Shown piece after piece: positions 1 to 64,000 of a DNA stretch of 64,000 bases; within the stretch, counting starts at the first letter, position 1; each line of letters opens with the position of its first letter. The stretch spans positions 145,038 to 209,037 of the forward strand of contig NW_005434618.1 in NCBI RefSeq assembly GCF_000315625.1, read 5' to 3'. The notes under the pieces are model-generated. The model searched no databases, had not been told where the DNA came from, and saw only the letters and a list, made by a program, of their open reading frames with translations. A program made the translations under genes and the position numbers. The DNA is from Guillardia theta CCMP2712 (taxonomy: Eukaryota > Protista > Cryptophyta).

Positions 1-184
1 CGCGTTGAAGTTTCGGAGGACTATGCTCGTACCCCTTACATGTCGATGCGCTATCTCCGTCCATGATCGAGCTTTCCACCTGGCATCGCATCTCGGGAGT
101 CCATCTCCTCTCCGCTCCCCTGCATCATGCCAGCATCGACTCTGCCAGGCATTCCCTCCTCCATCTCAACGCTCGCAGGATCAT
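1..184 (-). CDS. possible 5' end of a gene running off the left edge (hypothetical)
   Basis: Minus-strand frame MILRALRWRRNAWQSR... stays open to position 1 and lies next to a GC-rich intergenic island; no recognisable motif. Confidence 0.25.
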
Positions 185-580
185 GTCTCCATATTTTCAG
201 TGTCCCGCATCGGACTCAGAAGAGTCCCGGGCCCTGCCCCGACCGGCCGCAGTGCCACGGTGCTTGACTTTGAATCCGGAGTCCGTAAGTTAAGTTACTT
301 CAGGTAAACTCTCAGTGTTCGGCAATCAGTACGAGGACAACAAGGCGAGTAGAGGAGGCTTGACCCTGACAGGCGGTTCACAGGCTGCCGCGGTCCCGGC
401 AGGTTGGTCAGAATCAGGCTGGTCTGGCACGCCGGGACACTGAGTCAATCAGCACTGCCAGCTGAATCATCAGATAACACGCAGATTGTAGTGGGCCACT
501 GAATCTTGAAAGATTCGAAACAATGGTGCTAATTTATTCACATGAAGGAGGATCATTGCGACGCTACTTGGGCGCTCCGA

Positions 581-2303
581 CTATGCAGGAGCCTTGGTGC
601 CATTGCCTGCAGAAAAATTTCGAATGGCCTCCTGGGCAGAAACACGAAAGTCAAGGCTGCACGCAGAAAGGGACTGATGAGAAGAACGAACCTTGATCGC
701 TAGCAACTCATCATGCAGTAACAAGAACTTGGTGTGTGTTTCCATCAATGACACCTAGACAAAAAAATTAGAAAGAAAACATGACTGTGCCGGTGATGAT
801 GAGATGATGAGATCTTCTTGAAATCCCAAAGTTTTGGAGCATCAACATCACCTTGAGGTTGTTAAACTTCTCAGTGATCTCTTTACGAAGCGCCTGTTTT
901 GACTTGTCCTTCGACCTACGGATTGTCACAGAGGTGAAATCATGAGCAAACAAAAACCAACTTTGACAGGTCAGCGGCCAAAGTCTCGAATTGTCTTTGC
1001 CAGTCATTCAACTTGATGTTTGTTTCTTCATATTTTGCGTACTTGTCTTTGTATCTGTCAGGCAGGTGTGAGCAAACACCGACAGGCAATGGAAGCTTGC
1101 GAACCTGGATTTCAATTCCTTCACTTCATCCTCAGAGTTCGCAACAATCGTGGTGGGTGCAAGGATCGAGAGCCGTGCTCGTATCTGTTGGTGGGTTCAA
1201 CAGTCATTCCGACGAAGAGGCCCGTGATAGGGTTCAGTCATTGTCCCACCAATCGACGGTCGTTCTCGCTGTACTCCGACCACCTGCGAGGACGACTGTC
1301 AGCCGCACAACTCATTGGCTGCTGTGAGACGGACCCGTCCACGTCGAGTTTCTTCAGATACTCAAGTTTCAACCTGAAGACAACGATAAATGATCACGTC
1401 GTCATCTTCTCAGCAGCAAGAGCGTACCTCCATTTCTTCTCGCCAGACGGCACGCTGACATAGTTGGCAACCTCGCTGCAAATATCTTTGAAAGTGACTT
1501 TCCCTGCTATCTCCTCTTCCTTCTTCAAACATCGGCGCTGTCAATTGGCGTCAAAACCTCCCATGTTTGTCAATCAAACACGAAAGAACCTTCAGCTCCT
1601 CATGGTCAACATCAGCAATACCAAGAGCATGCATGACCCGTTTGTGGACTTCCTCCTTGTCAACATCGACCTATCCAATCACAAGCACAGTCAACAACAA
1701 CACTGTCAGGCAAGCAAGGAGGCTCACTTTTGCTACGATTGTAGGGCTCGCTCTGCTAGAGCCTGACTGCTCTGCCTTCCCCACATCATCTACAATCTTT
1801 CGCTTCTTTCCGGCACTGCTGCAAGGATCGTGCTTGATTGCAGCTCTGGTCAACACTAATGAGAACATGAAAGATGAAAATGAAAATTCTCACCCTTGTT
1901 TCTTGCGCTGTTGCTCCTCTGCATTCGCCCTTTTAAGTTCTTCCTTCTCTGATTCCTTCAGCCCGCGTTCTCTCTGCAAAACAAGCCTGTCCGAGATGCC
2001 CAGTCTGTAACAAACCCCGTTGCTGGTTCGGACGCATTCCAACGTCCTCTTCTCTTCCTCTATACTGGGGGTTTGTAGCGTCCATTTGTTATTTCCCAGC
2101 TTGAGTATGCTGCGATCTCCTCTCCCCAAGGTAAACACTGCTTCTCCGCTTCCAAATTGAAGCTCCTGGAGAACCTCTTTGTTGAGCTTGACATGGAATA
2201 TTCTTTTCCCTTGATGAGCAGGATCCGAGGCCAACAGATGATGCGGTTTGGGCTCACCTCCTCCCGACCCTCCTTTCCCTTTCTCTCCGCCTCTGGCTGC
2301 CAT
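581..2303 (-). CDS. RNA polymerase II elongation factor ELL-like protein (multi-exon)
   Basis: N-terminal exon MAARGG...KRIFHVKLNKEVLQELQ...LECVRTSNGVCYRLGISDRLVLQR followed by a charged helix (EELKRANAEEQQRKK) resembles the ELL N-terminal domain. Later exons include KQALRKEITEKFNNLK, a helical occludin/ELL-like C-terminus. Last exon EAIRNFSAGNGTKAPA* has its stop at 581-583. Confidence 0.55.
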
Positions 2304-2986
2304 GGTTTTCAATCAGGTTTGAGATTTGCCTTCTTCCGAAATTCCGATTTGACGCTTCGGATCTGTTCAGCAGGAACCTTTTTGGCGTCAGGGTTCTCGT
2401 TTGAAGAGCTCTACTATCAGTCTCGCTCTGCAATATCTGCTTTATATCACACCCTCCCCCCGTGCCTCCGCCGCTTGCACTTACACCTAAACCCTCCCGC
2501 ACTTCGCAAAGAAACTGACTTGTAATTCTCCCGCCGGAAGTTTGGTCCCACACCTTTCTGTCTGGATCAAGTTGTTCTCCTTCAGTCTCTCAGTGTCACT
2601 CCTGCAGTTTCCATCCTCCTCCCCTCCCGCCTGTCCAACAAGCCTTCTCATTCATGGTTCGCCGCGTCGCCGGGGCCATTTCTGTGAACCGTTAGAACTT
2701 CCTCTTGGTTGTAACGATAATTACCCTACCGTACAAGATCCATCTCGCCGTGGTGAAATCGAAGGGGTACATCGCCCACTGCCGGTCAAACATGACTCAG
2801 CGAGGGTTGCACCTCCGGGCCCGGAGACTCGGGAGCGGCCTGGGCCAGGCCCCCGGGCCGGCACCGTCGGCACCGTCCGGGGCGCCGCCGGCTGTGCACG
2901 GGGCGGCGGCCCGGGGGGCCGGGGATCACTCTCAGTGTAAACCAACCATTGAACTGCAACTTGAAGGTCCTCTCCGAGTCCAAGTT

Positions 2987-3490
2987 GGGTTTCACATCCT
3001 AGCATACGGCAAGCAAAAACTGTCACAGTGTCTTGTTGTAACCTCATGAGGTCGATATGATTTCTGCGCCCGTGAATATGCGGCCCGGCCCGGCGGGGAC
3101 TGCCGCCCGGGACGCCGGTACGGTCACGGCGCCCGGCGGGGTGGCACCCGGGCCGGGGCCGGGCCCCCGGTCACGGGCCGCCAGCCGCGGGCGTACTAGT
3201 GACCTGAGTACCGCCGGGCGGCCGCGCCGTCCGGCGCCGCGCCCGGGCCGGGCTAGTCACCGTCGGCGTGCTGTCACCCAACGCGTCTGATGGATCGTAT
3301 GCGGCAGCCGTGCCAGCCTCAGATAGCGCCGAGTTAACAAAACTCTCCAGGCCATAGTCATCAGCCTGTGTAGCATGTGGGACGAAGCAGGGCCCGGGGG
3401 GCCGCCAGGCTTCCTAGCCGACGGTCTTGCCAGGCTAACCGGGCCGGGTCCTCTCATGTCTGGATGCTCGGGTTTCACATCCTAGCATAC
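2987..3490. repeat. direct repeat GGGTTTCACATCCTAGCATAC (2987-3007 and 3470-3490) inside a GC-rich intergenic island
   Basis: Exact 21-nt match; each copy is followed downstream by AGCAAAAACTG and TTGTTGTAAC. Confidence 0.8.
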
Positions 3491-4122
3491 AGTCTATCTC
3501 TCATGTCCGAGTGTCACTCAGTCCTCAATTCTGGTTTTCGTGTGCATTAAACTCGGTCGGGCAGACGGTCTTGAGCAAAAACTGCCGTCCGAAGTTGTTG
3601 TAACATGGCAACAGTACAAGTACTAATTTTTAACTTAACTTTGAGTGAAGAACTGAGTAGCTAGATGAAGGCCGGGGCACTGTCTCCGAGTCGGATGCCG
3701 GGCCTTTGAAGTTCAGTACAACAATTATTTCAAATATAAAAACAACTTCAATGGTACATCATCATGTACCCACTATTTCAATATCCAATATAGCGGTGGG
3801 GGGTACTTGATAGCATCCAAGATGGCTTCTATTTGTATTTCTTAGTGGAGTAGCTTGCGCGCGGGAACGAAGCAACAAAAAAGAACCGAGGGCGGGAAAG
3901 TTTGGCCCTTGCTATGCACAGCAGCGCGGTCTGCTTGTCGCTTCCCTAGAAGCCGCCGCTGCTGCCTCCCCCGATTTTCAGGACAGTAGTGATCTTCCTG
4001 CTGCTTCTTCTTCCCCCCTCAAGTTTTCTGGCGGGTTTTCTCAGATTGGTCACGCTCGATTCTTTGGAGCGAACGGAGTCCTACCACAGGGCAAGCAGGC
4101 AAGAGAAAGGCTGATTGCGCAG

Positions 4123-6212
4123 TTGACTCTTGCATTTTACCCTGCAAGAGACTTGAATAATATGAATAATATGTTACAGTTCAATCAGATCACTCTCAAA
4201 GACGCAATCTCTCAGTTGAAGGCTGCAACAGAGGTGACGATGGAAACGGTTGGTGTGCGATTTTCCAAGCGGGTAAGCACTGGCATTTACAGAGAAGGGC
4301 TTTCAAGACTCGATGGTAAACAATGTTTGACGCCACATCACAATGCTTGCTAACAATATGTTTGCAGGGACCGTCACGATTCAGCCGCCATCTGAAGACA
4401 GAGTCAGCATTTTCATCTCCCTTGTCGGTGGAAAGCAGGCGTGCCTGAAAGTCTTCAGCACAGGGAAGTTAAGATGTCTCAAATCCGATTTCCAATCATC
4501 CAGTGAAGCACAATACTACGCACAGTCTATCATTGATCGAATGGCCAACACCCGAAATTCTGGAATGCCTCCGATCAAACTGCAAGATGCTAAATTTCAC
4601 GAGAACTACAAAGATTTCACTTGGAGCACCCGACAGACCACAGATATTCGTAAATTGAGCAAAGCTTTGCAGGCTGCAGGCATCAAAGCAGAGAATGATA
4701 CCTCATTTGGAGACAGCGTGATGGTGGTCATTTCGCCTCCTGGAACAGATCGCCAAATCAAAGGTCAAGTCCTTGCTGATGGAACGATCCGTCTTGCAGG
4801 GTGCAGAGGTGATGCTGAATCAGCAGCCAGAGCAGTTGCTCTCTCGCTGAACATGTCGGGGTAAGTCAAACTCCCATTGGATGATGAATCACTTACTTGA
4901 GTCTCAGTTGCCTGCAAGGAGGAGCAGTAGATCTGACATCAATCAAATGTGAGGTTTGGCTTACCAAGAGGCACTTTCAAGCCTGCGGTGAAGAGAACGT
5001 GATCAACATTGATCGTCTTCATGAGATCCTCAATGATACTCGTCTTCGACGAACAGAGCATACCGTGTTGAATCAATGGATGAAGGCCAAAGGCGAAATT
5101 GATTTCGTGCGTCAAGTACAAAAAGTTGGAACTGTGTGCCCCCGTATCGAAGTGAAATTCCTACCGCTTACGATCGATGAATGGGAGGAACAGCGGAGAT
5201 GCAAGCCTGAACCAGTCTCGATCTCGATTCATCAAAAGGGGGAGGTGCAATTGGCTGGGAATGCTGAATACAAAGTCTTGCAAGCCTTCTGGTATATTTC
5301 AGACAAGATTGCAAAAGGAGGAGCCACGTTACTCTTGCCAAACTTATCCAAGAGCCGTGATTCTTCGAATGCATCCAACACAGGCCGAGGATCAAAGAGA
5401 AAACTGGAGGTAAATGTGGATGAAATCAAATCAACCGATCTAACATCGATGATTTCAGGTTGCGATTCCACCGGCCAGTGTAGATCAGGTAGGCAAGGCA
5501 CCAGTGTTGACTTCACCCAAGCCCACTCCAAAGGGGAAGAAAAAGTGTACAGAACCTTGTGCAGGACTGGTGACGCCTGCAACTGTTGCGAAGCACCAAC
5601 GAATCGAACCTGAAACAATATCCTTGGGAACACCGAACGTTTCTGCAGTCAAGAATGATCTCTTCAAAACCAATTACAAGGCTCATTGCAATATGGATAT
5701 GATACCTCTCAACCTCAAAGATGAGTTCCCAGAAGTATCATCAAAACCTTTCCCTACAAACGCTACTGAAATTCTTGCACAGTCTGAGAAGTAAGTGATT
5801 TTGTGAAGATTGGTATTGTTCTAATTTTCTTTTTAGTGTGTTTCACAATCGCCAGCTCGTCTATCTCTATTTGTTGCAAAACCTCTACAAAGATTCAGAC
5901 ATGGAAAATACTCTGACGAGTGCACATGCTCCTGTCGACGGAGAAATCGAAGTCAACCAGGAACCGTTGAGTCCGACAGACAGACCACCCCTTGATGAAA
6001 AGAGCTCTAATGGCAGAGAAACTCCAATATCTCCTACAAAGCTTCCAAGAAGTTTGAAACGATCAAAAGCTGATCCAAATTATGTCCTTCCAGCTTTGAA
6101 GTACGGATCGAAGACTCCAGAGGTAACGGAGCGCCTGAACTCCATTGAGCATATCAAGGCGTTCAAAGGACTCAAACCGGAATCTGTTCAAATTCATCCC
6201 ATCCCATCCTAA
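4123..6212 (+). CDS. divergent TATA-binding-protein (TBP)-fold protein with three TBP-like repeats and a low-complexity C-terminus (multi-exon; start uncertain)
   Basis: Segments ACLKVFSTGKLRCL, IKGQVLADGTIRLAGCRG.AESAARAV and VSISIHQKGEVQLAG...VLQAFWYI match the TBP half-repeat pattern (TALIFSSGKMVCTGAK...AARKY / LLIFVSGKVVLTGAK..IYEAF). ORFs 4123, 4343, 4897, 5504 and 5838 can be joined by short GT-AG introns. Confidence 0.6.
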
Positions 6213-6382
6213 TGGGGTTATGCCAGTTTGCCTTTGAATGTCAAGACCATGGAACTTGTTGTTCCTGGAGGATTGTTGTATTCCTAGATTTTCTTTAATG
6301 ACGTTTGGTGTAGTATTTTAAAGGTTGTAAATTATCTCACCTGGCCGTCATTTCATCGAGGTGTTTGTAACGAGTGCTGATC

Positions 6383-7066
6383 TTAAGAACACTTTCCTCC
6401 CTCTGTAGGAACAGCGTTGGGAATGTAGCCGTAGTCCTTGATCTGCAATCCGAGCACAACCACTCCCGCGAGCACTGCAAGAAATGCCAGACCTTCGGCA
6501 GCTCCGAGGATGCCGCCAGGACCTGAAAATGATCGTGAGACGGAGCTGATGTAGGTGGGAAGGCAAGTGGGCAGAAGCAGCTTTTAGCTATCTTTCACCT
6601 GGAGGGAGACCTTTGCCTGTCTTGACTTTGGTGTACAAGGAGTATGCAACCAGTCCGACGACCCACAGGTAACTCACTCCCTCCAAGGCTCCCAAGGCTC
6701 CTCCAGGGCCCGCTGGAAGGCCACAGCCAGTCGTCCTAGGATCCAAGATCAGTGAGAGTATTGATGAAGCAAAGGAAGAGAAAGACATCACTTCAATGTG
6801 TACTCGGACCACAGCATCACGGGGACGGCGGCAAGGCTGACTCCACCAAGGATTCCAGCTGTCTTGCTGTCCATCTCTCCCTCCTGAGCTCTTAGCGAGA
6901 GCAAGCTGCTACCGAAACTCCTTGAATGTGATGGTTTAGCGAGAGTTAGACTGGTCTGAGACATGCCGTTAGAAAGTGTATGGCACACCATTGGGGGTTG
7001 AAACGAGGAAATACCATACAGGTACTAGAAGCGATGGTGGACAGAGACAGAGACAGACAGACAGTC

Positions 7067-7161
<95 letters not shown>

Positions 7162-7273
7162 GACAGAGAATTACCTTGGATGAGTGAACCAGAACAGCAG
7201 GAGAGACGAATGACTCTGCCACTGCCAGCAGGCTCATGGCACATGCCGCTCCTACAAGCGCCTTGCACACCAT
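6383..7273 (-). CDS. small plastid-targeted membrane protein of a conserved algal/plant uncharacterised family
   Basis: Signal peptide MVCKALVGAACAMSLLAVAES-F (ASAF-like bipartite motif). Mature part WSEYTLK-TTGCGLPAGPGGALGALEGVSYL...TGKGLPPGPGGILGAAEGLAFL has an internally duplicated GLPxGPGGxLGAxEG motif; stop at 6383-6385. Confidence 0.8.
7041..7167. repeat. (AGAC)n microsatellite in intron 1 of the plastid protein gene
   Basis: About 28 near-perfect AGAC units visible. Confidence 0.95.
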
Positions 7274-7420
7274 TCTTAATTAACCCTTATATCAGATCTA
7301 GCTGACTTGCTAGGTGTTGCCAGCCTATAAGAGTTATGTTGCCGCGAATGATGGGAGAGACTGTCACGTCAAGTTCAGTGATGGCCAGTATGGCAGTCTA
7401 GACGAAGGGGTGCGGAGCGA

Positions 7421-7466
7421 AGAGAGAAGAGAGAGAGAAGAGAGAGAGAGAAGAGAGAGAGAAGAG
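7421..7466. repeat. GA-rich low-complexity tract
   Basis: agagagaagagagagagaag... between divergent genes. Confidence 0.8.
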
Positions 7467-7549
7467 GATGGAGCGAGGATCTTAAGAGAAGACCTGACTC
7501 GAGCATCGTGTGTGCTGGATCTACCAGGAGGGCACTAGCGGCAGTCGTT

Positions 7550-10425
7550 ATGGAGCATACGCTCTTCCTCTTGTCGTTCATTGTCTGCTCTGCGCTTCCT
7601 TGTACCACTGCATCAAGGACAAGAGGCAACCCGTTGGTCCAACCTGAGGTATGGCAGGATTTCCGTTCCGCATGCCCCGTCAGGTCATGCACAAGGACGC
7701 TAGTGCGACAAGGAAAGAAGCTCACGACAGACCTCAGCATGACCGTTCTCAATCGCAATTACGGGCCCTTGGAGTTGAACGTGCGATCGTACAACGGAAA
7801 CTTTCCTGGTCCAACGCTGTCCTTCGAGGCCGGCCCTGCCCCGACTCTCCCGACGATCCTCAGCGTGACGCTACTGAACAAGCTGGAGAAAACAACGAGC
7901 TCGACGACGGTGAAGAACAAGGTCGACGTCAGAGACTCGTTCGGCCTCATGGAGAAGACTATCACCGTTCAACGTGTGCCACAGGATGTGGCAGCCTGTG
8001 CTTACGTGGACGTGGGAACAGGAGCAGGCCGTGAGACGATGTATGTACAGAGGGTCGCGTCGACCGGCTCGTTGGACGTTGACAGGGGGACGCTAGGAAC
8101 AACCCCGAAAGTGCATGAGGTAGGCTCCAGAGTCATCACAAGCAACATGTCGCTGTGCGACTTCCCGAAGCAGGAGAACCACTCCAACTTCTACGTGTAT
8201 GGCATGGCAAACGTGACTGCGGAGCACGTCAGTTCGCTAGCGGAAGCACAAGGCAACCTGACGACGGACTATTTCTTCGACTTCGCACATCCCCGTGGAA
8301 CTTTCTTGTATCATCCGATGTGGATGGGATCTGCTGGCCTGCAGTCAGGAGGAGGGATGGCTGGCATGTTGGTAGTGAGAGACTCCGTGGGTGACGCTGA
8401 AACAGCTTTCCTCAATCTCCGCGAAGTCCACCTCCTCTTTCAGCAGCTATCGTACCGCAACCCCAGCGACACTGACGTGAACAGGTTCTACGATCACGGC
8501 TACCTGCAGGTTTGGTCCCGGAAGATGGATAGTTGACAAGTGCTAAGAGAGCTCTCTGCAGAAGTTCAACTATGATGAGTTGGTGACCAAGTGGAATGTC
8601 ACCTTCGACGCCAACGCCATCAACGATCCCGAATGGAACGATGCTGTATTAACCAACGGCCAGTTTGTTCCCAGCTTGACCTTACTTGCTGGGCAAGCAC
8701 GGTATTTCTACAGGGCTTTCCTTGTTTGGTCTTACCTTGGTCATTGTCCAGACGTGTGAGGATGGCAAACGCTTGCCCTGCTTCTGTACTTGAAATCAGC
8801 CTCGTCTGCAACTCTCCTTCATGCAGCAAGTGATCCCGTCACGCCTGCTCCTGCGTTTGTATTTGTCACGTTGTCTTACATGGCAACAGCGATGGCTGCA
8901 CAACTTTTCTCCTCGCCGTTGACTCTCTCTACATCAGAGACGGAAACAGTCCGCGGAAGGTAGGGATTTTGACCTTGACATCCTCTCAGCTTCTCTCGTC
9001 AGGTCAAGACGCATCTCAACGGTCAGCGAGTGACTCTCTTCCCCGGGACAAGGGCCGACCTTCTCATCCAGTCGACCTCTGATGCTTCTGTGTCTCTCAG
9101 TGATATGGCGGAATGCAGATGCACTACACAAGGGCAGTACGTCCTGAGGAGCCAGGCAGATCCAGCAAACGACCCGTTGCTGGTACTTTGACAGGCATTC
9201 ATGTTGCAATGGCGATGACGAACGTTGTCAAGGGAACGGGTGCAGTGAGAAAGCAGCAGGACCTTCTGGTTGTCAACATTCAATCTGGTGAGATCCTCGG
9301 CTTTTGTTTCCCAACCTCACGCTGACTCGCGCGATAGGAACTGGAGCTGCTGATCCGCTCCCAGCAATCATGCCCGTGATGCCGGATAGGTTCAACGTCA
9401 GCCTGGTGGAAGCGAAGGTCTGAGGATTGATCATCAATGTGAGGACTCCATGTCGAGGTGACTTGTTTCTCCTCCTCGTCCTCGTCCTTCAGGTTTCTGC
9501 AAGACAACTTGTACTTGTCGGTAGCAGCGGCTCAAGGATTCTTCGAACGGTTCCTCCAACTGACCCAGTCGCGATCACTGAGAGGAATCTTCCATGGTTG
9601 ACTATGAACGGTCAACTGCTCTCCGGCTCTCTTAGCTCGCTGCTACTAATGTCAGGCCGCGGCAGGCGACGTGCACCATGGAGGTCAAGTCAGACACTGC
9701 GTTGTCAAGGACTCGATCCAGGTACTCGTACTCTCGGTCTTCAGTCTAGCATCTAAATTCGTCCTCCCTTTCTGTCTACGCTACTCAAACACTCACCAGG
9801 AATGGGAGATCCAAGGAGTCGGCCAGGGATTCTTTACCTTCCACCTCCAGTCCAACTACTTCATGGTGAGATGGACGTGGTAGAGTCTTTCACAGTCTGA
9901 TACTCTTGCAAGATCCTCTCTAGTCCAGCTGGACAAGACGTGGGGAGCTGGAGGGACACCTACGCCGTCCAAGGAGGCTCTAAGGTTGTCATCCGCTTCA
10001 AAGCCACAAACATCAGCGGCAACTTCCTGTTCATGTCCTCCTTCCTCTCCAACGTGGACGTCGGGCAGGCAAGGAGGAGCGACCTGCTCGCTGTGCTGTG
10101 AGCTGTAGAGGACGCAGGCCGTGACAGTGGAGGTGCGAGACTCGTGCGATCAGTGCAAGCTGAATGTCAAGACCTTGGTCAACCAAAGTGAGATCGAGGG
10201 TGCGAAGTGCGGAGGGCTGACAAGCTTGTCCAGCTGTTGGTGCGCTGGTGCAGAACTACTCGGTGGGGTGTTGGCCCAAGTTCATCACACCTAGTGAGTG
10301 AAGCAGTGACGTCAGTCGTGACTGACTGACAAGCGACAGGTGACATAAACGCTGCTCCTCCTCGAGCTTCTTCAATGTTTCTCCTGATGTCAGCAGTCAT
10401 CGTTGCGTTACAACTATCCTTGTAG
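7550..10425 (+). CDS. secreted multicopper oxidase (cupredoxin x3)-like protein lacking most copper ligands; hydrophobic C-terminus
   Basis: Signal peptide MEHTLFLLSFIVCSALPC; motifs RSYNGNFPGPTL, HPRGTFLYHP..GMAGMLVV, TNGQFVP, RVRMANA, LFPGTRADLLI, QEWEI, WRDTYAV..VVIRFKA; C-terminus SSMFLLMSAVIVALQLSL*. Confidence 0.85.
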
Positions 10426-10569
10426 CGGAGTCAGTTGATTTCGACCAGTCTTATCGTTTATCCATGTTTCTTCTAGCTTAATGAAATCAGCGTCACACGT
10501 ATCCCTCAAGACACGCGGCAATAGACATCCCACAACCCTCCTCTCCTCTCAAACTTCATGTCGCTGCCT

Positions 10570-11343
10570 TTAGTCCATCTTGCGCTTGGCTGCTGCCAGC
10601 GCTGCGCGATGGCGCATAATGACCATCGGCACGCCGATAATCAAGCAAGCCACCGCTCCCATGACCATGTAGATCATGTCCTGGGTCGCTGGGTCCAAGG
10701 TTGAGATCCATCCGAAAGCTGGTCCAGGAGGTCCGTCGTGATGGTCATGATCAATGTTAAACTCTTGAGCCATCTGCAGACAATACAAGCATCACTAGAA
10801 GCGGAGGCAGCTGATGACAGTTTGCTTGTTGTGACGATTTCGGAGATGTAACAGAACGTGAAGATCCAGTGCATTTGAGCAGATGGATGTGAGAAACAAT
10901 ATATTATGTAATTGGGAGGATAGTAAGTGTTTGTCAGATTGCAAGCAGGATGAATACTCGAAGAAGAAAAGGAACTGAGAGCCCTAAAGTGTGGCAGGGA
11001 GAAACCATCAGCTTTCCATTAACAAACATTCAAGAAAGGAGACAAACAAGAAGGGGGGATGGGGTTGCGAAGTAGATGCAACGAAGGATCAAAGTGATTG
11101 AAGTAGGAGAAGCAGCAAGGCGACAATAGGTACAAGTAAGCATTGAGTAGAAGAGAGTTGAATATGATATATGATTAGGAGTGCAAGGAATGAGATGGAC
11201 ATACAAGGTAATCCAAGGGGGGAAGTTGAATTCACTCATAAAGTTGAAATTCACCGAGGGGGGGGGGGGGGGCACAGTCGAGTGATATAGAACGAGCGTG
11301 CAGGGGAAAGGATGCATAAACATCGAAAAGGAAGAGGAAGAGA

Positions 11344-11377
<34 letters not shown>

Positions 11378-12746
11378 GGTAAACAGCTATTGGAGCATCG
11401 TGAAACGACAAAAGCTGCAGGGGGAATGTGGGGAAGAGGAGGGAGGGGAGCATAATAAGCAGGATAAGAGAGGGAGGAGATGAAGGAGAGAGGAGGATGA
11501 AGAGGAGGATGAAGAGGAGGATGAAGAGGAGGATGAAGAGGAGGATGAAGAGGAGGATGAAGAGGAGGATGAAGAGGAGGATGAAGAGGAGGATGAAGAG
11601 GAGGATGAAGAGGAGGATGTGTATCGATGGCGGCATTGCGAAAAGGAGCATGCCAAAACGAACCTTCAGGAACTGCATGCTTGCGCTTGTAAAACTTGCA
11701 CACAGTGGGGTGCACTACAAAAGCAAAGGGGGTAGGTAGGAGAATGGGGGGGGTCCCTCAGCAAATAAATGATTTCACACTATCTTTTGCCTTCTGTTGG
11801 CTGAGATGTGATGGGGTAGGGGTGGTAGGATAAGGGGTGATAGTAAGAGTCCCTTTTTCTTTTCTTTTTTTTCAGAACGTTCAAATGTTTTTTAGATCAG
11901 AAAGTTGGTTGACCACCCTTACCCCCACCCCCTTCAAGCTTCTGTACCTGACACTTGAACTATTGAGTTGTGTGCCTCCTCTTTCTCAAAGGCATTTTAT
12001 CATAGTATTGTGCTACCTTTAGGCGCATCCATACTCCATCTCTTTCAAATTAGTACCCTTACCCCACACATTCACCTGAGGCTCCCTTCACTATCCTACA
12101 TCCCTCCGCCAAAAATACTTGTAAAATTCTACGACCCCCTGGGGGGACGTGACCTCTGGTACACCGGCTTCTGCGGTCCACCTTGGTGACAAGTTGGGGT
12201 GGTGGTGTATTTAGGGTGGTGAACGAGAGGGTATGGACCGAGGTAGTACCCACTCACAGCTCATTAGTTGACTCTGATAAGGGGGGTTCAATATCAAGAT
12301 AGACGAAGGGGATGGGTAGTACCCACCATTGCTGCCTCTACACCGCCATCATCACCCTCATGCATTTTGGTTTTCCGCGCACCCTGGCGCACCATGCAGG
12401 GGGTTGAGAAGGTGGCGAGGGATTGAGAAAGGCGGAGAAGAGCACAGAAGGAGGGGGAGGGGGAGGGGGGGGAGGGGGAAAGACTGAAAGACAGCGAGAA
12501 AGACACAGATAAATAGATTGAAAATGTAGAGCAGGTATGATGGGAAACGAAGAATGACAGATGTCAGATGCACGAGAAGGAAGCAAAATTCAAACCTGGA
12601 TACTTACTCGACATGTCCTTGCCCCCAGTGATTCGAAAGCTCGTTCTGATTTACTCCTCTCTCTCTCACTCTTGACGTCTATCTGCAACCATTGACGAGA
12701 TTCGTTGGACTTCATCGTGCCCATTTTGGAAGGAATGGGTTGCCAT
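10570..12746 (-). CDS. small single-pass membrane protein (hypothetical); last exon 10570-10776, 5' exons tentatively at ~12608-12746
   Basis: Last exon MAQEFNIDHDHHDGPPGP...DMIYMVMGAVACLIIGVPMVIMRHRAALAAAKRKMD* is preceded by a tgcag acceptor. Candidate upstream exons MATHSFQNGHDEVQR... end in a gtaagt donor near 12607. Confidence 0.45.
11345..11375. repeat. (CTG)n trinucleotide repeat
   Basis: About 10 CTG units. Confidence 0.95.
11490..11619. repeat. 12-bp minisatellite (GAGGAGGATGAA) x ~11
   Basis: Perfect tandem units; they produce spurious poly-S, HPPL and LFIL ORFs. Confidence 0.95.
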
Positions 12747-12837
12747 AGCTAGGGTCGCATCTAGCCAGAGAATGCAGTTGGTGCAGGAATGAGTTCCACC
12801 TTACGCAATAAGATGTGTAATACGCTCAGAAAGTATT

Positions 12838-15675
12838 ATGTCAAACAATGTTAATGCGTGCTCACATACAAGAGGAGCTAGCGCTCAATTTCTTTTTATG
12901 TTGACTCTCTTGACTTGCTTTCTTCCAGGCAGCACCTCGCTTTCTTGTCTCGAGCATGAAGGTGAAAAGCATTCAGTTCGAAGAAAGATGCTTATATTTC
13001 ACAGGTTGTGGTTGTGGGTGGGAATGGCGAGCTTGGGAGCTATCTCTGCCCAGCTCTCTTAGAATCAGGACACCAAGTTGTGTCAGTGAATCTAGATGAC
13101 AATGAACCGTATACGAAGGAAGATGATCGCTGGAATAAGATAGAGACTCATTTGCTGAGTCGTGATGGCAATACAAGCCAAAAATTCTGCGAGTCGATCA
13201 TCGGGTTTCAGCCTGATATTTTGATCGATGGTTCTTGTTTTGAACTCGCGCAATGCAAGGAGCTTGTGGATTCGATCAAAGGCACGAATATCAAACAATA
13301 CATTCATATTGGGACCATTCATGCATATGGAACAGATGCTTTGAGACCATGGACTGAAGATGGTGGAAGGGGGTCTGTCCACAGTGTTTTTGGTTTTGAG
13401 CAAAAGATGATGGAAGAATACATAATCAGGGAGCATCAAAAGTCCAATTTTCCTGCAACAGTCCTTCTTCTCTCAGATTTGGTGGGCAAAGGTTGGTGTC
13501 CGATCAATTGTCAAGGGTTGTACGATCCTATTGTCTTCAAAGCGATGAAGACCGGAGGATGGATCATGATTCCCTCTCAGGTTAGTGTGGTTCAGTTTTG
13601 TCGTGTTGAAGATGCTGTTGAAGCTGTCGAAGCTTGCATTTCAAAGTTTGATAGCGTCTTGGGTCAGACATTCAATATCACAACACAACCGATCTCTGTC
13701 TTGCAGTATGCAGTTGATACATCGAAGACAGCTTTTGATAGAGATCCAGACTTGCGGCAGAGAAAGTGGATGGATATGTCTTACGCACTCGACAAGTCAA
13801 CGCTGGCACTTCCAGAACTGTGGGTAGCTCCAGAGGCTTGTGACAACATCTATCGCAGAAATTTCGCATCGAATCAGAAAGCGACGGAGATATTAGGTAT
13901 CAACTTTCGTGGACCCATACAAACCATTGTGCCAGTGGCGAGATGGATTGCGGACACCGAAGAGGTTGTTTCTCGGCCGAGACGACCCAATGTAAGCAAA
14001 TTCTTGGGCACTGGAAGAGAAGAATTCGTTGCTAGCGAGAAATTTCAAGGAAAACGAGACTGTTACATCTACAAGGATGGTCGACATGGCAAAGGATATT
14101 ATATTGATTTTGGTCCATTCGTGGAGTGGCAGAGCATGACATGGAGGAGACTTCGAGAACAGCAAGTGAAAATGGGAATGGATTCCGAACATATCACATG
14201 GTGGGAGGTTTTCAAATATTTCGTTCTTCCTATCATGTTCTGGATCACTCTTTTCCTCGTCTCGACTTTATTCTTCGAAGGTTTCCAGGTTGATGTTTTA
14301 CCGATAATTTTCGAGCTGAATTGCTAGCAGGGAATGCTTGTCTACATGTCCTGGGCAAGTAATATGTTCTCGTCGGTGCCTAGAGAGCCTCCTCGACCAT
14401 TCACTTCCAATATAATCTTAAATACTTCGGACTACGCTGAGCTGGCAGTCTGGCACAATCTGCTTCCCATGCGTGGCTACTTAGCAAATTACACCAAGGA
14501 AGAATCTCAAATGGCTGCCAAACATTGCCGAACTCTGCTTTATTTCCATGGAAATGCAGAGAACAGGAATAAGCAGGTGTGCTTCAATGCAAATTGTTTC
14601 TCTCAAATCTGAAATGCTCCAGGCATGGAAGCTTGCCTGGTACGCGAAGAAGACTGGAGCGAATGTCGTGACCTTCGACTATCGGGGATTTGGTGACAGT
14701 CTTTGCCCAAAAGTTCCATTTGCAGTTTGTCCCACCGAGGTTGGAAATGGCCTGTGCTGAGATTTTGAAACGTGCTAAGCTTTGGTGCAGTCTGGAATTT
14801 ATGAAGATGCGTACAGTGTCTTCGAATTCCTCACGTCTTCCCCTGAAAGCCAAAAACGAGGACTGGGAATCGATCCGCGGTAAGCACAGCCTCTTTGCCT
14901 TTAGGAATGAATGGGAAATGTGCCCAGCTGTATTGTTTTTCATGGACATAGTTTTGGCTCTGCGGTAGCCACGCGCTTAGCCGCATTTCTGACTTCCAAG
15001 GGCAAGGCGCCAGGTGGAAGGTAGCGGATGAATGGTATCGAGTACTGAAATTCCTTTACTGGATCAGGTGGCCTGATCTTGGAATCGCCATTCACAGAAG
15101 TTCTTGATGTAAGCATGGAATCTTCCATGTCGCCTTTTTCCTACCTCCCATCAACTTTCAACGAGCTCTTCAAACCCCTCTTGAAGAGCAAGCTTAAGCA
15201 CAAGTTCCAGCAGGTAGTCTGAATTGCTCTTGACTTCTCCATTCGTATAATGATGAATTTGGACAGGTGAAATTCATCAAGAATGTCTCTTCACCTGTGC
15301 TCTTTCTCCATGGAGAAAAGGACAAAATTGTTCCTGTCACCATGTCTTCCAAGCTATACAAGGTCTCATAATCTATTTAACTCTGTTTCTTGTGTTCATG
15401 GTTGATTTTTCTTCATCTTTCATGCATCCGATCTTCAACTGACTTGTGAGGGTGTTCAGGTCCGAGAGAGTGAACAGACTTTATGTACCGAGTCGGAACT
15501 CCCTTGCTCGGACTTGCTGATGCTCCCAACGGCTGATCACGACTCAGTCATGAAGGGTCTGGACGCACAGGTAGGGGTAAACTTTATTATTTTATTGGCC
15601 AACTGAATCGCACACCAGGGAAAGGTTTTGGATTTTGTATCGAAGGTGTGGAAGAACAAGAGGAGAAGGAAGTAA
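12838..15675 (+). CDS. fusion of an atypical extended SDR (NAD-dependent epimerase/dehydratase-like), a TM helix and an ABHD12/13 (Bem46)-like alpha/beta hydrolase
   Basis: SDR: MK|VVVVGGNGELGSYL (GGxGxxG), YIHIGT, FCRVEDAVEA, GQTFNI. TM: FVLPIMFWITLFLVSTLFF. In-frame 42-nt intron 14289-14330. Hydrolase: LLYFHGNAENR, FDYRGFGDS, GHSFGSAVA, LILESPF, HGEKDKIVP, ADH. Stop at 15673-15675; start uncertain. Confidence 0.8.
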
Positions 15676-16177
15676 CTACTAAGGTCAAGTTGGCAACACG
15701 GGACTGGGCCTCCGGACTCATCGTCGGCGCCGGTGGCAACAAGTTTACTATCATGTATAAAGAACCGAAAACCGTCACGTCGCGGTGGCGGCACTGCCGC
15801 GGATCACGCTGAGCCTCTCAGGCCACTCCGAGTCCCCGGCCCGGCCCAGTGCCAGTGGCGGAACTTGACCGGGGACGACTCCGACGAGCCCCGCCCGGCC
15901 GGGAGTCACGGCGGGCGTGACTGGCCACCTTCCGGCCGGCCGGCGCCGGGCCGCGGGAATTCATTATAAGGGTGTTGACTAAGCAAGAACTGAACGTTTA
16001 TAGTCAATATATTTCCCAACGGAAACGGATAGTCTGCGCACAATTTCATGTAGTCTGACAATTTTGGAAATTGATTTGTAACGTTGAAAATTTGGAATAT
16101 CATATGAAATATGCTCACCATCACAATTACAAAAGCAACACTGAAGTACCCTCACAGGAACATACTGGACCTCCGAA

Positions 16178-17207
16178 ATGCCGCCCAAGAAGAATGAACC
16201 CCCTCCGCCCGCGGTGAGACGCCACCATGCGCTACTCCATCCTCCTCTGTGCCCTCCTCATTCCATCTCTTTTCCTTCGTCCCTCTTTTCCTCTCTGCTT
16301 CTCCTCCTCCTGTTGTCACTCCCGATATTCAACTCAAAGATCCCTCGATGACTGTCTTCATGCGCTTTCTCCCGAATCAAATCTGATAGCGATCATGCTC
16401 TACAGGCAGCGGAACCTGAAGAAACCGAGGAGAAGTTTGGAGTGTGGGAGGGAGAGAAGGACAAAAACCAGCTTCCCCACGGAAAGGGAAAAGCAACGTA
16501 TCCCAACGGAGACACGTTCGAGGGAACTATCGAACACAATCAACGGGAGAAGGAGGGTGTCTACACGTGGAAGCACGTGGAAGGAGCCAAGTGCGTCGCA
16601 GTGTACAAGGGCAGCTACGAGTCCAATCTCAAGCATGGCAATGGCACTATGACGTACCCTGACGGCGGAGTCTACGAGGGCTCCTGGGATCATGGCCTCA
16701 GGCAAGGGCAGGGAACCTTCAAGTATCCCAACGGCGACTCGTATGTTGGTAGCTGGTCGCAGGGGAAGAAGTCAGGGCAGGGAATCTACTTCTCGTTCGC
16801 GGGATCATGCTGGTACTCAGGGGTGTGGAAGGATGGGAACTTTCAGGAAGGAGAATGGCTGGTATTATTTCGCTTTATTTCTTGTTTTCCACATCATAAA
16901 CTCTCCTGTGTACAGTTCAAGGACAGGAGCAAGTACATCGGAGCCTTCCGGGATGGCAAGCCAGCTCCTGGAGAGGGCGTCTTTGTCTTTCCTAACGGAA
17001 ACAGGCTCAAGGGACAGTGGGTATGTTCCTGTGCACCATAACGACGACATTGAGTTTTGGTGGCAGATCGAAGAGCATGTGGAGGGTTCTGAGGATCCGC
17101 CTAAGCTCTACTGGTGAGTCCTTGCGAACTTTTGGTAACTTCACAAAGTTTCTTGCCCCTGACAAGCCTTTAGGGTTGGAGGAGAACTGGAAGTTCAGTC
17201 CACATGA
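16178..17207 (+). CDS. MORN-repeat protein, radial spoke head 1 (RSPH1/RSP10)-like
   Basis: MPPKKNEPPPPA first exon; tandem MORN repeats PHGKGKATYPNGDTFEG, KHGNGTMTYPDGGVYEGSW, RQGQGTFKYPNGDSYVGSW. Confidence 0.85.
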
Positions 17208-17319
17208 TGCGCCTCTCGATTGCTTCTTCTTATGGACCGTGAGGAGGAAGCGATCAGATCAGATCTTGAAGAAGAGGTTGTAAATTAAAGGATAAGCTGA
17301 TCTCTCCCTCGCTCTGTCC

Positions 17320-18199
17320 TCACAGCGTCATTCCACCCCCGATGGTTCGCAGCTCCAGATAGAAGACAAGGGGCGAGTTGGGAGGGATCGGCCCTGATCC
17401 TCTCTCGCCGTATGCGAGCTTGGGAGGGATCAAAACGACTCTCTTCCCCCCTGTCTTCATCCCCAGAAGCGCTTCCTCGAAGCCGGGGATCAGTGAGCCT
17501 CTGCCAAGCCTGAACGCGACTGGAGGTCCGTCGGGCGTGATGAGTGAGAAAGGGAAGAGGGCAGGGCGGTAAGACGAGTCGAAGAGCGAACCATCCAGAA
17601 GGTACCTGCGGCCAACGATCAACGAGCAGCCCGGGAGAGAAGAACATCATGATGCACCACAAGGAGCTTAACAAGTAACAGAAATGCATGGCTTCAATGC
17701 GACAGTCTCACCCGGCATAGTGAGCCCTGACTGTGTCTTCTGGGGAGGGGGACGATCCTTCGCCTACCACCACATCCTTGTACTTGATCCCTGAAGCAGA
17801 GACCTGCAGGATGCGATCAAAAGAGCCAAATCCAAAAATCCTGAATACCTTAAAATCAGCAAATTCTTCCTCTTTGAACTTGCCGTCATGTTGTGGCCAC
17901 GACGAGCTGAAAGCATCTTGAGCTAAGGCAGGAGAGATCGGTGCTGCAAGGGCTCCTGTGGTCACGGCCAGGGAAAGCTGGAGCAGCTCCCTTCTCGACG
18001 TTCCCTCAGTCATGCCCGACGAGCACCTAAGACCGAGCAACGCTCGCTGTTGAGTAGTCTGGAGTGCAGAGGAAGCAGGATGAGTCGAACTAGTTCGGCT
18101 CTGACCTAGAGCAGGCGAGGTGAAGCGAGGGGAGCAGGTGAAGGCCTCACATGCCACCATTGTGGCGGCCAGCGCACACACAGTCCTAGCAAGCAGCAT
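17320..18199 (-). CDS. plastid thylakoid-lumen FKBP-type peptidyl-prolyl isomerase
   Basis: Signal peptide ...VACEA-F, transit peptide, twin-Arg SRRELL...PALA lumen signal; FKBP core GIKYKDVVVGEG..VRAHYAG|YLLDGSLFDSSY..LIPGFEEALLGMKTGGKRVVLIPPKLAYG..IPPNSPLVFYLEL. Confidence 0.92.
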
Positions 18200-18638
18200 G
18201 GCTCGAAAATCCAAAAATCCACTGGGCAAGCCCTTTTACTCAAAGTTAAGTGAAAAATCAGTACGTGGACAATCAAGAGGAAGCTAGGCCGGGCTACCTT
18301 CGGCCCGGACTCTCACTGCGAGTCACAAAGGTCACGGTTGATCAAAGAAGCCTGAGACACCCGGAGGTTGCTCAACGGCGTAACCGTTAGTTAAAGTTGA
18401 CTTGAAGCCCAAGCCAGTGGTGAAGAGATCGGAACGGACGGATAAAGAAACAATTGTGATGTATGTACAATAGATACACAAAACTTTCCGCCGAATCGGA
18501 TGAGGCAAAGCGCAACTTTCATCACACACTCGGTGCGCCGCTCTCAGGCCGCAGGCCGCCCGCTCGGCGGCGCCCGATCTCCCGGGGAGACTCTGAGACT
18601 CAGGCTTTGACTCTCTGAAGCCTCCGAAGATCCGAAAT

Positions 18639-21600
18639 TTACAAGTTGAAGGTCTCGACGTGACAATCAAATCCATGAAGCCTGCAAGTAACTCGGTGAG
18701 GTGGCCCGCAGCGAGAGGGAGATGACTCGATTCAGACCTTGAACGGGAGGAAGCCGACGAGACGAGCGAGACAGGCCCGCAGACCAGCGTCTGCAGAAGA
18801 ACATCGACTAGTGAGCACAAGTGACAGCAAAGGAGAGACAGTCAGGGAGAGACTGTAACAGTGCTTCCAGGGTAGGAGGAGTAGAAGGACAAGCTCGATG
18901 AGGGGCCGCGAGCTTACCGCCACGTCAGTTCCTCTCGTGTCCCGCGCGATGGTGTTGAAGATGCGATCCATGTCAGGCCTGCATGTTGCTGGTGAGAGAG
19001 CGACGTTAGGACAGCAGCTCCTCCTACCTCTCCTTCTTAAAGGGCATCGATGACGAGGCCATACTCCTCCCCTGTCAGCCGTATCAGGCGACTCGCTGCA
19101 CGTGCAGGTCCTTCACCTGTCTGTTGTCCCTGGTGACAAACAGCTGGACCTTCATAGAAAAGCCGCTGGAGCCGCTGGAGAATCGCGTGAGACACGTTGG
19201 AGGGCAATAAGGCTTGTGACCTCGTGACCATAGAGGCGGAGAAGCATCGCAGGAGAAGTGCCTGCAGTCCACCCCTCAGCCTTCCTCTCTGTCACTTCCT
19301 CTCCTCCCGTCACCTCAAACCACATGAGCTGGTCATAGCTCTGTACAGTCCAAACAAGCCAGATTCTCCTACAAAGTAGCGTCAGGAGGAGAAAGAGGCG
19401 AAGGAGCAAGATAAAAACGAGGAGGAAGAGGAGGAAGAGCAAGCGAACGAAAAGGAGGAGGAGGAGGAACTCGGTATACCGCAGGTGAGGCAGGAGATTG
19501 GTACGCCTCTCTGAGTCAAGGGCCATTTCCTGAGAAGAGTTGAGGGGTGAAAGAGGAAGGGAAGGGATGGAACACCAGTAGAGGTGCCATAGGAGTGAAG
19601 CCAACGCCACCGGCGATGAGGACGAGCTACGAGAAAGCATGAGAGGACAGGACGAGCGAGACAGCGAGCATGCAGCTTTCACGTACATCCGGGTACTCTT
19701 CCAGCTTCACACTCATGTGACCTGAGAGTAAGGGTGGCTCAGAACTAGACTCAGGGCAGGAGGATGAGGGTACCGTAAGGTCCTTCCAGGCGCACGCGCA
19801 AGTCGGAACCCTGACCGTAATGCTTCAGACTCAGCGGAGATGTAGAGGAGGCTGACCTTCTCTTGCGCCGCAAGACGAAGACGATCCGTCCAGGTATTCT
19901 CCCCCATGTTCTGCAAAGATAAAGAATGAGGCAAGTGTGTCAGAGACAGCCCATAGCGTCTTTACCTTGATGTGCAGCGTGATGCCCATCGGAAGCTGTG
20001 GCCGGCCATTATGACAAGTCGCCTCTCACGTTGTATCATAATCTTACCTCTCCGCTGTGCGATATCGACGACTGCAGAGAACAAGCATGTCAAAACAAGT
20101 TGCAAGTCAAAGAGGTACACGAAGATTTGTATTACATCGGTGCTGGCTTGCATCTCGATGTCTTTGTCTGTGTCGTATACGAAGCTACAAGCCCTCTGTC
20201 AGAATGCTTGCTGCCCTCCATGACTCGGCATACCCCGACACTGAGAACGGATGCCAGATGGTTGGGTCACCTTAAGCAGGCAGTAAGATGTGGCCGTCGA
20301 GATATGAGAACAAGAGACGCACATGTGACATCGGGGCAAGAGATGTACACGAACGAGCCGAGAGACCTTGTTCCTCTGCAGAATTATCAGCCAACTCAGC
20401 TCAAAGCAAGAGGAAGAAGACAGAGTTGTGAAGCAGTGCAAGTTTGTATAAGTGTGTGTATGTACGGTTTGCTTTACCTCTTCCATAATGTGCGAGCAAA
20501 GTAGGGGCAGATGATCTCGATCTTGGTCAAATCATTGCTGTAGACCTGAGAAAAGTCAAGACCAGGAAGGCCTAGTGATGCCGGAATGAATTACCGTCGT
20601 TGACTTCACAGTTGCAATTCGAAGCCACAGCAGAATCCTGCAAATTTTGTGAGCGCACTAGCTGATTGCGACAAGTGGACAATGACCTGACAATCCAATC
20701 CAACGCAAACAGAACAAGCGGAGGCAGAATTTGAGCGAATGTGTCTGTAGCATGCAATACTGAGAACAAGAGCGCCTGACAAAGGTGTTACTCGAACAAT
20801 CACTTGTTGCATGTCATTCTCTTGCACCGGGAAGGCGAGCATATGCATGTAGTAGAAGAGCTCGAAATATTTCCTTCTGATTGGCTCAACCGCGAAGATG
20901 GCCATCAGCAACATGGCAATCTAGTGGAAAATCAATCAACGATCTTCCCTCTCCCAATGGTCAAGAAAGTCTCACCCCAGCAAGTGCTCCCCACAAATTT
21001 CCAAATCCTACAATCAAAATTTAACCCGGAGTTGCAAACTCGAAGAATTGTCAAATCTTCACCCCAGAATGTTATCCTCGTACTAAACTGATCCAAAATC
21101 CCATACTGCACAGAATGTGATCAGCAAAGCAAGAGACACTCAACGAAATAGCAGCAGAACCTGTGCAATCATGAAGATGGCGTGCGCGAAGAGAAAGAAG
21201 AAAGTAACCCGTCCAACCACACGATGATACTTGATACATCTCTCAAAGCTTATCCCTGGAAAATATATCATACAGTGCTCTCCTTGTCAAGTTGTTACCT
21301 ATGAGCGCCGGCCAGATTGAGTTTCTTGTCGGAAGAAGCAAGCTCAAAGCCAAGTTGGATTGAAGCAAGCGACCGAAAGCCCTGGACATCCGTTTCAGAA
21401 CACGTGCAGTGGAACTTGGTCTCACCTTGCTGCTGCTGCATCGTACGGGTTCGGGTACACGGAATTCAAGGAGGTGACCTTGCTGGCTTCTGCATTCATC
21501 TTGGAGATCCAGAGACCGAGGGATGCAAACTGCATGCATGCTCAACATCGTCACAGGACTTGAGAAATGAAGAACCTGAGCGACGTAGAAGATGAGATAT

Positions 21601-22953
21601 GACAAAAACTCTCCGACTGTAAGAGCTGGTGTAGACAATCAGGACTCGTAGACGACAAAGAAAAAGGTCCTTACTCGAGATGGTTGGGAAAAAGTCGGCT
21701 GTCAAAATGCGCGTCCAAAAACCGCAAGAAACTGCAAAGAAGGCTAAGCATGGAAGGCTCAGAATGTGTATCCTTACATTTGCTCTCGTTGTAATACCAG
21801 TCCGACATTTTGAATTCCTGCAAGAATATAAGCAAAAGGCAAACATCAAGGATAAGATGTGCACAGATTGGAACAAGTGGCGATTCATATATCCTCCGAA
21901 CGCCCCTGGTTCATTTGTCCACTTCGACAACATTGCTCCGAAAATCTGTACGCCATCATACAAAACTAACATTAGAGCTCAAAGAACTCACGATGGCCAA
22001 CAAGGGGAGGTAGAAAGCTAGGATGCAAACGAGGTAACTGGTGTTGTTGTTCCTGTAATGCTTCAAAAAAACGGATTTTGGGATTCTCATCATGACAACC
22101 TGGACTGAAACATGCCGTACTGCGGTGGTTCCAGAATACTGCTGGGAGGGACTTTCCCAGACATGCTCGTTCTAATGTCGTACCAGCTGAGTGAGAGTCA
22201 AGAGAACTTCTGTAAAACACGCCAGCCATTTGCACTAACACGCGAAAGGTTTCCACCAGGAAGACCTGAATTCCAAGATCCTTGGACGTCGCAGGCCACT
22301 TGATACCTGGTGCCAGGTAAGCTCCACAGTAAATTATACATCACGACTGCTTACGCAGCTGGAGAGGATTCTCTTTGTTCCAGTACCCTGGAACACATCA
22401 AATACACCCCGGCAGCAACAACTCCTACCATCTCTAGTAAAATGGGATACTGCTGAGAACTTGCTCGGACAGGAATCGAAGAGAACAGTATAGGCCTAAT
22501 TATACATCCTTGTCGTAAGAGACTCTTCTCATATCACCACCATGTTTGTCCTACCGGCAAAGGAAACTGAAAAGTTCCCAGAGGAGCTCCGGTTTCCATG
22601 TCGAACGTTTTGACGAGGAAGCCCAGGAAACCGTTGGCGTCCGTGCTCTGAGACAGAGTCACTCTACATCTTATTCGCATCGCAATGAGCACCGTGATAG
22701 TTAAGTTCGCAAATTTGTAGCCATCGACAATTGCAGTCTCTTCCTGGGGTAAAATCTAAAGTACGTCAGTTCAAGGGATTAACCCCAACCAAGTCCCATC
22801 TACCTGAAAATTCCCTTGTGGACTATTCGCTTGGTTTGGCAAGTGCGAGTCGGAAAAGATTCCATAACAACTTCCAGAGATCTCTCGGTATGCTTCCCCA
22901 GCTTGCAGAAAGCACAAAGCCAGGAGGGCAAGAACGCTTCTTGCTCCCAACAT
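18639..22953 (-). CDS. Reeler-domain + FRE/FRO-type ferric reductase (TM heme, FAD- and NADPH-binding domains); many introns
   Basis: Signal peptide MLGARSVLALLALCFLQAGEA. Reeler-like segments GFLGFLVKTFD...PLGTFQF and C..KFSAVSH. Heme motifs YHRVVGRVTFFFLFAH and RRKYFELFYYMHML. FAD motif WHPFS; NAD motif LVLIAGGVGFTP; LVCGP; C-terminus HVETFNL* (stop 18639-18641). Confidence 0.85.
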
Positions 22954-22989
22954 CCTCACTGGCGAATTGACCAGTCTTAAGGAGCAGGG

Positions 22990-23740
22990 AGATGCCTGAG
23001 GGAAGAAGGTAGGGAAGAAGTGTGCGCGATGAAGTTGGAAGTGGAGATGAGAATGCGTGAGTACGCAAGACTGAAAGGGTAGAGGAGGTGGCGGATGAAG
23101 CTGTCTGGGGAAGTAGGGGGCGGGGAATGAAGGGGGTAGGAGCAACGATGGAACCAGAGTACATATGATTATCTATGGAGGGGTGGGTGTAAGGGTTTCT
23201 ACATCAAAGGTAGGGTCATTCTATAGGGTGGGGTAGGGGTGATTGAGCACTCTTGGGGGTATGCAGCATGGGTACAAGTGTAAATAAGCGAACGAAATAA
23301 GCTGGATCATTTTCTTAGAGGGTGGGGTGGTCTGGTGACCTTGAGAATCTTCATAGAACAGGGGTAGGCAAAGCAGGGGTGGGGTGGCTCTGCGATCTAT
23401 TAAAAGGATGCGGTGGGGGGTGAGAGAATCGGGATTAGTAATTAAGGTGGGTGGGGTGATATTCTGGGATGGCTGCAGTTTTTGGATGCACGGAGAGCTA
23501 GGTAGTAGGTAGGGTACTCCTGCATGCGGTGAGGAGGCCAGGGGTAGAGCAGTGGAAATCGAGGGGTCGTCCGGTGTAGGATGAGAAATTGGTGGGGTGG
23601 GGTTGACCTGGTCAAAGCGTACAGATAGAGGTTTCATGAGTAGCGGTACAAACATGGGGACAGAGGGGGTAGTCGAACGTGTTATTTTTCCGGGGATGCG
23701 GACGCATTTCGCCTCCATAAATAGATGCATCCCTAGCACG
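22990..23740. repeat. G-rich degenerate intergenic tract (GGGGTGGG/GGGTAG runs), similar in style to 11720-12330
   Basis: Strong strand-asymmetric G-runs; no credible coding frame. Confidence 0.5.
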
Positions 23741-24016
23741 AAATGATGCAGAGAACTCAGTTTGAACGGCCCGCCGACGGTCGGTGACCTTCACGGTCCG
23801 ATCACTGAGAGGTACCGTTTCGAAGTGCGGTACTGTCCGACGGTCACGGTGACTGGCAGGTCACAGAGTCTGCATGATCGGACAGCTTCACTACTTCAAG
23901 ATTTGTGTGGACCGTACTTGCGCGCCGCGGCTCGGCCAGGCGAAAACGTTCCAACAATTCTACTCGAGTTTTAGACATAACGTTGCCAAGTTGACGGCCT
24001 GGCGCAGCCTCACTGT

Positions 24017-26301
24017 TCAGTGGGCCCGGAAGAAGGGAGGGAAGCTAGGTGCCTCCCAGCGAACTCGACCAGCCGGGTAACCCTGGCGGGCCATAGCTCG
24101 TTCTTGCATCATCGCAGCGTATCTCGCACGCGCAATCTTCATCGCCTACGGTCGATCATCATCCATTTGCGAAGCAGCACATGGGCTCGTAATGCTTCTC
24201 TCTCACCTCATACTGACGATTCAACGCAGTCGCTTCGGCCACCAGGTTTCCAGCCAGTCGCTGCTCCCACTGCCAAAAGGTCAACCATGGGAGTCTGCGA
24301 CAAACTAGAGATGCACCTGTCGCTTTGCTCGCGCCTCTTGCCATGGCCAATGATTCACTTGCACGCCCAGCTCACCCAACTTCTTGCAACCAGGGACGTC
24401 AGAGGCACAGGTCTGCCGCAGCATATCATCAGCTCTGCCGACAAATGACACTGCAGTCAGTGAACTCACGACTGGATTTGATTCTGTCTGGTTCAGCGAC
24501 TGTGTATGAAAGATGCCAAGCTGAGCATCAGCGTCCGCTAACTTGCTCATGTCCTGTGAGTCGGCCTGAAACCCCAACGTCAGCAACAAAGCTATGGATT
24601 CGAAAGAGAAACAAGGACAAAAGGAAAAGGATGGAGGGTGAAATGGCAACAGCACGAATGTAAACAAGAAATCGAAGGAAGAGATTTGCAGAAGATAATT
24701 ACGAACAAGCTCTAGGACGGGCAGGAGCAAGGGGCACAAGAGGAAACGAAAATGAAGATAAAGATGGCTGTCGAAGACAAGGTCATAGCGAATACCCGAA
24801 GCTTCTGTGCAACTCCTCGCTCCCATTCTCTTGTTCCCTTAGCGAAAATGGCTCCAGGCTTGCAATCGATGCCTTTGCACGCCTCCCACGGCCATTGATC
24901 AACAGCAATGCCTGTTTTGATCTAGTAAGCATCTAATACAATATTTACGGGAAAGTAGAAATTGCACACCGTGCTGCTTCTCGAGGTATTCTGTGTTGTC
25001 AGGAGTCCAATACCACTTATTAAAGATCGAAAGTCTTGGTTGGCTCTCTGTGCTGTTGGTCGAATTTCCCGCATCAGCCAGTCTCTGCAGGGTTGCCAAC
25101 TTCTCGAGGTCAAAGGAACCAGCCTGACTTATCACATAAGATGAACAGCCAGACTGTAGTAAGGAAAAGAAGAAGAAAAAAAGCAACCTGAAGTGATTGC
25201 GACAATTTCTCTTCGATGTTTGCACCAGACACACCAGATCTTGACAGCTGCTGTAGCATGGAGGCATCTTGAGCCAAGAGAACCGCTGCCTGCTTCGCTT
25301 TCGCTCCCACTCCCTGTTTCCACGGCCAGTCATAAACATTCACTCCTTTGCCTGTACACACGTTCATTGAGTTGAAGGCAAGTCAACATTGAAATTTTGA
25401 TGCCCACCAGGTGAATTTGCAGATTGTGATGCAAGTTTGTTGCAGTTAGGCGTGTCTTCACTGCATTTGTCGTTGTGTCCGTTCCACGGAGTGTCGAGAC
25501 CCCAAGCTCCTGGAGGAATTCAACATCATCAAGGTGGCCCAAGACAGAAATCGATACCTGCAGGTTGCCCGGCAGAAGCTTGTCCTTCCAACTGTTGAAC
25601 ATGATTCCTCCTGCCCATACTTTGACGATTGATCTTGTCAGCACGCGACTTCTCGAGAGCAGCGAGGGCTTGTTTGTTGAGCAGGGGGTTCGAATGCGGC
25701 ACATCTTGAAATGCGTGCATGAGGTCTCCCACAACAGATTCTTCATCCTACAAACGAATTTAACCAAAACCTGCCAAAAGCATCTACCTTGAACCTTTTG
25801 CTGTCCTCTGGCCGCTTGCTGCCATGGCCAATGATCGACATCGATGCCAGCCTTCCCCAACCTACTTCGGGGCATTCTGCGTGCAATCATCCTGAGGAAA
25901 CAGATTTTTGAGTTGGAACTCTTTGGAATCCTCCCAATCAACAGATCAGTACCTCAGGTCCTGTGTCTTGCGGTGCTGCAGGACAGGTCGGGGCTTCAGC
26001 ACAGACTGCCGGCTGATCGGATCAACTTTGACAGACAAAATTTTGCTCGTTGGCTCTGTTTGATCAGACAGCATGTTCTCAAATTTCGACACCCAGTTGC
26101 CATTCTGTTCCAACTTGGTTGGATGGCTGTAGGAGTGAAGAAGGACGGCTACAATCACAACGCTACCAAGAGCGAAAGCCAAGGCATGACGACGAGATTG
26201 AGCTGGCCCTTTCTGTGGAAGAGAGGTCAGATAACTCCTGCACTAAAAATGAGACTTGCCTCGCTATCGAGAGACAGCGTCCCATAGGACTTCAACAGCA
26301 T
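24017..26301 (-). CDS. type II membrane protein with four G[IV]xVxxWPW repeats (hypothetical, multi-exon)
   Basis: MLLKSYGTLSLDSE|KGPAQSRRHALAFALGSVVIVAVLL (signal anchor); repeats GIDVDHWPWQ, GVNVYDWPWK, GIAVDQWPWE, GVQVNHWPWQ; last exon ...RWEAPSFPPFFRAH* with stop at 24017-24019. Confidence 0.65.
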
Positions 26302-26938
26302 AGCCTAGCGGTGTATGTCAAAACAAGTCATTTCTTCTTGGAAGAGAAAATGAGACTGATCGTTAATGACACGGAAGAACACGAAAGGAACGCCCAACAT
26401 CACTTGCTTCGTCTTCCACAACACATGAGCGAGAGGAGGTGGTCATTTAAGCAGTCTAGCGGGCTACAATGCTTCATGCTCTGTGAAGTGGGTCTCAATA
26501 TCCACATATATGAACTAAGGTTGCAAAGTTCCTCCACTATATTGCCCTCTTCTCCACTCCAGTCCACTCTTCTCCCCTCGCATCCCTTCCCCTTCTTCTC
26601 TCCTCCCCTTTCTTCCCCTCCTCCCTTATCCTTCCCCATCCCTCCCTGTCCCTTTCCCTTTCGCTTCCTCTTCCTCTTCCCTCCTCCATTCTCCTTCCCT
26701 CAACCCTTGTCAATCCTCCATTGATCTGCCTCTTCGGGGACGGGAGGAAGGCAAACCGGGCCAGGCGAATACTCCCAGTTCCCACTTTATTATTATCCCA
26801 CATCTGCCTTCATTATCAATCGTGAGGGGGGCTCGGATCCAATTCTATATTGGTAGGTACAGGAATGAAGGAAGGTGACAGGCGTGGAGGTCAAGGAAAG
26901 GGAGGTTGAGGAAGTGAAGCGACAAGTCCACGTTCATC

Positions 26939-28767
26939 ATGTCCGGTCCTGCCAAGGCTTTCTTGTTGTTCAGCCTGTCTCTGTCCTTGGTGGATGTGCT
27001 TGGAGACAATCCGACTGGGAGGTCGGAGACATATGTGTCTCCTCTGATTCCTGGAACGGACAAAATTACCTTGATGCAACATGACCTCCAACACCAGCCA
27101 GCCAAGGCTAAAACCTTGCGATCTTGGCTTGACCTGAGCAACAGGAAAACCTCAGCTCGATCGAGTGTCCTTTTGGAACACCCCCAGACACAGAAGCTTG
27201 GACAGGGCGTGAGTGACAGCAAGCGTATTGTGCTGGAAGGTACGAACTCAACACAAGATTCGAAGACAGAAGAGCAGGAGAACAAGAAGCAGGACGAAGA
27301 AGATAAAGTTCGTCTTGGGATTGAAGGAGCCTCGGAGAAAGATCGTTCCAGCGAGATATGGAGGTGCCCTCACATACCTCATGTTGATCCCTCCAAGATG
27401 AGTCAGCCCAATGTATCAGTCGGTATGTACATTTTAAATCTGCATGCAGAAGATAGGGGTCTCTCCACAGGAGAGTTCTTTGCAGACTTCCTTCTGTTCC
27501 TACGGCAGAAGGACAAGCCTCTCACTCAGTTTGATGGCATGCAACCGATCGACGAGCTGGCGTTTACCAACGCCATGTCCATCGACTCGATCTCCCAGTA
27601 TGGCAAGGGCGTCAGGAGAGTCGCCGGGAAGTTCTTCTTCTCGCCCGATCTCCGATGGTATCCGTTTGACAAGCAGTACCTGGAGATTGTTCTCGAGCAG
27701 TTCAAATCGCCTGTCACCCTCTGGGTATTTGTGCCTGATGCCGATCTCAATGGAATGAGCCCTTCCATTCGCTTCCCTGGTTGGCAGACTTCTCTACGTC
27801 AGTCGCCGACTTCTCTCTACGCCAACTGCAGAGCTAGGGTATCGGAAGGTGGTACAGTTTGCCGTGAGCAGGCTGATCTTTTGTTTAGGTCAGCACAAAG
27901 GTATATCCAGGAGCGAGCAGCGACGAGCAGAGCAGCTCAAGCAACATTACCTTCTCCAGGTTCACATTCAGTATCGCAGTGCAGCGCCCGATCTATGAAG
28001 GAGTTATCACCAAGTTCGTTCCTCCTTTCGTCATGCTGGCTCCAACCTTGTACTCCTTCTGGCTGGATCCCACTGTCAACTGGTCGATCCGCATCACCAT
28101 GGGATCGGGGGGATTGATATCTATTGTTTTCTTCCACAGCTCAATCTCGAATCAGGTGTGCAAGTTTATTCTGTCGCTTAGCAGAGAAGTGAAGGAGTTT
28201 GAGCGCAGATGCCCCCGGTCAATTATTTGACGATTTTTGACAAGTACATCTTCTGTGTTTACATTTGTATCTTCTTGCAGCTGCTCTCCAATTTCGTTGT
28301 GATTGTCCTTTTTCGTCGGGAAGCCGAATACAAAGAAGAAGTCTCGCCTCTGCTCAGATCTACATTGTGTACAGTATCCATATGGACCGGTTTTATTCTT
28401 TTCTTTGGGTTGTTTGCGATTATCTTACCTTTATGGTACGTGGCTTCGTGAAATGCCTTTCATATACGCTGACTTCCATTTTCGATTCTTCTTGGGCTTG
28501 AAAAAAAGGATGATTCTTGAATCCTTTGAGGTGTGTGAATGCCATGACACTCATGTTTTGTCTCATATCTCGCAGATCATTTTGGGTCTCATGATTGCTG
28601 TCATTGCAGCCTCCTTGTGGTAGATTGGTTGCCAGTCGCTTGGTTCCCCCAAGTAATTTCCTCTCAGGATCCTCAGCATTTACGCGGATGCAAAAGCTGC
28701 AGCTCAGGGTTATGTCAATATGAATTTTGCGAACAGTTAAAGCAAACGTCTTGTGAGAGGTTCGTGA
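26939..28767 (+). CDS. pentameric ligand-gated ion channel (Cys-less 'Pro-loop', GLIC/ELIC-like)
   Basis: Signal peptide; VSVGMYILNL, FFADFLLFLR, GKFFFSPDLRWYPFDKQYLEIVLE, GW; M1 KFVPPFVMLAP..SFWL; M2 RITMGSGGLISIVFFH; M2-M3 loop MPPVNYLTIFDKY; M3; M4. Confidence 0.9.
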
Positions 28768-29077
28768 TGAGCAAGCTTTGAGTATTCTCGCTCTGATCTT
28801 GTACTTGTGCGAACAGCTTCTGAGCCACTCGTGAAATACTAGGGTGCAGCATTTGAAGAAGATCAGCAGTGTAATTGGCCAGCAAACCATCGACCAACGA
28901 AATGTAGTCGAGTGCCTGTTCAATATCAGATAAGTTTGAATCCTGATTTATTGTACAAATGCCTTTGATCAGATACGTCCACAAGCTACACTTATCATAA
29001 CGAAAAAGCACTCTATCTTACCATTAATTGTACTACATCAATCGTAATCTATTCATTTTCACTCTCGGAAACATCAT

Positions 29078-31758
29078 CTATTGTGAGCTGAAATGAATCG
29101 GCCTCGACGTCTCTCTGTTCTCCCTACACGATTCGTCAGCAGAGCTGTGCACACGCTGCAATACACTCACCCGCAAAAGTCGCGCTTCTGAGTATCGCAC
29201 TGGAAAATTACATTCTTCGTCGACATGGCCGTGTGCCTGATGAGCGTAATGTTCGATAATGCGCAATCTCTTCCTTCCAAGAGGGCTAGCCGCACTGAAA
29301 CAAGTAATCATTAGAAACATTCTGGTGCTGATCATGGTCGACACACTTGTAGTCCTCCAGCATCTTCGGGTTCATATGCGAGTTTCGCAAGGGACTCTCC
29401 TTGAGCACATGACAAACAGGGTCGTCTATCTGTACTTCTGCCTTGCTGGGAGCAAAGTCTGGACCCAGAGGGTCTGATTGAGTTCCATCATCACGATTGG
29501 ATTCAAAATCTGAACATGACGCCACTTCCTTCTCCAGGAGGACACACATAGCGTTCTTGGGTTCAGTAGCTGACCAGTCCCCTTCTGACAAAGTAACATC
29601 TTGAGCGTCGTGAGGCTTTCCCGAAAATTTTCTCATCTCGTTTTCATTGGGCTTCAAACTGCTGCTTTCGAATCTTTCTAAACCTTCCACAGCTTCTGGA
29701 AGCTGTGATCATTATATCAGTAAACTGAGTGCAACATTTCCAGTGCTCTGCTCACCCCAAATCCTTCTTCCTCGAACTTTTGATTAATCAACCAAACCCC
29801 CATGAAAGTTATGATGATTCCACAACCTGCGCATTGTCAGCAGGTCATTCATTCTCGATTTTATTTTCGTCTTACCAAAAAGAAAGCTTTTCCACCATTC
29901 TCCAAAATCAACTTCAAGGTACAGCACCATACCAGCAGATATTGTTGAAAGCGTAAATGTGACTGCAGGATAAATGATATTCAGGGATCTTCGAATCTAC
30001 GAACTCAGCAGCTTACCATAGTAGACTGGAACAACTTGTTGAGCTCCAAATCCCATCATCGCTCTGGTTGTTCATTGGTTAGGCAAGATAAATTAAAATA
30101 GCCTCACACTTATTGAGATATTTCATTTGCATAATGATGGAGACGATTGCTCCGAAGATTAAAAGGTAAACAAGCCAACAATGAGCTGATCATTCACATG
30201 GTCACAAAAAATGATATACAGGTATCAAAATTTGAATACCTCCAGTAAACGGAACGAAATCACCGACTAGAAGGCTTTTAACACTGAGAGAAACCTGAAT
30301 TGAGGATAAATGGTTCCACTTTGGTTATGCTTTGCATATATATACCCCTTTTGCCGACATGACCGTCACAATACCAAAGAGTCCACAAAGCAGCACGAAA
30401 AACACCACATTCTTTTCTCTTTGTCTTTCGCTGATTGCAAATCTGAGAAGAATTCGATGTCATTCAGTATCGAGGGAACTGGTCGATCAGCGAATACCGT
30501 GAAATGCAGGGGTTGGCGACATAGCCAGCAAGCAAGAGCACGCAGAGCAGATATATTCCTGAACGCAAATTGACTAGCATGTCATACAAGAAACCATCCC
30601 CTTCTAAAAGCAATAATGATTACTGAGTAACAAAGTGAACAAAGATCAATTGTACCGTCTGCGGATTTGCTTGATATGCTTCTTGGTGCAAACAGTATCA
30701 CTAACATAGCTCCCCCCAGGGCAAAGAAGACTCCAAGTATGTTTCGGTAGGTCAACTTCTCTTTCAATATCGTTCTTGCCTGCAATGCGCTTTTCAGCAT
30801 TTTGAAAGTCTTTTGGCTTCTGTGATAACCAGGATACAGTTACTTATTACAGCAACGGCCCCCAGAGGCGATATCAACGATGCTGGTGCTAAGCCATACC
30901 TATTGACATGGGTCATTGTAAAATCTAGACCCAAAATCTCCATCAAGTCTTAAAATTCAGAGCATAACACATGACATTACTTACGCAAAGAAATTTCCTA
31001 CTTCTCCAATCCCCATAAGAGCCATCCCTGCCCACCACAACGGCAAACGCGTATAATGAATTATTGTCTCTGAAGATTCATTTCGTCGATGAGCGATCTT
31101 TTGCAACTGGAATGACAAACTGAATGAAAATCAGCTTCTGTTGGTGATAGCAGATCGGAAAGTACCTGATGAGGAAGTTTCCTACGGATGCTACAATCGC
31201 TCCGACTGCTGGGTTTGAACCATCCGCCGAGGAGGATGAGCTTGACGATCTTCTTAATTCTAGGAAAAATTGCTCCATCTCTTCACTTGAATCAACAAAA
31301 TCAGAAAAAGTTACTAGACAGGGTGATGCGTGCAGACCGAGGTTGTCATGGTATCAAAATCCCGAGATCAGCAACATATCAGGGTGTAGGTCACGAGCTG
31401 TAGATTCCCGTCAGGTCATATCAAATACTTTCACTAGAAGAAATTCTGGTGCAAGCATTTTTTGGATGGTATATATCGAACAGGCAAAGTCGTGCTTTAC
31501 AGGATCGGGAAGCAGCATGTTCAGGCCCGATAGTCAAAATATCTGAGGACAAAAGCACCAGGCTCTACTATGGGCATGGCAGAAGATGGTGAGAAGAGGA
31601 AGTTTATGATATCATGAGAGGCATGTACAAACGATCAGAGGGGAGGTGGCAGATGAAGCATCTGCTGATCATCTCAGAGCACAAGATGCTCCGCCCAACT
31701 TCATGACGGCAGAAAAGGTAACCACACCAGGAGCAACACCTCTCCTCAATTGTTTCAT
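29078..31758 (-). CDS. NIPA-family magnesium transporter (multi-exon; termini approximate)
   Basis: [80 protein letters not shown]. Confidence 0.85.
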
Positions 31759-32228
31759 CTGGCTCCCAATACTTGGCCCAAAACTTTAAGATTCAAGATC
31801 ATCCATTCACTATGATGGAATCAGGAGGCTGGGGTAGTGCAAAATCGCGGCACCCTACCCACCCCGTCACTGGGAGAGCTGTTTTCAGGGCCACACACGG
31901 GACTCGATGAAGAGCCTCAGATCGCCTCTGAGGTCCCATAGCGGCCAGCACACGAAGAGTGGCTGACCATCCGCGGCCTGCTGGAGAGGGTAGTCGATTG
32001 TCAACTTCACTGGTGAGTTATTAGAAAAACGGGCCCGGAGTGGGGGTGGGGGGTTGTTGGCCGAAGTAAACAACAGCAGTGCTCGGAGGCCGAACACTAG
32101 GGTCCTACTTGCGGCATACCGTTACTAAACGTTGAACGCGGGTTGTGATGGCACACGCCGGTAGCAATCGGACTGACCTCAGAGTCGGCAAACTAAACCC
32201 TGAACTAAACCTGTGTTGGGTTGGCGCA

Positions 32229-33525
32229 ATGATGGCAGAGGAGGTTTGGGGACGGGAACCTACATGGCGGGAAGTAATGAGAGCTTCCTCGTCGCTTGCA
32301 CCTCAACTCGTAGACTATCTCCGACTGGTCTGCTCATGTTAAGTCTTTACTTCATACTGATACAGATCTAGGGAACGCTGCTAATGCCGGACAACAGTGG
32401 TGGCGAGGTCTCGTCGGAGGGGTTGCACACATGCGTATCTGTCATATCTCTTTACTCAGACGTCATAGAGAGCAGTAGAGGAAATGCTCTAACACGGTAG
32501 ATGAACCTTCATAGTATGGCTTGTGAATGTCTTTATGACTGTCTCAGGTGTAAGATGCAACGTCGATCAGGATTTATCTCAAACTCCAAGAGCGAAGTTC
32601 TCCTAGAATTTATTCGGCGTTTCGAGTTGATCTCTGAGATGCTCTGCGATCGAGCCCTGGCTAATCGGAAATTTATGCTCCTACTTATCATCGAATTAGC
32701 AAAGGCCTGTTGTAAGATACAAAACTGCAGGAAAGGCCGAGAGATAAACTACCGCTCCGATAGTCTTGGGCTAACAAGGGCACATCGTTTCCAGCTCTCA
32801 TGGTCACATGTGGATATACAGCGATTTAGATGGTGGCTTGCTGGATCGAGCATTCATGCTCTTCGCCCAGTTGTGTACCTGGCCCTTATGCAGAAGTTTG
32901 GCAACAAGTCATGGATTCCATGGATAACCTCCTTCTTTATCGATGCTCTTTCAGAAGCTCTGTCTACTCACCCAAACTTCCTTTCAAAGCAAACCATCAA
33001 GAATATGTCACATCAGAGCTTTCAAGGTTGTACCGTCGCTGATGACTCCAACAAACCCAAGTCCTACGGAACGAAGGAAATGGATACTTCACGTGAGCCA
33101 CAATCGTCTGAGGCATCTGAATTGGACCTTCAAGCTGTTGTGGACGATGAACCAAGAGTAGAGGGAACAAGAAGGGAAATGAAGGACTTGCACCGGCTGC
33201 AGATGAGGGCTGCAGCAATCGAGCTCATACTTCAAAAGGAAATCCAGAGGCGCCGTGGTCTACTTCTGCTTTACCTCTTCAGGCCTCCAGTGTTCCAGAC
33301 TCTCCTCGTGCCTCTGGTCCTGACCTTTGCTCTTACTTGGATTGTAAAATTCATTGACAATTTGCAGATCAAGCTCCTGCAAAGGCTGACCTCAAGAATA
33401 CCAATTTTGGGTGCTCTGATAGGTTTTGATTGTTGGAAGCGAATTTCCTTGACCACTAAGCAGGAGTTCTCCTCGAGATGCTGATGTCTTTGGGAAGATA
33501 CTATTTTTACACAGCTGGTACGTAG
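32229..33525 (+). CDS. PEX16: peroxisomal biogenesis factor Pex16
   Basis: SEGLHT..SLYSD, ELISEM, IIELAKACCK, IHALRPVVY...KSWIPW, EIQRRR.LLLLYLFRPPVF, IPILG, RYYFYTAGT* match the Pex16 family pattern. Confidence 0.88.
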
Positions 33526-33705
33526 ACTGCGTCCTTGATGAGATTCACTAGAGTTGTATTGAAATATCACATTCATATGATTCCATATCTGAAAAGATCA
33601 GCACCTATCTACTCAACAACTCTCTTCTAGTCCCAGAAAAGTCATCAAGCAGCTCTCTCAATGTCAAAATCTACAATTCGAAATCTGATATTCGAGAAAC
33701 TCGAT

Positions 33706-35891
33706 TCAAGAATCATGCTCCTTGGAAGTTCCTGATTAATCACGTCATTCACAAAATGTGAGTTTTCTAATGATGTATCGACCTTCATCTTTCCCCAGTG
33801 CTCCCTGCAGCAACGTAGGCTCACTCGCTTCGTCTTCTATGATCATCTCCGTCATGAGCTTATTTGGAATGAGGATGAAAGTGAGGGGGATAGCTAAAAG
33901 CGGGAGCAAACAATGTGAAATTCCCACTAGCCAGCCAAGATTGTCAAAGTTGCATGGAGCCTCCGTCTTGACACCTGCGAACTGCGTACTAAAATCATTA
34001 TCACACCAAAAAAGAAGAAAAGAGGAACCTGTGTCGCATAAAGCCCAATTTGATTGGATACAACCCCCCCAAAATTTTGAAAACCAGCCAACAATGCATA
34101 GGTCGTTGATTCAAGTCCCTTCGGGACAAGCTTTGAAGTCAAAACCACAGCTGGCATGAGTGCAAACATCATCACTGCAGGACCAATCACTGCATCCCCA
34201 AACATGTAGAACCATTTGTCGGGAATTCCCCAAGCAATATTGAGGCGATTGATTATAATCAAGTCCGATGCTGATGCAACACATTGCAATACTGTTGTAA
34301 CCCAGAAGAGTGTACGGAAAGTCCATCCGCTCATAAAATTTTGAAAGATCACAACTCCAACCCATCCAGTGAAGGCTCCCACGATTGACGTGTACGTGTT
34401 GTAATAGGTGTAGTCGAAAGCAGGTCCACCTGGAACACATTGCTCGTCGGCTGTAAACCAAAAATCTTGAGCTCCGCTAATGTTCAGATACAAAACAGAA
34501 GCCATGAACATGTAAAAGTTGCACTTGGCCAGTTGCCTGGGTAGCCAAAGAAAAGCGAGTACACTAAGAAAGACAGAGCAGGAGATCGCATAGACCATTT
34601 GCCAAAAGTGCTCTTCAAAAAAGAAAATATCGATGGCAGCATTTCCGAGCGCAACGGCTGCCATGATGATGCAAAAAGCAACAATGTAGGGATAAGTCTT
34701 GATAAGCTCCATGTCAATCCCTTCCTTCTCAGGTGCCACTCTCTGATCAATCAAAGTCAGGGAAAGAAAAGTGAGAGGAAACAAGGAACCTCGTCAGCCA
34801 AATATCCCAATGAGGTCGGGATGATGATGCTAACCGCAAGGGGCAACAAAACCCAGAAGAGAACCTTGTACACAATAAGTTGCTTGTCAGTCCCAAAAAT
34901 CGTATCTCTCACAAAGTTTAACCTTAGGGTCGTAGTGGTCAGCCACAGGACCCACGAACATAGCTGCCACCAAACTACCGATCTGGAAGCAGCCCCACAC
35001 ATAGCTGACCATGGTCGAGCCTGTTTTGGGTTTTGTTTGCATCAGTTCGGCATACTTTCCTTCGCAAAGAAGGTCTGAGGTCGCTATCTCCAAATTGACT
35101 GAAAAAAGCAAGATAGCAGAAAGTGCTGCTGATGTTACAGGGAAAGTCGCCAATGCAAAGAGGCCGATCGAACCGATTACTGCTGCCACCAGAATATAAC
35201 TCGCCTTGTGATACCCGAAGAGCGGGTAAGCATCAGCCAAAACCCCAATGGAACCCTTGATCGCCCATGGCGTTGATGAAATCACCATCATTGTCTGGCA
35301 TGCACTACCATCGATTTTTAGAGTTTTTTTGCAATATGATAACTTGACAAGTCCCAGCACAGACAACATCAATCCCTTGACCAGCAAGTACATCACAGTC
35401 ATCTGGATTGCAAATCTCCATCCAAAATTTTTGGTGAATCTTGAAAAAAAGTTTTCCCCAGACCTGCTCATCTGTTACCAGAATTTGTTAGCCTGACATA
35501 TTCATACCTTAGAGGATAAACAAGATAATCTGTAAATGTAGCATCTTCGGGTAGTTTATATTCATCATCTTCGTCGTCATCTCCTTTGACAGGCTGTTGA
35601 AATCAAGTCATTGAGATTAGTACATTCTTGATTTAAGATCTCATACAATACACTTTCAACCATATTGATTCCCACCCTATATAAAATCCAATGCTTCCAC
35701 AAGGTTCGAAACACCAAAAAATACATCTTCTTGTTCCGTACTTCCGCAACTATTTTCGAGGTTTACTTTGAGGACCTCCGTTTATCTTTCATTGAATTCA
35801 CCTCTTCAAGTATCTCCGTTAAACTAACCTTTCATTATCTGCTCCTCTCTCATAGTCTTACCTCGTAGTAAGCTTCGGCGCTGGATGCCAT
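33706..35891 (-). CDS. BT1-family folate/biopterin transporter (MFS)
   Basis: STPWAIKGSIGVLADAYPLFGYHKASY, DLLCEGKYAE, CVPGGPAFDYTYY, MPAVVLTSKLVPKGLESTTYALLAGFQNFG; first exon MASSAEAYYE. Confidence 0.92.
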
Positions 35892-36049
35892 GGCGCCTCC
35901 GCCTTGAGAGAACGATCGTGGTCCTTTGGTTATTTTTGGCACCCCCACCCTATATACAAATGAATTTCCATGAAGACATACGCAGGTGTACGGTGAAAGG
36001 ATTAAAAAACTTTGAACTGTTGACAAGTCGAAAACAACATTTGCGAAGA

Positions 36050-36510
36050 GACACCGGTGCCGCAGTGCCGCCCAACTTGCGGCCTGAGTCAGTCCCCCCG
36101 GGCCCGGCGGGCCCGGGCCCGGCCGGCCCAGCCGCGCCCCGAACTTGCCCTGTGCGGCCGGGGCATCCGAGGACCGTCGGACCACGGTGACTGATGCCGG
36201 GCAGACTCGGAGTCAGGAGTACGCGTCCGAGTGCGGCCTGATCGGATATGGCCACTGCTATGGACTTCCCTAGGGACGGAGGGCCGTGAGCAGCGGCCAC
36301 CGATGATTGGCCCTGGCATTCACTGACACGGGCCGCCCGAGTCCTCAACGGCGTGCCGTAGTACGTTCTACGGTCCGACAAGTTCCGAGTTCGCCGCTCA
36401 CGCCGCCGCGGCCGGGTCCGGACCCAGCCTCCCGGGACTCCGGGAGTCGGGCCCAACCGGCCGGCGGCGCGGCGGCCTACTCAGCCTCAGCACGGCGTGG
36501 TCCTAACTAA
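36050..36510. promoter_or_regulatory. GC-rich intergenic island between the divergent BT1 and giant IPT genes (similar islands at ~230-460, 2810-3460, 15760-15960, 18290-18610, 23760-23960)
   Basis: CCGGGCCCGG-type runs and GAGTC/TGAGTCA motifs recur mostly near gene 5' ends; regulatory role is inferred. Confidence 0.4.
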
Positions 36511-36795
36511 AACGATAATGTAAAATCTGAGGCGGACCCGTAAATCATAGAACCGGCGGTTACTTTAGGGCCGAAGTTTTACTCAATGAATACGAGACCG
36601 GCCCTATCGGTTTTTTTGGCTCATCCTCCCCGCGCAGTCACGAAAAGCGCTGGGAATGGGCGCTGGACGAGATGCAGGAAGTAACGGAACGGTAAGGTGA
36701 GCAGCATTTAGATATGTAGGTCCGAATGACATTGTTCTTGTGAGTCAGGTTGGGGACAACATGACAAGCTTAAATTTCCTCCTATAGTGCAGGAT

Positions 36796-39700
36796 ATGAT
36801 GCCAAAGCTTGAAATAATCTGCAGGATTCTGATTTTACTCATAGCGTGTGGATTTCGAGGTAAGGTCCCCTTCTGTGTTTTATCAGTAACACTTTATTGC
36901 AGAACTAAGTTGTGTAAATGTTTTCAATATCAATCCTTCAAAGGGGCCACAAACGGGAGGTACTGAAGTGACAATATCTGGGTCTGACTTCCACAGGGGA
37001 AAAACGAGCTGTAGGTTCGGAAGTGGAACAAGTACTGAAACAGCATTATTCTTTAGTGATAGCAAGATATCTTGTGTCAGTCCTCCTTCGGCAGATCTTG
37101 GAGCCGTTTCATTAGAGGTTTCAATTGATAGTTCAGCATCCTTGGACTCGTTTACAAACAGCGGAGTATTCTTTTTCTATCAAGGTAAGATGATTAAACA
37201 TGTTCGTTTGCGATCATGACACCAATGTCTCAGCTTTCCCATCTGTGAACAGTCTTCAACCTTCTGCTGGTCCGCAATTGGGAGGAACTCAAATCACTTT
37301 GAAAGGGGATGGATTTGAGAATGACCAGGATTCCTTCTGCCGATTTTTGCTCGCGGAGAACAATTACATAGCAGTCCCAACCAGATGGCTTGGTCCATCA
37401 GAGATCATTTGTACTTCTCCAACTTCGGATAATGTTGGACTTGTAACCATAGATGTCACAAACAATGCTTTGGACTTTTCTGTAACGAGCGTTTTTTTCG
37501 CTTACAGACTTCCAGAAAGTATTGGTTTCATTGTTCCTTCTCTGGGACCTATCTTGGGTGGGACAAACATATCTGTATATGGACGGAACTTCGTGAATTC
37601 GGATTCCTTAGCTTGTAAATTTGGAAATATCATAGCAAAAGCCAACTTCGTAAATGAATCATGTATCATTTGTTTTTCTCCATCTCTCTCAGAGGGGATC
37701 TGGATTGTTGAGGTTTCGAACAATTTGGTGGATTTCTCGAACAATTTGGTGGATTTCAAGGTTTATGCTTTGATTGACATAGAAGAAATCTATCCTCTTG
37801 CACTTGACCGTTCGATCAAGGATTTGAAAATAGTTTCTTCTCCTTTCATTCCTCCGTTGGATTTTGTACAGTGCAAATTTGATTCGTACATTGTGAATGG
37901 AACGTTCTCTGGCACCTTCTGCATTTCATATGTGGGGTCAATTTGTAATCTGTCAGGGTTTGTATCCATTGTTTGTCCAGTTCCTTATAGTCAACTTATG
38001 GCAACGAGAATACAGCTGGAATATTCCTTGGATGGTCACACGTTCCTTCCTACAGGAGTAAGTCTTGCAGTGCGAGAAGTGACGAATGGCACCTTGTATA
38101 TACAGCCCACGTTTGCGTTTCAGAGGTATGCTCCTTTTTGACATTTAGGTTTCTGACATTTCATTAGTGGCATTCCGGTGACCATCAGTGGGATATCTGG
38201 CTTAGTTTTCCCACCGACTTCATGCAAATTTGGCAACGCTATTTCTCCTGTCGTTCGATACATGAATTCTGATGAAATTGTTTGTATTGCTCCTGATTGC
38301 TATCACACAGAATGCATGGCTGGAGTGCAAGTCTATGTACAATTACCGTTTGAATCCAATCATATTTTGGTGTTGGAATCCTTTTATTACATCTCCGAGC
38401 CACTCATCATATCCGTGCTTCCTTCAGAGGGACCAGATGCAGGTTCTAGTGAAGTCCTTCTGTACGGGATGGGATTTCCGGCATACGAAGGAGGAGGTTG
38501 CTACTTCAACAACACATTCGTAAAAGCTGTGATGCAGTCCAGTTCGTTGTGGAAATGTATTTCTCCTCCAATGGCACCAGGGCAGATTGAACTTTCAGTA
38601 GGGTTTGATTTTATGAAAAGCGTCGAAGGCTCAACAGAATTTCACTACTATAGATCTCCAATCATATTGGAAGCAGCGCCTAGTACAGGTCCAACGACAG
38701 GTTCAACAATTGTATCAATTTCAGGGTCAGATTTCTATTTCTCGTATCATTTGAAGTGTAAATTCAATGGCGCAGAAATTGAAGCTACATGGATATCGAA
38801 CTCATTGCTGAAATGCCAATCAATACCTTCTAAAAGGCCTGGAATTGTCCAGATTCAAGTTTCATTCAATGGATACGATTACTTGACGAATGAAATGTCC
38901 TTCTTATATTTTCAAACACTGAATTTGATGAAAGTGATACCATCTGTTGGCATCGAGGGGATGGAATCAACGATTACTCTTGTCGGGCAGGCCTTCAGCT
39001 CCTCTCTGTTTTTGTCTTGCAAATTTGTTCAAGGTGCCAAAACATTGTATTCAAGGGCTATGGTAATATCATATTCACTTTGTGTCTGTAAGGTTCCACA
39101 ATATCCTCCTGGGATGATCAATCTTGCACTTTCGAGCAATTTTGCAGACTTAGCAAGCAGTAGCCTTCTGTTCCACGTTTTTGGACTACTGGAAATACAA
39201 TCAATCTATCCCACGATCATTGCATCCGAGGGTGGAAGTTCAATCACTGTCTTTGGTTCGAATTACGACCGTAACATTTCTTGTTGCATGTTTGAGGTTT
39301 TTCGTCAAACCGCAAATATCTTGTCTTCGTCTATGGTCGTGTGTGCAGCTCCGACCACTTGGCCAGGAAAGATTTCAGTATCTCTGTCTCATAACTGCAA
39401 AGACATCGCTAGCTATCAGTACACTGTTCAAGCAATACGGAGTCCACAAATCATCAGTCTTAAGCCGACTTTAGGACCGGTCCAAGGAGGAATCTCCATT
39501 TCGATCTCTGGAATCTATTTCGATTCCTTTTCTGTTTGCTGCTTTGAAAGGTCTTGCAATCCAATCACTTTCTTAACTTCCAGCTTTCTCAATTGCTTAT
39601 CTGTTCCGAGCTCTCCAGGGAGTATTCAGGTCTTCATAAACACAAGCAACATCATTTCCAACAGTTTCCTTTTTGTTGCATTTGTCGAACCTCAAATTGT

Positions 39701-42700
39701 GAATGTTATTCCAACGTTAGGAATTCCTTCTACTGCTCTGCATGTCACCTTGACTGGAAACGAATTCCAAGAATCACGAACTTCTGTTTGCAAGTTTGGG
39801 TGTTGCACGTCACTTGTTGCCAAGATTTTATCGTCCAGTCAGGCTATATGTTCTATACCTCCATTGGCGTCTGGCGAATACGCTGTTGAATACACGAATG
39901 ATGGTATACATTTCAGCCAAAGTGGGTTTCTCTTCATGATTTTGAAACCACCATATCTGACAAGTGTCAGCCCGACATTTTCTTTTACGTCTCAAAGTGT
40001 CATGGTGTCAATGATTGGAATAAATTTTGTTCCTGACATCTTCAGTTGTAGATTTGGAAACAAGGATGTCATGGAAGCAAATTTTCTCTCTTCTAGCAAA
40101 TTACTTTGTATCAGCCCAATCGTACATGTTCCACAATCGATCTATGTAAGCCTTTTAGTCTATAATTCCTCGACTATTCATGGTCAAAGTAGTTTTGAAT
40201 TCATGTGCAATCCTGCTCAAATTTCGATCAGACTCAACGGAGCATCACAAATTATTTCACTAGTGGGGCAACATTTTGAAAAAGATAGAGTTTTCTGTCA
40301 ATTCAATTCTCTGGATGTTCAATCTGAATTTGTTTCCAGCAACCTTGTGTTATGCCAAGTACCAGGGAACACTGTCGGGGATGCCGTCTTATCGGTAACC
40401 TCGAAAGGGAATTGTTTGGGAGCCGAAATTCTCCATATAGATGCACCTCAAATTGTATCTTTAATGCCATCCGTATCGCCGTTGTCTGGTCAAAGGAACA
40501 TTACTGTTACGGGGTTTAGATTTCACTCTCAGAATTCCCGAATGTGTCTCTTTGGAAAATTGTCATCTCCAGCTGAAGTGTTGACTTCCTCTTTGATCTT
40601 CTGTACAACCCCAGCGCATTCCCAAGGCTTGTATGATTTCCAATTGTTCGATCGAAAAAATGCATCGTCTAACAAACTTTCGATCTTATATACTGATGTA
40701 GAGGAAATTTTTGAAATCCAGCCTTCAATTTCTTTGCTGTCTGGAGGAAGTTTGATTACTCTGTTTGGAGCAACAATCCCAGTCTACACATGTCATTTTC
40801 AAAGTCTGGCATCAAATGCCTCATTCCTTGATGATGAAAACTTTGTCGTGTGCGTGTCTCCTGCAAGCAAATTGACAGGGTCGGTAACCCTTTCCATATC
40901 TGCTGGGACTGGGCCTGAAGAAAAATCATTTGCGTTTTGGTATATCAGCCCAATTCAATTAAGCAAAGTCAATCCAATCAGCAGTCCTGTCCAGGGTGGT
41001 CAAATTGTGAGCATTTATGGAGATTTTGCTCCAATATTGAATTTACAATTCAGTTGTGTGATTGATTCTATTGAAATTGTCGCAGAGAGGCTCTCTAATT
41101 CTTGTATTATTTGCAGTACACCCTCCCATACTCCGGGATTGGTCAATGCTGAGATAGTGGTTCAAAACAACGTCAGTATTGCAGCATTCTTCTTGAAGTT
41201 TTACGAACCATTTTATGTAGACGACTTTTCCCCCAAATTCGGAACAACTTATGGAGGGTTGAGAATCAGTATTCGAGGCGTGTTTGATTCTGCCGAGTGC
41301 TATTGCTTGTTTGGTGCTGGCCCCATTGTCCAATGCAGCACGGTGGAGAAAGCTGTTGCAGAGTGTATTACACCTCCCAGTTCCGAACAAAACATCACAA
41401 TCAGAATTTCTCCTGACAGAGTTGCTTGGACTATCGTGGGAATTTTTCAATTTGTGGACTTCGGGCAAGATGCTTCTATTCATCCTTCTGTTGGATATTG
41501 CACTGGAAACACACAAATACAAATACGCTTATCAAATCGATTTGACAACATTTCAGACTTGAGTGTCTACTGTTCATTTCCCCGTATTGCAGTTGTAGAG
41601 AAAGGCAAATTCAGCTCTCAATCATTGGTGACATGTTCAATTCCAGGTCCTTTCATTGGGAAACAAAATTTCAATGTTTTCAGCGAGAGATTCAACTTCA
41701 ACAAAACTTTTTCATGCCTTCCACTCCCAAGAGTGACGCACATTCGACCCTCGACAGGTTCAACGAATGGAATGACACAGATATATTTACGCGGTGAAAA
41801 TTTTGTAGATGGAATGTCATGCCGATTTGGAGATGTTGGGACGGTGAATGCAACTTGGATAGACGATTTGACGATTGCTTGTATTTCTCCACCCTCCATG
41901 ACATTCGCGATCGTTCAGATTCAAGTAGGTCATCCTTCGCTACTTCTACATCCTACGTCAAATGGACAGATCTCAATTTTTGTGTATGAACCTGAAGCTT
42001 TGCTAGATTCTGTATTCCCTCGCTTCATTGCTGTGTCTCCACGCAGCACCGCAATCACCATGGTTGGAAGTAACTTTGCAGCCAGGGACGAACTTTCATG
42101 CATTATACGAAACCAAGAAAAAATTAACGCGATGTATATTTCTTCAAGTTTGGCGGTTTGTTTAGTTTCAAGCATGAAAGAAAATTCTATCAATGTTCAA
42201 GTCAGCAATAACGGAGTTGATACAAGTTCTCCTTTTGTTCTATACTCCTTGTCCAATCCATATGGCAAGGTGTTCATCAACCCAAGTCAGGGAAGCACTG
42301 AAGGTGGTACAGATATTGAAGTCAGCTTTCTCTTCACTGTTGAAAATTCCACTCATTTGTTTTGTATGATTGACCAGGTGATACTTCCCCTTAATTTTGC
42401 ATCCACAAGCACAGCGATTTGCAAGAGTCCTGCTCACTTTCAACCAGGACAAGTTGAGCTCAAGATAGTGGATGATGGAGGGTTTATATTTCATTCATCC
42501 TATTATGAATACTTGACGACTCCTGCGATCAATGAAATCCTCCCAAAGATTGTGTCCGTAAGAGGTGGTCAGGTGATCACAGTGTATGGTCAACACTTTG
42601 TCCCACAGCTATTATGTCAGGTAGGCAACTTTTCCATTGCAACATTCTTTGAGACATCGACAAAAGTAGCGTGTACAACTCCTTCTGCTTCAACTCCCGG

Positions 42701-45700
42701 ATTTTCTACTCTTTATTTGCTAATGGAAAAAGATAGCAATTATTTCAAGGCCAATTCACCATTTCAGTACTCGCAAGATGCTAGTATATTTCGGGTGAAG
42801 TCTAGCTCGAATCCTATCGGCACATTTGCTTCAACATTCACGGTTGTTGGAAGGAACTTCAGAGATAATGACAACCTCAACTGTGTCCTGGGCGGACATA
42901 GTAAAACTCAAGCTCGACTTTTGACCTCTTCATTAGTTTTGTGTCAAAGTGACCAGCCTCGTCTATCTAGCATGGTCTTGGTGTCTTTGGAAGGAATTCC
43001 TCTCGATCCCAAGTTCCAGTGGTGTAGCATGACTGTGAGCAGGAGGAGATCAATAACGCCTATAGGGCCATCTTGCGGACCAGTGTCAGGTGGAACTTAT
43101 ATCGAGTTCGACATGCCCAACTTGACAAACGAAGAGAGAGTTCTCTGTTTTTTCGGCGATCGAGATTCTCCAGCGATCGTTGTTCCCCCTAGCACGTTCT
43201 TCTGCAGATCTCCTCAATACGAGGACTCTTCATTTGTTTCGCTTCAAGTGTTCTCAAGTGCTGATAAGACAGTTTTTGAAAAGATCACCTTCGAATTCTA
43301 CCCAGACCCTTTCGTATACTACCTTCTACCGTCATTTGGACCTTCAAATAGGCACATGCAGATAACTGTTATCGGCAAGAATTTTCGGCCAAAGTTTTCA
43401 TGCTCCTTTGGGAAGAGTCTCTCTTCTCAAAAACATCTTTTTCAGTCTTCCTCCAGTATTATTTGCTTTATGGAAAAGGCAAATACAAATTCTTTTGCGA
43501 TTGAAATCAGTCTCAATGGACGTGACTTCACATCAAACAACAACATGTTTGTTTCTATTGATTTGTGTCAATTGTTTTCCGTCTCAGACCTTATAAGCTT
43601 GGACGGTTCTAGGCAGATGATTATTGTTGGACAAAACTTCACTAAGAATACTGAGATGGATTGCATTCTTGGAAAGAACATTTTTACCAAAGCAGAAGTG
43701 CTTAGTTCTTCTCTAATCAAGTGCAGCGCGGCAGGGTTGCCTGTTGGGAATTTTTCTGTAGCTTTGTCATACAAAGGATTCATCTTGAGCTCTAATTCAC
43801 TCAGATACGAATCTACCTTGAAAATGTTGAAGCTTGAAAGGCTCTATCCAAGCCATGGTCCCGTGAATGGTGGAACTCGCATTTACCTGTATTTGGGAGT
43901 GGGAGAATGTCTTACAAATTTGCAAGTTCAATTTATGTCCAACCAGATTCGATGCAAATGCGTGAATAGAACGGTTGCAGAATGTCTAGCTCCTCCTTCG
44001 CTGCGTGCAGGGATTATGAATCTGACCCTATTTTCCGAAAAGCATGATTTGTTTCTGCAAAATGCATTTACATACTACGCAGAACCCATTTTAAAAGCAA
44101 TAATCCCATCATCTGGATTGCCAAACTCACCAAACCTCATACAAGTGTATGGATCTGGCTTTCATGGTTCTGATATAGCACTTAAAGTGGGAGATATTAT
44201 GTTCAACAATTCCTACATCAAAATGATATCGTCTACAATGTTGGATTGCTCATTACCGGGATTTTCAGGGAAATTTCTCGAATCATACCCAGTGAGGATC
44301 AGTTTGAATGGCGGATCAGATTTTTCTACACAATTCATGACATACTCTTTATTGCCTTCTCCTGTGATTCACTCAGTAGTTCCTCAAATGGTTGAAGCAG
44401 TCAGTGACTCGTATTCAACCTCAATAACTTTGCAAGGAGCTGGTTTTGTTCGTGAAATTTCGTATTCCTGTGTTTTTCGAGGCCGAATTCGGACAAAAGG
44501 TTTATTTGTCAGCTATCATGCTATCCGTTGTGGAATTCCTCGTGACATAAATGGAGTTGTCTCCGTGGGGCTGGCAGTAGCGCACAGCCACGTACTGATC
44601 GGCGAATCTCGCCTCACAATTCTCAGGCAAGTCGATCGAATTTCAATTTCTCCTTCCTTCGGTCCGATCGGTGGAGGAACGGTCATTTACGTTCTTGGAT
44701 TTGGCATCTATCCTTCTTACTCAAAGCTCAGAATAAGAATTGGCAACCAAATTGTCCAAATGGATAAAAATTTCTCTTTTGTTTCTCCAGCAGTTCAGGG
44801 GCCAGGAAGGGTACAAATAGAGATTGTGCATTCGATTACTACTTCTTATGCAATAATGGATTATGATTATATTTTGAATCCTTCTATTGCAAAAGTCCTC
44901 CCAGACTTCAATTTTGTCAATCAACGGTCTGCGGTACAATTGATTGGGGAAAACTTCATCGATTCTCCTTCTACAATTTGTAAGTTTTGTGATTTTGAAA
45001 TTGTTGAAAAAGATCTGCAATTTCATTCCTCTTCTCTTATCATCTGTATTGCTCCTCGGCTGTCTTCGCCTGATATTTGTCCTATCACGATCAGTTTCGA
45101 TGGTGGCTTTAATTTCTTGGCACAAGCCAATGTTTTTAAAATTTTGCCTTTGCCACATGTGTTGAAAATACGCCCGAAATATGCGTTCGGCGACAGCACA
45201 CAATTGGTAACAATATTTGGAATGCATTTTCCATCCACGCATAACATCGAATGTTTGTATGGACAAAATGATTCAACTCGTGGAATTCATTACTCATCAT
45301 CCACCGTGATTTGCTATCTTCCAACTTCTTCTCCAGAAAATGTTCAGATATCCTTAATCTTTGATAGCGTCAAATTTACAGACAGGAAGTTGGTGATTGG
45401 TACTCTGAGTCGTGCATCGTTTACTATCAATCCTTCGAGTGGTCCAATTAACGGAGGAACGGTCATAACGATATTCCCGAGGTATTCCTGGATCTCAAAT
45501 TTCTTGAAATTTTGTGTTTTGAACAACCAGCTTATTTCGATATCAGAGGTCAACATGAAGTTCCAATGCATAAGTCCGTACAGCCTCTATCCAGGTGTAA
45601 CCACCCTACATGTCTGCAGCCAACGAAATAATTGCTTACAATACCAATATGAATTCCTTCCAGAGATTCAAATATTCAGCTTGCATCCAAGTTTTGGTAT

Positions 45701-48700
45701 GTGGGAACAATCGTGTTTGGTAACAATTGTAGGAAGTCATCTTGACATCAAGGGAATGAATATATTTGTAAATTCAAGGAGATTGAATACTTCCTCTCTC
45801 AAAGTAGTGACTTCATCGAAGATTCTTGGTGTCATCCCATCTTCACGAAATTTCGAGCAAACTAAGATTTCTGTTTACTCCACGGACATGGTCGAATTAC
45901 ATAGCTTCGCTTTTTCATACCAACAAGCAGCAATCATTGAACGAGTTTCTCCATCAATTGTCCAATCCTTTGAATCTAGTACGTTGACTGTCTATGGAAA
46001 CTTTTTCCACAACTCTAGAGAACTTCTCTGCGTTTTTGGATTTGGTCACAAAGTCGCAGCGCACTTCCTTACCTCCACCTTGGTCACATGTACTACCCAA
46101 CCTTTTGTGAACGGATGTGTATCCCTTCGGATGCAAAACGTCTTATATGACGTAAGCATGAAAGGTAAACAAGTCTGTTTTAGACAGAGATTAAAAGTTT
46201 TCAACATTCATCCTACAAGCAGCTGCTTCGCTGGCGGAACAAAGATATCAGTGCAGTTGAACAGCGCTTTTGAAGATTTTAACGGAATTCAATGCCACTT
46301 TGGAAGGTTGGTTTCGGAAGCTACTCTAGTGAATGGATCTACAATTGAATGTATAGCCCCATCTTCGCATCAATCATTCTCCGTCGATGTCAGACTTTCT
46401 AAAAATTCCTTATACCTAGATGGGCATTTCAAGTTTGAATACATCAGAGCACCTCAGATTTTTGGAATATATCCATCCTGGAGTACAACATTTGGAAGGA
46501 CGATTGTACAGGTCAATGGAAGATACTTTACAAAAGAAAGTATGGAAATTGCTCTTGGGAACACACTTCTTAACTCCAAGAGTCTTACTTTCCTTACTTC
46601 CACTGTCATCAAAATTGTTGTTCCAAGCAGCAACGGAACATTGGGAATAACCAGTCTCCAGATCTGTAACAAGTTTTGTCCAGATAGCAAAGAAATCACT
46701 GATTTTGAGTATGTTTCAGAGATCCAAATCACAGGGGTAATTCCGTCGTTCTCTGATGGGCAGGGACATGTTGTGACAATTCAAGGGAAAAATTTCAATA
46801 CAAAACTTGAATATTGTTGCAAGTTTGGTGCATCATTTGCAACGATAAGTAAAGTATTGACTGATTCAGTGATGACTTGTTATTTTCCGAGTATGAGTGA
46901 GGGTACTATGGTCAGGGTCCAGATCGGTCCAGCATGTCAGTTTGTGACAACAAGTCATCTATGGATCAGCGTAAATATTCCCGAGCTCTTGATTGACATT
47001 TTCCCCACTCTTGGACCAATGAAAGGTGGAACTCTCATTCACTTGGTGCTGCCTGAACCAAAAGTCTCGATTGATTTCAGTAAGGGCATATGCAGTTTTG
47101 GAAATCATTCCACTTCGATTGCAATTATCAAAAATATGCCTGTCTGTGGCTCAACTCCAGATGTGCTTACACCACAACGTAAAACCCTTGTTGCTGCGTT
47201 GTCTAACTCTAGGATGCGTTTGAGAGCCAAAACAGGTTTTCTTTTCTATGAAGACCCAAACATTTATTCCATTTATCCCTCCATCGTTAAAAGCCATGGT
47301 GGCCAGATTGTGAGCGTCTACGGCACTGGCTTTCGGCAAGGAGGGATTTCGTGTGGATTTGGCAGCGGCTTCTCCATAGCAGCTGGCCGATGGCAATCTT
47401 CTAGTCTAGTACTATGCTTCACCATACCCTCTAACCAAACTACAACAAGATCGCTGGAGATCAGCTTGAATGGAGGGTATGACTTCACTGATAGCGGTGC
47501 AGAGATACTATACGAGGACGGAGCTGTCTTGACAGGTGTGAGCCCTTCGAGAGCGATGAGCGATACGCCCAACCAGGTTGTCACCATTTCCGGAGACTCT
47601 TTCAAGCAAGGCTGTCGACATGTCTGTCACTTTGGAACAAGTGCAGAAACGCGTGCTGTATATCTCACGTCATCCAGCTTGGTATGCTCCGTGCCAAGGA
47701 GCAAGCCGAGCACTGTTTTGTTGACAGTAGCTCAGGATGGGTTGAAGAGTGAGGAAGGGGTTTGGTTTGTTTACGAGCATTATCATTCAGCTGACTTGAG
47801 CCCGAGCACTGGGTCATCCTTGGGGGGCACAGAAGTGACGGTTCGGAGCAACACGCTTCAAGACACCTATACGGAAGGAGGCTGTTGGTTTGGCAGTGCG
47901 TATGTGCCAGGACGCATCGTTGCTCGTAACAGTCTTGTCTGTGTCAGCCCACAGTACCTTGGCAACGACAAAGTGGTAGGGGTGAAGGTCATGCTGCACC
48001 GAGCGGAAGGAGGAGATGTGTACCTGGATACGAGTTTCGCATACAGGGTTCCGGCGTTGACTGATAGAGTTACTCCGACCGTGGGATCGAAGAACGGAGG
48101 TACTTCTGTGCTCGTTGTTGGATCCAACCTAGAGCCATCACATAGATGCCTGTTCGGCGGAGTTGAGGCAGCCCGTTCCCAGCTGATATCATCATCGGCT
48201 CTTGAGTGTTTTACACCTGCATCAAGCTTTGTTGGACGTGTTGTTGTACAAGTGAGCCTTGACGGCAGTATAGAAATGTCTGCCATGAAGCTGAGCTTCA
48301 CATATGCACCTGATGCAACGGTACACTTTGCGAACATGGGCTCGATGGTATATCAGAGTGTTGTGGTTCTGACTGGAGAGCACTTTCAGGACAGCAATTC
48401 ACTGACGTGCAAATTTGGTGGATCCAAATCAGTACTTGGTTTATATCAGACTTCAACCCTGGTGCAATGCTCTGTGCCGATGCTTGATACTGGCACATAT
48501 GCTGTCGGAATCAGTAACAATGGAGTAGATCGCGGAGTAGGTGCTGCAGTGGTCCAGTATAGGAATGCGATACAGATCTTTGATGTAACTCCTAGCCAGG
48601 GATCACTGTCAGGAGGAGGGCAGATCACTGTCCATGGAAGTGGTTTTCCTACACAAGATGGCCCCGCGTTGTGCTGGGTAGACCAGGTGTCTTCAGTTGC

Positions 48701-51700
48701 GATCGCTCAGCATTCGTCGCATGTGGTATGCATATTACAAGGACGGCAAGAGGCTGGTGTTGTAGACGTCTACTTGCAGTGGGGACGAGTAGCTGGGAGG
48801 AGTACTCATGTTCTATTTGAATATATCAATCCTGCGGAAATCGTGGGCATCATGCCGAGTGTCGGGAGCCTCAAGCCACGTTCAGGGTCAAGGGTAACTG
48901 TCATTGGGTCAGGCTTCGACGCGGGAGTGGGGCTGCGATGTCGATTTGGTAACGCGAATTGTACAAGGTCCGCAGTGAAGTGGGTAACGTCCAGTCTAAT
49001 ACAGTGCTTGGTACCCGAACAATCTGTGCCGGGACCTGTAGAAGTGAAAGTCAGCAATGATGGAGGGAGAGAGTACTCGACAAACGGACCAGCTTTTCTT
49101 TACGAGGACCCCCCTTCTGTACACGGGATATTTCCAAAAGTCATCAGGCCAGGGGTCTCACATCAAAGCACGATATCTGTGATTGGGAAGCTTTTCAAGA
49201 ACGTACCAAATTATGTAGCGTGTCTCTATGGCAGTAATAGTATCATACAGGGGGATTACATCTCATCGACACTCATTGTCTGCCAAACACCGAGAAATGT
49301 CAGTGGGACAGTGGCTGTTGCGGTCAGGACAGGTTGGCATGGGTTTGTGTCGGGGCCAGGATGTTTTGTGTCTGTGCTAGGAGCTCAATCCTTCATGATT
49401 CAACCTACCTCTGGCCCATTGAGTGGAGGGACCCTTGTAACAATTACTGGGATCCACTCCGGCATGTATGATACAACAGAAGAAATCTGCTGTTTCTTTG
49501 GGCACAACGGTACGAAAGTCACTTTGCTAAGCACTTCAGCCGTCCTTTGCACAGTGCCGGCAAGCTTCAGGTATGGTGTGGTTACCGTGAGTGTACTTAC
49601 GACATGCCGAGCAAGTGGTACCCTTGTGGGCACGAGGCCCTTTCTGTACCTGCCGGCAGTACATGTCGTCGATATCTATCCAAGACGAGGGTCCCAACAT
49701 GGCCGATCATCAATACGAATCATAGGAATAGGCTTCTTGGGAGACCGAGCAAGGTGTAAACTTGGGAATCTGTCTTCTCCCGAGGATGGAACGAGGATTG
49801 TCTCCTCCACTCTCATCGAATGCATTGCTCCTATTTCCGAGGCAATAGGTCAGACCTTGGTCAGAGTAAGCTTGGACGGTGGGCAGACGTTCTCATCAGA
49901 CGAGGTGGTCTTCACATACGAGGCTGACCCGACCGTGCTCTCTCTTCAGCCTTCAACAGCCTACAGCAAGATGAGCAACCAAGTTGTGACTGTCCACGGA
50001 AGGCATTTCACCGACGCCGGAGATCTTCTCTGTTGGTTTGGAGCAGGCCATGTCGTACGCGCTTTGTATGTGTCTTCTGTGAGAGTGCTGTGCTCTATTC
50101 CAGAGCAAAAGCCTGGTATGGTAAGAGTGACTGTGACCAAGGATGGTCATAATAATGCTCCTATCGATGCTTTAGCTTCTGCCTACTTGTTGTATCTGTA
50201 TTACAACAAAGGAATGAACTCTAGATTTACAATCTGGCCGACCAGCGGTCCATCTCTGGGAGGCTCAGTCGTACGACTGGTTGGTATTCAGGACTCACTG
50301 AAGATCTCAACTTGTTTATTTGATTACCAGACGGTCAACGTCGCAGTTTACAACCACAGCATTGCATGTGTATCCCCTGCACATGGAGAAACAGGTTCTG
50401 TCAAAATACAGCTCGTCCCATCGAGTCTATCCTCTCTCTCTGGCGTGGTGGACTTTGATCAAGCCGTGACTTTCTTCTATTATGATGATCCTGTCGTTGA
50501 CAGTGCGTTCTGGGTTGGGCAATCTGGCGGAGGTACGGCCTTCGTCAGTGTACTTGGCAGACATCTCATGGCCAATCACTCCATGTGTCGATTGACTTTT
50601 GAGTCTGGAGACAGCAAGGTACTCCCAGGCACGAGCCAGACTTCCACCAAGATTCTTTGTGTGTCTCCTCCTCTTCCGCAAAGCGTAGGCAGGACTTGGG
50701 TATCGATCAGTTTGAACGATGGTGTAGACTTCACCTCAAGTAACACCCTAGTATCGACAAGCAGCAAGATCGATGTAAAGAGTGTGTGGCCGTCCACAGG
50801 AGGTACAGATGGAGACATGGTGATTACAATCTTTGGTGCGATGTTCTATCCGCGCCAGCATCGTCTTGACTGCTGGTTCGGCTTCCGAGTGAGCACTCCA
50901 GCCCTCTATTCCAGCTCTACTCTGGTCAAGTGTGCCGTGCCGAAGCTCCTTCCCGGTACCGTCGCTGTGTACTTGGGCGATGAGCAGGGCATACATGGCA
51001 ATAGCAACGGTCAATACACGGTCGTAAGTAGGGGACATGTCCATGCAGTCGAGCCGAGCAGCGGGCCGGTGACAGGAGGTACCGCCGTCGTCATGAGCGT
51101 GCGAGGAGGTGCAGGCTTTGCGTCAGCTATCTTCTGTCGTATTGGGGAAGGTCAGGTGGTGCAGGCCCAAGCGCTCAGCAGCTCCAGGATCCTTTGCACC
51201 ATGCCGGCTGTACAGAAGAGCGGGACAGTGCTGATACGGGCAGTAGAGGGAGCCCAAGGGTCGAGTAGGGGCCTTGAGGGAGAAGTGAGGTATGTTTACT
51301 ACAATGAGCCTGTGGTGACTCGCGTGGAGCCAAGCAGTGGCGCTCTGGAAGGGGGTACCATGCTGAGCCTGTATGGGCGGGGGCTGGAAGAAGGCAGCAA
51401 TCTAACGTGCAGGTTCGGGACCGGAGATGCGGTCGCAGGCCGGCAAGAGACTTCTACGATGGCCACCTGTGTTGCACCCCCGCGCCCAGTCAAGGACGTC
51501 GTCTGGTTGCAGGTGAGCCTCAACGGAGGCGCGGACTTCTCCGGATCTGCAGTCGAGTACGCATATGAGGCCGGGGCTACGGTGGACGAGGTGAGGCCGT
51601 CCGCGGGAGATAGCGGGGTCGACGGGCAGACCGTGACGGTGATAGGCCGCCACTTCGGGTCGGGACAAGGGCTGAGCTGCTTGTTCGGGACAAGGGGGCG

Positions 51701-54700
51701 GGTACGGGGCATGCCGATGACGTCGACGGCGGTAGTCTGTGTAGCGCCGAGAGGGGGTCCGGGGGCGGTCGGGGTATCGGTGAGCAACAACGGAGTGGAT
51801 GAAGGGCAAACAAGGGGCGGGTTCGTGTACAGCGGTGATCTTAAGGTAATACGCAAGGTCACCCCAAGCTCAGGGCCGTTGGCTGGGGGTACCAACGTGA
51901 CCATAGCAGTCGACGGTTTGCGTCGGGCGGCGTTGTCATGGACGACAGAGAGACCTTGGGGTTGCGTTTTTGGAACCTCAGTCGTGCAAGCACAAGCTTT
52001 GACCACGTCGCTGATCAGCTGTAAGTCGCCTACAAGCTTGCGGGCAGGAGAAACGAAGATAGAGATAGAACTGTCCAACCATGGTCCAACATTGAGTATA
52101 GAGTCTGCATTCGTCTACTACGAGGGGCCAGAGGTGAGCTCGGTGGTGCCCAGCATAGGGAGACAGACGGGAGGTATGGTGGTAAGTGTCGTGGGCCAGG
52201 GCCTCATATCCCGAGATCCCGTTTGTCAATTTGGCCCGTCCATAGTCCAGGGCAAGGACGTTACGAGCCTTAGCTCATCATTGCTGCTATGTACCACGCC
52301 CGCATCACTGCTTGGCAGTACGGTAGTCAGGCTGCAGGTGAGCCTCAACGGAGGCGCGGACTTCTCCGGATCTGCAGTCGAGTACGCATATGAGGCCGGG
52401 GCTACGGTGGACGAGGTGAGGCCGTCCGCGGGAGATAGCGGGGTCGACGGGCAGACCGTGACGGTGATAGGCCGCCACTTCGGGTCGGGACAAGGGCTGA
52501 GCTGCTTGTTCGGGACAAGGGGGCGGGTACGGGGCATGCCGATGACGTCGACGGCGGTAGTCTGTGTAGCGCCGAGAGGGGGTCCGGGGGCGGTCGGGGT
52601 ATCGGTGAGCAACAACGGAGTAGAAGGAGAGACCGCTAGCGGCATCGTCAGCGTGAGGTATGAGTACCGCTCAGGGATGTCAGCAAAGTCCGTGGTACCT
52701 AGTCAGGGACCGTCAGTGGGAGGAACGGTCGTGAGAGTGATGCTTGAAGGGACGATCGGAGGTGAGGACGGGACTGGGGAGTGGCTCTGTGTATTCGGAG
52801 ACTCTATGAGCCGCGGGCAATTGAACGTGTCATCGCCGGACAACGCTTCCGTGGCATGCAATCTGCCACCATCGATGCCCTCTACCGTCTCTGTACAAGT
52901 GCGACGACCGAGTGGACAGAAGCTATCAGGGGACCTAAGGTTCCAGTACGTACTTCAAGCCAGGCTCATAAGTGTATCTCCAAGTCAAGGTGGAGCAGGG
53001 GGAGGATCGAGGGTGACCATCACAGGAGAGGGAATCGGGCGAGAGGGGCTGAGGTGCTGGTTTGGGGACAAGGCCGTGGAGGGGAGAGGCGTGGAGTGGA
53101 TATCGTCAAGCCTGGTGACGTGCATGACTCCAGAGCTTAACATCTATGATGGCGTAGTATCGATCGGCCTCGAACGGATTTTTTTCGTTTCAGAGGGTTT
53201 GCAATATCGAGTGTACAGTCTACCAGAGGTTTACAGTATAATGCCCTCGATGCTACATGCCGGCACTAAATCTTCAGCAGTGACCTTGACGGGTCATTTT
53301 GGAGTCTCTCCAGGCCCATTGTTTTGCAGAGTCTCAGGAACGAGTCTGTTCCCTGCAGAGATAATGTCAATTTCCCACGTTCGTTGCCAGATTTTCTCGA
53401 AAGTCACGGGTACGTTCGTAATGGATTTGGCATATTCTCTAGGGGATCGTCTCGCACAATTTGTCAAGGTTTTGTTTGTTCCCCAGCTTTGTAGATTTTC
53501 TATGGTGCCTACATCGGGACCTGATTCAGGAAGTACACGGATAAGGATTTCACTCCATGATTGCCATTTTTCGAGATCTGCTGCTGTGTCTTTTGGCTTT
53601 CAGAGAACGAGCTCGTCTCAACTTACCTCCACGCTTTTGATATGCTATAGCCCTGCTTTGACTTCTGACGCGAATACTTCTGTACGTGTCCAATTGTCTT
53701 CGCCCTCGTCTGGAATTCCTCTCACACTAGGGCAGCTATTTGTCTATTTCAAGACTCCGGTGGTGTCAAAGGTGTTTCCTTCATTTGACACGATACTGGG
53801 AAGGTCGAGTGTGCTTATTGAAGGGGTTGAATTTCCACCGGCTAGCATTGCGTGCAAGTTTGGTCAACGAGTTTCAAACGAATCTGAATGGTTGTCTTCA
53901 TCGGCGCTGTCGTGCACCGTACCACCAACAGATGCCACGCAAACTGTCAAACTCTATGTGAGTTTCAATCACGGCGTGGACTTCACAGATTCCCAGGTAG
54001 ATTTCATGTACACTGCACTGATGACCACAACACGAATCGTACCGACGGCGGTACCGCTTAATGCCTTGAGTGCAATTACACTTTACGGTTCTCATTTCTC
54101 AGATATGGAGGATTTGAGCTGTAGCATTGGATCTAGATTACGTGTTCCAGCCTTCTTTCAATCTTCAAGCATCGTAAAGTGTACAATTAATCAATTGGTT
54201 CCAGGGCGTTACACTCTGAAAGTCAGTAGTGAAGGTACTTCATTCCGAGATAGAAATGGTCCAGTGTTGGAGGTTTTGCCCAGGTCTGGTCGTTTATTGC
54301 TATGGCCAACTTTAGGACCTGTGTTGGGTGGAACAAGAATATGGTTGTCGTTTGTAGATCCCATGGATTATAACGAAATTCTGGTGGTGAAATTTGGTAC
54401 AATTGAGGTGGTAGGTAAACTGTACAACCATTCTCATATCTTGCTTGTGGCTCCACCGTCAAAGGCTCGATCCCCGTGCGTTGTACAAGTGCAGTCATCA
54501 CTTCCCTATCCAATATCTACCCGATATCAGTATTACCTCCCTCCAATGGTCAATGGCATCTCTCCATCTGTTGGGCATGTTGGCGATTCTGACATTCGGA
54601 TATATATATCTGGAACTTTATTCCAACCTGACTTGCTTAGGGTAAGGTTCGGAACAGAAACATTAGATGCTAAAAAGACTACTTTCGTAACTTCCACCTT

Positions 54701-57700
54701 GCTGCTCTGTAGTGCACCTATCGTATATCATGAACGAGTGGTACATGTCACTTTTACGGTTGATGGTCAAGAATACCTTGATGGTGTAGAAGTCTCAAGA
54801 TTCGTCTATGTAAAGACTCCTCAGGTTTTCGAAGTAGTGCACAACCATTGCATCAGAGATGAGGATTTGATTACAGTTGTTGGAGACAGCTTTTCAGAAC
54901 TGTCAGTTTCTGAATGTCGATTTGCACATAGAACGACAACTCGTGGCTTTCTGATGTCTTCTTCAGCGATAACATGCTCTGTGCCACAAATTTCCTACAA
55001 GCAAACTCTGCTCAACATTGTGGTTGATGGAAGGAAGATCTTCAAGTCTGAAATTTCAAAATGTCAGCGCGATGGAGTCAGAATACATCCAAGTCTTGGT
55101 CCCAGCACCGGAGGATCCCAAATATTGGTGGAGAGCCAACATCAAGAAATGCGCCCTCGTGACCCAGTACGGTGCTGGTTCAGACAATCTGTAGTACAAG
55201 GGAGATGGATAGCCTCAAACAAAGTTGAATGTATTTCACCTCCTTTCTCAGGTCTACATAATTCCACAGAAGCTGTAACACTGTCAGTTATCAGCGGAAG
55301 CTACAAAATGGAATCCATATTCTTATACTTTGTACCATCCCAAATATACGACATTACCCCAAGGACAACTTATGCCGGCACATCTCAAACATTGACAGTG
55401 ATTGGACAGGCATTTCATGGCGAGCTTGTGCCATCTTGCATCTTCAATCGCTTGACGAGAAGAAGCGATGTGAAAACATTGTCATCAACAAAACTCGTGT
55501 GCAATGTCGGCAACTTGCAGGCATCAAATTATTTCCTTACAATTGAGTACAAGTACACAGGTAATCAAAGTTCAACGAACCCGATTTTGATCGAGCTCCT
55601 GAAGCCTCCACAAATTGAATCACTGACCTCCGAGATGAAAACTAGCAACCCCCCGATCATACAATTGAGAGGCAAACATTTCAATCCGTACCAGCATCGT
55701 CTTGACTGCTGGTTCGGCTTCCGAGTGAGCACTCCAGCCCTCTATTCCAGCTCTACTCTGGTCAAGTGTGCCGTGCCGAAGCTCCTTCCCGGTACCGTCG
55801 CTGTTTACTTGGGCGATGAGCAGGGCATACATGGCAATAGCAACGGTCAATACACGGTCGTAAGTAGGGGACATGTCCATGCAGTCGAGCCGAGCAGCGG
55901 GCCGGTGACAGGAGGTACCGCCGTCGTCATGAGCGTGCGAGGAGGTGCAGGCTTTGCGTCAGCTATCTTCTGTCGTATTGGGGAAGGTCAGGTGGTGCAG
56001 GCCCAAGCGCTCAGCAGCTCCAGGATCCTTTGCACCATGCCGGCTGTACAGAAGAGCGGGACAGTGCTGATACGGGCAGTAGAGGGAGCCCAAGGGTCGA
56101 GTAGGGGCCTTGAGGGAGAAGTGAGGTATGTTTACTACAATGAGCCTGTGGTGACTCGCGTGGAGCCAAGCAGTGGCGCTCTGGAAGGGGGTACCATGCT
56201 GAGCCTGTATGGGCGGGGGCTGGAAGAAGGCAGCAATCTAACGTGCAGGTTCGGGACCGGAGATGCGGTCGCAGGCCGGCAAGAGACTTCTACGATGGCC
56301 ACCTGTGTTGCACCCCCGCGCCCAGTCAAGGACGTCGTCTGGTTGCAGGTGAGCCTCAACGGAGGCGCGGACTTCTCCGGATCTGCAGTCGAGTACGCAT
56401 ATGAGGCTGGGGCTACGGTGGACGAGGTGAGGCCGTCCGCGGGAGATAGCGGGGTCGACGGTCAGACCGTGACGGTGATAGGCCGCCACTTCGGGTCGGG
56501 ACAAGGGCTGAGCTGCTTGTTCGGGACAAGGGGGCGGGTACGGGGCATGCCGATGACGTCGACGGCGGTAGTCTGTGTAGCGCCGAGAGGGGGTCCGGGG
56601 GCGGTCGGGGTATCGGTGAGCAACAACGGAGTGGATGAAGGGCAAACAAGGGGCGGGTTCGTGTACAGCGGTGATCTTAAGGTAATACGCAAGGTCACCC
56701 CAAGCTCAGGGCCATTGGCTGGGGGTACCAACGTGACCATAGCAGTCGACGGTTTGCGTCGGGCGGCGTTGTTATGGAAGTCGGAAATGCCTTTGTGGTG
56801 TTTATTCCGGGGAATTTCGGAAAACAGAAACGCAGTAAGGGGACGGGCTTTGACCACGTCGCTGATCAGCTGTAAGTCGCCTACAAGCTTGCGGGCAGGA
56901 GAAACGAAGATAGAGATAGAACTGTCCAACCATGGTCCAACATTGAGTATAGAGTCTGCATTCGTCTACTACGAGGGGCCAGAGGTAAGCTCGGTGGTGC
57001 CCAGCATAGGGAGACAGACGGGAGGTATGGTGGTAAGTGTCGTGGGCCAGGGCCTCATATCCCGAGATCCCGTTTGTCAATTTGGCCCGTCCATAGTCCA
57101 GGGCAAGGACGTTACGAGCCTTAGCTCATCATTGCTGCTATGTACCACGCCCGCATCACTGCTTGGCAGTACGGTAGTCAGGCTGCAGGTGAGCCTCAAC
57201 GGAGGCGCGGACTTCTCCGGATCTGCAGTCGAGTACGCATATGAGGCCGGGGCTACGGTGGACGAGGTGAGGCCGTCCGCGGGAGATAGCGGGGTCGACG
57301 GGCAGACCGTGACGGTGATAGGCCGCCACTTCGGGTCGGGACAAGGGCTGAGCTGCTTGTTCGGGACAAGGGGGCGGGTACGGGGCATGCCGATGACGTC
57401 GACGGCGGTAGTCTGTGTAGCGCCGAGAGGGGGTCCGGGGGCGGTCGGGGTATCGGTGAGCAACAACGGAGTAGAAGGAGAGACCGCTAGCGGCATCGTC
57501 AGCGTGAGGTATGAGTACCGCTCAGGGATGTCAGCAAAGTCCGTGGTACCTAGTCAGGGACCGTCAGTGGGAGGAACGGTCGTGAGAGTGATGCTTGAAG
57601 GGACGATCGGAGGTGAGGACGGGACTGGGGAGTGGCTCTGTGTATTCGGAGACTCTATGAGCCGCGGGCAATTGAACGTGTCATCGCCGGACAACGCTTC

Positions 57701-60700
57701 CGTGGCATGCAATCTGCCACCATCGATGCCCTCTACCGTCTCTGTACAAGTGCGACGACCGAGTGGACAGAAGCTATCAGGGGACCTAAGGTTCCAGTAC
57801 GTACTTCAAGCCAGGCTCATAAGTGTATCTCCAAGTCAAGGTGGAGCAGGGGGAGGATCGAGGGTGACCATCACAGGAGAGGGAATCGGGCGAGAGGGGC
57901 TGAGGTGCTGGTTTGGGGACAAGGCCGTGGAGGGGAGAGGCGTGGAGTGGATATCGTCAAGCCTGGTGACGTGCATGACTGTAGCAATGAATGAGGCGGG
58001 AGGATATTCCAAGATCTTGCTTTATTTTCAGGGACAGATTTGTGGACCACCCGTAATTTATAATGGTGTTGGTATTCCCCTTCTCAAGAGTATCAGTCCT
58101 TCTATTGGTATTGTCAACCTTCAAGGTCAGATTGCAACCTTGATAGGAGAGGGCTTTCATCTCAATGCTGCTTCAGTCTACTGTAGGCTTGGCTTAGGAC
58201 ACACAGTACGTGCTGTAAGTGTATCATCATCAATGGCTGTGTGTACAGTACCTTTGGTCAAACAGGCTGGACTTTCTCAGTTCACATGTTCGCCATACAA
58301 GCAACCGAGTGGCAGTGAGCAAAGTCTACAGTACTTGTTCTTGGACATAGGAAGAATTGATGCTATCTTTCCCACAGCTGGACCCATACGTGGAGGCAGT
58401 AGTGTAAGCGTGATTGGTCTGAAAGAACATGAAATTAGCTTCAAATACAGGTGCCGATTTGGGAACGATGAGGTGCAAGGAAGCTTTGTTGGAAACCATA
58501 CTTTGGTCTGCACCTCTCCTCAAACTAATCAAGAAGGAAGAGTTACTGTCTCAGTATTTGCCAATAGATACAGCCTGGACAATGGTCAAGTTTACGAGTA
58601 TTTCCTCTCTCCAGCCCTAAAGAGAATAGATCCATCTGTGGTAGGTAGGGGAGGTGGCCAGATTGTGAGCGTCTACGGCACTGGCTTTCGGCAAGGAGGG
58701 ATTTCGTGTGGATTTGGCAGCGGCTTCTCCATAGCAGCTGGCCGATGGCAATCTTCTAGTCTAGTACTATGCTTCACCATACCCTCTAACCAAACTACAA
58801 CAAGATCGCTGGAGATCAGCTTGAATGGAGGGTATGACTTCACTGATAGCGGTGCAGAGATACTATACGAGGACGGAGCTGTCTTGACAGGTGTGAGCCC
58901 TTCGAGAGCGATGAGCGATACGCCCAACCAGGTTGTCACCATTTCCGGAGACTCTTTCAAGCAAGGCTGTCGACATGTCTGTCACTTTGGAACAAGTGCA
59001 GAAACGCGTGCTGTATATCTCACGTCATCCAGCTTGGTATGCTCCGTGCCAAGGAGCAAGCCGAGCACTGTTTTGTTGACAGTAGCTCAGGATGGGTTGA
59101 AGAGTGAGGAAGGGGTTTGGTTTGTTTACGAGCATTATCATTCAGCTGACTTGAGCCCGAGCACTGGGTCATCCTTGGGGGGCACAGAAGTGACGGTTCG
59201 GAGCAACACGCTTCAAGACACCTATACGGAAGGAGGCTGTTGGTTTGGCAGTGCGTATGTGCCAGGACGCATCGTTGCTCGTAACAGTCTTGTCTGTGTC
59301 AGCCCACAGTACCTTGGCAACGACAAAGTGGTAGGGGTGAAGGTCATGCTGCACCGAGCGGAAGGAGGAGATGTGTACCTGGATACGAGTTTCGCATACA
59401 GGGTTCCGGCGTTGACTGATAGAGTTACTCCGACCGTGGGATCGAAGAACGGAGGTACTTCTGTGCTCGTTGTTGGATCCAACCTAGAGCCATCACATAG
59501 ATGCCTGTTCGGCGGAGTTGAGGCAGCCCGTTCCCAGCTGATATCATCATCGGCTCTTGAGTGTCTTACACCTGCATCAAGCTTTGTTGGACGTGTTGTT
59601 GTACAAGTGAGCCTTGACGGCAGTATAGAAATGTCTGCCATGAAGCTGAGCTTCACATATGCACCTGATGCAACGGTACACTTTGCGAACATGGGCTCGA
59701 TGGTATATCAGAGTGTTGTGGTTCTGACTGGAGAGCACTTTCAGGACAGCAATTCACTGACGTGCAAATTTGGTGGATCCAAATCAGTACTTGGTTTATA
59801 TCAGACTTCAACCCTGGTGCAATGCTCTGTGCCGATGCTTGATACTGGCACATATGCTGTCGGAATCAGTAACAATGGAGTAGATCGCGGAGTAGGTGCT
59901 GCAGTGGTCCAGTATAGGTATGCGATACAGATCTTTGATGTAACTCCTAGCCAGGGATCACTGTCAGGAGGAGGGCAGATCACTGTCCATGGAAGTGGTT
60001 TTCCTACACAAGATGGCCCCGCGTTGTGCTGGGTAGACCAGGTGTCTTCAGTTGCGATCGCTCAGCATTCGTCGCATGTGGTATGCATATTACCAGGACG
60101 GCAAGAGGCTGGTGTTGTAGACGTCTACTTGCAGTGGGGACGAGTAGCTGGGAGGAGTACTCATGTTCTATTTGAATATATCAATCCTGCGGAAATCGTG
60201 GGCATCATGCCGAGTGTCGGGAGCCTCAAGCCACGTTCAGGGTCAAGGGTAACTGTCATTGGGTCAGGCTTCGACGCGGGAGTGGGGCTGCGATGTCGAT
60301 TTGGTAACGCGAATTGTACAAGGTCCGCAGTGAAGTGGGTAACGTCCAGTCTAATACAGTGCTTGGTACCCGAACAATCTGTGCCGGGACCTGTAGAAGT
60401 GAAAGTCAGCAATGATGGAGGGAGGGAGTACTCGACAAACGGACCAGCTTTTCTTTACGAGGACCCCCCTTCTGTACACGGGATATTTCCAAAAGTCATC
60501 AGGCCAGGGGTCTCACATCAAAGCACGATATCTGTGATTGGGAAGCTTTTCAAGAACGTACCAAATTATGTATCGTGTCTCTATGGCAGTAATAGTATCA
60601 TACAGGGGGATTACATCTCATCGACACTCATTGTCTGCCAAACACCGAGAAATGTCAGTGGGACAGTGGCTGTTGCGGTCAGGACAGGTTGGCATGGGTT

Positions 60701-63700
60701 TGTGTCGGGGCCAGGATGTTTTGTGTCTGTGCTAGGAGCTCAATCCTTCATGATTCAACCTACCTCTGGCCCATTGAGTGGAGGGACCCTTGTAACAATT
60801 ACTGGGATCCACTCCGGCATGTATGATACAACAGAAGAAATCTGCTGTTTCTTTGGGCACAACGGTACGAAAGTCACTTTGCTAAGCACTTCAGCCGTCC
60901 TTTGCACAGTGCCGGCAAGCTTCAGGTATGGTGTGGTTACCGTGAGTGTACTTACGACATGCCGAGCAAGTGGTACCCTTGTGGGCACGAGGCCCTTTCT
61001 GTACCTGCCGGCAGTACATGTCGTCGATATCTATCCAAGACGAGGGTCCCAACATGGCCGATCATCAATACGAATCATAGGAATAGGCTTCTTGGGAGAC
61101 CGAGCAAGGTGTAAACTTGGGAATCTGTCTTCTCCCGAGGATGGAACGAGGATTGTCTCCTCCACTCTCATCGAATGCATTGCTCCTATTTCCGAGGCAA
61201 TAGGTCAGACCTTGGTCAGAGTAAGCTTGGACGGTGGGCAGACGTTCTCATCAGACGAGGTGGTCTTCACATACGAGGCTGACCCGACCGTGCTCTCTCT
61301 TCAGCCTTCAACAGCCTACAGCAAGATGAGCAACCAAGTTGTGACTGTCCACGGAAGGCATTTCACCGACGCCGGAGATCTTCTCTGTTGGTTTGGAGCA
61401 GGCCATGTCGTACGCGCTTTGTATGTGTCTTCTGTGAGAGTGCTGTGCTCTATTCCAGAGCAAAAGCCTGGTATGGTAAGAGTGACTGTGACCAAGGATG
61501 GTCATAATAATGCTCCTATCGATGCTTTAGCTTCTGCCTACTTGTTGTATCTGTATTACAACAAAGGAATGAACTCTAGATTTACAATCTGGCCGACCAG
61601 CGGTCCATCTCTGGGAGGCTCAGTCGTACGACTGGTTGGTATTCAGGACTCACTGAAGATCTCAACTTGTTTATTTGATTACCAGACGGTCAACGTCGCA
61701 GTTTACAACCACAGCATTGCATGTGTATCCCCTGCACATGGAGAAACAGGTTCTGTCAAAATACAGCTCGTCCCATCGAGTCTATCCTCTCTCTCTGGCG
61801 TGGTGGACTTTGATCAAGCCGTGACTTTCTTCTATTATGATGATCCTGTCGTTGACAGTGCGTTCTGGGTTGGGCAATCTGGCGGAGGTACGGCCTTCGT
61901 CAGTGTACTTGGCAGACATCTCATGGCCAATCACTCCATGTGTCGATTGACTTTTGAGTCTGGAGACAGCAAGGTACTCCCAGGCACGAGCCAGACTTCC
62001 ACCAAGATTCTTTGTGTGTCTCCTCCTCTTCCGCAAAGCGTAGGCAGGACTTGGGTATCGATCAGTTTGAACGATGGTGTAGACTTCACCTCAAGTAACA
62101 CCCTAGTATCGACAAGCAGCAAGATCGATGTAAAGAGTGTGTGGCCGTCCACAGGAGGTACAGATGGAGACATGGTGATTACAATCTTTGGTGCGATGTT
62201 CTATCCGCGCCAGCATCGTCTTGACTGCTGGTTCGGCTTCCGAGTGAGCACTCCAGCCCTCTATTCCAGCTCTACTCTGGTCAAGTGTGCCGTGCCGAAG
62301 CTCCTTCCCGGTACCGTCGCTGTGTACTTGGGCGATGAGCAGGGCATACATGGCAATAGCAACGGTCAATACACGGTCGTAAGTAGGGGACATGTCCATG
62401 CAGTCGAGCCGAGCAGCGGGCCGGTGACAGGAGGTACCGCCGTCGTCATGAGCGTGCGAGGAGGTGCAGGCTTTGCGTCAGCTATCTTCTGTCGTATTGG
62501 GGAAGGTCAGGTGGTGCAGGCCCAAGCGCTCAGCAGCTCCAGGATCCTTTGCACCATGCCGGCTGTACAGAAGAGCGGGACAGTGCTGATACGGGCAGTA
62601 GAGGGAGCCCAAGGGTCGAGTAGGGGCCTTGAGGGAGAAGTGAGGTATGTTTACTACAATGAGCCTGTGGTGACTCGCGTGGAGCCAAGCAGTGGCGCTC
62701 TGGAAGGGGGTACCATGCTGAGCCTGTATGGGCGGGGGCTGGAAGAAGGCAGCAATCTAACGTGCAGGTTCGGGACCGGAGATGCGGTCGCAGGCCGGCA
62801 AGAGACTTCTACGATGGCCACCTGTGTTGCACCCCCGCGCCCAGTCAAGGACGTCGTCTGGTTGCAGGTGAGCCTCAACGGAGGCGCGGACTTCTCCGGA
62901 TCTGCAGTCGAGTACGCATATGAGGCCGGGGCTACGGTGGACGAGGTGAGGCCGTCCGCGGGAGATAGCGGGGTCGACGGTCAGACCGTGACCGTGATAG
63001 GCCGCCACTTCGGGTCGGGACAAGGGCTGAGCTGCTTGTTCGGGACAAGGGGGCGGGTACGGGGCATGCCGATGACGTCGACGGCGGTAGTCTGTGTAGC
63101 GCCGAGAGGGGGTCCGGGGGCGGTCGGGGTATCGGTGAGCAACAACGGAGTGGATGAAGGGCAAACAAGGGGCGGGTTCGTGTACAGCGGTGATCTTAAG
63201 GTAATACGCAAGGTCACCCCAAGCTCAGGGCCGTTGGCTGGGGGTACCAACGTGACCATAGCAGTCGACGGTTTGCGTCGGGCGGCGTTGTCATGGACGA
63301 CAGAGAGACCTTGGGGTTGCGTTTTTGGAACCTCAGTCGTGCAAGCACAAGCTTTGACCACGTCGCTGATCAGCTGTAAGTCGCCTACAAGCTTGCGGGC
63401 AGGAGAAACGAAGATGTCGTTGGTGGACGATCTTGGTAACGTCGTTGTCAAGGGCAAGTCTGCATTCGTCTACTACGAGGGGCCAGAGGTAAGCTCGGTG
63501 GTGCCCAGCATAGGGAGACAGACGGGAGGTATGGTGGTAAGTGTCGTGGGCCAGGGCCTCATATCCCGAGATCCCGTTTGTCAATTTGGCCCGTCCATAG
63601 TCCAGGGCAAGGACGTTACGAGCCTTAGCTCATCATTGCTGCTATGTACCACGCCCGCATCACTGCTTGGCAGTACGGTAGTCAGGCTGCAGGTGAGCCT

Positions 63701-64000
63701 CAACGGAGGCGCGGACTTCTCCGGATCTGCAGTCGAGTACGCATATGAGGCCGGGGCTACGGTGGACGAGGTGAGGCCGTCCGCGGGAGATAGCGGGGTC
63801 GACGGGCAGACCGTGACGGTGATAGGCCGCCACTTCGGGTCGGGACAAGGGCTGAGCTGCTTGTTCGGGACAAGGGGGCGGGTACGGGGCATGCCGATGA
63901 CGTCGACGGCGGTAGTCTGTGTAGCGCCGAGAGGGGGTCCGGGGGCGGTCGGGGTATCGGTGAGCAACAACGGAGTAGAAGGAGAGACCGCTAGCGGCAT
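36796..64000 (+). CDS. giant secreted/cell-surface IPT/TIG (Ig-like) repeat protein, >9,000 aa, truncated by the window end
   Basis: Signal peptide MMPKLEIICRILILLIACGFR|ELSC; introns at ~36860-36902, 37184-37233 and 38126-38167. One reading frame then runs from 38169 to 64000 with repeated P.SGP..GGT.VTI.G.NF...C.FG...S...C..P...V.VS.NG.DF units. The ORF track shows no stop-terminated + ORF in that frame after 38169. Confidence 0.93.
37716..37757. repeat. 21-bp in-frame tandem duplication (SNNLVDF x2)
   Basis: tcgaacaatttggtggatttc repeated twice. Confidence 0.9.
47298..52645. repeat. copy A of a >=5.3-kb near-identical direct repeat (partner 58653-64000, offset 11,355 bp)
   Basis: Shadow ORFs recur at a constant offset (47814/59169, 48806/60161, 50427/61782, 52226/63581). 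Confidence 0.95.
51508..51796. repeat. 289-bp single-IPT-domain unit, six copies (51508, 52333, 56344, 57184, 62863, 63688)
   Basis: tgcaggtgagcctcaacggaggcgcggac...gagcaacaacggagt repeated nearly exactly. Confidence 0.93.
55691..57980. repeat. copy B: 2.3-kb duplicate of 50855-53129 (offset 4,836 then 4,851 bp)
   Basis: Identical shadow ORFs at 51402/56238 and 52781/57632; the offset shifts by 15 bp at a replaced patch. Confidence 0.95.
58653..64000. repeat. copy C of the long direct repeat (partner 47298-52645), runs off the window
   Basis: Begins at ggtggccagattgtgagcgtc; about 8 point differences and one 41-nt replaced patch relative to copy A, counted by eye. Confidence 0.95.

What the first reader, a model, noticed from the sequence alone, without database searches (positions are those of the whole stretch)
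36796..64000. Hidden giant gene: >25.8-kb single exon encoding about 100 tandem IPT/TIG Ig-like domains (>9,000 aa)
Seen: after three short introns the frame starting at 38169 is in register with the last codons at 63960+. Wherever I translated it, it reads as IPT/TIG units (PxxGPxxGGTxVTIxGxxF-CxFG-SSxxxxCxxP-VxVSxNGxDF). All listed + ORFs in this span are in the other two frames, as expected if this frame has no stop. A giant intronless exon is striking in a genome with introns every ~100-300 nt. Known: long IPT/TIG arrays occur in fibrocystin/PKHD1L1, plexins and the Dictyostelium Tgr allorecognition proteins. Inference: a titin-scale surface filament (adhesion, recognition, or anti-predator/virus coat). 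The domain count is estimated from ~90 aa per unit.
Basis: partly seen in the sequence, partly recalled or inferred. Interest (0 to 1): 0.9.

Follow-up and report, generated by a model that had tools for sequence, protein, structure and literature searches.

The report
Giant TIG-repeat membrane receptor gene
The alga Guillardia theta carries a real, transcribed gene of about 64 kb whose product (about 21,000 residues as assembled) is a chain of some 215 Ig-like TIG domains anchored to a conserved, uncharacterised multi-pass membrane module; the window shows only its first 40%.

Summary
Frame 3 has no stop from 38157 to the window end (8,614 codons, chance about 1e-180). It reads as TIG domains throughout, and 100 units lie in the window. 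The ATG at 36796 and three GT..AG introns of 43, 49 and 42 nt fit.

The gene is much larger than reported. It runs to C56:246370 and has about 215 TIG units as assembled. After the TIG array come Cys-rich repeats, a beta-sandwich, an 11-helix membrane module and an acidic tail.

Three frame breaks lie downstream of the window. Each sits at a ~90-nt patch copied from a paralogous repeat. For two of them, contigs from three sequencing runs carry other letters whose lengths restore the frame. The third has the same signature.

Hanusia phi transcripts match collinearly: 60% identity in the window part and 95% in the membrane module. Units 39-122 are near-identical cassettes, so the true unit count is uncertain.

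The membrane module defines an unnamed family (927 representatives) found in cryptophytes, oomycetes, a green alga and a jakobid. Its fold resembles OSCA/TMEM16/TMC only weakly. CRMP membership is not supported.

This scan had already found similar giant TIG genes on other contigs of this genome. The function proposed here, a tethered surface sensor, is inferred.

The parts
36796..36859 (+). Exon 1: start codon and signal-peptide-like N-terminus (MMPKLEIICRILILLIACGF), ends in phase 1
   Evidence: Sequence reading and phase check
36860..36902 (+). Intron 1, 43 nt, GT..AG
   Evidence: The spliced frame is open and the TIG unit is continuous. Not checked with reads.
36903..37184 (+). Exon 2: TIG unit 1
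   Evidence: Pfam TIG E 8.8e-07 on 36968-37219; own HMM
37185..37233 (+). Intron 2, 49 nt, GT..AG
   Evidence: Only this acceptor keeps the phase
37234..38125 (+). Exon 3: TIG units 2-3 plus a less typical ~110-aa stretch
   Evidence: Pfam TIG E 3e-22
38126..38167 (+). Intron 3, 42 nt, GT..AG
38168..64000 (+). Window part of the mega-exon. As corrected by reads, it runs to C56:244853 (extended coordinate 99816), about 61.6 kb.
   Evidence: No stop; TIG throughout
38168..47216 (+). Old, individualised TIG units 4-38. Each is at most 40% identical to any other unit, with GC3 0.32-0.47.
   Evidence: The collinear Hanusia phi transcript protein P0005 is 60% identical over 38571-44834, against ~23% in any other register.
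47235..64000 (+). Window part of the cassette block (units 39-122, ending at extended 70327). Units are 84-100% (mostly 96-100%) identical to a copy elsewhere in the block, apart from three interspersed units (64, 79, 80) with no close copy. GC3 reaches 0.77.
47298..57472 (+). Copy 1 of an ~11.4-kb (42-unit) tandem duplication
   Evidence: Self-BLAST: 99.4-99.6% identical to 58653-68895; 13 synonymous and 23 non-synonymous differences
58653..64000 (+). Copy 2 of the duplication (continues to extended 68895). Just past the window it contains the first frame break (64463-64554) and two N runs.

Best explanation
The stop-free frame is the 5' part of one very large protein-coding gene of Guillardia theta CCMP2712, at C56:181833-246370 (window 36796 to extended coordinate 101333).

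The gene has three tiny introns at each end and one ~61.6-kb exon between them. As assembled it encodes about 21,400 residues, in this order:
- a signal peptide
- about 215 tandem IPT/TIG domains
- about 550 aa of CPxGxxC repeats (ephrin-receptor-like)
- a ~550-aa region that ends in a beta-sandwich
- an 11-helix membrane module
- a ~350-aa acidic, Ser-rich tail with five basic amphipathic 'A(R/K)xIAxxWL' helices

Proposed mechanism: the TIG chain projects from the cell surface as a thin filament. At roughly 4 nm per domain it could reach about 0.8 um. The membrane module anchors it and converts pull or contact on the filament into a membrane event, either ion or lipid flux as in OSCA/TMEM63-type proteins or a signal through the cytosolic tail. 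The length of the filament is changed by unequal recombination of whole-unit cassettes of 3, 18 or 42 units.

Shown: the frame, the domains, the architecture, orthology and conservation in Hanusia, the family of the membrane module, and that two of the three frame breaks are assembly errors.

Inferred: continuity across the third break and the N runs, topology (N-terminus outside, tail inside), surface location, and the sensing function.
For: Frame and domains.

Gene ends. Homologues P0002-P0004 and the public fragment model GUITHDRAFT_141646 join the 3' exons in the same way.

Frame breaks: all three sit at the edge of 85-93-nt stretches that are 100% identical to another place in the gene. 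Contigs of three runs (X1, X2, X3), otherwise letter-perfect over 6 kb, replace L009:3302-3376 (75 nt) by 82 letters and L009:6499-6580 (82 nt) by 85 letters. These are exactly the lengths needed for one continuous frame. At the third break the foreign patch is 92 nt, while the sister copy has 94 nt between identical flanks, and +2 is what the frame needs.

Transcription: the transcriptome-sized runs X2 and X3 hold 95% and 87% of the words of window 36500-46499. They cover the 3' half with 3- to 10-fold 3' bias, unlike X1. True RNA reads (X17) do occur, but are rare. Hanusia phi transcript proteins are collinear with window 38571-44834 (60% identity) and with 90769-99849 (81%; 95% in the module). 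This places TIG array and module on one molecule.

Module family: 927 representatives, 248 below 1e-30. It usually lies C-terminal in proteins of 1,000-7,926 aa, and 69 of 153 carry TIG arrays. This protein keeps 9 of 9 invariant and 26 of 28 nearly invariant residues, 35 of 37 in all.

Fold: the model has pLDDT 90.6. Ten of the 20 best solved-structure matches are TMEM16, OSCA/TMEM63 or TMC (Z 6.5-8.2). The OSCA alignments begin at the model's first helix, as expected for OSCA's extra N-out helix.
Against: - The third break (64463-64554) and the two N runs (65315-65414, 65470-65584) were not checked with reads. As assembled, the window's frame stops at 64620.
- X2 and X3 are only guessed to be RNA. 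The one certain RNA run gave 5 reads on 6 kb.
- The letters that replace the two patches were not shown, so absence of stops inside them is assumed.
- The cassette block (84 units) may be mis-assembled. An unplaced scaffold, C515, holds a further copy.
- The fold matches are in the range that unrelated helical proteins can reach (note). Foldseek found nothing. No Pfam family matches the module. A profile-profile comparison with the genome's own OSCA-type exons gave 0.5% probability.
- There is no experimental evidence on location or function for any family member.
Confidence: 0.7

Rival explanations
1. The break just past the window is real. The window's frame would then encode a secreted, unanchored TIG-only protein of 9,230 residues that ends at 64620. 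The downstream TIG array with the membrane module would be a separate gene or untranslated.
For: As assembled there is a stop at 64620. That junction was not tested with reads. Earlier notes of this scan (not tested here) report TIG-only giant secreted proteins elsewhere in this genome.
Against: There is no 3' UTR, promoter, start codon or signal peptide at the break, and a TIG unit runs straight across it. The break has the same patch signature as two breaks shown to be assembly errors. Two other cassette copies pass the same point in frame.
Confidence: 0.1
2. The gene is real, but its size is an artefact of how near-identical cassettes were assembled. The true number of TIG units would differ from 215 by twenty or more, in either direction.
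For: 84 of the 215 units lie in the cassette block, and all but three of those have a copy there that is 84-100% (mostly 96-100%) identical. The 11.4-kb copies differ by only 0.4%. N runs and a patch lie inside the block. The unplaced scaffold C515 carries a further cassette copy with a junction not seen in C56.
Against: The two large copies differ at 36 substitution sites and several small indels, so they are not one sequence laid down twice. The 131 units outside the block are mostly unique.
Confidence: 0.45
3. The protein is a passive structural element. It would be a fibre of the cryptophyte surface coat or periplast, or an adhesin, held in the membrane by the module without any sensing or transport role.
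For: Long Ig-like arrays are typical of coats and adhesins. The distal units evolve fast (60% identity to Hanusia against 95% for the module). Copy number of the cassettes looks free to vary.
Against: A simple anchor needs one helix. Here an 11-helix module with invariant polar residues (R, D, S, E) and a long conserved tail is kept from jakobids to oomycetes.
Confidence: 0.25
4. The locus is a recently inactivated pseudogene whose frame is beginning to decay.
For: Three frame disruptions appear in the reference assembly.
Against: Two of the disruptions are absent from three independent runs. Open frames of 8,821 and 7,360 codons remain. The units are conserved one-to-one with transcripts of another genus.
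Confidence: 0.03

Closest known systems
Unnamed 'IPT/TIG domain-containing protein' family with the same C-terminal module. Examples: G. theta paralogue GUITHDRAFT_146773 (UniRef L1IFH9), Albugo laibachii F0WN37 (7,926 aa), Aphanomyces euteiches A0A6G0WXA6, and Pythium, Thraustotheca, Prasinoderma, Cantina and Andalucia proteins.
   Same: Same order of parts: TIG array, ephrin-receptor-like Cys repeats, beta-sandwich, 11-helix module, acidic tail. Profile E-values reach 1e-278, and all invariant residues are kept.
   Different: About 215 TIG units as assembled, against at most 54 in the 153 representatives examined. The family has no name, no Pfam model for the module and no studied member.
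Other giant TIG genes of G. theta found earlier by this scan (stop-free TIG frames on contigs C2, C25, C40, C67, C134)
   Same: Mega-exons of 8,500-16,500 codons made of TIG units, and cassette mosaics.
   Different: Only this gene and one on C134 (37% identical) carry this membrane module. The earlier notes describe the others as secreted or fused to different modules, which I did not test.
Fibrocystin (PKHD1) and PKHD1L1
   Same: Large surface proteins that begin with a signal peptide and many IPT/TIG domains.
   Different: No G8, PbH1 or PA14 region was found. This protein is multi-pass rather than single-pass, has about 15-fold more TIG units, and shows no sequence relation beyond the TIG domain.
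OSCA/TMEM63, TMEM16 and TMC (the transmembrane channel/scramblase superfamily, named in PMC11534332)
   Same: They provide the best solved-structure matches over the whole helical module. Eleven long helices with the N-terminus outside match the OSCA layout.
   Different: Z is only 6.5-8.2. Foldseek, Pfam and profile-profile comparison give no match. The model shows no large cytosolic domain between the second and third helices. Known members carry no giant ectodomain.
Apicomplexan and ciliate CRMPs (cysteine repeat modular proteins; PMC9670195, PMC9815656)
   Same: The overall design is similar: adhesive ectodomain, ephrin-receptor/EGF-like Cys repeats, multi-pass core, cytosolic tail.
   Different: CRMPs have a 9-TM core. 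The near-invariant motifs of this family (HGWK, SSQYY, CFSS) do not occur in the CRMP sequences held in the paper's supplement. CRMPs have no TIG array.
Hair-cell tip link plus TMC channel (functional analogy only, from general knowledge)
   Same: A long extracellular filament of Ig-like or cadherin-like domains is coupled to a channel of the same structural superfamily.
   Different: There the filament and the channel are separate proteins. Here they would be one polypeptide, and no gating has been shown.

Membership tests
IPT/TIG domain (Pfam PF01833) repeat proteins | Matches to the TIG profile above the gathering score | tested here: met
   604-715 bits per piece against a cut-off of 20.9. 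There are 158 separately scored stretches over the gene and 215 units with the gene's own HMM.
IPT/TIG domain (Pfam PF01833) repeat proteins | Regular ~90-aa period with the conserved G-P..GG..VT..G..F / C.FG / C..P core | tested here: met
   Median spacing is 86-90 aa in all pieces.
Unnamed TIG / Cys-repeat / 11-helix-module family | C-terminal module matches the family profile over its whole length and keeps the invariant residues | tested here: met
   Distant members match at 1e-50 to 1e-278 over profile positions ~195-809. All 9 invariant residues and 35 of 37 invariant or nearly invariant residues are present.
Unnamed TIG / Cys-repeat / 11-helix-module family | Same order of parts (TIG, ephrin-receptor-like repeats, module, acidic tail) | tested here: met
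Fibrocystin / PKHD1L1 | G8, PbH1 (parallel beta-helix) or PA14 region after the TIG domains | tested here: not met
   No such Pfam family at E <= 0.01 anywhere in the gene
Fibrocystin / PKHD1L1 | Single C-terminal transmembrane helix | tested here: not met
   Eleven long helices in the model and several hydrophobic segments
Plexin / Met | N-terminal Sema domain and PSI domains | tested here: not met
   No Sema or PSI hit. The TIG_plexin hits are overlaps of related TIG profiles.
CRMP (cysteine repeat modular proteins) | Cys-rich EGF or ephrin-receptor-like repeats before the membrane core | tested here: inconclusive
   About 55 Cys in CPxGxxC repeats. Pfam Ephrin_rec_like scores 21.6 bits, just under the cut-off of 23.1.
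CRMP (cysteine repeat modular proteins) | Homology of the multi-pass core to the conserved CRMP 9-TM core | tested here: not met
   A motif look-up in the CRMP sequences of PMC9815656's supplement found none of HGWK, SSQYY or CFSS, and the visible CRMP core reads differently. This is a crude test; no alignment was possible.
OSCA/TMEM63, TMEM16, TMC superfamily | Shared 10/11-helix fold | tested here: inconclusive
   Ten of the top 20 VIA-align matches are from this superfamily, with Z 6.5-8.2 and 189-279 residues aligned. Foldseek's best E-value is 0.07.
OSCA/TMEM63, TMEM16, TMC superfamily | Match to RSN1_7TM, Anoctamin or TMC sequence profiles | tested here: not met
   No Pfam hit up to E = 10 in ten diverse members. 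hhalign against two OSCA-type exons of this genome gave 0.5% probability, with a thin template.
OSCA/TMEM63, TMEM16, TMC superfamily | Ion conduction or lipid scrambling | not testable with these tools
   Needs reconstitution or electrophysiology

The most novel reading that the evidence does not exclude
The gene would encode a one-polypeptide tethered force sensor. A filament of ~215 TIG domains, close to a micrometre long, would pull directly on an OSCA/TMC-like pore in the same chain. That would be a single-gene counterpart of the tip-link-plus-TMC apparatus of hair cells. It would be used by a flagellate to detect contact (prey, predator, substrate or mate) and perhaps to trigger ejectisome discharge. 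Its module family would be an ancient, overlooked branch of the channel/scramblase superfamily, present from jakobids to oomycetes.
Probability: 0.12. Interest if true: 0.9.

Novelty: new variant of a known kind. Interest (0 to 1): 0.62.

Why it matters
If the assembly is right to within a few cassettes, this is among the longest protein-coding genes and polypeptides predicted in any eukaryote. From general knowledge, it is shorter than titin and the PKZILLA-1 synthase but in their range. The public annotation was found to cover only a 377-residue fragment at its 3' end, and no model of 1,100-3,500 aa turned up over 38157-44156.

More important than size is the link between the TIG array and a membrane module. 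That module is conserved across at least four eukaryotic supergroups and has no name, no Pfam model and no studied member. It is therefore a tractable entry to an unknown class of surface receptors in protists, including oomycete plant and animal pathogens.

The work also shows a specific, recurring error in this reference assembly: ~90-nt patches copied between paralogous repeats. These patches create false stops in long repeat genes, which matters for every other giant gene reported from this genome.

Tried and rejected
It was rejected for lack of the family's motifs in published CRMP sequences.
- The first structure prediction, with 5 sequences, gave pLDDT 36 and was discarded.
- Foldseek against the PDB and the ESM Atlas by shape (best match EMP70 at TM 0.29/0.34) gave nothing usable.
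- Atlas feature searches found only unnamed oomycete clusters and a weak lead to PF28488 (SPCC553.12c), which I did not follow.
- PDB sequence searches with two profiles found nothing.
- Pfam on the tail, the juxtamembrane region and ten modules found nothing.
- hhalign against OSCA-type exons of the same genome found nothing.
- I first read the frame switches at 64.5, 87.4 and 90.5 kb as possible introns or real frameshifts. Introns are excluded because the frames overlap by less than 140 nt and TIG units run across the switches. Real frameshifts are excluded for two of the three by reads.
- A first guess at the acceptor of intron 2 (37252) broke the frame and was replaced by 37233.
- No complex prediction was run, because the report claims no binding.
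Full report
COORDINATES. The window is G000:C56:145038-209037 (+) of an 87.1-Mb, 669-contig genome. I extended it with C56:209038-249037 (L007-L010). 'Extended' coordinates continue the window numbering, so extended x equals C56 position x + 145037.

THE ORGANISM. A 377-aa protein that is 100% identical to part of the locus is GUITHDRAFT_141646 of Guillardia theta CCMP2712. It lies on a 506,080-bp contig, the same length as C56.

THE OBSERVATION.
- Frame 3 is free of stops from 38157 to the window end (8,614 codons). No other + frame exceeds 453 codons. For random sequence the chance is about 1e-180.
- Pfam TIG matches all three thirds of the frame at E 4e-186 to 1e-201.
- An HMM trained on the gene finds units every ~90 aa without gaps. 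One hundred units start inside the window.
The ATG is at 36796 and the first exon is hydrophobic and signal-like. Three GT..AG introns of 43, 49 and 42 nt, once removed, give a continuous 9,230-codon frame in which TIG units run across the exon junctions.

THE GENE IS MUCH LARGER.
- The frame meets a stop at 64620. TIG-coding frames then continue at 64483-65314 (frame 1), 65585-87394 (frame 2, 7,270 codons after the N runs), 87361-90555 (frame 1) and 90574-99873 (frame 1).
- In all there are 215 TIG units.
- After the last unit (about 95277) come about 550 aa of CPxGxxC repeats, with Pfam Ephrin_rec_like just under its cut-off. A ~550-aa region without any Pfam match follows, and then a hydrophobic multi-helix region.
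- Three more short introns follow: 99817-99860, 100161-100212 and 100615-100691. The last exons encode the final two helices and an acidic, Ser-rich tail with five 'A(R/K)xIAxxWL' helices. The stop is at 101333.
- Homologues P0002-P0004 join these exons in the same way. For the first two of these introns, so does the public fragment model.
- As assembled, the gene spans 64.5 kb and about 21,400 codons.

THE FRAME BREAKS.
- None of the breaks can be an intron. The frames overlap by less than 140 nt and a TIG unit runs across each break.
- Each break lies at the edge of an 85-93-nt stretch that is 100% identical to another place in the gene, while the flanks are unrelated to that place.
- I laid four runs on L009:1501-7500, which covers the second and third breaks.
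All of them replace L009:3302-3376 (75 nt) by 82 letters and L009:6499-6580 (82 nt) by 85 letters.
- From the positions modulo 3, the first replacement shifts the frame by +1. That is exactly what joins frame 2 to frame 1.
- The second replacement keeps frame 1 and removes the stretch that holds the two stops.
- These two breaks are therefore errors of the reference. A short stretch was copied from a paralogous unit after a shared seed of 17-30 nt.
- The first break has the same signature. Copy 2 of the large duplication equals copy 1 on both sides (60-nt flanks identical). Between them it carries 92 nt identical to 70207-70298, where copy 1 has 94 nt, and +2 is the shift the frame needs.
- Two other cassette copies (70299, and C515:4545) pass the equivalent point in frame.

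REPEAT STRUCTURE.
- Units 1-38 (to 47216) and most of units 123-215 are individual. Each is at most ~40% identical to any other unit.
- Units 39-122 (47235-70327) form a block of recent cassettes. There is an 11.4-kb (42-unit) tandem duplication at 99.4-99.6% identity, inner 4.8-6.5-kb repeats at 96-98%, and small 3-unit duplications at 72.9-75.0 kb and 88.6-90.6 kb.
- The offsets are whole numbers of units (3, 18, 42), as expected from unequal exchange in register.
- The two large copies differ by 13 synonymous and 23 non-synonymous changes, roughly the neutral ratio, so the duplication is very recent.
- GC3 is 0.32-0.47 in the old units of the window and up to 0.77 in the cassettes. This would fit GC-biased gene conversion in the recombining part, which is an inference.
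- Scaffold C515 carries another cassette copy, joined to sequence like 75345. The copy number is therefore not settled.

EXPRESSION AND CONSERVATION.
- X2 and X3 have 44 and 40 Mb of contigs (transcriptome size) and are labelled RNA only by guess. They hold 95% and 87% of the sampled words of window 36500-46499.
- On the 3' half, their depth rises 10-fold and 3-fold on the last 11-kb contig, while X1's does not. This looks like the 3' bias of cDNA.
- The only certain RNA run (X17, 6% read) put 5 reads on 6 kb, so expression in that sample is very low.
- Independent support comes from Hanusia phi transcriptome proteins. P0005 (2,097 aa) is collinear with window 38571-44834 at 60% identity, against ~23% in any shifted register. 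Each unit therefore has its own conserved orthologue.
- P0001 (3,034 aa) is collinear with 90769-99849 at 81% identity, and 95% in the module. It carries 17 TIG units and the module on one molecule.

THE MEMBRANE MODULE.
- A profile of the cryptophyte modules finds 927 representatives (248 below 1e-30) among 1.84 billion proteins. The match is usually near the C-terminus of proteins of 1,000-7,926 aa.
- 69 of the 153 representatives examined have TIG arrays, with at most 54 units.
- Named members come from G. theta (paralogue GUITHDRAFT_146773; the own-genome match is at C134, 37% identical), oomycetes, Prasinoderma, Cantina and Andalucia. All are called hypothetical.
- Pythium and metagenomic members show the same TIG plus ephrin-receptor-like layout.
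- No Pfam family, PDB sequence or paper covers the module.
- With a 103-sequence alignment, AlphaFold gives pLDDT 90.6: a beta-sandwich followed by eleven long helices.
- Foldseek finds no PDB match.
- The exhaustive aligner puts TMEM16K, TMEM16F, TMC-2, afTMEM16, OSCA1.2, Ist2, OSCA2.3, TMEM63A, OSCA3.1 and TMEM16A among its top 20 (Z 6.5-8.2). The OSCA alignments start at the model's first helix.
- The tool's own note says such Z values can arise from a common helical arrangement. The enrichment for one superfamily is suggestive, not proof.
- Sequence-level tests were negative.

CONTEXT IN THE GENOME. TIG frames of 8,500-16,500 codons also exist on C2, C25 (two), C40, C67 and C134. Earlier reports of this scan describe several of them. 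This finding is therefore one more member of a class the scan has already met. It is distinguished by its membrane module and by the read-level resolution of its false stops.

VERDICT. The locus is a real, conserved and at least weakly transcribed giant gene. The window holds its signal peptide and the first 100 of about 215 TIG units. The most likely product is a very long surface filament anchored by a conserved module of unknown function, possibly OSCA-like. The unit count and the continuity across 64.5-65.6 kb still need long reads.

Noticed in passing
L009:3285-3377 and L009:6493-6580 (C56:232322-232414 and 235530-235617); window-extended 64463-64554: The reference assembly contains ~90-nt patches copied from paralogous repeat units. 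They create false frameshifts and stops. Three independent runs disagree with the assembly at exactly these places and nowhere else in 6 kb. Other long repeat genes of this assembly may hold the same kind of error.
   Followed up: partly
L014 (G000:C515:1-4639): This small unplaced scaffold is made of pieces of this gene. Two pieces are 99.8-99.9% identical to 73597-75345 and are separated by 302 N. They are joined to a cassette copy 98.3-98.7% identical to 62538-64555 / 68597-70362. That junction is not present in C56, so either another cassette copy or an alternative arrangement exists.
   Followed up: partly
window 47235-64000 versus 38168-47216: Base composition inside one exon is strongly uneven. 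GC3 is 0.32-0.47 in the old unique units and 0.6-0.77 in some recently copied units (for example 52380-52655, 57231-57506 and 63735-64010).
   Followed up: partly
L010:6213-7333 (extended 100213-101333): The cytosolic tail has five spaced basic amphipathic helices of the form A(R/K)xIAxxWLxxxR, separated by acidic Ser/Asp clusters (SDDE-like). The pattern is conserved in P0002 and P0004. It could be a binding platform (calmodulin- or centrin-like partners are a guess). There is no Pfam match.
   Followed up: partly
window 33927-35471 (- strand): Two long ORFs (285 and 194 aa), rich in hydrophobic segments, look like exons of a multi-pass transporter gene just upstream of the giant gene on the opposite strand.
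   Followed up: no
window 35850-36500: This is a GC-rich stretch with overlapping Pro/Gly/Arg-rich ORFs on both strands, directly upstream of the giant gene's start. It is probably low-complexity intergenic or promoter DNA.
   Followed up: no
window 36500-46499 (runs X7 and X13): A freshwater metagenome run holds 49% of the exact 31-letter words of this stretch, and a lake-water run holds 5%. That is unexpected for a marine culture strain. It may mean a very close relative in fresh water, or carry-over.
   Followed up: no
L009:1501-3301 (run X1): In the genomic run, the 5.5-kb contig covering extended 81747-87301 has about twice the word depth of its neighbours (153 against 69-80). This ratio is not seen in X2 or X3. 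It could be a collapsed extra copy or uneven coverage.
   Followed up: no
extended 99334-100614: The public model GUITHDRAFT_141646 starts at an internal Met of the module. It also skips 24 residues (VDPNEDESINEGIRSLDLLCFSSQ) that include one of the family's most conserved motifs, so that model is a fragment with a probably false intron.
   Followed up: yes

Follow-up and report, generated by a model that had tools for sequence, protein, structure and literature searches.

The window, by which we mean the whole stretch of 64,000 nucleotides analysed, holds part of a giant gene of Guillardia theta with about 100 Ig-like (TIG) domains. With a custom profile, 97 domains were counted back to back in its main open frame (Table 1), and membership of the IPT/TIG array, defined by repeated PF01833 matches above the gathering score, is supported by hits of 603 and 498 bits (cut-off 20.9), each with 18 matching stretches. 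TIG domains also lie upstream of this frame, from about position 37200, and the array goes on downstream of the window; a putative 42-nt intron would excise two in-frame stops and so connect the giant frame with the TIG exon that precedes it. Public models split the gene into products of 2,111, 2,824 and 931 residues. None of the sequencing runs holding the locus is recorded as RNA, the sole certain RNA run amounting to 10 reads, and a literature search for Guillardia theta together with the TIG domain found no paper.

Nested copies within one open frame

Repeats were located by blastn self-comparison and a repeat search of the window, and the three scales of nested duplication described in the original prediction were recovered. 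At the largest scale, 47298-52645 is repeated at 58653-64000 (offset 11,355; 99.4% identity by blastn within the window), a copy of segments X and Y that measures 5.3 kb in the window and 5.8 kb once extended on the scaffold, where copy C ends at 64462. At the second, 50844-53129 is repeated at 55680-57980 with 98.0% identity and an offset of 4,836 at its start and 4,851 at its end. The smallest is a unit present six times (51498, 52323, 56334, 57174, 62853 and 63678), its copies 98.0-98.7% identical and 825 or 840 apart; the number and spacing agree with the prediction, but the length is 302 bp and not 289 bp, and the unit takes in the last part of one domain and the greater part of the following one. 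Every offset is a multiple of 3, also as predicted, and all copies lie within the single frame of 8,614 codons. Since the remaining domain pairs are only 10-50% identical, the identity of the duplicates is far beyond chance.

The order in the window is X Y U1 Y' U2 X'' Y'', and with flanks P X Y U1 Y' U2 X'' Y'' Q R, the spacers U1 and U2 being single-copy. The layout is thus dispersed, with copies parted by unique spacers and nowhere adjacent head to tail. U1, the upstream exon and the downstream segment R give PF01833 matches as well. Copy A of Y is common to copy B up to 53129 and to copy C up to 53107. A full tandem unit of 11,355 bp was considered and dropped, because the read data and the scaffold extension place the exit from copy C at 64462.

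Table 1. Features of the giant TIG frame and its internal copies
Feature	Position	Strand	Remarks
Candidate 42-nt GT..AG intron	38126..38167	+	Predicted from sequence only
Open frame, 97 consecutive IPT/TIG domains	38157..64000	+	8,614 codons, no stop, runs off window
Segment X, copy A (domains 36-49 in part)	47298..50843	+	2 copies in gene; GC3 0.49
Segment Y, copy A (domains 49-57)	50844..53129	+	GC3 0.66
302-bp unit, first of six	51498..51799	+	Offset 3 domains; GC3 0.77-0.79
Unique spacer U1 (domains 57-67 in part)	53130..55679	+	About 1x depth in run X3; GC3 0.41
Segment Y', copy B	55680..57980	+	15 extra bases in private patch
Copy B private patch	56779..56846	+	68 nt vs 53 nt in A and C; sequence unrelated to A/C version
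Unique spacer U2 (domains 75-78 in part)	57981..58652	+	GC3 0.37
Segment X'', copy C	58653..62198	+	X3 contig of 3,587 nt at about 2x spacer depth
Segment Y'', copy C	62199..64000	+	Leaves window, ends 64462 on scaffold
Copy C private patch	63416..63456	+	41 nt, 28 mismatches vs A and B; no length change

Copies A and C had been expected to differ at about eight single sites, among them F/L, N/Y, Q/P and A/S changes, and exactly eight were counted, four non-synonymous and four synonymous, in addition to one replaced patch of 41 bp. The two private patches (68 and 41 nt), replaced wholesale and in frame inside otherwise identical copies, are what a dedicated diversification system swapping short cassettes into the repeats might leave behind. 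We regard such a system as highly improbable: neither patch has a donor on either strand of 74 kb, where the best matches equal those of shuffled controls, there are only two patches, flanking signal sequences are absent, and an apparent third patch, Q, is the native continuation of the array.

The copies in independent reads

The genome is an older draft, and an assembly artefact, with reads of a single locus assembled two or three times over or two haplotypes joined in tandem, has some points in its favour: N gaps occur 1.3 kb beyond the end of the window, redundant assembly seems to affect the 5.7 kb of scaffold that follow, and the reference base at 53221 is at odds with three runs. Against this stands run X3, a DNA run of 2021 from a separate study with a genome-sized contig set. 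Its contigs span the junction from U1 to Y', reaching 41 letters into Y', and contigs of a further run, X5, bridge the same junction. The junctions Y' to U2 and U2 to X appear in X3 with a 30-letter overlap, such as a k=31 unitig should have on running into a repeat; that the repeat side of these unitigs has 30 and not 31 letters counts as a weakness of this evidence. X is found in both contexts, after P and after U2, the contig from P into X corresponding to a loose end at 58653, and Y has three different exits, the third of which, at 57958/53107, was predicted from the run and then located on the scaffold at 64463.

Contig depth in X3 was 140-190 for U1, 203 for U2, 290 for X, 456 for Y and 705 for the 302-bp unit, a ratio of about 1:1:2:3:4-5 that matches the assembled copy numbers, although depth measures copy number only indirectly and GC content, climbing in the same order, is a confounder. 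The nucleus of Guillardia theta is reported to be haploid (PMC4007541), and the copies carry private patches and private single differences. Exact look-ups of the proteins that gene calling on the junction unitigs might yield gave no match, and a 383-aa query over the end of Y', U2 and the start of X'' returned no protein of 210-670 aa, an uninformative blank. Because X3 holds the junctions, its depths match copy number and the nucleus is reported haploid, the copies in the window are real DNA, neither mis-assembly nor joined haplotypes, a conclusion that stands on contigs and their depths; we consider an artefact very unlikely.

Just past the window the scaffold contains N gaps, a -2 frameshift and extra copies. 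The 5.7 kb beyond include a mosaic copy D and a second U1 with 0 differences in 760 nt. These extra downstream copies are probably redundant assembly. A true second unit of 5.7 kb was dropped on four grounds: U1 has a depth of about 1x, contigs of X3 and X5 run unbroken past 53202, contigs lead from Y to Q without return to U1, and the join changes the frame by -2 beside N gaps.

Junctions, register and the founding of the copies

The domains are arranged in a super-repeat of three, with a mean identity of 0.24-0.26 at offsets of 3, 6, ..., 18 domains vs 0.21-0.22 elsewhere, and the period is also found in the never-duplicated part (permutation p = 0.0004). Phase assigned by sequence equals phase assigned by position in 23 of the 30 domains of X, Y, U1 and U2. 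The duplication offsets, 3, 18 and 42 domains, are whole multiples of the super-repeat, and its phase is unbroken at every junction; three phase-preserving offsets would arise by chance about 1 time in 27, which makes this a modest signal. Breakpoints lie, as claimed beforehand, at the GG motif (47298/58653) and just past the Cys (53129/57980), and the chimeric domains foreseen there are formed and are in register: along the domain profile the junctions fall at columns 15, 26-29, 49 and 56, alike in the two parental domains, and all of them keep codon frame, domain-profile column and super-repeat phase.

What the junctions lack is homology at the DNA level. Over the 60 nt flanking each junction, identity between the parental contexts is only 27-37%, the best local match being a partly matching stretch of 11 nt at the passage from U1 to Y', and extended homology between parental breakpoints was found at none of them. 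Because the sequence at the breakpoints is so dissimilar, homologous recombination was probably not the founder, and the homology-driven unequal recombination originally proposed is unsupported in this role, same-phase domains sharing only about 22-26% of residues and the copies being non-adjacent. Gene conversion between diverged domains was likewise rejected as the founding event, the flanks offering no homology for heteroduplex.

Taken in full, the model first proposed is that homologous unequal crossing-over between misaligned domains yields tandem units that lengthen and shorten in the manner of an accordion. In its favour, the breakpoints sit at conserved motifs in register, the offsets are multiples of the three-domain super-repeat, and contig depths in a metagenome relative (run X9, below) hint at one X, two Y and four units; moreover, copies of 2-6 kb at 99.8% identity now exist, so homologous unequal exchange is to be expected. 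It is nevertheless an unlikely account of the array, since there are no head-to-tail units, U1 and U2 are each single, the junctions are not flanked by homologous DNA and the domain identities carry no trace of steady past expansion, being strictly bimodal with the gap between 50 and 95% filled only by chimeric or patch-bearing domains. Strain-to-strain variation in length is only hinted at, by the contig depths of X9.

The joint explanation that we favour, and hold to be somewhat probable as a whole, is that one nuclear gene with an IPT/TIG chain in an ancient three-domain super-repeat grew by duplications of illegitimate origin, followed by gene conversion. At least three intragenic segmental duplications have added domains, placing a 302-bp piece 3 domains downstream, the 2.3-kb segment Y 18 domains downstream and the 5.8-kb X+Y 42 domains downstream. 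The founding events may have been illegitimate or microhomology-level exchanges, either as unequal exchange between same-phase domains that were not identical, with a later deletion, or as replication template switching. Only products keeping frame, fold and periodicity would have survived. The near-identical copies would since have swapped sequence by gene conversion, staying about 99.8% identical, and a GC bias in that conversion may have lifted GC content in proportion to copy number.

Rearrangements of the duplication-normal-duplication type in human genomics are attributed to template switching (FoSTeS/MMBIR). Like the products of that process, the copies described here are parted by single-copy spacers and joined without extended homology; unlike them, their junctions are all in frame and in domain register, with no inserted or inverted pieces. 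That every junction is in frame and register suggests a strong selective filter.

GC3, possible gene conversion and growth of the array

GC3 rises with copy number, from 0.38 in unique sequence to 0.49, 0.66 and 0.78 (Spearman rho 0.74, p = 1.5e-12), and shifts where one block gives way to another; a separate downstream two-copy segment repeats the trend (0.465 vs 0.35). An elevated GC3 is an accepted signature of gene conversion (PMC2720389), and it is present here in the homogenised stretches, so that the rise with copy number suggests long-running gene conversion. As in the duplicated genes under concerted evolution treated in that work, near-identical paralogous stretches have GC3 sharply above that of their diverging flanks, but in Guillardia theta the effect lies between segments of one exon and is graded over 1, 2, 3 and 6 copies, and GC-biased conversion remains putative. 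The relative L002 has no leverage on the trend, its whole genome having a GC3 of about 0.8. The newest changes in the Guillardia theta copies show no GC bias: the seven polarisable single differences include 4 GC-to-AT vs 2 AT-to-GC. We know of no demonstration of GC-biased gene conversion in cryptophytes.

Since GC3 climbs with copy number, high identity need not mean recent origin. The description of the duplications as very recent probably applies to the largest copy, but is uncertain for Y and the 302-bp unit, for which GC3 and the X9 depths fit older, converted copies. Under this alternative, Y and the 302-bp copies are old and held near-identical by ongoing gene conversion, only the X+Y copy C being young. 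A divergence of 0.15% represents too short a time to have produced the GC3 gradient; the three Y copies are about equidistant at single sites (~0.17%), each being the odd one at some of them; and nothing distinguishes A from B in the final 993 nt of Y. In X9, which is 1-4% diverged, contig depths are about 17 for U1, 17 for X, 33 for Y and 72 for the unit, Y thus standing at about twice and X at spacer depth, while the Y contigs are 1.1-1.5% from this genome, compared with 0.17% among its own Y copies. These depths suggest that the X9 array would hold one X, two Y and four units, a different length, an argument that rests on metagenome contig depth. On the other side, identity at block edges drops from about 100% to random without an intermediate zone, and GC-rich DNA might simply duplicate more easily. 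We take old converted copies to be a serious possibility, short of a probable one.

More tentatively still, the region may be a long-lived intra-exon recombination hot zone in which copies are made, homogenised and lost, GC-biased conversion raising GC3 and selection holding the three-domain period. If this were true, near-identity would reflect concerted evolution and not youth, and one could see, inside a single gene, how biased gene conversion responds to dose.

Domain repeats are known to expand through duplications of several domains (Bjorklund, Ekman and Elofsson 2006, PMC1553488). The present array resembles those arrays, the seven-module repeats of nebulin and the super-repeats of titin in its many-domain internal duplications, made mid-array and respecting the super-repeat, but differs from them in that it is one exon, so that exon shuffling plays no part, in that its copies are 98-99.8% identical in DNA with legible junctions, and in that these are dispersed and the host is a cryptophyte alga. 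Long uninterrupted PF01833 chains are likewise found in the giant IPT/TIG arrays of Cyclotella atomus, Aphanomyces stellatus and Globisporangium ultimum, and many metagenome ORFs of 3,000-8,000 aa encode TIG-array proteins. The arrays of other protists and animal fibrocystin and fibrocystin-L give the same secondary Pfam hits as the Guillardia theta gene; identity is only about 23%, a likeness at the domain level and not orthology, and the match to fibrocystin-L is weak, covering 6% of the query at E 8e-20. In a 10-mer repeat test, whose positive control passed, five of 45 relatives contained near-identical internal copies (repeated-10-mer share of at least 1%), and one of these five has a non-adjacent 1.7-kb copy at an offset of 6,168, a multiple of 3.

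The Guillardia theta gene is a clear but ordinary example of domain-array growth. There is a practical warning in that public models fragment the gene and the adjoining downstream scaffold is probably redundantly assembled. As a rule, growth through duplication of several domains at once has to be read from similarity that is old and blurred, whereas here the junctions are intact, in a single exon of a haploid, culturable alga, and they reveal that codon frame, domain register and super-repeat phase are conserved but DNA homology is not. The stepwise rise of GC3 with copy number provides a testable sign of biased gene conversion.

Segments of the giant TIG gene

All of the copies lie in a single frame that is open from 38157 to the end of the window (8,614 codons), scores in Pfam as a chain purely of IPT/TIG domains, and holds 97 back-to-back domains according to a profile built from its own sequence. 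Further TIG domains are found upstream from about 37200 and downstream of the repeats for at least 1,288 more codons. Two in-frame stops lie between the upstream domains and the giant frame; excising a 42-nt GT..AG interval (38126-38167) would eliminate both. Upstream, at 32501-33481, the neighbour is a Pex16-like gene (peroxisomal membrane protein, E 6e-17), so the TIG gene starts somewhere from about 33.5 to 37.2 kb. A signal peptide was looked for at the first in-frame Met (37200) and not seen. Public models on scaffold JH993020.1 (assembly GCA_000315625.1), of which the window is part, break the frame up, giving proteins of 2,111, 2,824 and 931 residues whose ends are spurious. The models of 2,111 and 2,824 residues (46908-53650 and 55635-64164) finish with short spurious exons that read U1-type sequence in another frame. 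The relatives found are giant TIG-array proteins, about 23% identical, from diatoms, oomycetes and uncultured protists.

Self-comparison of 38-64 kb and a repeat search reproduced the three predicted scales of duplication, with every offset a multiple of 3 and all copies in the same open frame. The segment 47298-52645 recurs at 58653-64000 (offset 11,355, 99.4%), 50844-53129 recurs at 55680-57980 (offset 4,836 changing to 4,851, 98.0%), and the six copies of a 302-bp unit are spaced by 825 or 840. We refer to X plus Y as copy A, Y' as copy B and X'' plus Y'' as copy C.

Segments, repeat units and scaffold gaps (window positions unless L001, the public scaffold extended past the window, is named)
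Feature	Position	Remark
P	to 47297	unique
X	47298-50843
Y	50844-53129
U1	53130-55679	spacer
Y'	55680-57980
U2	57981-58652	spacer
X''	58653-62198
Y''	62199 onward
302-bp unit	51498, 52323, 56334, 57174, 62853, 63678	starts
N gaps	L001 19681-19780, 19836-19950

Identity starts or ends abruptly at every border, and the borders fall at domain-profile columns 15 (GG motif), 26-29 (after G-x-F), 49 (SS motif) and 56 (after Cys); since the column is equal in both parental domains, the chimeric domains are of normal length. The eight single-site differences expected between copies A and C were recovered (F/L, N/Y, Q/P, A/S and four synonymous), together with a 41-bp replaced patch that the original prediction does not list. 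Short, in-frame, wholly replaced patches are private to copy B (56779-56846) and to copy C (63416-63456), and a search of 74 kb on both strands found no donor. In the only certain RNA run, X22, 7 of the 10 reads stop at 56838, within the B patch, which may reflect an expressed donor locus elsewhere or copies of one molecule.

Evidence from independent runs and the scaffold beyond the window

Four public sequencing runs were aligned to 53000-58999. X3, a 2021 run from a study other than that of the probable source sample, has 98 Mb of contigs and is hence DNA by size. Its contigs span U1 to Y', reaching 41 letters into Y', and also Y' to U2 and U2 to X, where the part within the repeat is 30 letters long. 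That is one fewer than the bridging rule needs but exactly the k-1 overlap at which a unitig has to end when it enters a repeat. A separate contig runs from P into X, its loose end at 58653 being window 47268-47297. Contig depth, a proxy for copy number that is confounded with GC content, was 140-190 for U1, 203 for U2, 290 for X, 456 for Y and 705 for the unit, or about 1:1:2:3:4-5, where 1:1:2:3 is expected for the first four and a value between 3 and 6 for the unit, about half of whose k-mers are specific to one of two unit types. The nucleus has been reported to be haploid (PMC4007541). We consider it very likely that the duplications within the window are real.

At 53221 the reference has T where X3, X5 and X9 have C, probably through reference error or strain difference, so that some of the single-site differences among copies could likewise be reference errors. 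Several transcriptome-sized runs contain 80-93% of the sequence words, and X5 has one 14-kb contig across P and X; among the runs that match the stretch by words, none is registered as RNA. The 10 reads of X22 come from about 6% of that run.

In X3 and X5 there is a third way out of Y, at 57958 (= 53107), which is in frame and reads as a normal TIG strand. On L001 its sequence lies exactly at 64463, which makes copy C a 5.8-kb copy of 47298-53107. This stretch of 92 nt, Q, leads on the scaffold into a second U1 (offset 11,353), whose join produces a -2 shift and a stop at 64620; then come two N gaps, a further Y copy (D) in which A-, B- and C-type letters form a mosaic, and a second Y end plus Q at 70207 that stays in frame as it passes into new TIG domains (R). 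The second U1 shows 0 differences across 760 nt, the U1 contigs of X3 and X5 are unbroken through 53202, U1 depth is about 1x, and the Y-to-Q contigs of both runs extend at least 255 letters that match nothing in the aligned 53000-58999, without rejoining U1. Judging from these independent contigs and from depth, scaffold 64555-70299 (L001:18921-24665, 5.7 kb) is probably redundant assembly, and the true order is probably P X Y U1 Y' U2 X'' Y'' Q R, with a single frame open throughout. Another recent in-frame duplicate of 434 nt (99.5%, offset 792) is found downstream in the same gene (L001:27305-28530, window-equivalent 72939-74164) and runs off the locus end.

Origin and age of the copies

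The three-domain super-repeat of the TIG array is ancient. Mean domain identity is highest at offsets 3, 6, ..., 18 (permutation p = 0.0004 in the never-duplicated part P), with a period of about 275 aa (825 nt), and the phase derived from sequence equals that derived from position in 23 of the 30 domains of X, Y, U1 and U2. Phase is continuous across every recent junction; the duplication offsets are 3, 18 and 42 domains, and all three would be in phase by chance about 1/27 of the time.

The original prediction named homology-driven unequal recombination between domains as the source of the copies. Across 60 nt beside each junction the parental contexts are 27-37% identical, the random level, which argues that homologous recombination was not the founding process. 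The copies are dispersed, not head-to-tail, and each therefore needs either two unequal exchanges (duplication, then deletion) or copy-and-insert, for example by replication template switching. What is kept at the junctions is codon frame, profile column and super-repeat phase. On the simplest reading, many illegitimate events would make copies, perhaps assisted by weak motif-level microhomology, and selection would then keep those products with frame, fold and periodicity intact. With 2-6 kb copies at 99.8% now present, homologous exchange among them is to be expected.

Domain identity is strictly bimodal, at 10-50% or at least 95%. Values in between come only from the three chimeric pairs of domains and from domains that carry a patch, so steady growth in the past has left no trace. 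Unique domains have a GC3 of 0.38 (n = 46) and X one of 0.49 (n = 12); Y averages 0.67 over its seven domains (0.66 when taken as a whole segment), and the six-copy unit has 0.77-0.79. GC3 steps at block borders and rises with copy number within one exon (rho 0.74, p = 1.5e-12); whole-segment GC goes from 0.41 to 0.67. The rise spans 38157-64000 and L001:24667-28530; the separate two-copy segment downstream (72939 and 73731) has a GC3 of 0.465 versus 0.35 beside it. A divergence of 0.15% leaves too little time for such a shift, which points either to long-running exchange accompanied by GC-biased conversion, for which other gene pairs provide a precedent (PMC2720389), or to GC-rich DNA duplicating more readily. 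In X9, a metagenome with a relative diverged by 1-4%, depths suggest a single X, two copies of Y and four of the unit; the Y contigs there are 1.1-1.5% different from this genome, compared with 0.17% between the Y copies here. By contig depth, X9 fits a Y duplication of greater age that conversion has kept uniform, with a young copy C.

Relation to known repeat expansion

Repeats are known to expand by multi-domain internal duplication in the middle of the array, in super-repeat units (PMC1553488), and this gene is similar in its multi-domain internal copies mid-array with offsets in super-repeat units. Near-identical internal copies also occur in 5 of 45 giant TIG relatives. One, on an ENA metagenome contig (L002:1-11629), has a 1.73-kb copy at 99.3% that is in frame at offset 6,168 and not adjacent. 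On that contig three giant TIG ORFs of 6,374, 3,542 and 5,696 residues follow one another on the same strand, and the copy crosses the called end of the middle one; the three may be one larger gene. The TIG gene with its internal copies is a well-preserved example of an already known kind of array growth, and what deserves pursuing in it is the super-repeat phase rule, the absence of homology at the junctions and the dose effect on GC3.

Follow-up and report, generated by a model that had tools for sequence, protein, structure and literature searches.

Two short divergent patches in the near-identical repeat blocks of a giant IPT/TIG gene of Guillardia theta

A giant gene of the cryptophyte alga Guillardia theta CCMP2712 contains long, near-identical repeat blocks that are interrupted, in one and the same domain, by two short stretches of very different sequence. 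This arrangement raises the question of whether the alga swaps cassettes into a presumed surface protein by gene conversion. Trypanosome VSG mosaics, chicken Ig pseudogene conversion, and Neisseria pilE/pilS are systems in which gene conversion draws on an archive of donors. The Guillardia locus resembles them in the replacement of short in-frame stretches of a presumed surface protein, with near-identical sequence on either side, and it differs from them in that no silent cassettes were found, each segment has two states, and these states are the same in different data sets and in a diverged relative. We analyzed a window of 64,000 nucleotides on contig NW_005434618.1; coordinates above 64,000 are window coordinates extended past its end.

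The giant gene and its repeat blocks

The open reading frame at 38157–64619 runs for 8,821 codons without a stop, and three repeat blocks, A, B, and C, all lie inside it. The gene and its repeats are laid out as follows:

38157–64000, plus strand: giant-gene segment of tandem IPT/TIG domains, in a stop-free frame that continues beyond the window end
47298–53107, plus strand: 5.8-kb duplicated segment, copy 1, which holds block A
58653–64000, plus strand: 5.8-kb duplicated segment, copy 2, which holds block C and extends to 64462 (extended coordinate)
50844–53129, plus strand: block A of the three-copy 2.3-kb family, GC3 0.65
55680–57980, plus strand: block B of the three-copy 2.3-kb family, GC3 0.65, flanked by unrelated AT-rich IPT domains
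62199–64000, plus strand: block C of the three-copy 2.3-kb family, which runs beyond the window end
51498–51796, plus strand: block of about one domain (299 nt), 98–100% identical at 52323, 56334, 57174, 62853, and 63678

From 36.9 to 94 kb (extended coordinates) the array comprises more than 210 IPT domains. Matches to the Pfam TIG profile PF01833 along the giant ORF have E values of 1e-62 to 1e-139, and in one 762-aa stretch the profile matched seven stretches (E 1.5e-62). AlphaFold2 models of the patch-bearing domain reach a pLDDT of 85 for copy A and 86 for copy C, with strands alike in both, and Foldseek matched the models to the IPT/TIG domains of EBF1, EBF3, CAMTA1, MET, and plexin (TM 0.72–0.85, probability 1.00), the fold matches to the TIG domains of EBF1 and CAMTA1 lying at TM 0.76–0.85. 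The patch-bearing domain is an IPT/TIG domain with an E-set Ig-like fold, both by family profile and by a sandwich of seven to eight strands that matches solved IPT/TIG structures. Most IPT domains here are unique and old, with ~20–30% amino-acid identity, and homogenized blocks are few. Against protein collections, the 762-aa query returned only a public gene model on the same contig and distant IPT proteins, and a 95-aa domain query returned no relatives; two scans of metagenome contigs also returned none. The region is weakly represented in RNA run X22, with 11 reads.

The two 5.8-kb segments (47298–53107 and 58653–64462) are distinguished by nine single-base differences and by patch 2. In a three-way alignment, blocks A, B, and C have sharp borders and are ~99.8% identical save for patch 1, where B deviates, and patch 2, where C deviates. 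The idea that block A is a simple recombinant of B and C fits the flanking single-base states poorly. The 299-nt block, with a GC3 of 0.70–0.75 and edges on the motif V.VS.NG, matches at 100% identity in two domains that share only 30–50% identity in their flanks.

Two patches in one IPT domain

The three copies of the patch-bearing domain combine two variants of patch 1 (p1A and p1B) with two of patch 2 (p2A and p2C):

51849–52133, plus strand: patch-bearing IPT domain, copy A, with p1A and p2A
56685–56984, plus strand: patch-bearing IPT domain, copy B, with p1B and p2A
63204–63488, plus strand: patch-bearing IPT domain, copy C, with p1A and p2C
51937–51995, plus strand: patch 1 variant p1A, identical at 63292–63350 in copy C
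56773–56846, plus strand: patch 1 variant p1B, 15 nt longer than p1A
52061–52101, plus strand: patch 2 variant p2A, identical at 56912–56952 in copy B
63416–63456, plus strand: patch 2 variant p2C, 41 nt, the same length as p2A

These patches are what the original prediction had described, and the three-way block alignment together with a domain alignment reproduced them where it had placed them, bore out that both swaps fall in the same IPT domain, and confirmed that the frame and the Cys are preserved. The variants themselves are strongly divergent: p1A encodes SWTTERPWGCVFGTSVVQAQ and p1B encodes LWKSEMPLWCLFRGISENRNAVRGR, with ~54% identity across 59 aligned nucleotides and differences that involve all four bases. 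At patch 2, p2C and p2A differ at 35 of 41 nucleotides (85% mismatch), where 0.06 differences would be expected in a 41-nt window (Poisson P ~1e-82). Point mutation cannot explain the patches, and the original prediction had likewise held it to be an unlikely origin. A pair of frameshifts was also rejected, since the DNA itself differs and not merely its reading.

Only 65 nt separate the two patches. In the structural models, patch 1 (residues 30–49) takes in the B-C loop together with strands C and C', and patch 2 (residues 71–85) begins late in strand F and runs through the F-G loop into the first part of strand G; both are thus predicted to lie on one sheet, C-C'-F-G, of one domain. The alternating strand pattern is kept by both p2A and p2C, with Gly in register. 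Their GC3 values, taken from only 15 codons, are 0.40 for p2A, like the unique AT-rich domains, and 0.73 for p2C, like its surroundings. Among the other domains of the gene (~200), no comparable patches at 99% identity were found.

Homogenization, donors, and independent runs

Composition and identity both bear on the history of the blocks. GC3 is 0.42, 0.49, 0.61, and 0.75 for sequence present in one, two, three, and six copies (rho 0.58, across windows that are non-independent because copies share sequence), and its steps coincide exactly with block borders. An AT-rich domain that had only just been duplicated would remain AT-rich, and the gradient therefore counts for conversion. Within the genome, block identity is 99.8%, versus ~98% to a ~2%-diverged relative represented by public run X9, whose block contigs have 2–3 times its single-copy depth, its copy number being derived from contig depth alone; the copies are thus more alike within the genome than between lineages. 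Together, the GC3 gradient and the 299-nt identical block point to long-running GC-biased gene conversion, or concerted evolution, the hallmarks of which are found here as an excess of within-genome similarity (with the X9 copy number taken from contig depth), a GC3 trace, and sharp-bordered in-register mosaic tracts. The gene conversion that had been proposed for this locus stands insofar as the 299-nt block and GC3 reveal recombination or conversion acting between IPT repeats, but the donor cassettes that it invoked were not found. The conversion that can be demonstrated in this gene homogenizes and does not diversify.

The locus shares several features with concerted evolution of duplicates that contain divergent islands (PMC3924837, PMC3728101, PMC2720389), namely long near-identical paralogous tracts, sharp boundaries, short divergent regions, and copies that resemble one another within a genome more than they resemble those of a related lineage. 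It differs from those systems in that Ig-like domain blocks lie inside one giant ORF and in that its islands are 41–74 nt long and essentially unalignable, whereas theirs are moderately diverged. Homogenization of repeats within a gene has also been described (PMC3933166): in spider silk spidroins, as here, long in-frame units in a very large exon are homogenized by unequal exchange or conversion, although in the Guillardia gene this affects few blocks, most IPT domains being unique and old. As in segmental duplications under GC-biased gene conversion (PMC10172114, PMC4467073), GC is raised specifically in duplicated, converting sequence; unlike in those duplications, we observe a GC3 gradient by copy number within one cryptophyte gene, and the bias is read from composition.

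All four patch variants matched only the homologous copies in DNA searches of the 87-Mb assembly, as did peptide searches with the patch variants. Codon-degenerate whole-genome patterns for the p2C, p2A, and p1B cores recovered the known copies alone, the three-mismatch matches on contigs C188, C48, and C59 being at control level and in non-IPT sequence, and a short-word search of both strands of 94 kb found no source of the patches outside the homologous copies. The original prediction had placed donor IPT cassettes elsewhere in the genome, and the assembly contains none by DNA, peptide, or codon-degenerate search; it had also named the absence of donor copies as one half of what would speak against it, and this is what the assembly-wide searches returned. 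Nor does a neighboring inverted copy account for the patches through inversion or template switching, as 94 kb contain no reverse-complement or local source; a diversity-generating retroelement was rejected as well, given that no second patch copy is present as a template and that the p1A/p1B differences involve all four bases.

Public runs X1 (2011) and X2 (2021) both contain p1B, on a contig of 134 nt whose depth is close to that of single-copy sequence (120 versus 135–143). The p1A variant is seen directly in X9 and is deduced from bin depths in X1 and X2, at about twice the single-copy depth in X2, and contigs carry p2A in X1 and p2C in X2 and X9. With all four variants present in independent runs, reference error is excluded as the source of the patches. 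The reference, X1, X2, and X9 show no more than two states for either patch. One X9 contig, at multi-copy depth, carries p1A together with p2C, which implies that both predate the split from the relative; p2A and p1B were not seen in X9, and the evidence for age covers p1A and p2C. X1 and X2, letter-identical over 4.7 kb elsewhere, show p2A and p2C, respectively, in contigs whose construction drops minority branches. The distribution of the islands among the copies may differ between the two cultures, and the opposite patch 2 variants hint at a turnover faster than simple drift of old islands.

Origin and meaning of the patches

We lean toward the hypothesis that the patches are old dimorphic islands in a homogenized repeat family under ordinary gene conversion, with no programmed variation system. 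Blocks A, B, and C would be paralogous pieces of one giant IPT/TIG-array gene, held near-identical by recurrent, GC-biased intragenic gene conversion or unequal exchange, and patches 1 and 2 would be short segments with two old, very divergent, in-register IPT-like versions. Each version would move or persist whole, with sharp edges, since so different a stretch cannot pair partway. Drift may determine which copy carries which version, and possibly selection as well, given that both patches share one sheet of the domain. The alternative versions could first have arisen by a single ancient in-register import from a since-lost IPT domain, or they could be a leftover of older divergence. We infer conversion as the homogenizing force, the age of the islands, and the absence of dedicated machinery. 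Divergent islands that outlast conversion have been described elsewhere (PMC3728101, PMC3924837). The two states per patch, the presence of p1A and p2C before the X9 split, the lack of donors, and the confident IPT models for copies A and C are in favor of this hypothesis; against it, razor-sharp edges and extreme internal divergence suit a single replacement better than a slow escape from conversion, and it is hard to see mechanistically how original sequence would survive deep inside a converted tract of 2.3 kb.

Alternatively, the odd patches could have been imported after the blocks were homogenized, when break repair copied a short in-register stretch from a diverged IPT domain. Such short-tract homeologous conversion or template switching would need no dedicated system, and its donor would be lost, diverged, or unassembled. 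It is consistent with the sharp patch edges, the conserved patch 2 length, frame, and Cys, the resemblance of both alternatives to genuine IPT segments in register, and the contrast in GC3 between p2A and p2C, and the 299-nt block attests that in-register transfer between diverged domains does occur in this gene. We nevertheless consider an import unlikely, as no donor was found in 87 Mb at the DNA or peptide level, the presence of p2A in blocks A and B requires a second transfer step, and the GC3 contrast comes from so few codons. Programmed or high-rate diversification, that is, frequent VSG-like or chicken Ig-like conversion swaps on a surface-protein domain, appears highly improbable. Although both patches lie on one domain and, by the models, on the same sheet, and although X1 and X2 contigs keep opposite patch 2 variants in otherwise identical sequence, a donor archive is absent, there are two states per patch, and the letters of p1A, p1B, p2A, and p2C turn up without change in the reference, X1, X2, and the 2%-diverged relative. 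Moreover, the sole chimeric patch (in a further copy, D) is absent from X1 and X2 and falls within a probable assembly artifact, and the other domains hold no such patches. For the undescribed surface-protein diversification system that had been suggested, nothing was found that resembles an archive of the VSG or Ig type, and each patch has just two, probably old, states.

It is scarcely credible that the patches are artifacts of the reference assembly, such as chimeras among the reads, errors in the consensus, or repeats that were collapsed or expanded. The region is indeed hard to assemble: there are N gaps at 65315–65584 (extended coordinates), a 4.6-kb contig made up of these repeats (C515) is unplaced, and what follows immediately downstream is probably a false duplication. 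On the other side, p1B, p2A, and p2C occur with their flanks in contigs from independent runs, with depths near one copy for p1B and, in X2, near two for p1A, and the patches are close enough that single reference reads span both. The artifact explanation is largely refuted. The nucleus of Guillardia theta is reported to be haploid (PMC4007541), which makes allelic haplotypes stacked in tandem unlikely. Quite improbable, finally, is the idea that the alternative versions are specificity cassettes on the C-C'-F-G face of a giant surface filament, reshuffled by conversion among three copies such that sister cultures differ; if true, it would represent a donor-less, within-gene mechanism of combinatorial variation in a cryptophyte.

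If the patches are old islands, as we favor, the cassette-like appearance would be a product of concerted evolution with GC-biased conversion in the giant IPT/TIG genes of this alga, and similar mosaics elsewhere in the genome would consequently need evidence of donors and of polymorphism before they are read as antigenic variation. What is of interest in its own right is the presence of two tiny, apparently very old islands of heterology on one sheet of one domain.

Shortly past the window end the assembly shows two additional copies (D and E), which are probably a false duplication; the chimeric patch of copy D is unsupported in X1 and X2. In the public assembly, ~5.7 kb are accordingly flagged as probably duplicated in error, along with a false frameshift, and removal of this stretch yields a single open frame of 14,498 codons.

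The giant IPT/TIG gene and its patched domain

A single stop-free frame of 8,821 codons runs through 38157-64619 on the + strand and is made up of tandem IPT/TIG domains (Pfam PF01833). With a profile made from the region itself, more than 210 IPT domains are found between 36.9 and 94 kb in extended coordinates (window numbering continued past 64000 through the downstream pieces L006-L008). Domain comparison places most of them at 13-33% amino-acid identity to the domain that carries the patches, and most domains are unique and old. The coding sequence shows no apparent intron over a length of more than 43 kb (from 36920 to the window end and beyond it as far as extended 94000 or farther). Public annotation of the gene consists of fragments only, one of them being the 931-aa model P0001 (extended 67058-69793), and RNA support for the region is very thin (11 reads in one raw-read run).

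Repeats and patch versions in the window
47298-53107 and 58653-64462, +, 5.8-kb segment and its second copy (self-comparison)
50844-53129 (A), 55680-57980 (B) and 62199-64462 (C), +, 2.3-kb block in three copies (self-comparison)
51937-51995 and 63292-63350, +, patch 1, version p1A (three-way block and domain alignments)
56773-56846, +, patch 1, version p1B, 15 nt longer, ~54% identity to p1A over the aligned part
52061-52101 and 56912-56952, +, patch 2, version p2A (three-way block and domain alignments)
63416-63456, +, patch 2, version p2C, equal in length to p2A, 35 of 41 nt different

The three-way block alignment and the domain alignment reproduce exactly the patches described in the original prediction. 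With patch 2 left out, A and C show 9 differing positions over 5.8 kb, and the clustering of their differences in patch 2 is far past chance (P ~1e-82). Both versions of patch 1 retain W..E.P..C.F and both versions of patch 2 retain an alternating strand pattern and a Gly; at the level of sequence, each version looks like a genuine in-register IPT segment. Modelled with AlphaFold2, the A-type domain (pLDDT 85) and the C-type domain (pLDDT 86) share their strands and match solved IPT/TIG domains. In the model, patch 1 corresponds to residues 30-49 (the B-C loop with strands C and C') and patch 2 to residues 71-85 (from the end of F through the F-G loop into the beginning of G); judged by Ig-fold topology, the two are predicted to lie on one sheet. 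The patch phenomenon is limited to this one IPT domain. Two other in-frame repeats, of 792 nt (three copies, 99.8-100% identical, extended 72939-75345) and of ~819 nt (two near-identical copies, extended ~88700-90400), are without divergent patches.

A probable false duplication downstream

Assembly copies past the window
extended 64463-70206 (L006:463-6206; G000:C56:209500-215243), doubtful stretch, duplicates 53202-57472 and repeats C
extended 68108-68407, copy D, chimeric patch 1, in which the first 21 nt of p1A are joined to the last 57 nt of p1B
extended 68948-69232, copy E, p1A and p2C

Five observations lead us to conclude that the public assembly probably duplicates sequence falsely in the doubtful stretch, and that C and E probably represent one locus. 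In X2, an independent DNA run from 2021, depth is 1-1.4 times single-copy between A and B versus two assembly copies there, ~3 times in the block flanks versus 4-5 copies, and ~5 times in a 299-nt block versus 9 copies; these depths fit three block copies, not five. Between the first copy and the second, identity is 100% across 760 nt and across 2.2 kb; beyond these stretches the single-base states of the second copy, including those of D, are a mixture of the A, B, and C types. The chimeric patch 1 of D is absent from X2 and from X1, a run from 2011, in both of which only the full p1B is present. Past 64462, C continues for 92 nt identical to the sequence downstream of E, after which A-type sequence resumes with a -2 frameshift. 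The junction (64463-64554) adjoins two N gaps (extended 65315-65414 and 65470-65584), and in X1 and X2 the contig downstream crosses the frameshift point unbroken at single-copy depth. Finally, deletion of 64463-70206 yields a single stop-free frame of 14,498 codons. The A/B/C finding within the window is untouched by this assembly problem, and D, the sole recombinant within a patch, no longer counts as evidence.

A small unplaced contig, C515 (L009, 4,639 nt), joins sequence of the 792-nt repeat (like extended 73597-75345) directly to C/E-type sequence (like 62538-64555), an adjacency not present on the main contig. Either a chimeric remnant or an additional copy left unresolved in the assembly could account for it.

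Patch variants in independent runs

Runs were compared on L006:1585-6340, which spans assembly copies D and E and hence holds all four variants. Contigs of X1 and of X2 each contain the complete p1B between its two flanks (134 nt); the depth of p1B in X2 is 120 versus 135-143 for single-copy sequence, and bin depths suggest that p1A is about twice as deep as p1B. A 367-nt contig carries p2A in X1, and one of the same length carries p2C in X2. The freshwater metagenome X9 (2023) holds about half of the words of the compared region in contigs 1.5-2.5% different, which indicates a close relative of G. theta in the sample; at one place it has two variants (205-nt contigs, 2 and 10 differences). 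In this relative, ~2% diverged, p1A and p2C lie together on one 499-nt contig at roughly three times the relative's single-copy depth, and therefore both are older than the split. Because the variants recur in contigs of X1, X2, and X9, the patches are supported outside the reference and are not reference errors.

Over 4.7 kb X1 and X2 agree letter for letter, but the contig spanning patch 2 carries p2A in X1 and p2C in X2. In X2 the depth of this contig is not below that of its three-copy flanks. The contrast may be technical, with minority branches lost in contig building; if genuine, it would mean that the versions are distributed differently over the copies in the two cultures. At L006 3228 (extended 67228) X1 and X2 have G, and at L006 6026 (extended 70026) X1, X2, and X9 have C; the reference has T at both, probably in error or as a state found only in the doubtful copies D and E.

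Conversion, donors and the origin of the patches

The original prediction attributed the patches to short-tract gene conversion from donor IPT sequences elsewhere. Conversion is indeed at work in this gene, but it would act to homogenize the repeats, and a diversifying role is not supported. Unique domains have a GC3 of 0.35-0.41; the value is 0.49 for the two-copy part, 0.65 for A/B/C, and 0.70-0.75 for the 299-nt block, with steps that coincide with block borders. Across 144 windows in the corrected frame, which are not independent given the sequence common to copies, it is 0.42, 0.49, 0.61, and 0.75 at 1, 2, 3, and 6 copies (rho 0.58). Since recent duplication of an AT-rich domain would not produce a GC-rich copy, such a gradient is the expected trace of long GC-biased conversion. 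The 299-nt block is 100% identical between 51498-51796 and 52323-52621, whereas the remainder of the two 825-nt units that bear it is 30-50% identical; thus, in-register transfer of a domain-length piece from one diverged domain to another occurs in this gene. The edges of the block fall on the V.VS.NG strand motif. Together with identity of 99.8% within the genome versus ~98% to the X9 relative, whose blocks also sit at multi-copy depth, these features fit concerted evolution.

No donor was found. The G. theta nuclear genome is reported to be haploid and 87.2 Mb in size (PMC4007541). In the assembly searched (87,145,349 bases, 669 contigs) p1B matches only B and D, and p2C only C, E, and C515. 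Codon-degenerate patterns for the 11-residue cores of p2C, p2A, and p1B recovered known copies only across the genome; three-mismatch hits lie in sequence other than IPT domains and match a reversed control in frequency. Within the 94 kb, the patch peptides have no match elsewhere, and a short-word search of both strands gave no further match to the four variants, ruling out an inverted nearby template. Searches of protein and metagenome collections yielded no close relatives.

A programmed system that diversifies a surface protein, as originally envisaged, is very improbable given that there is no donor archive, that each patch has only two states, and that these states are conserved. The sharp patch edges and the low GC3 of p2A (0.40 versus 0.73 for p2C) would still allow a one-off in-register import of a patch from a lost donor, which we regard as rather unlikely. 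We favor, as the probable explanation, that two old dimorphic heterology islands, one per patch, exist in this small repeat family and that concerted evolution would leave each in place or move it as a unit. Dimorphic or divergent islands under concerted evolution are a known pattern (PMC3728101, PMC3924837), and here they would lie within one giant gene; homogenization inside one gene is known from other repetitive genes (PMC3933166), and the giant IPT gene likewise shows the pattern inside a single gene.
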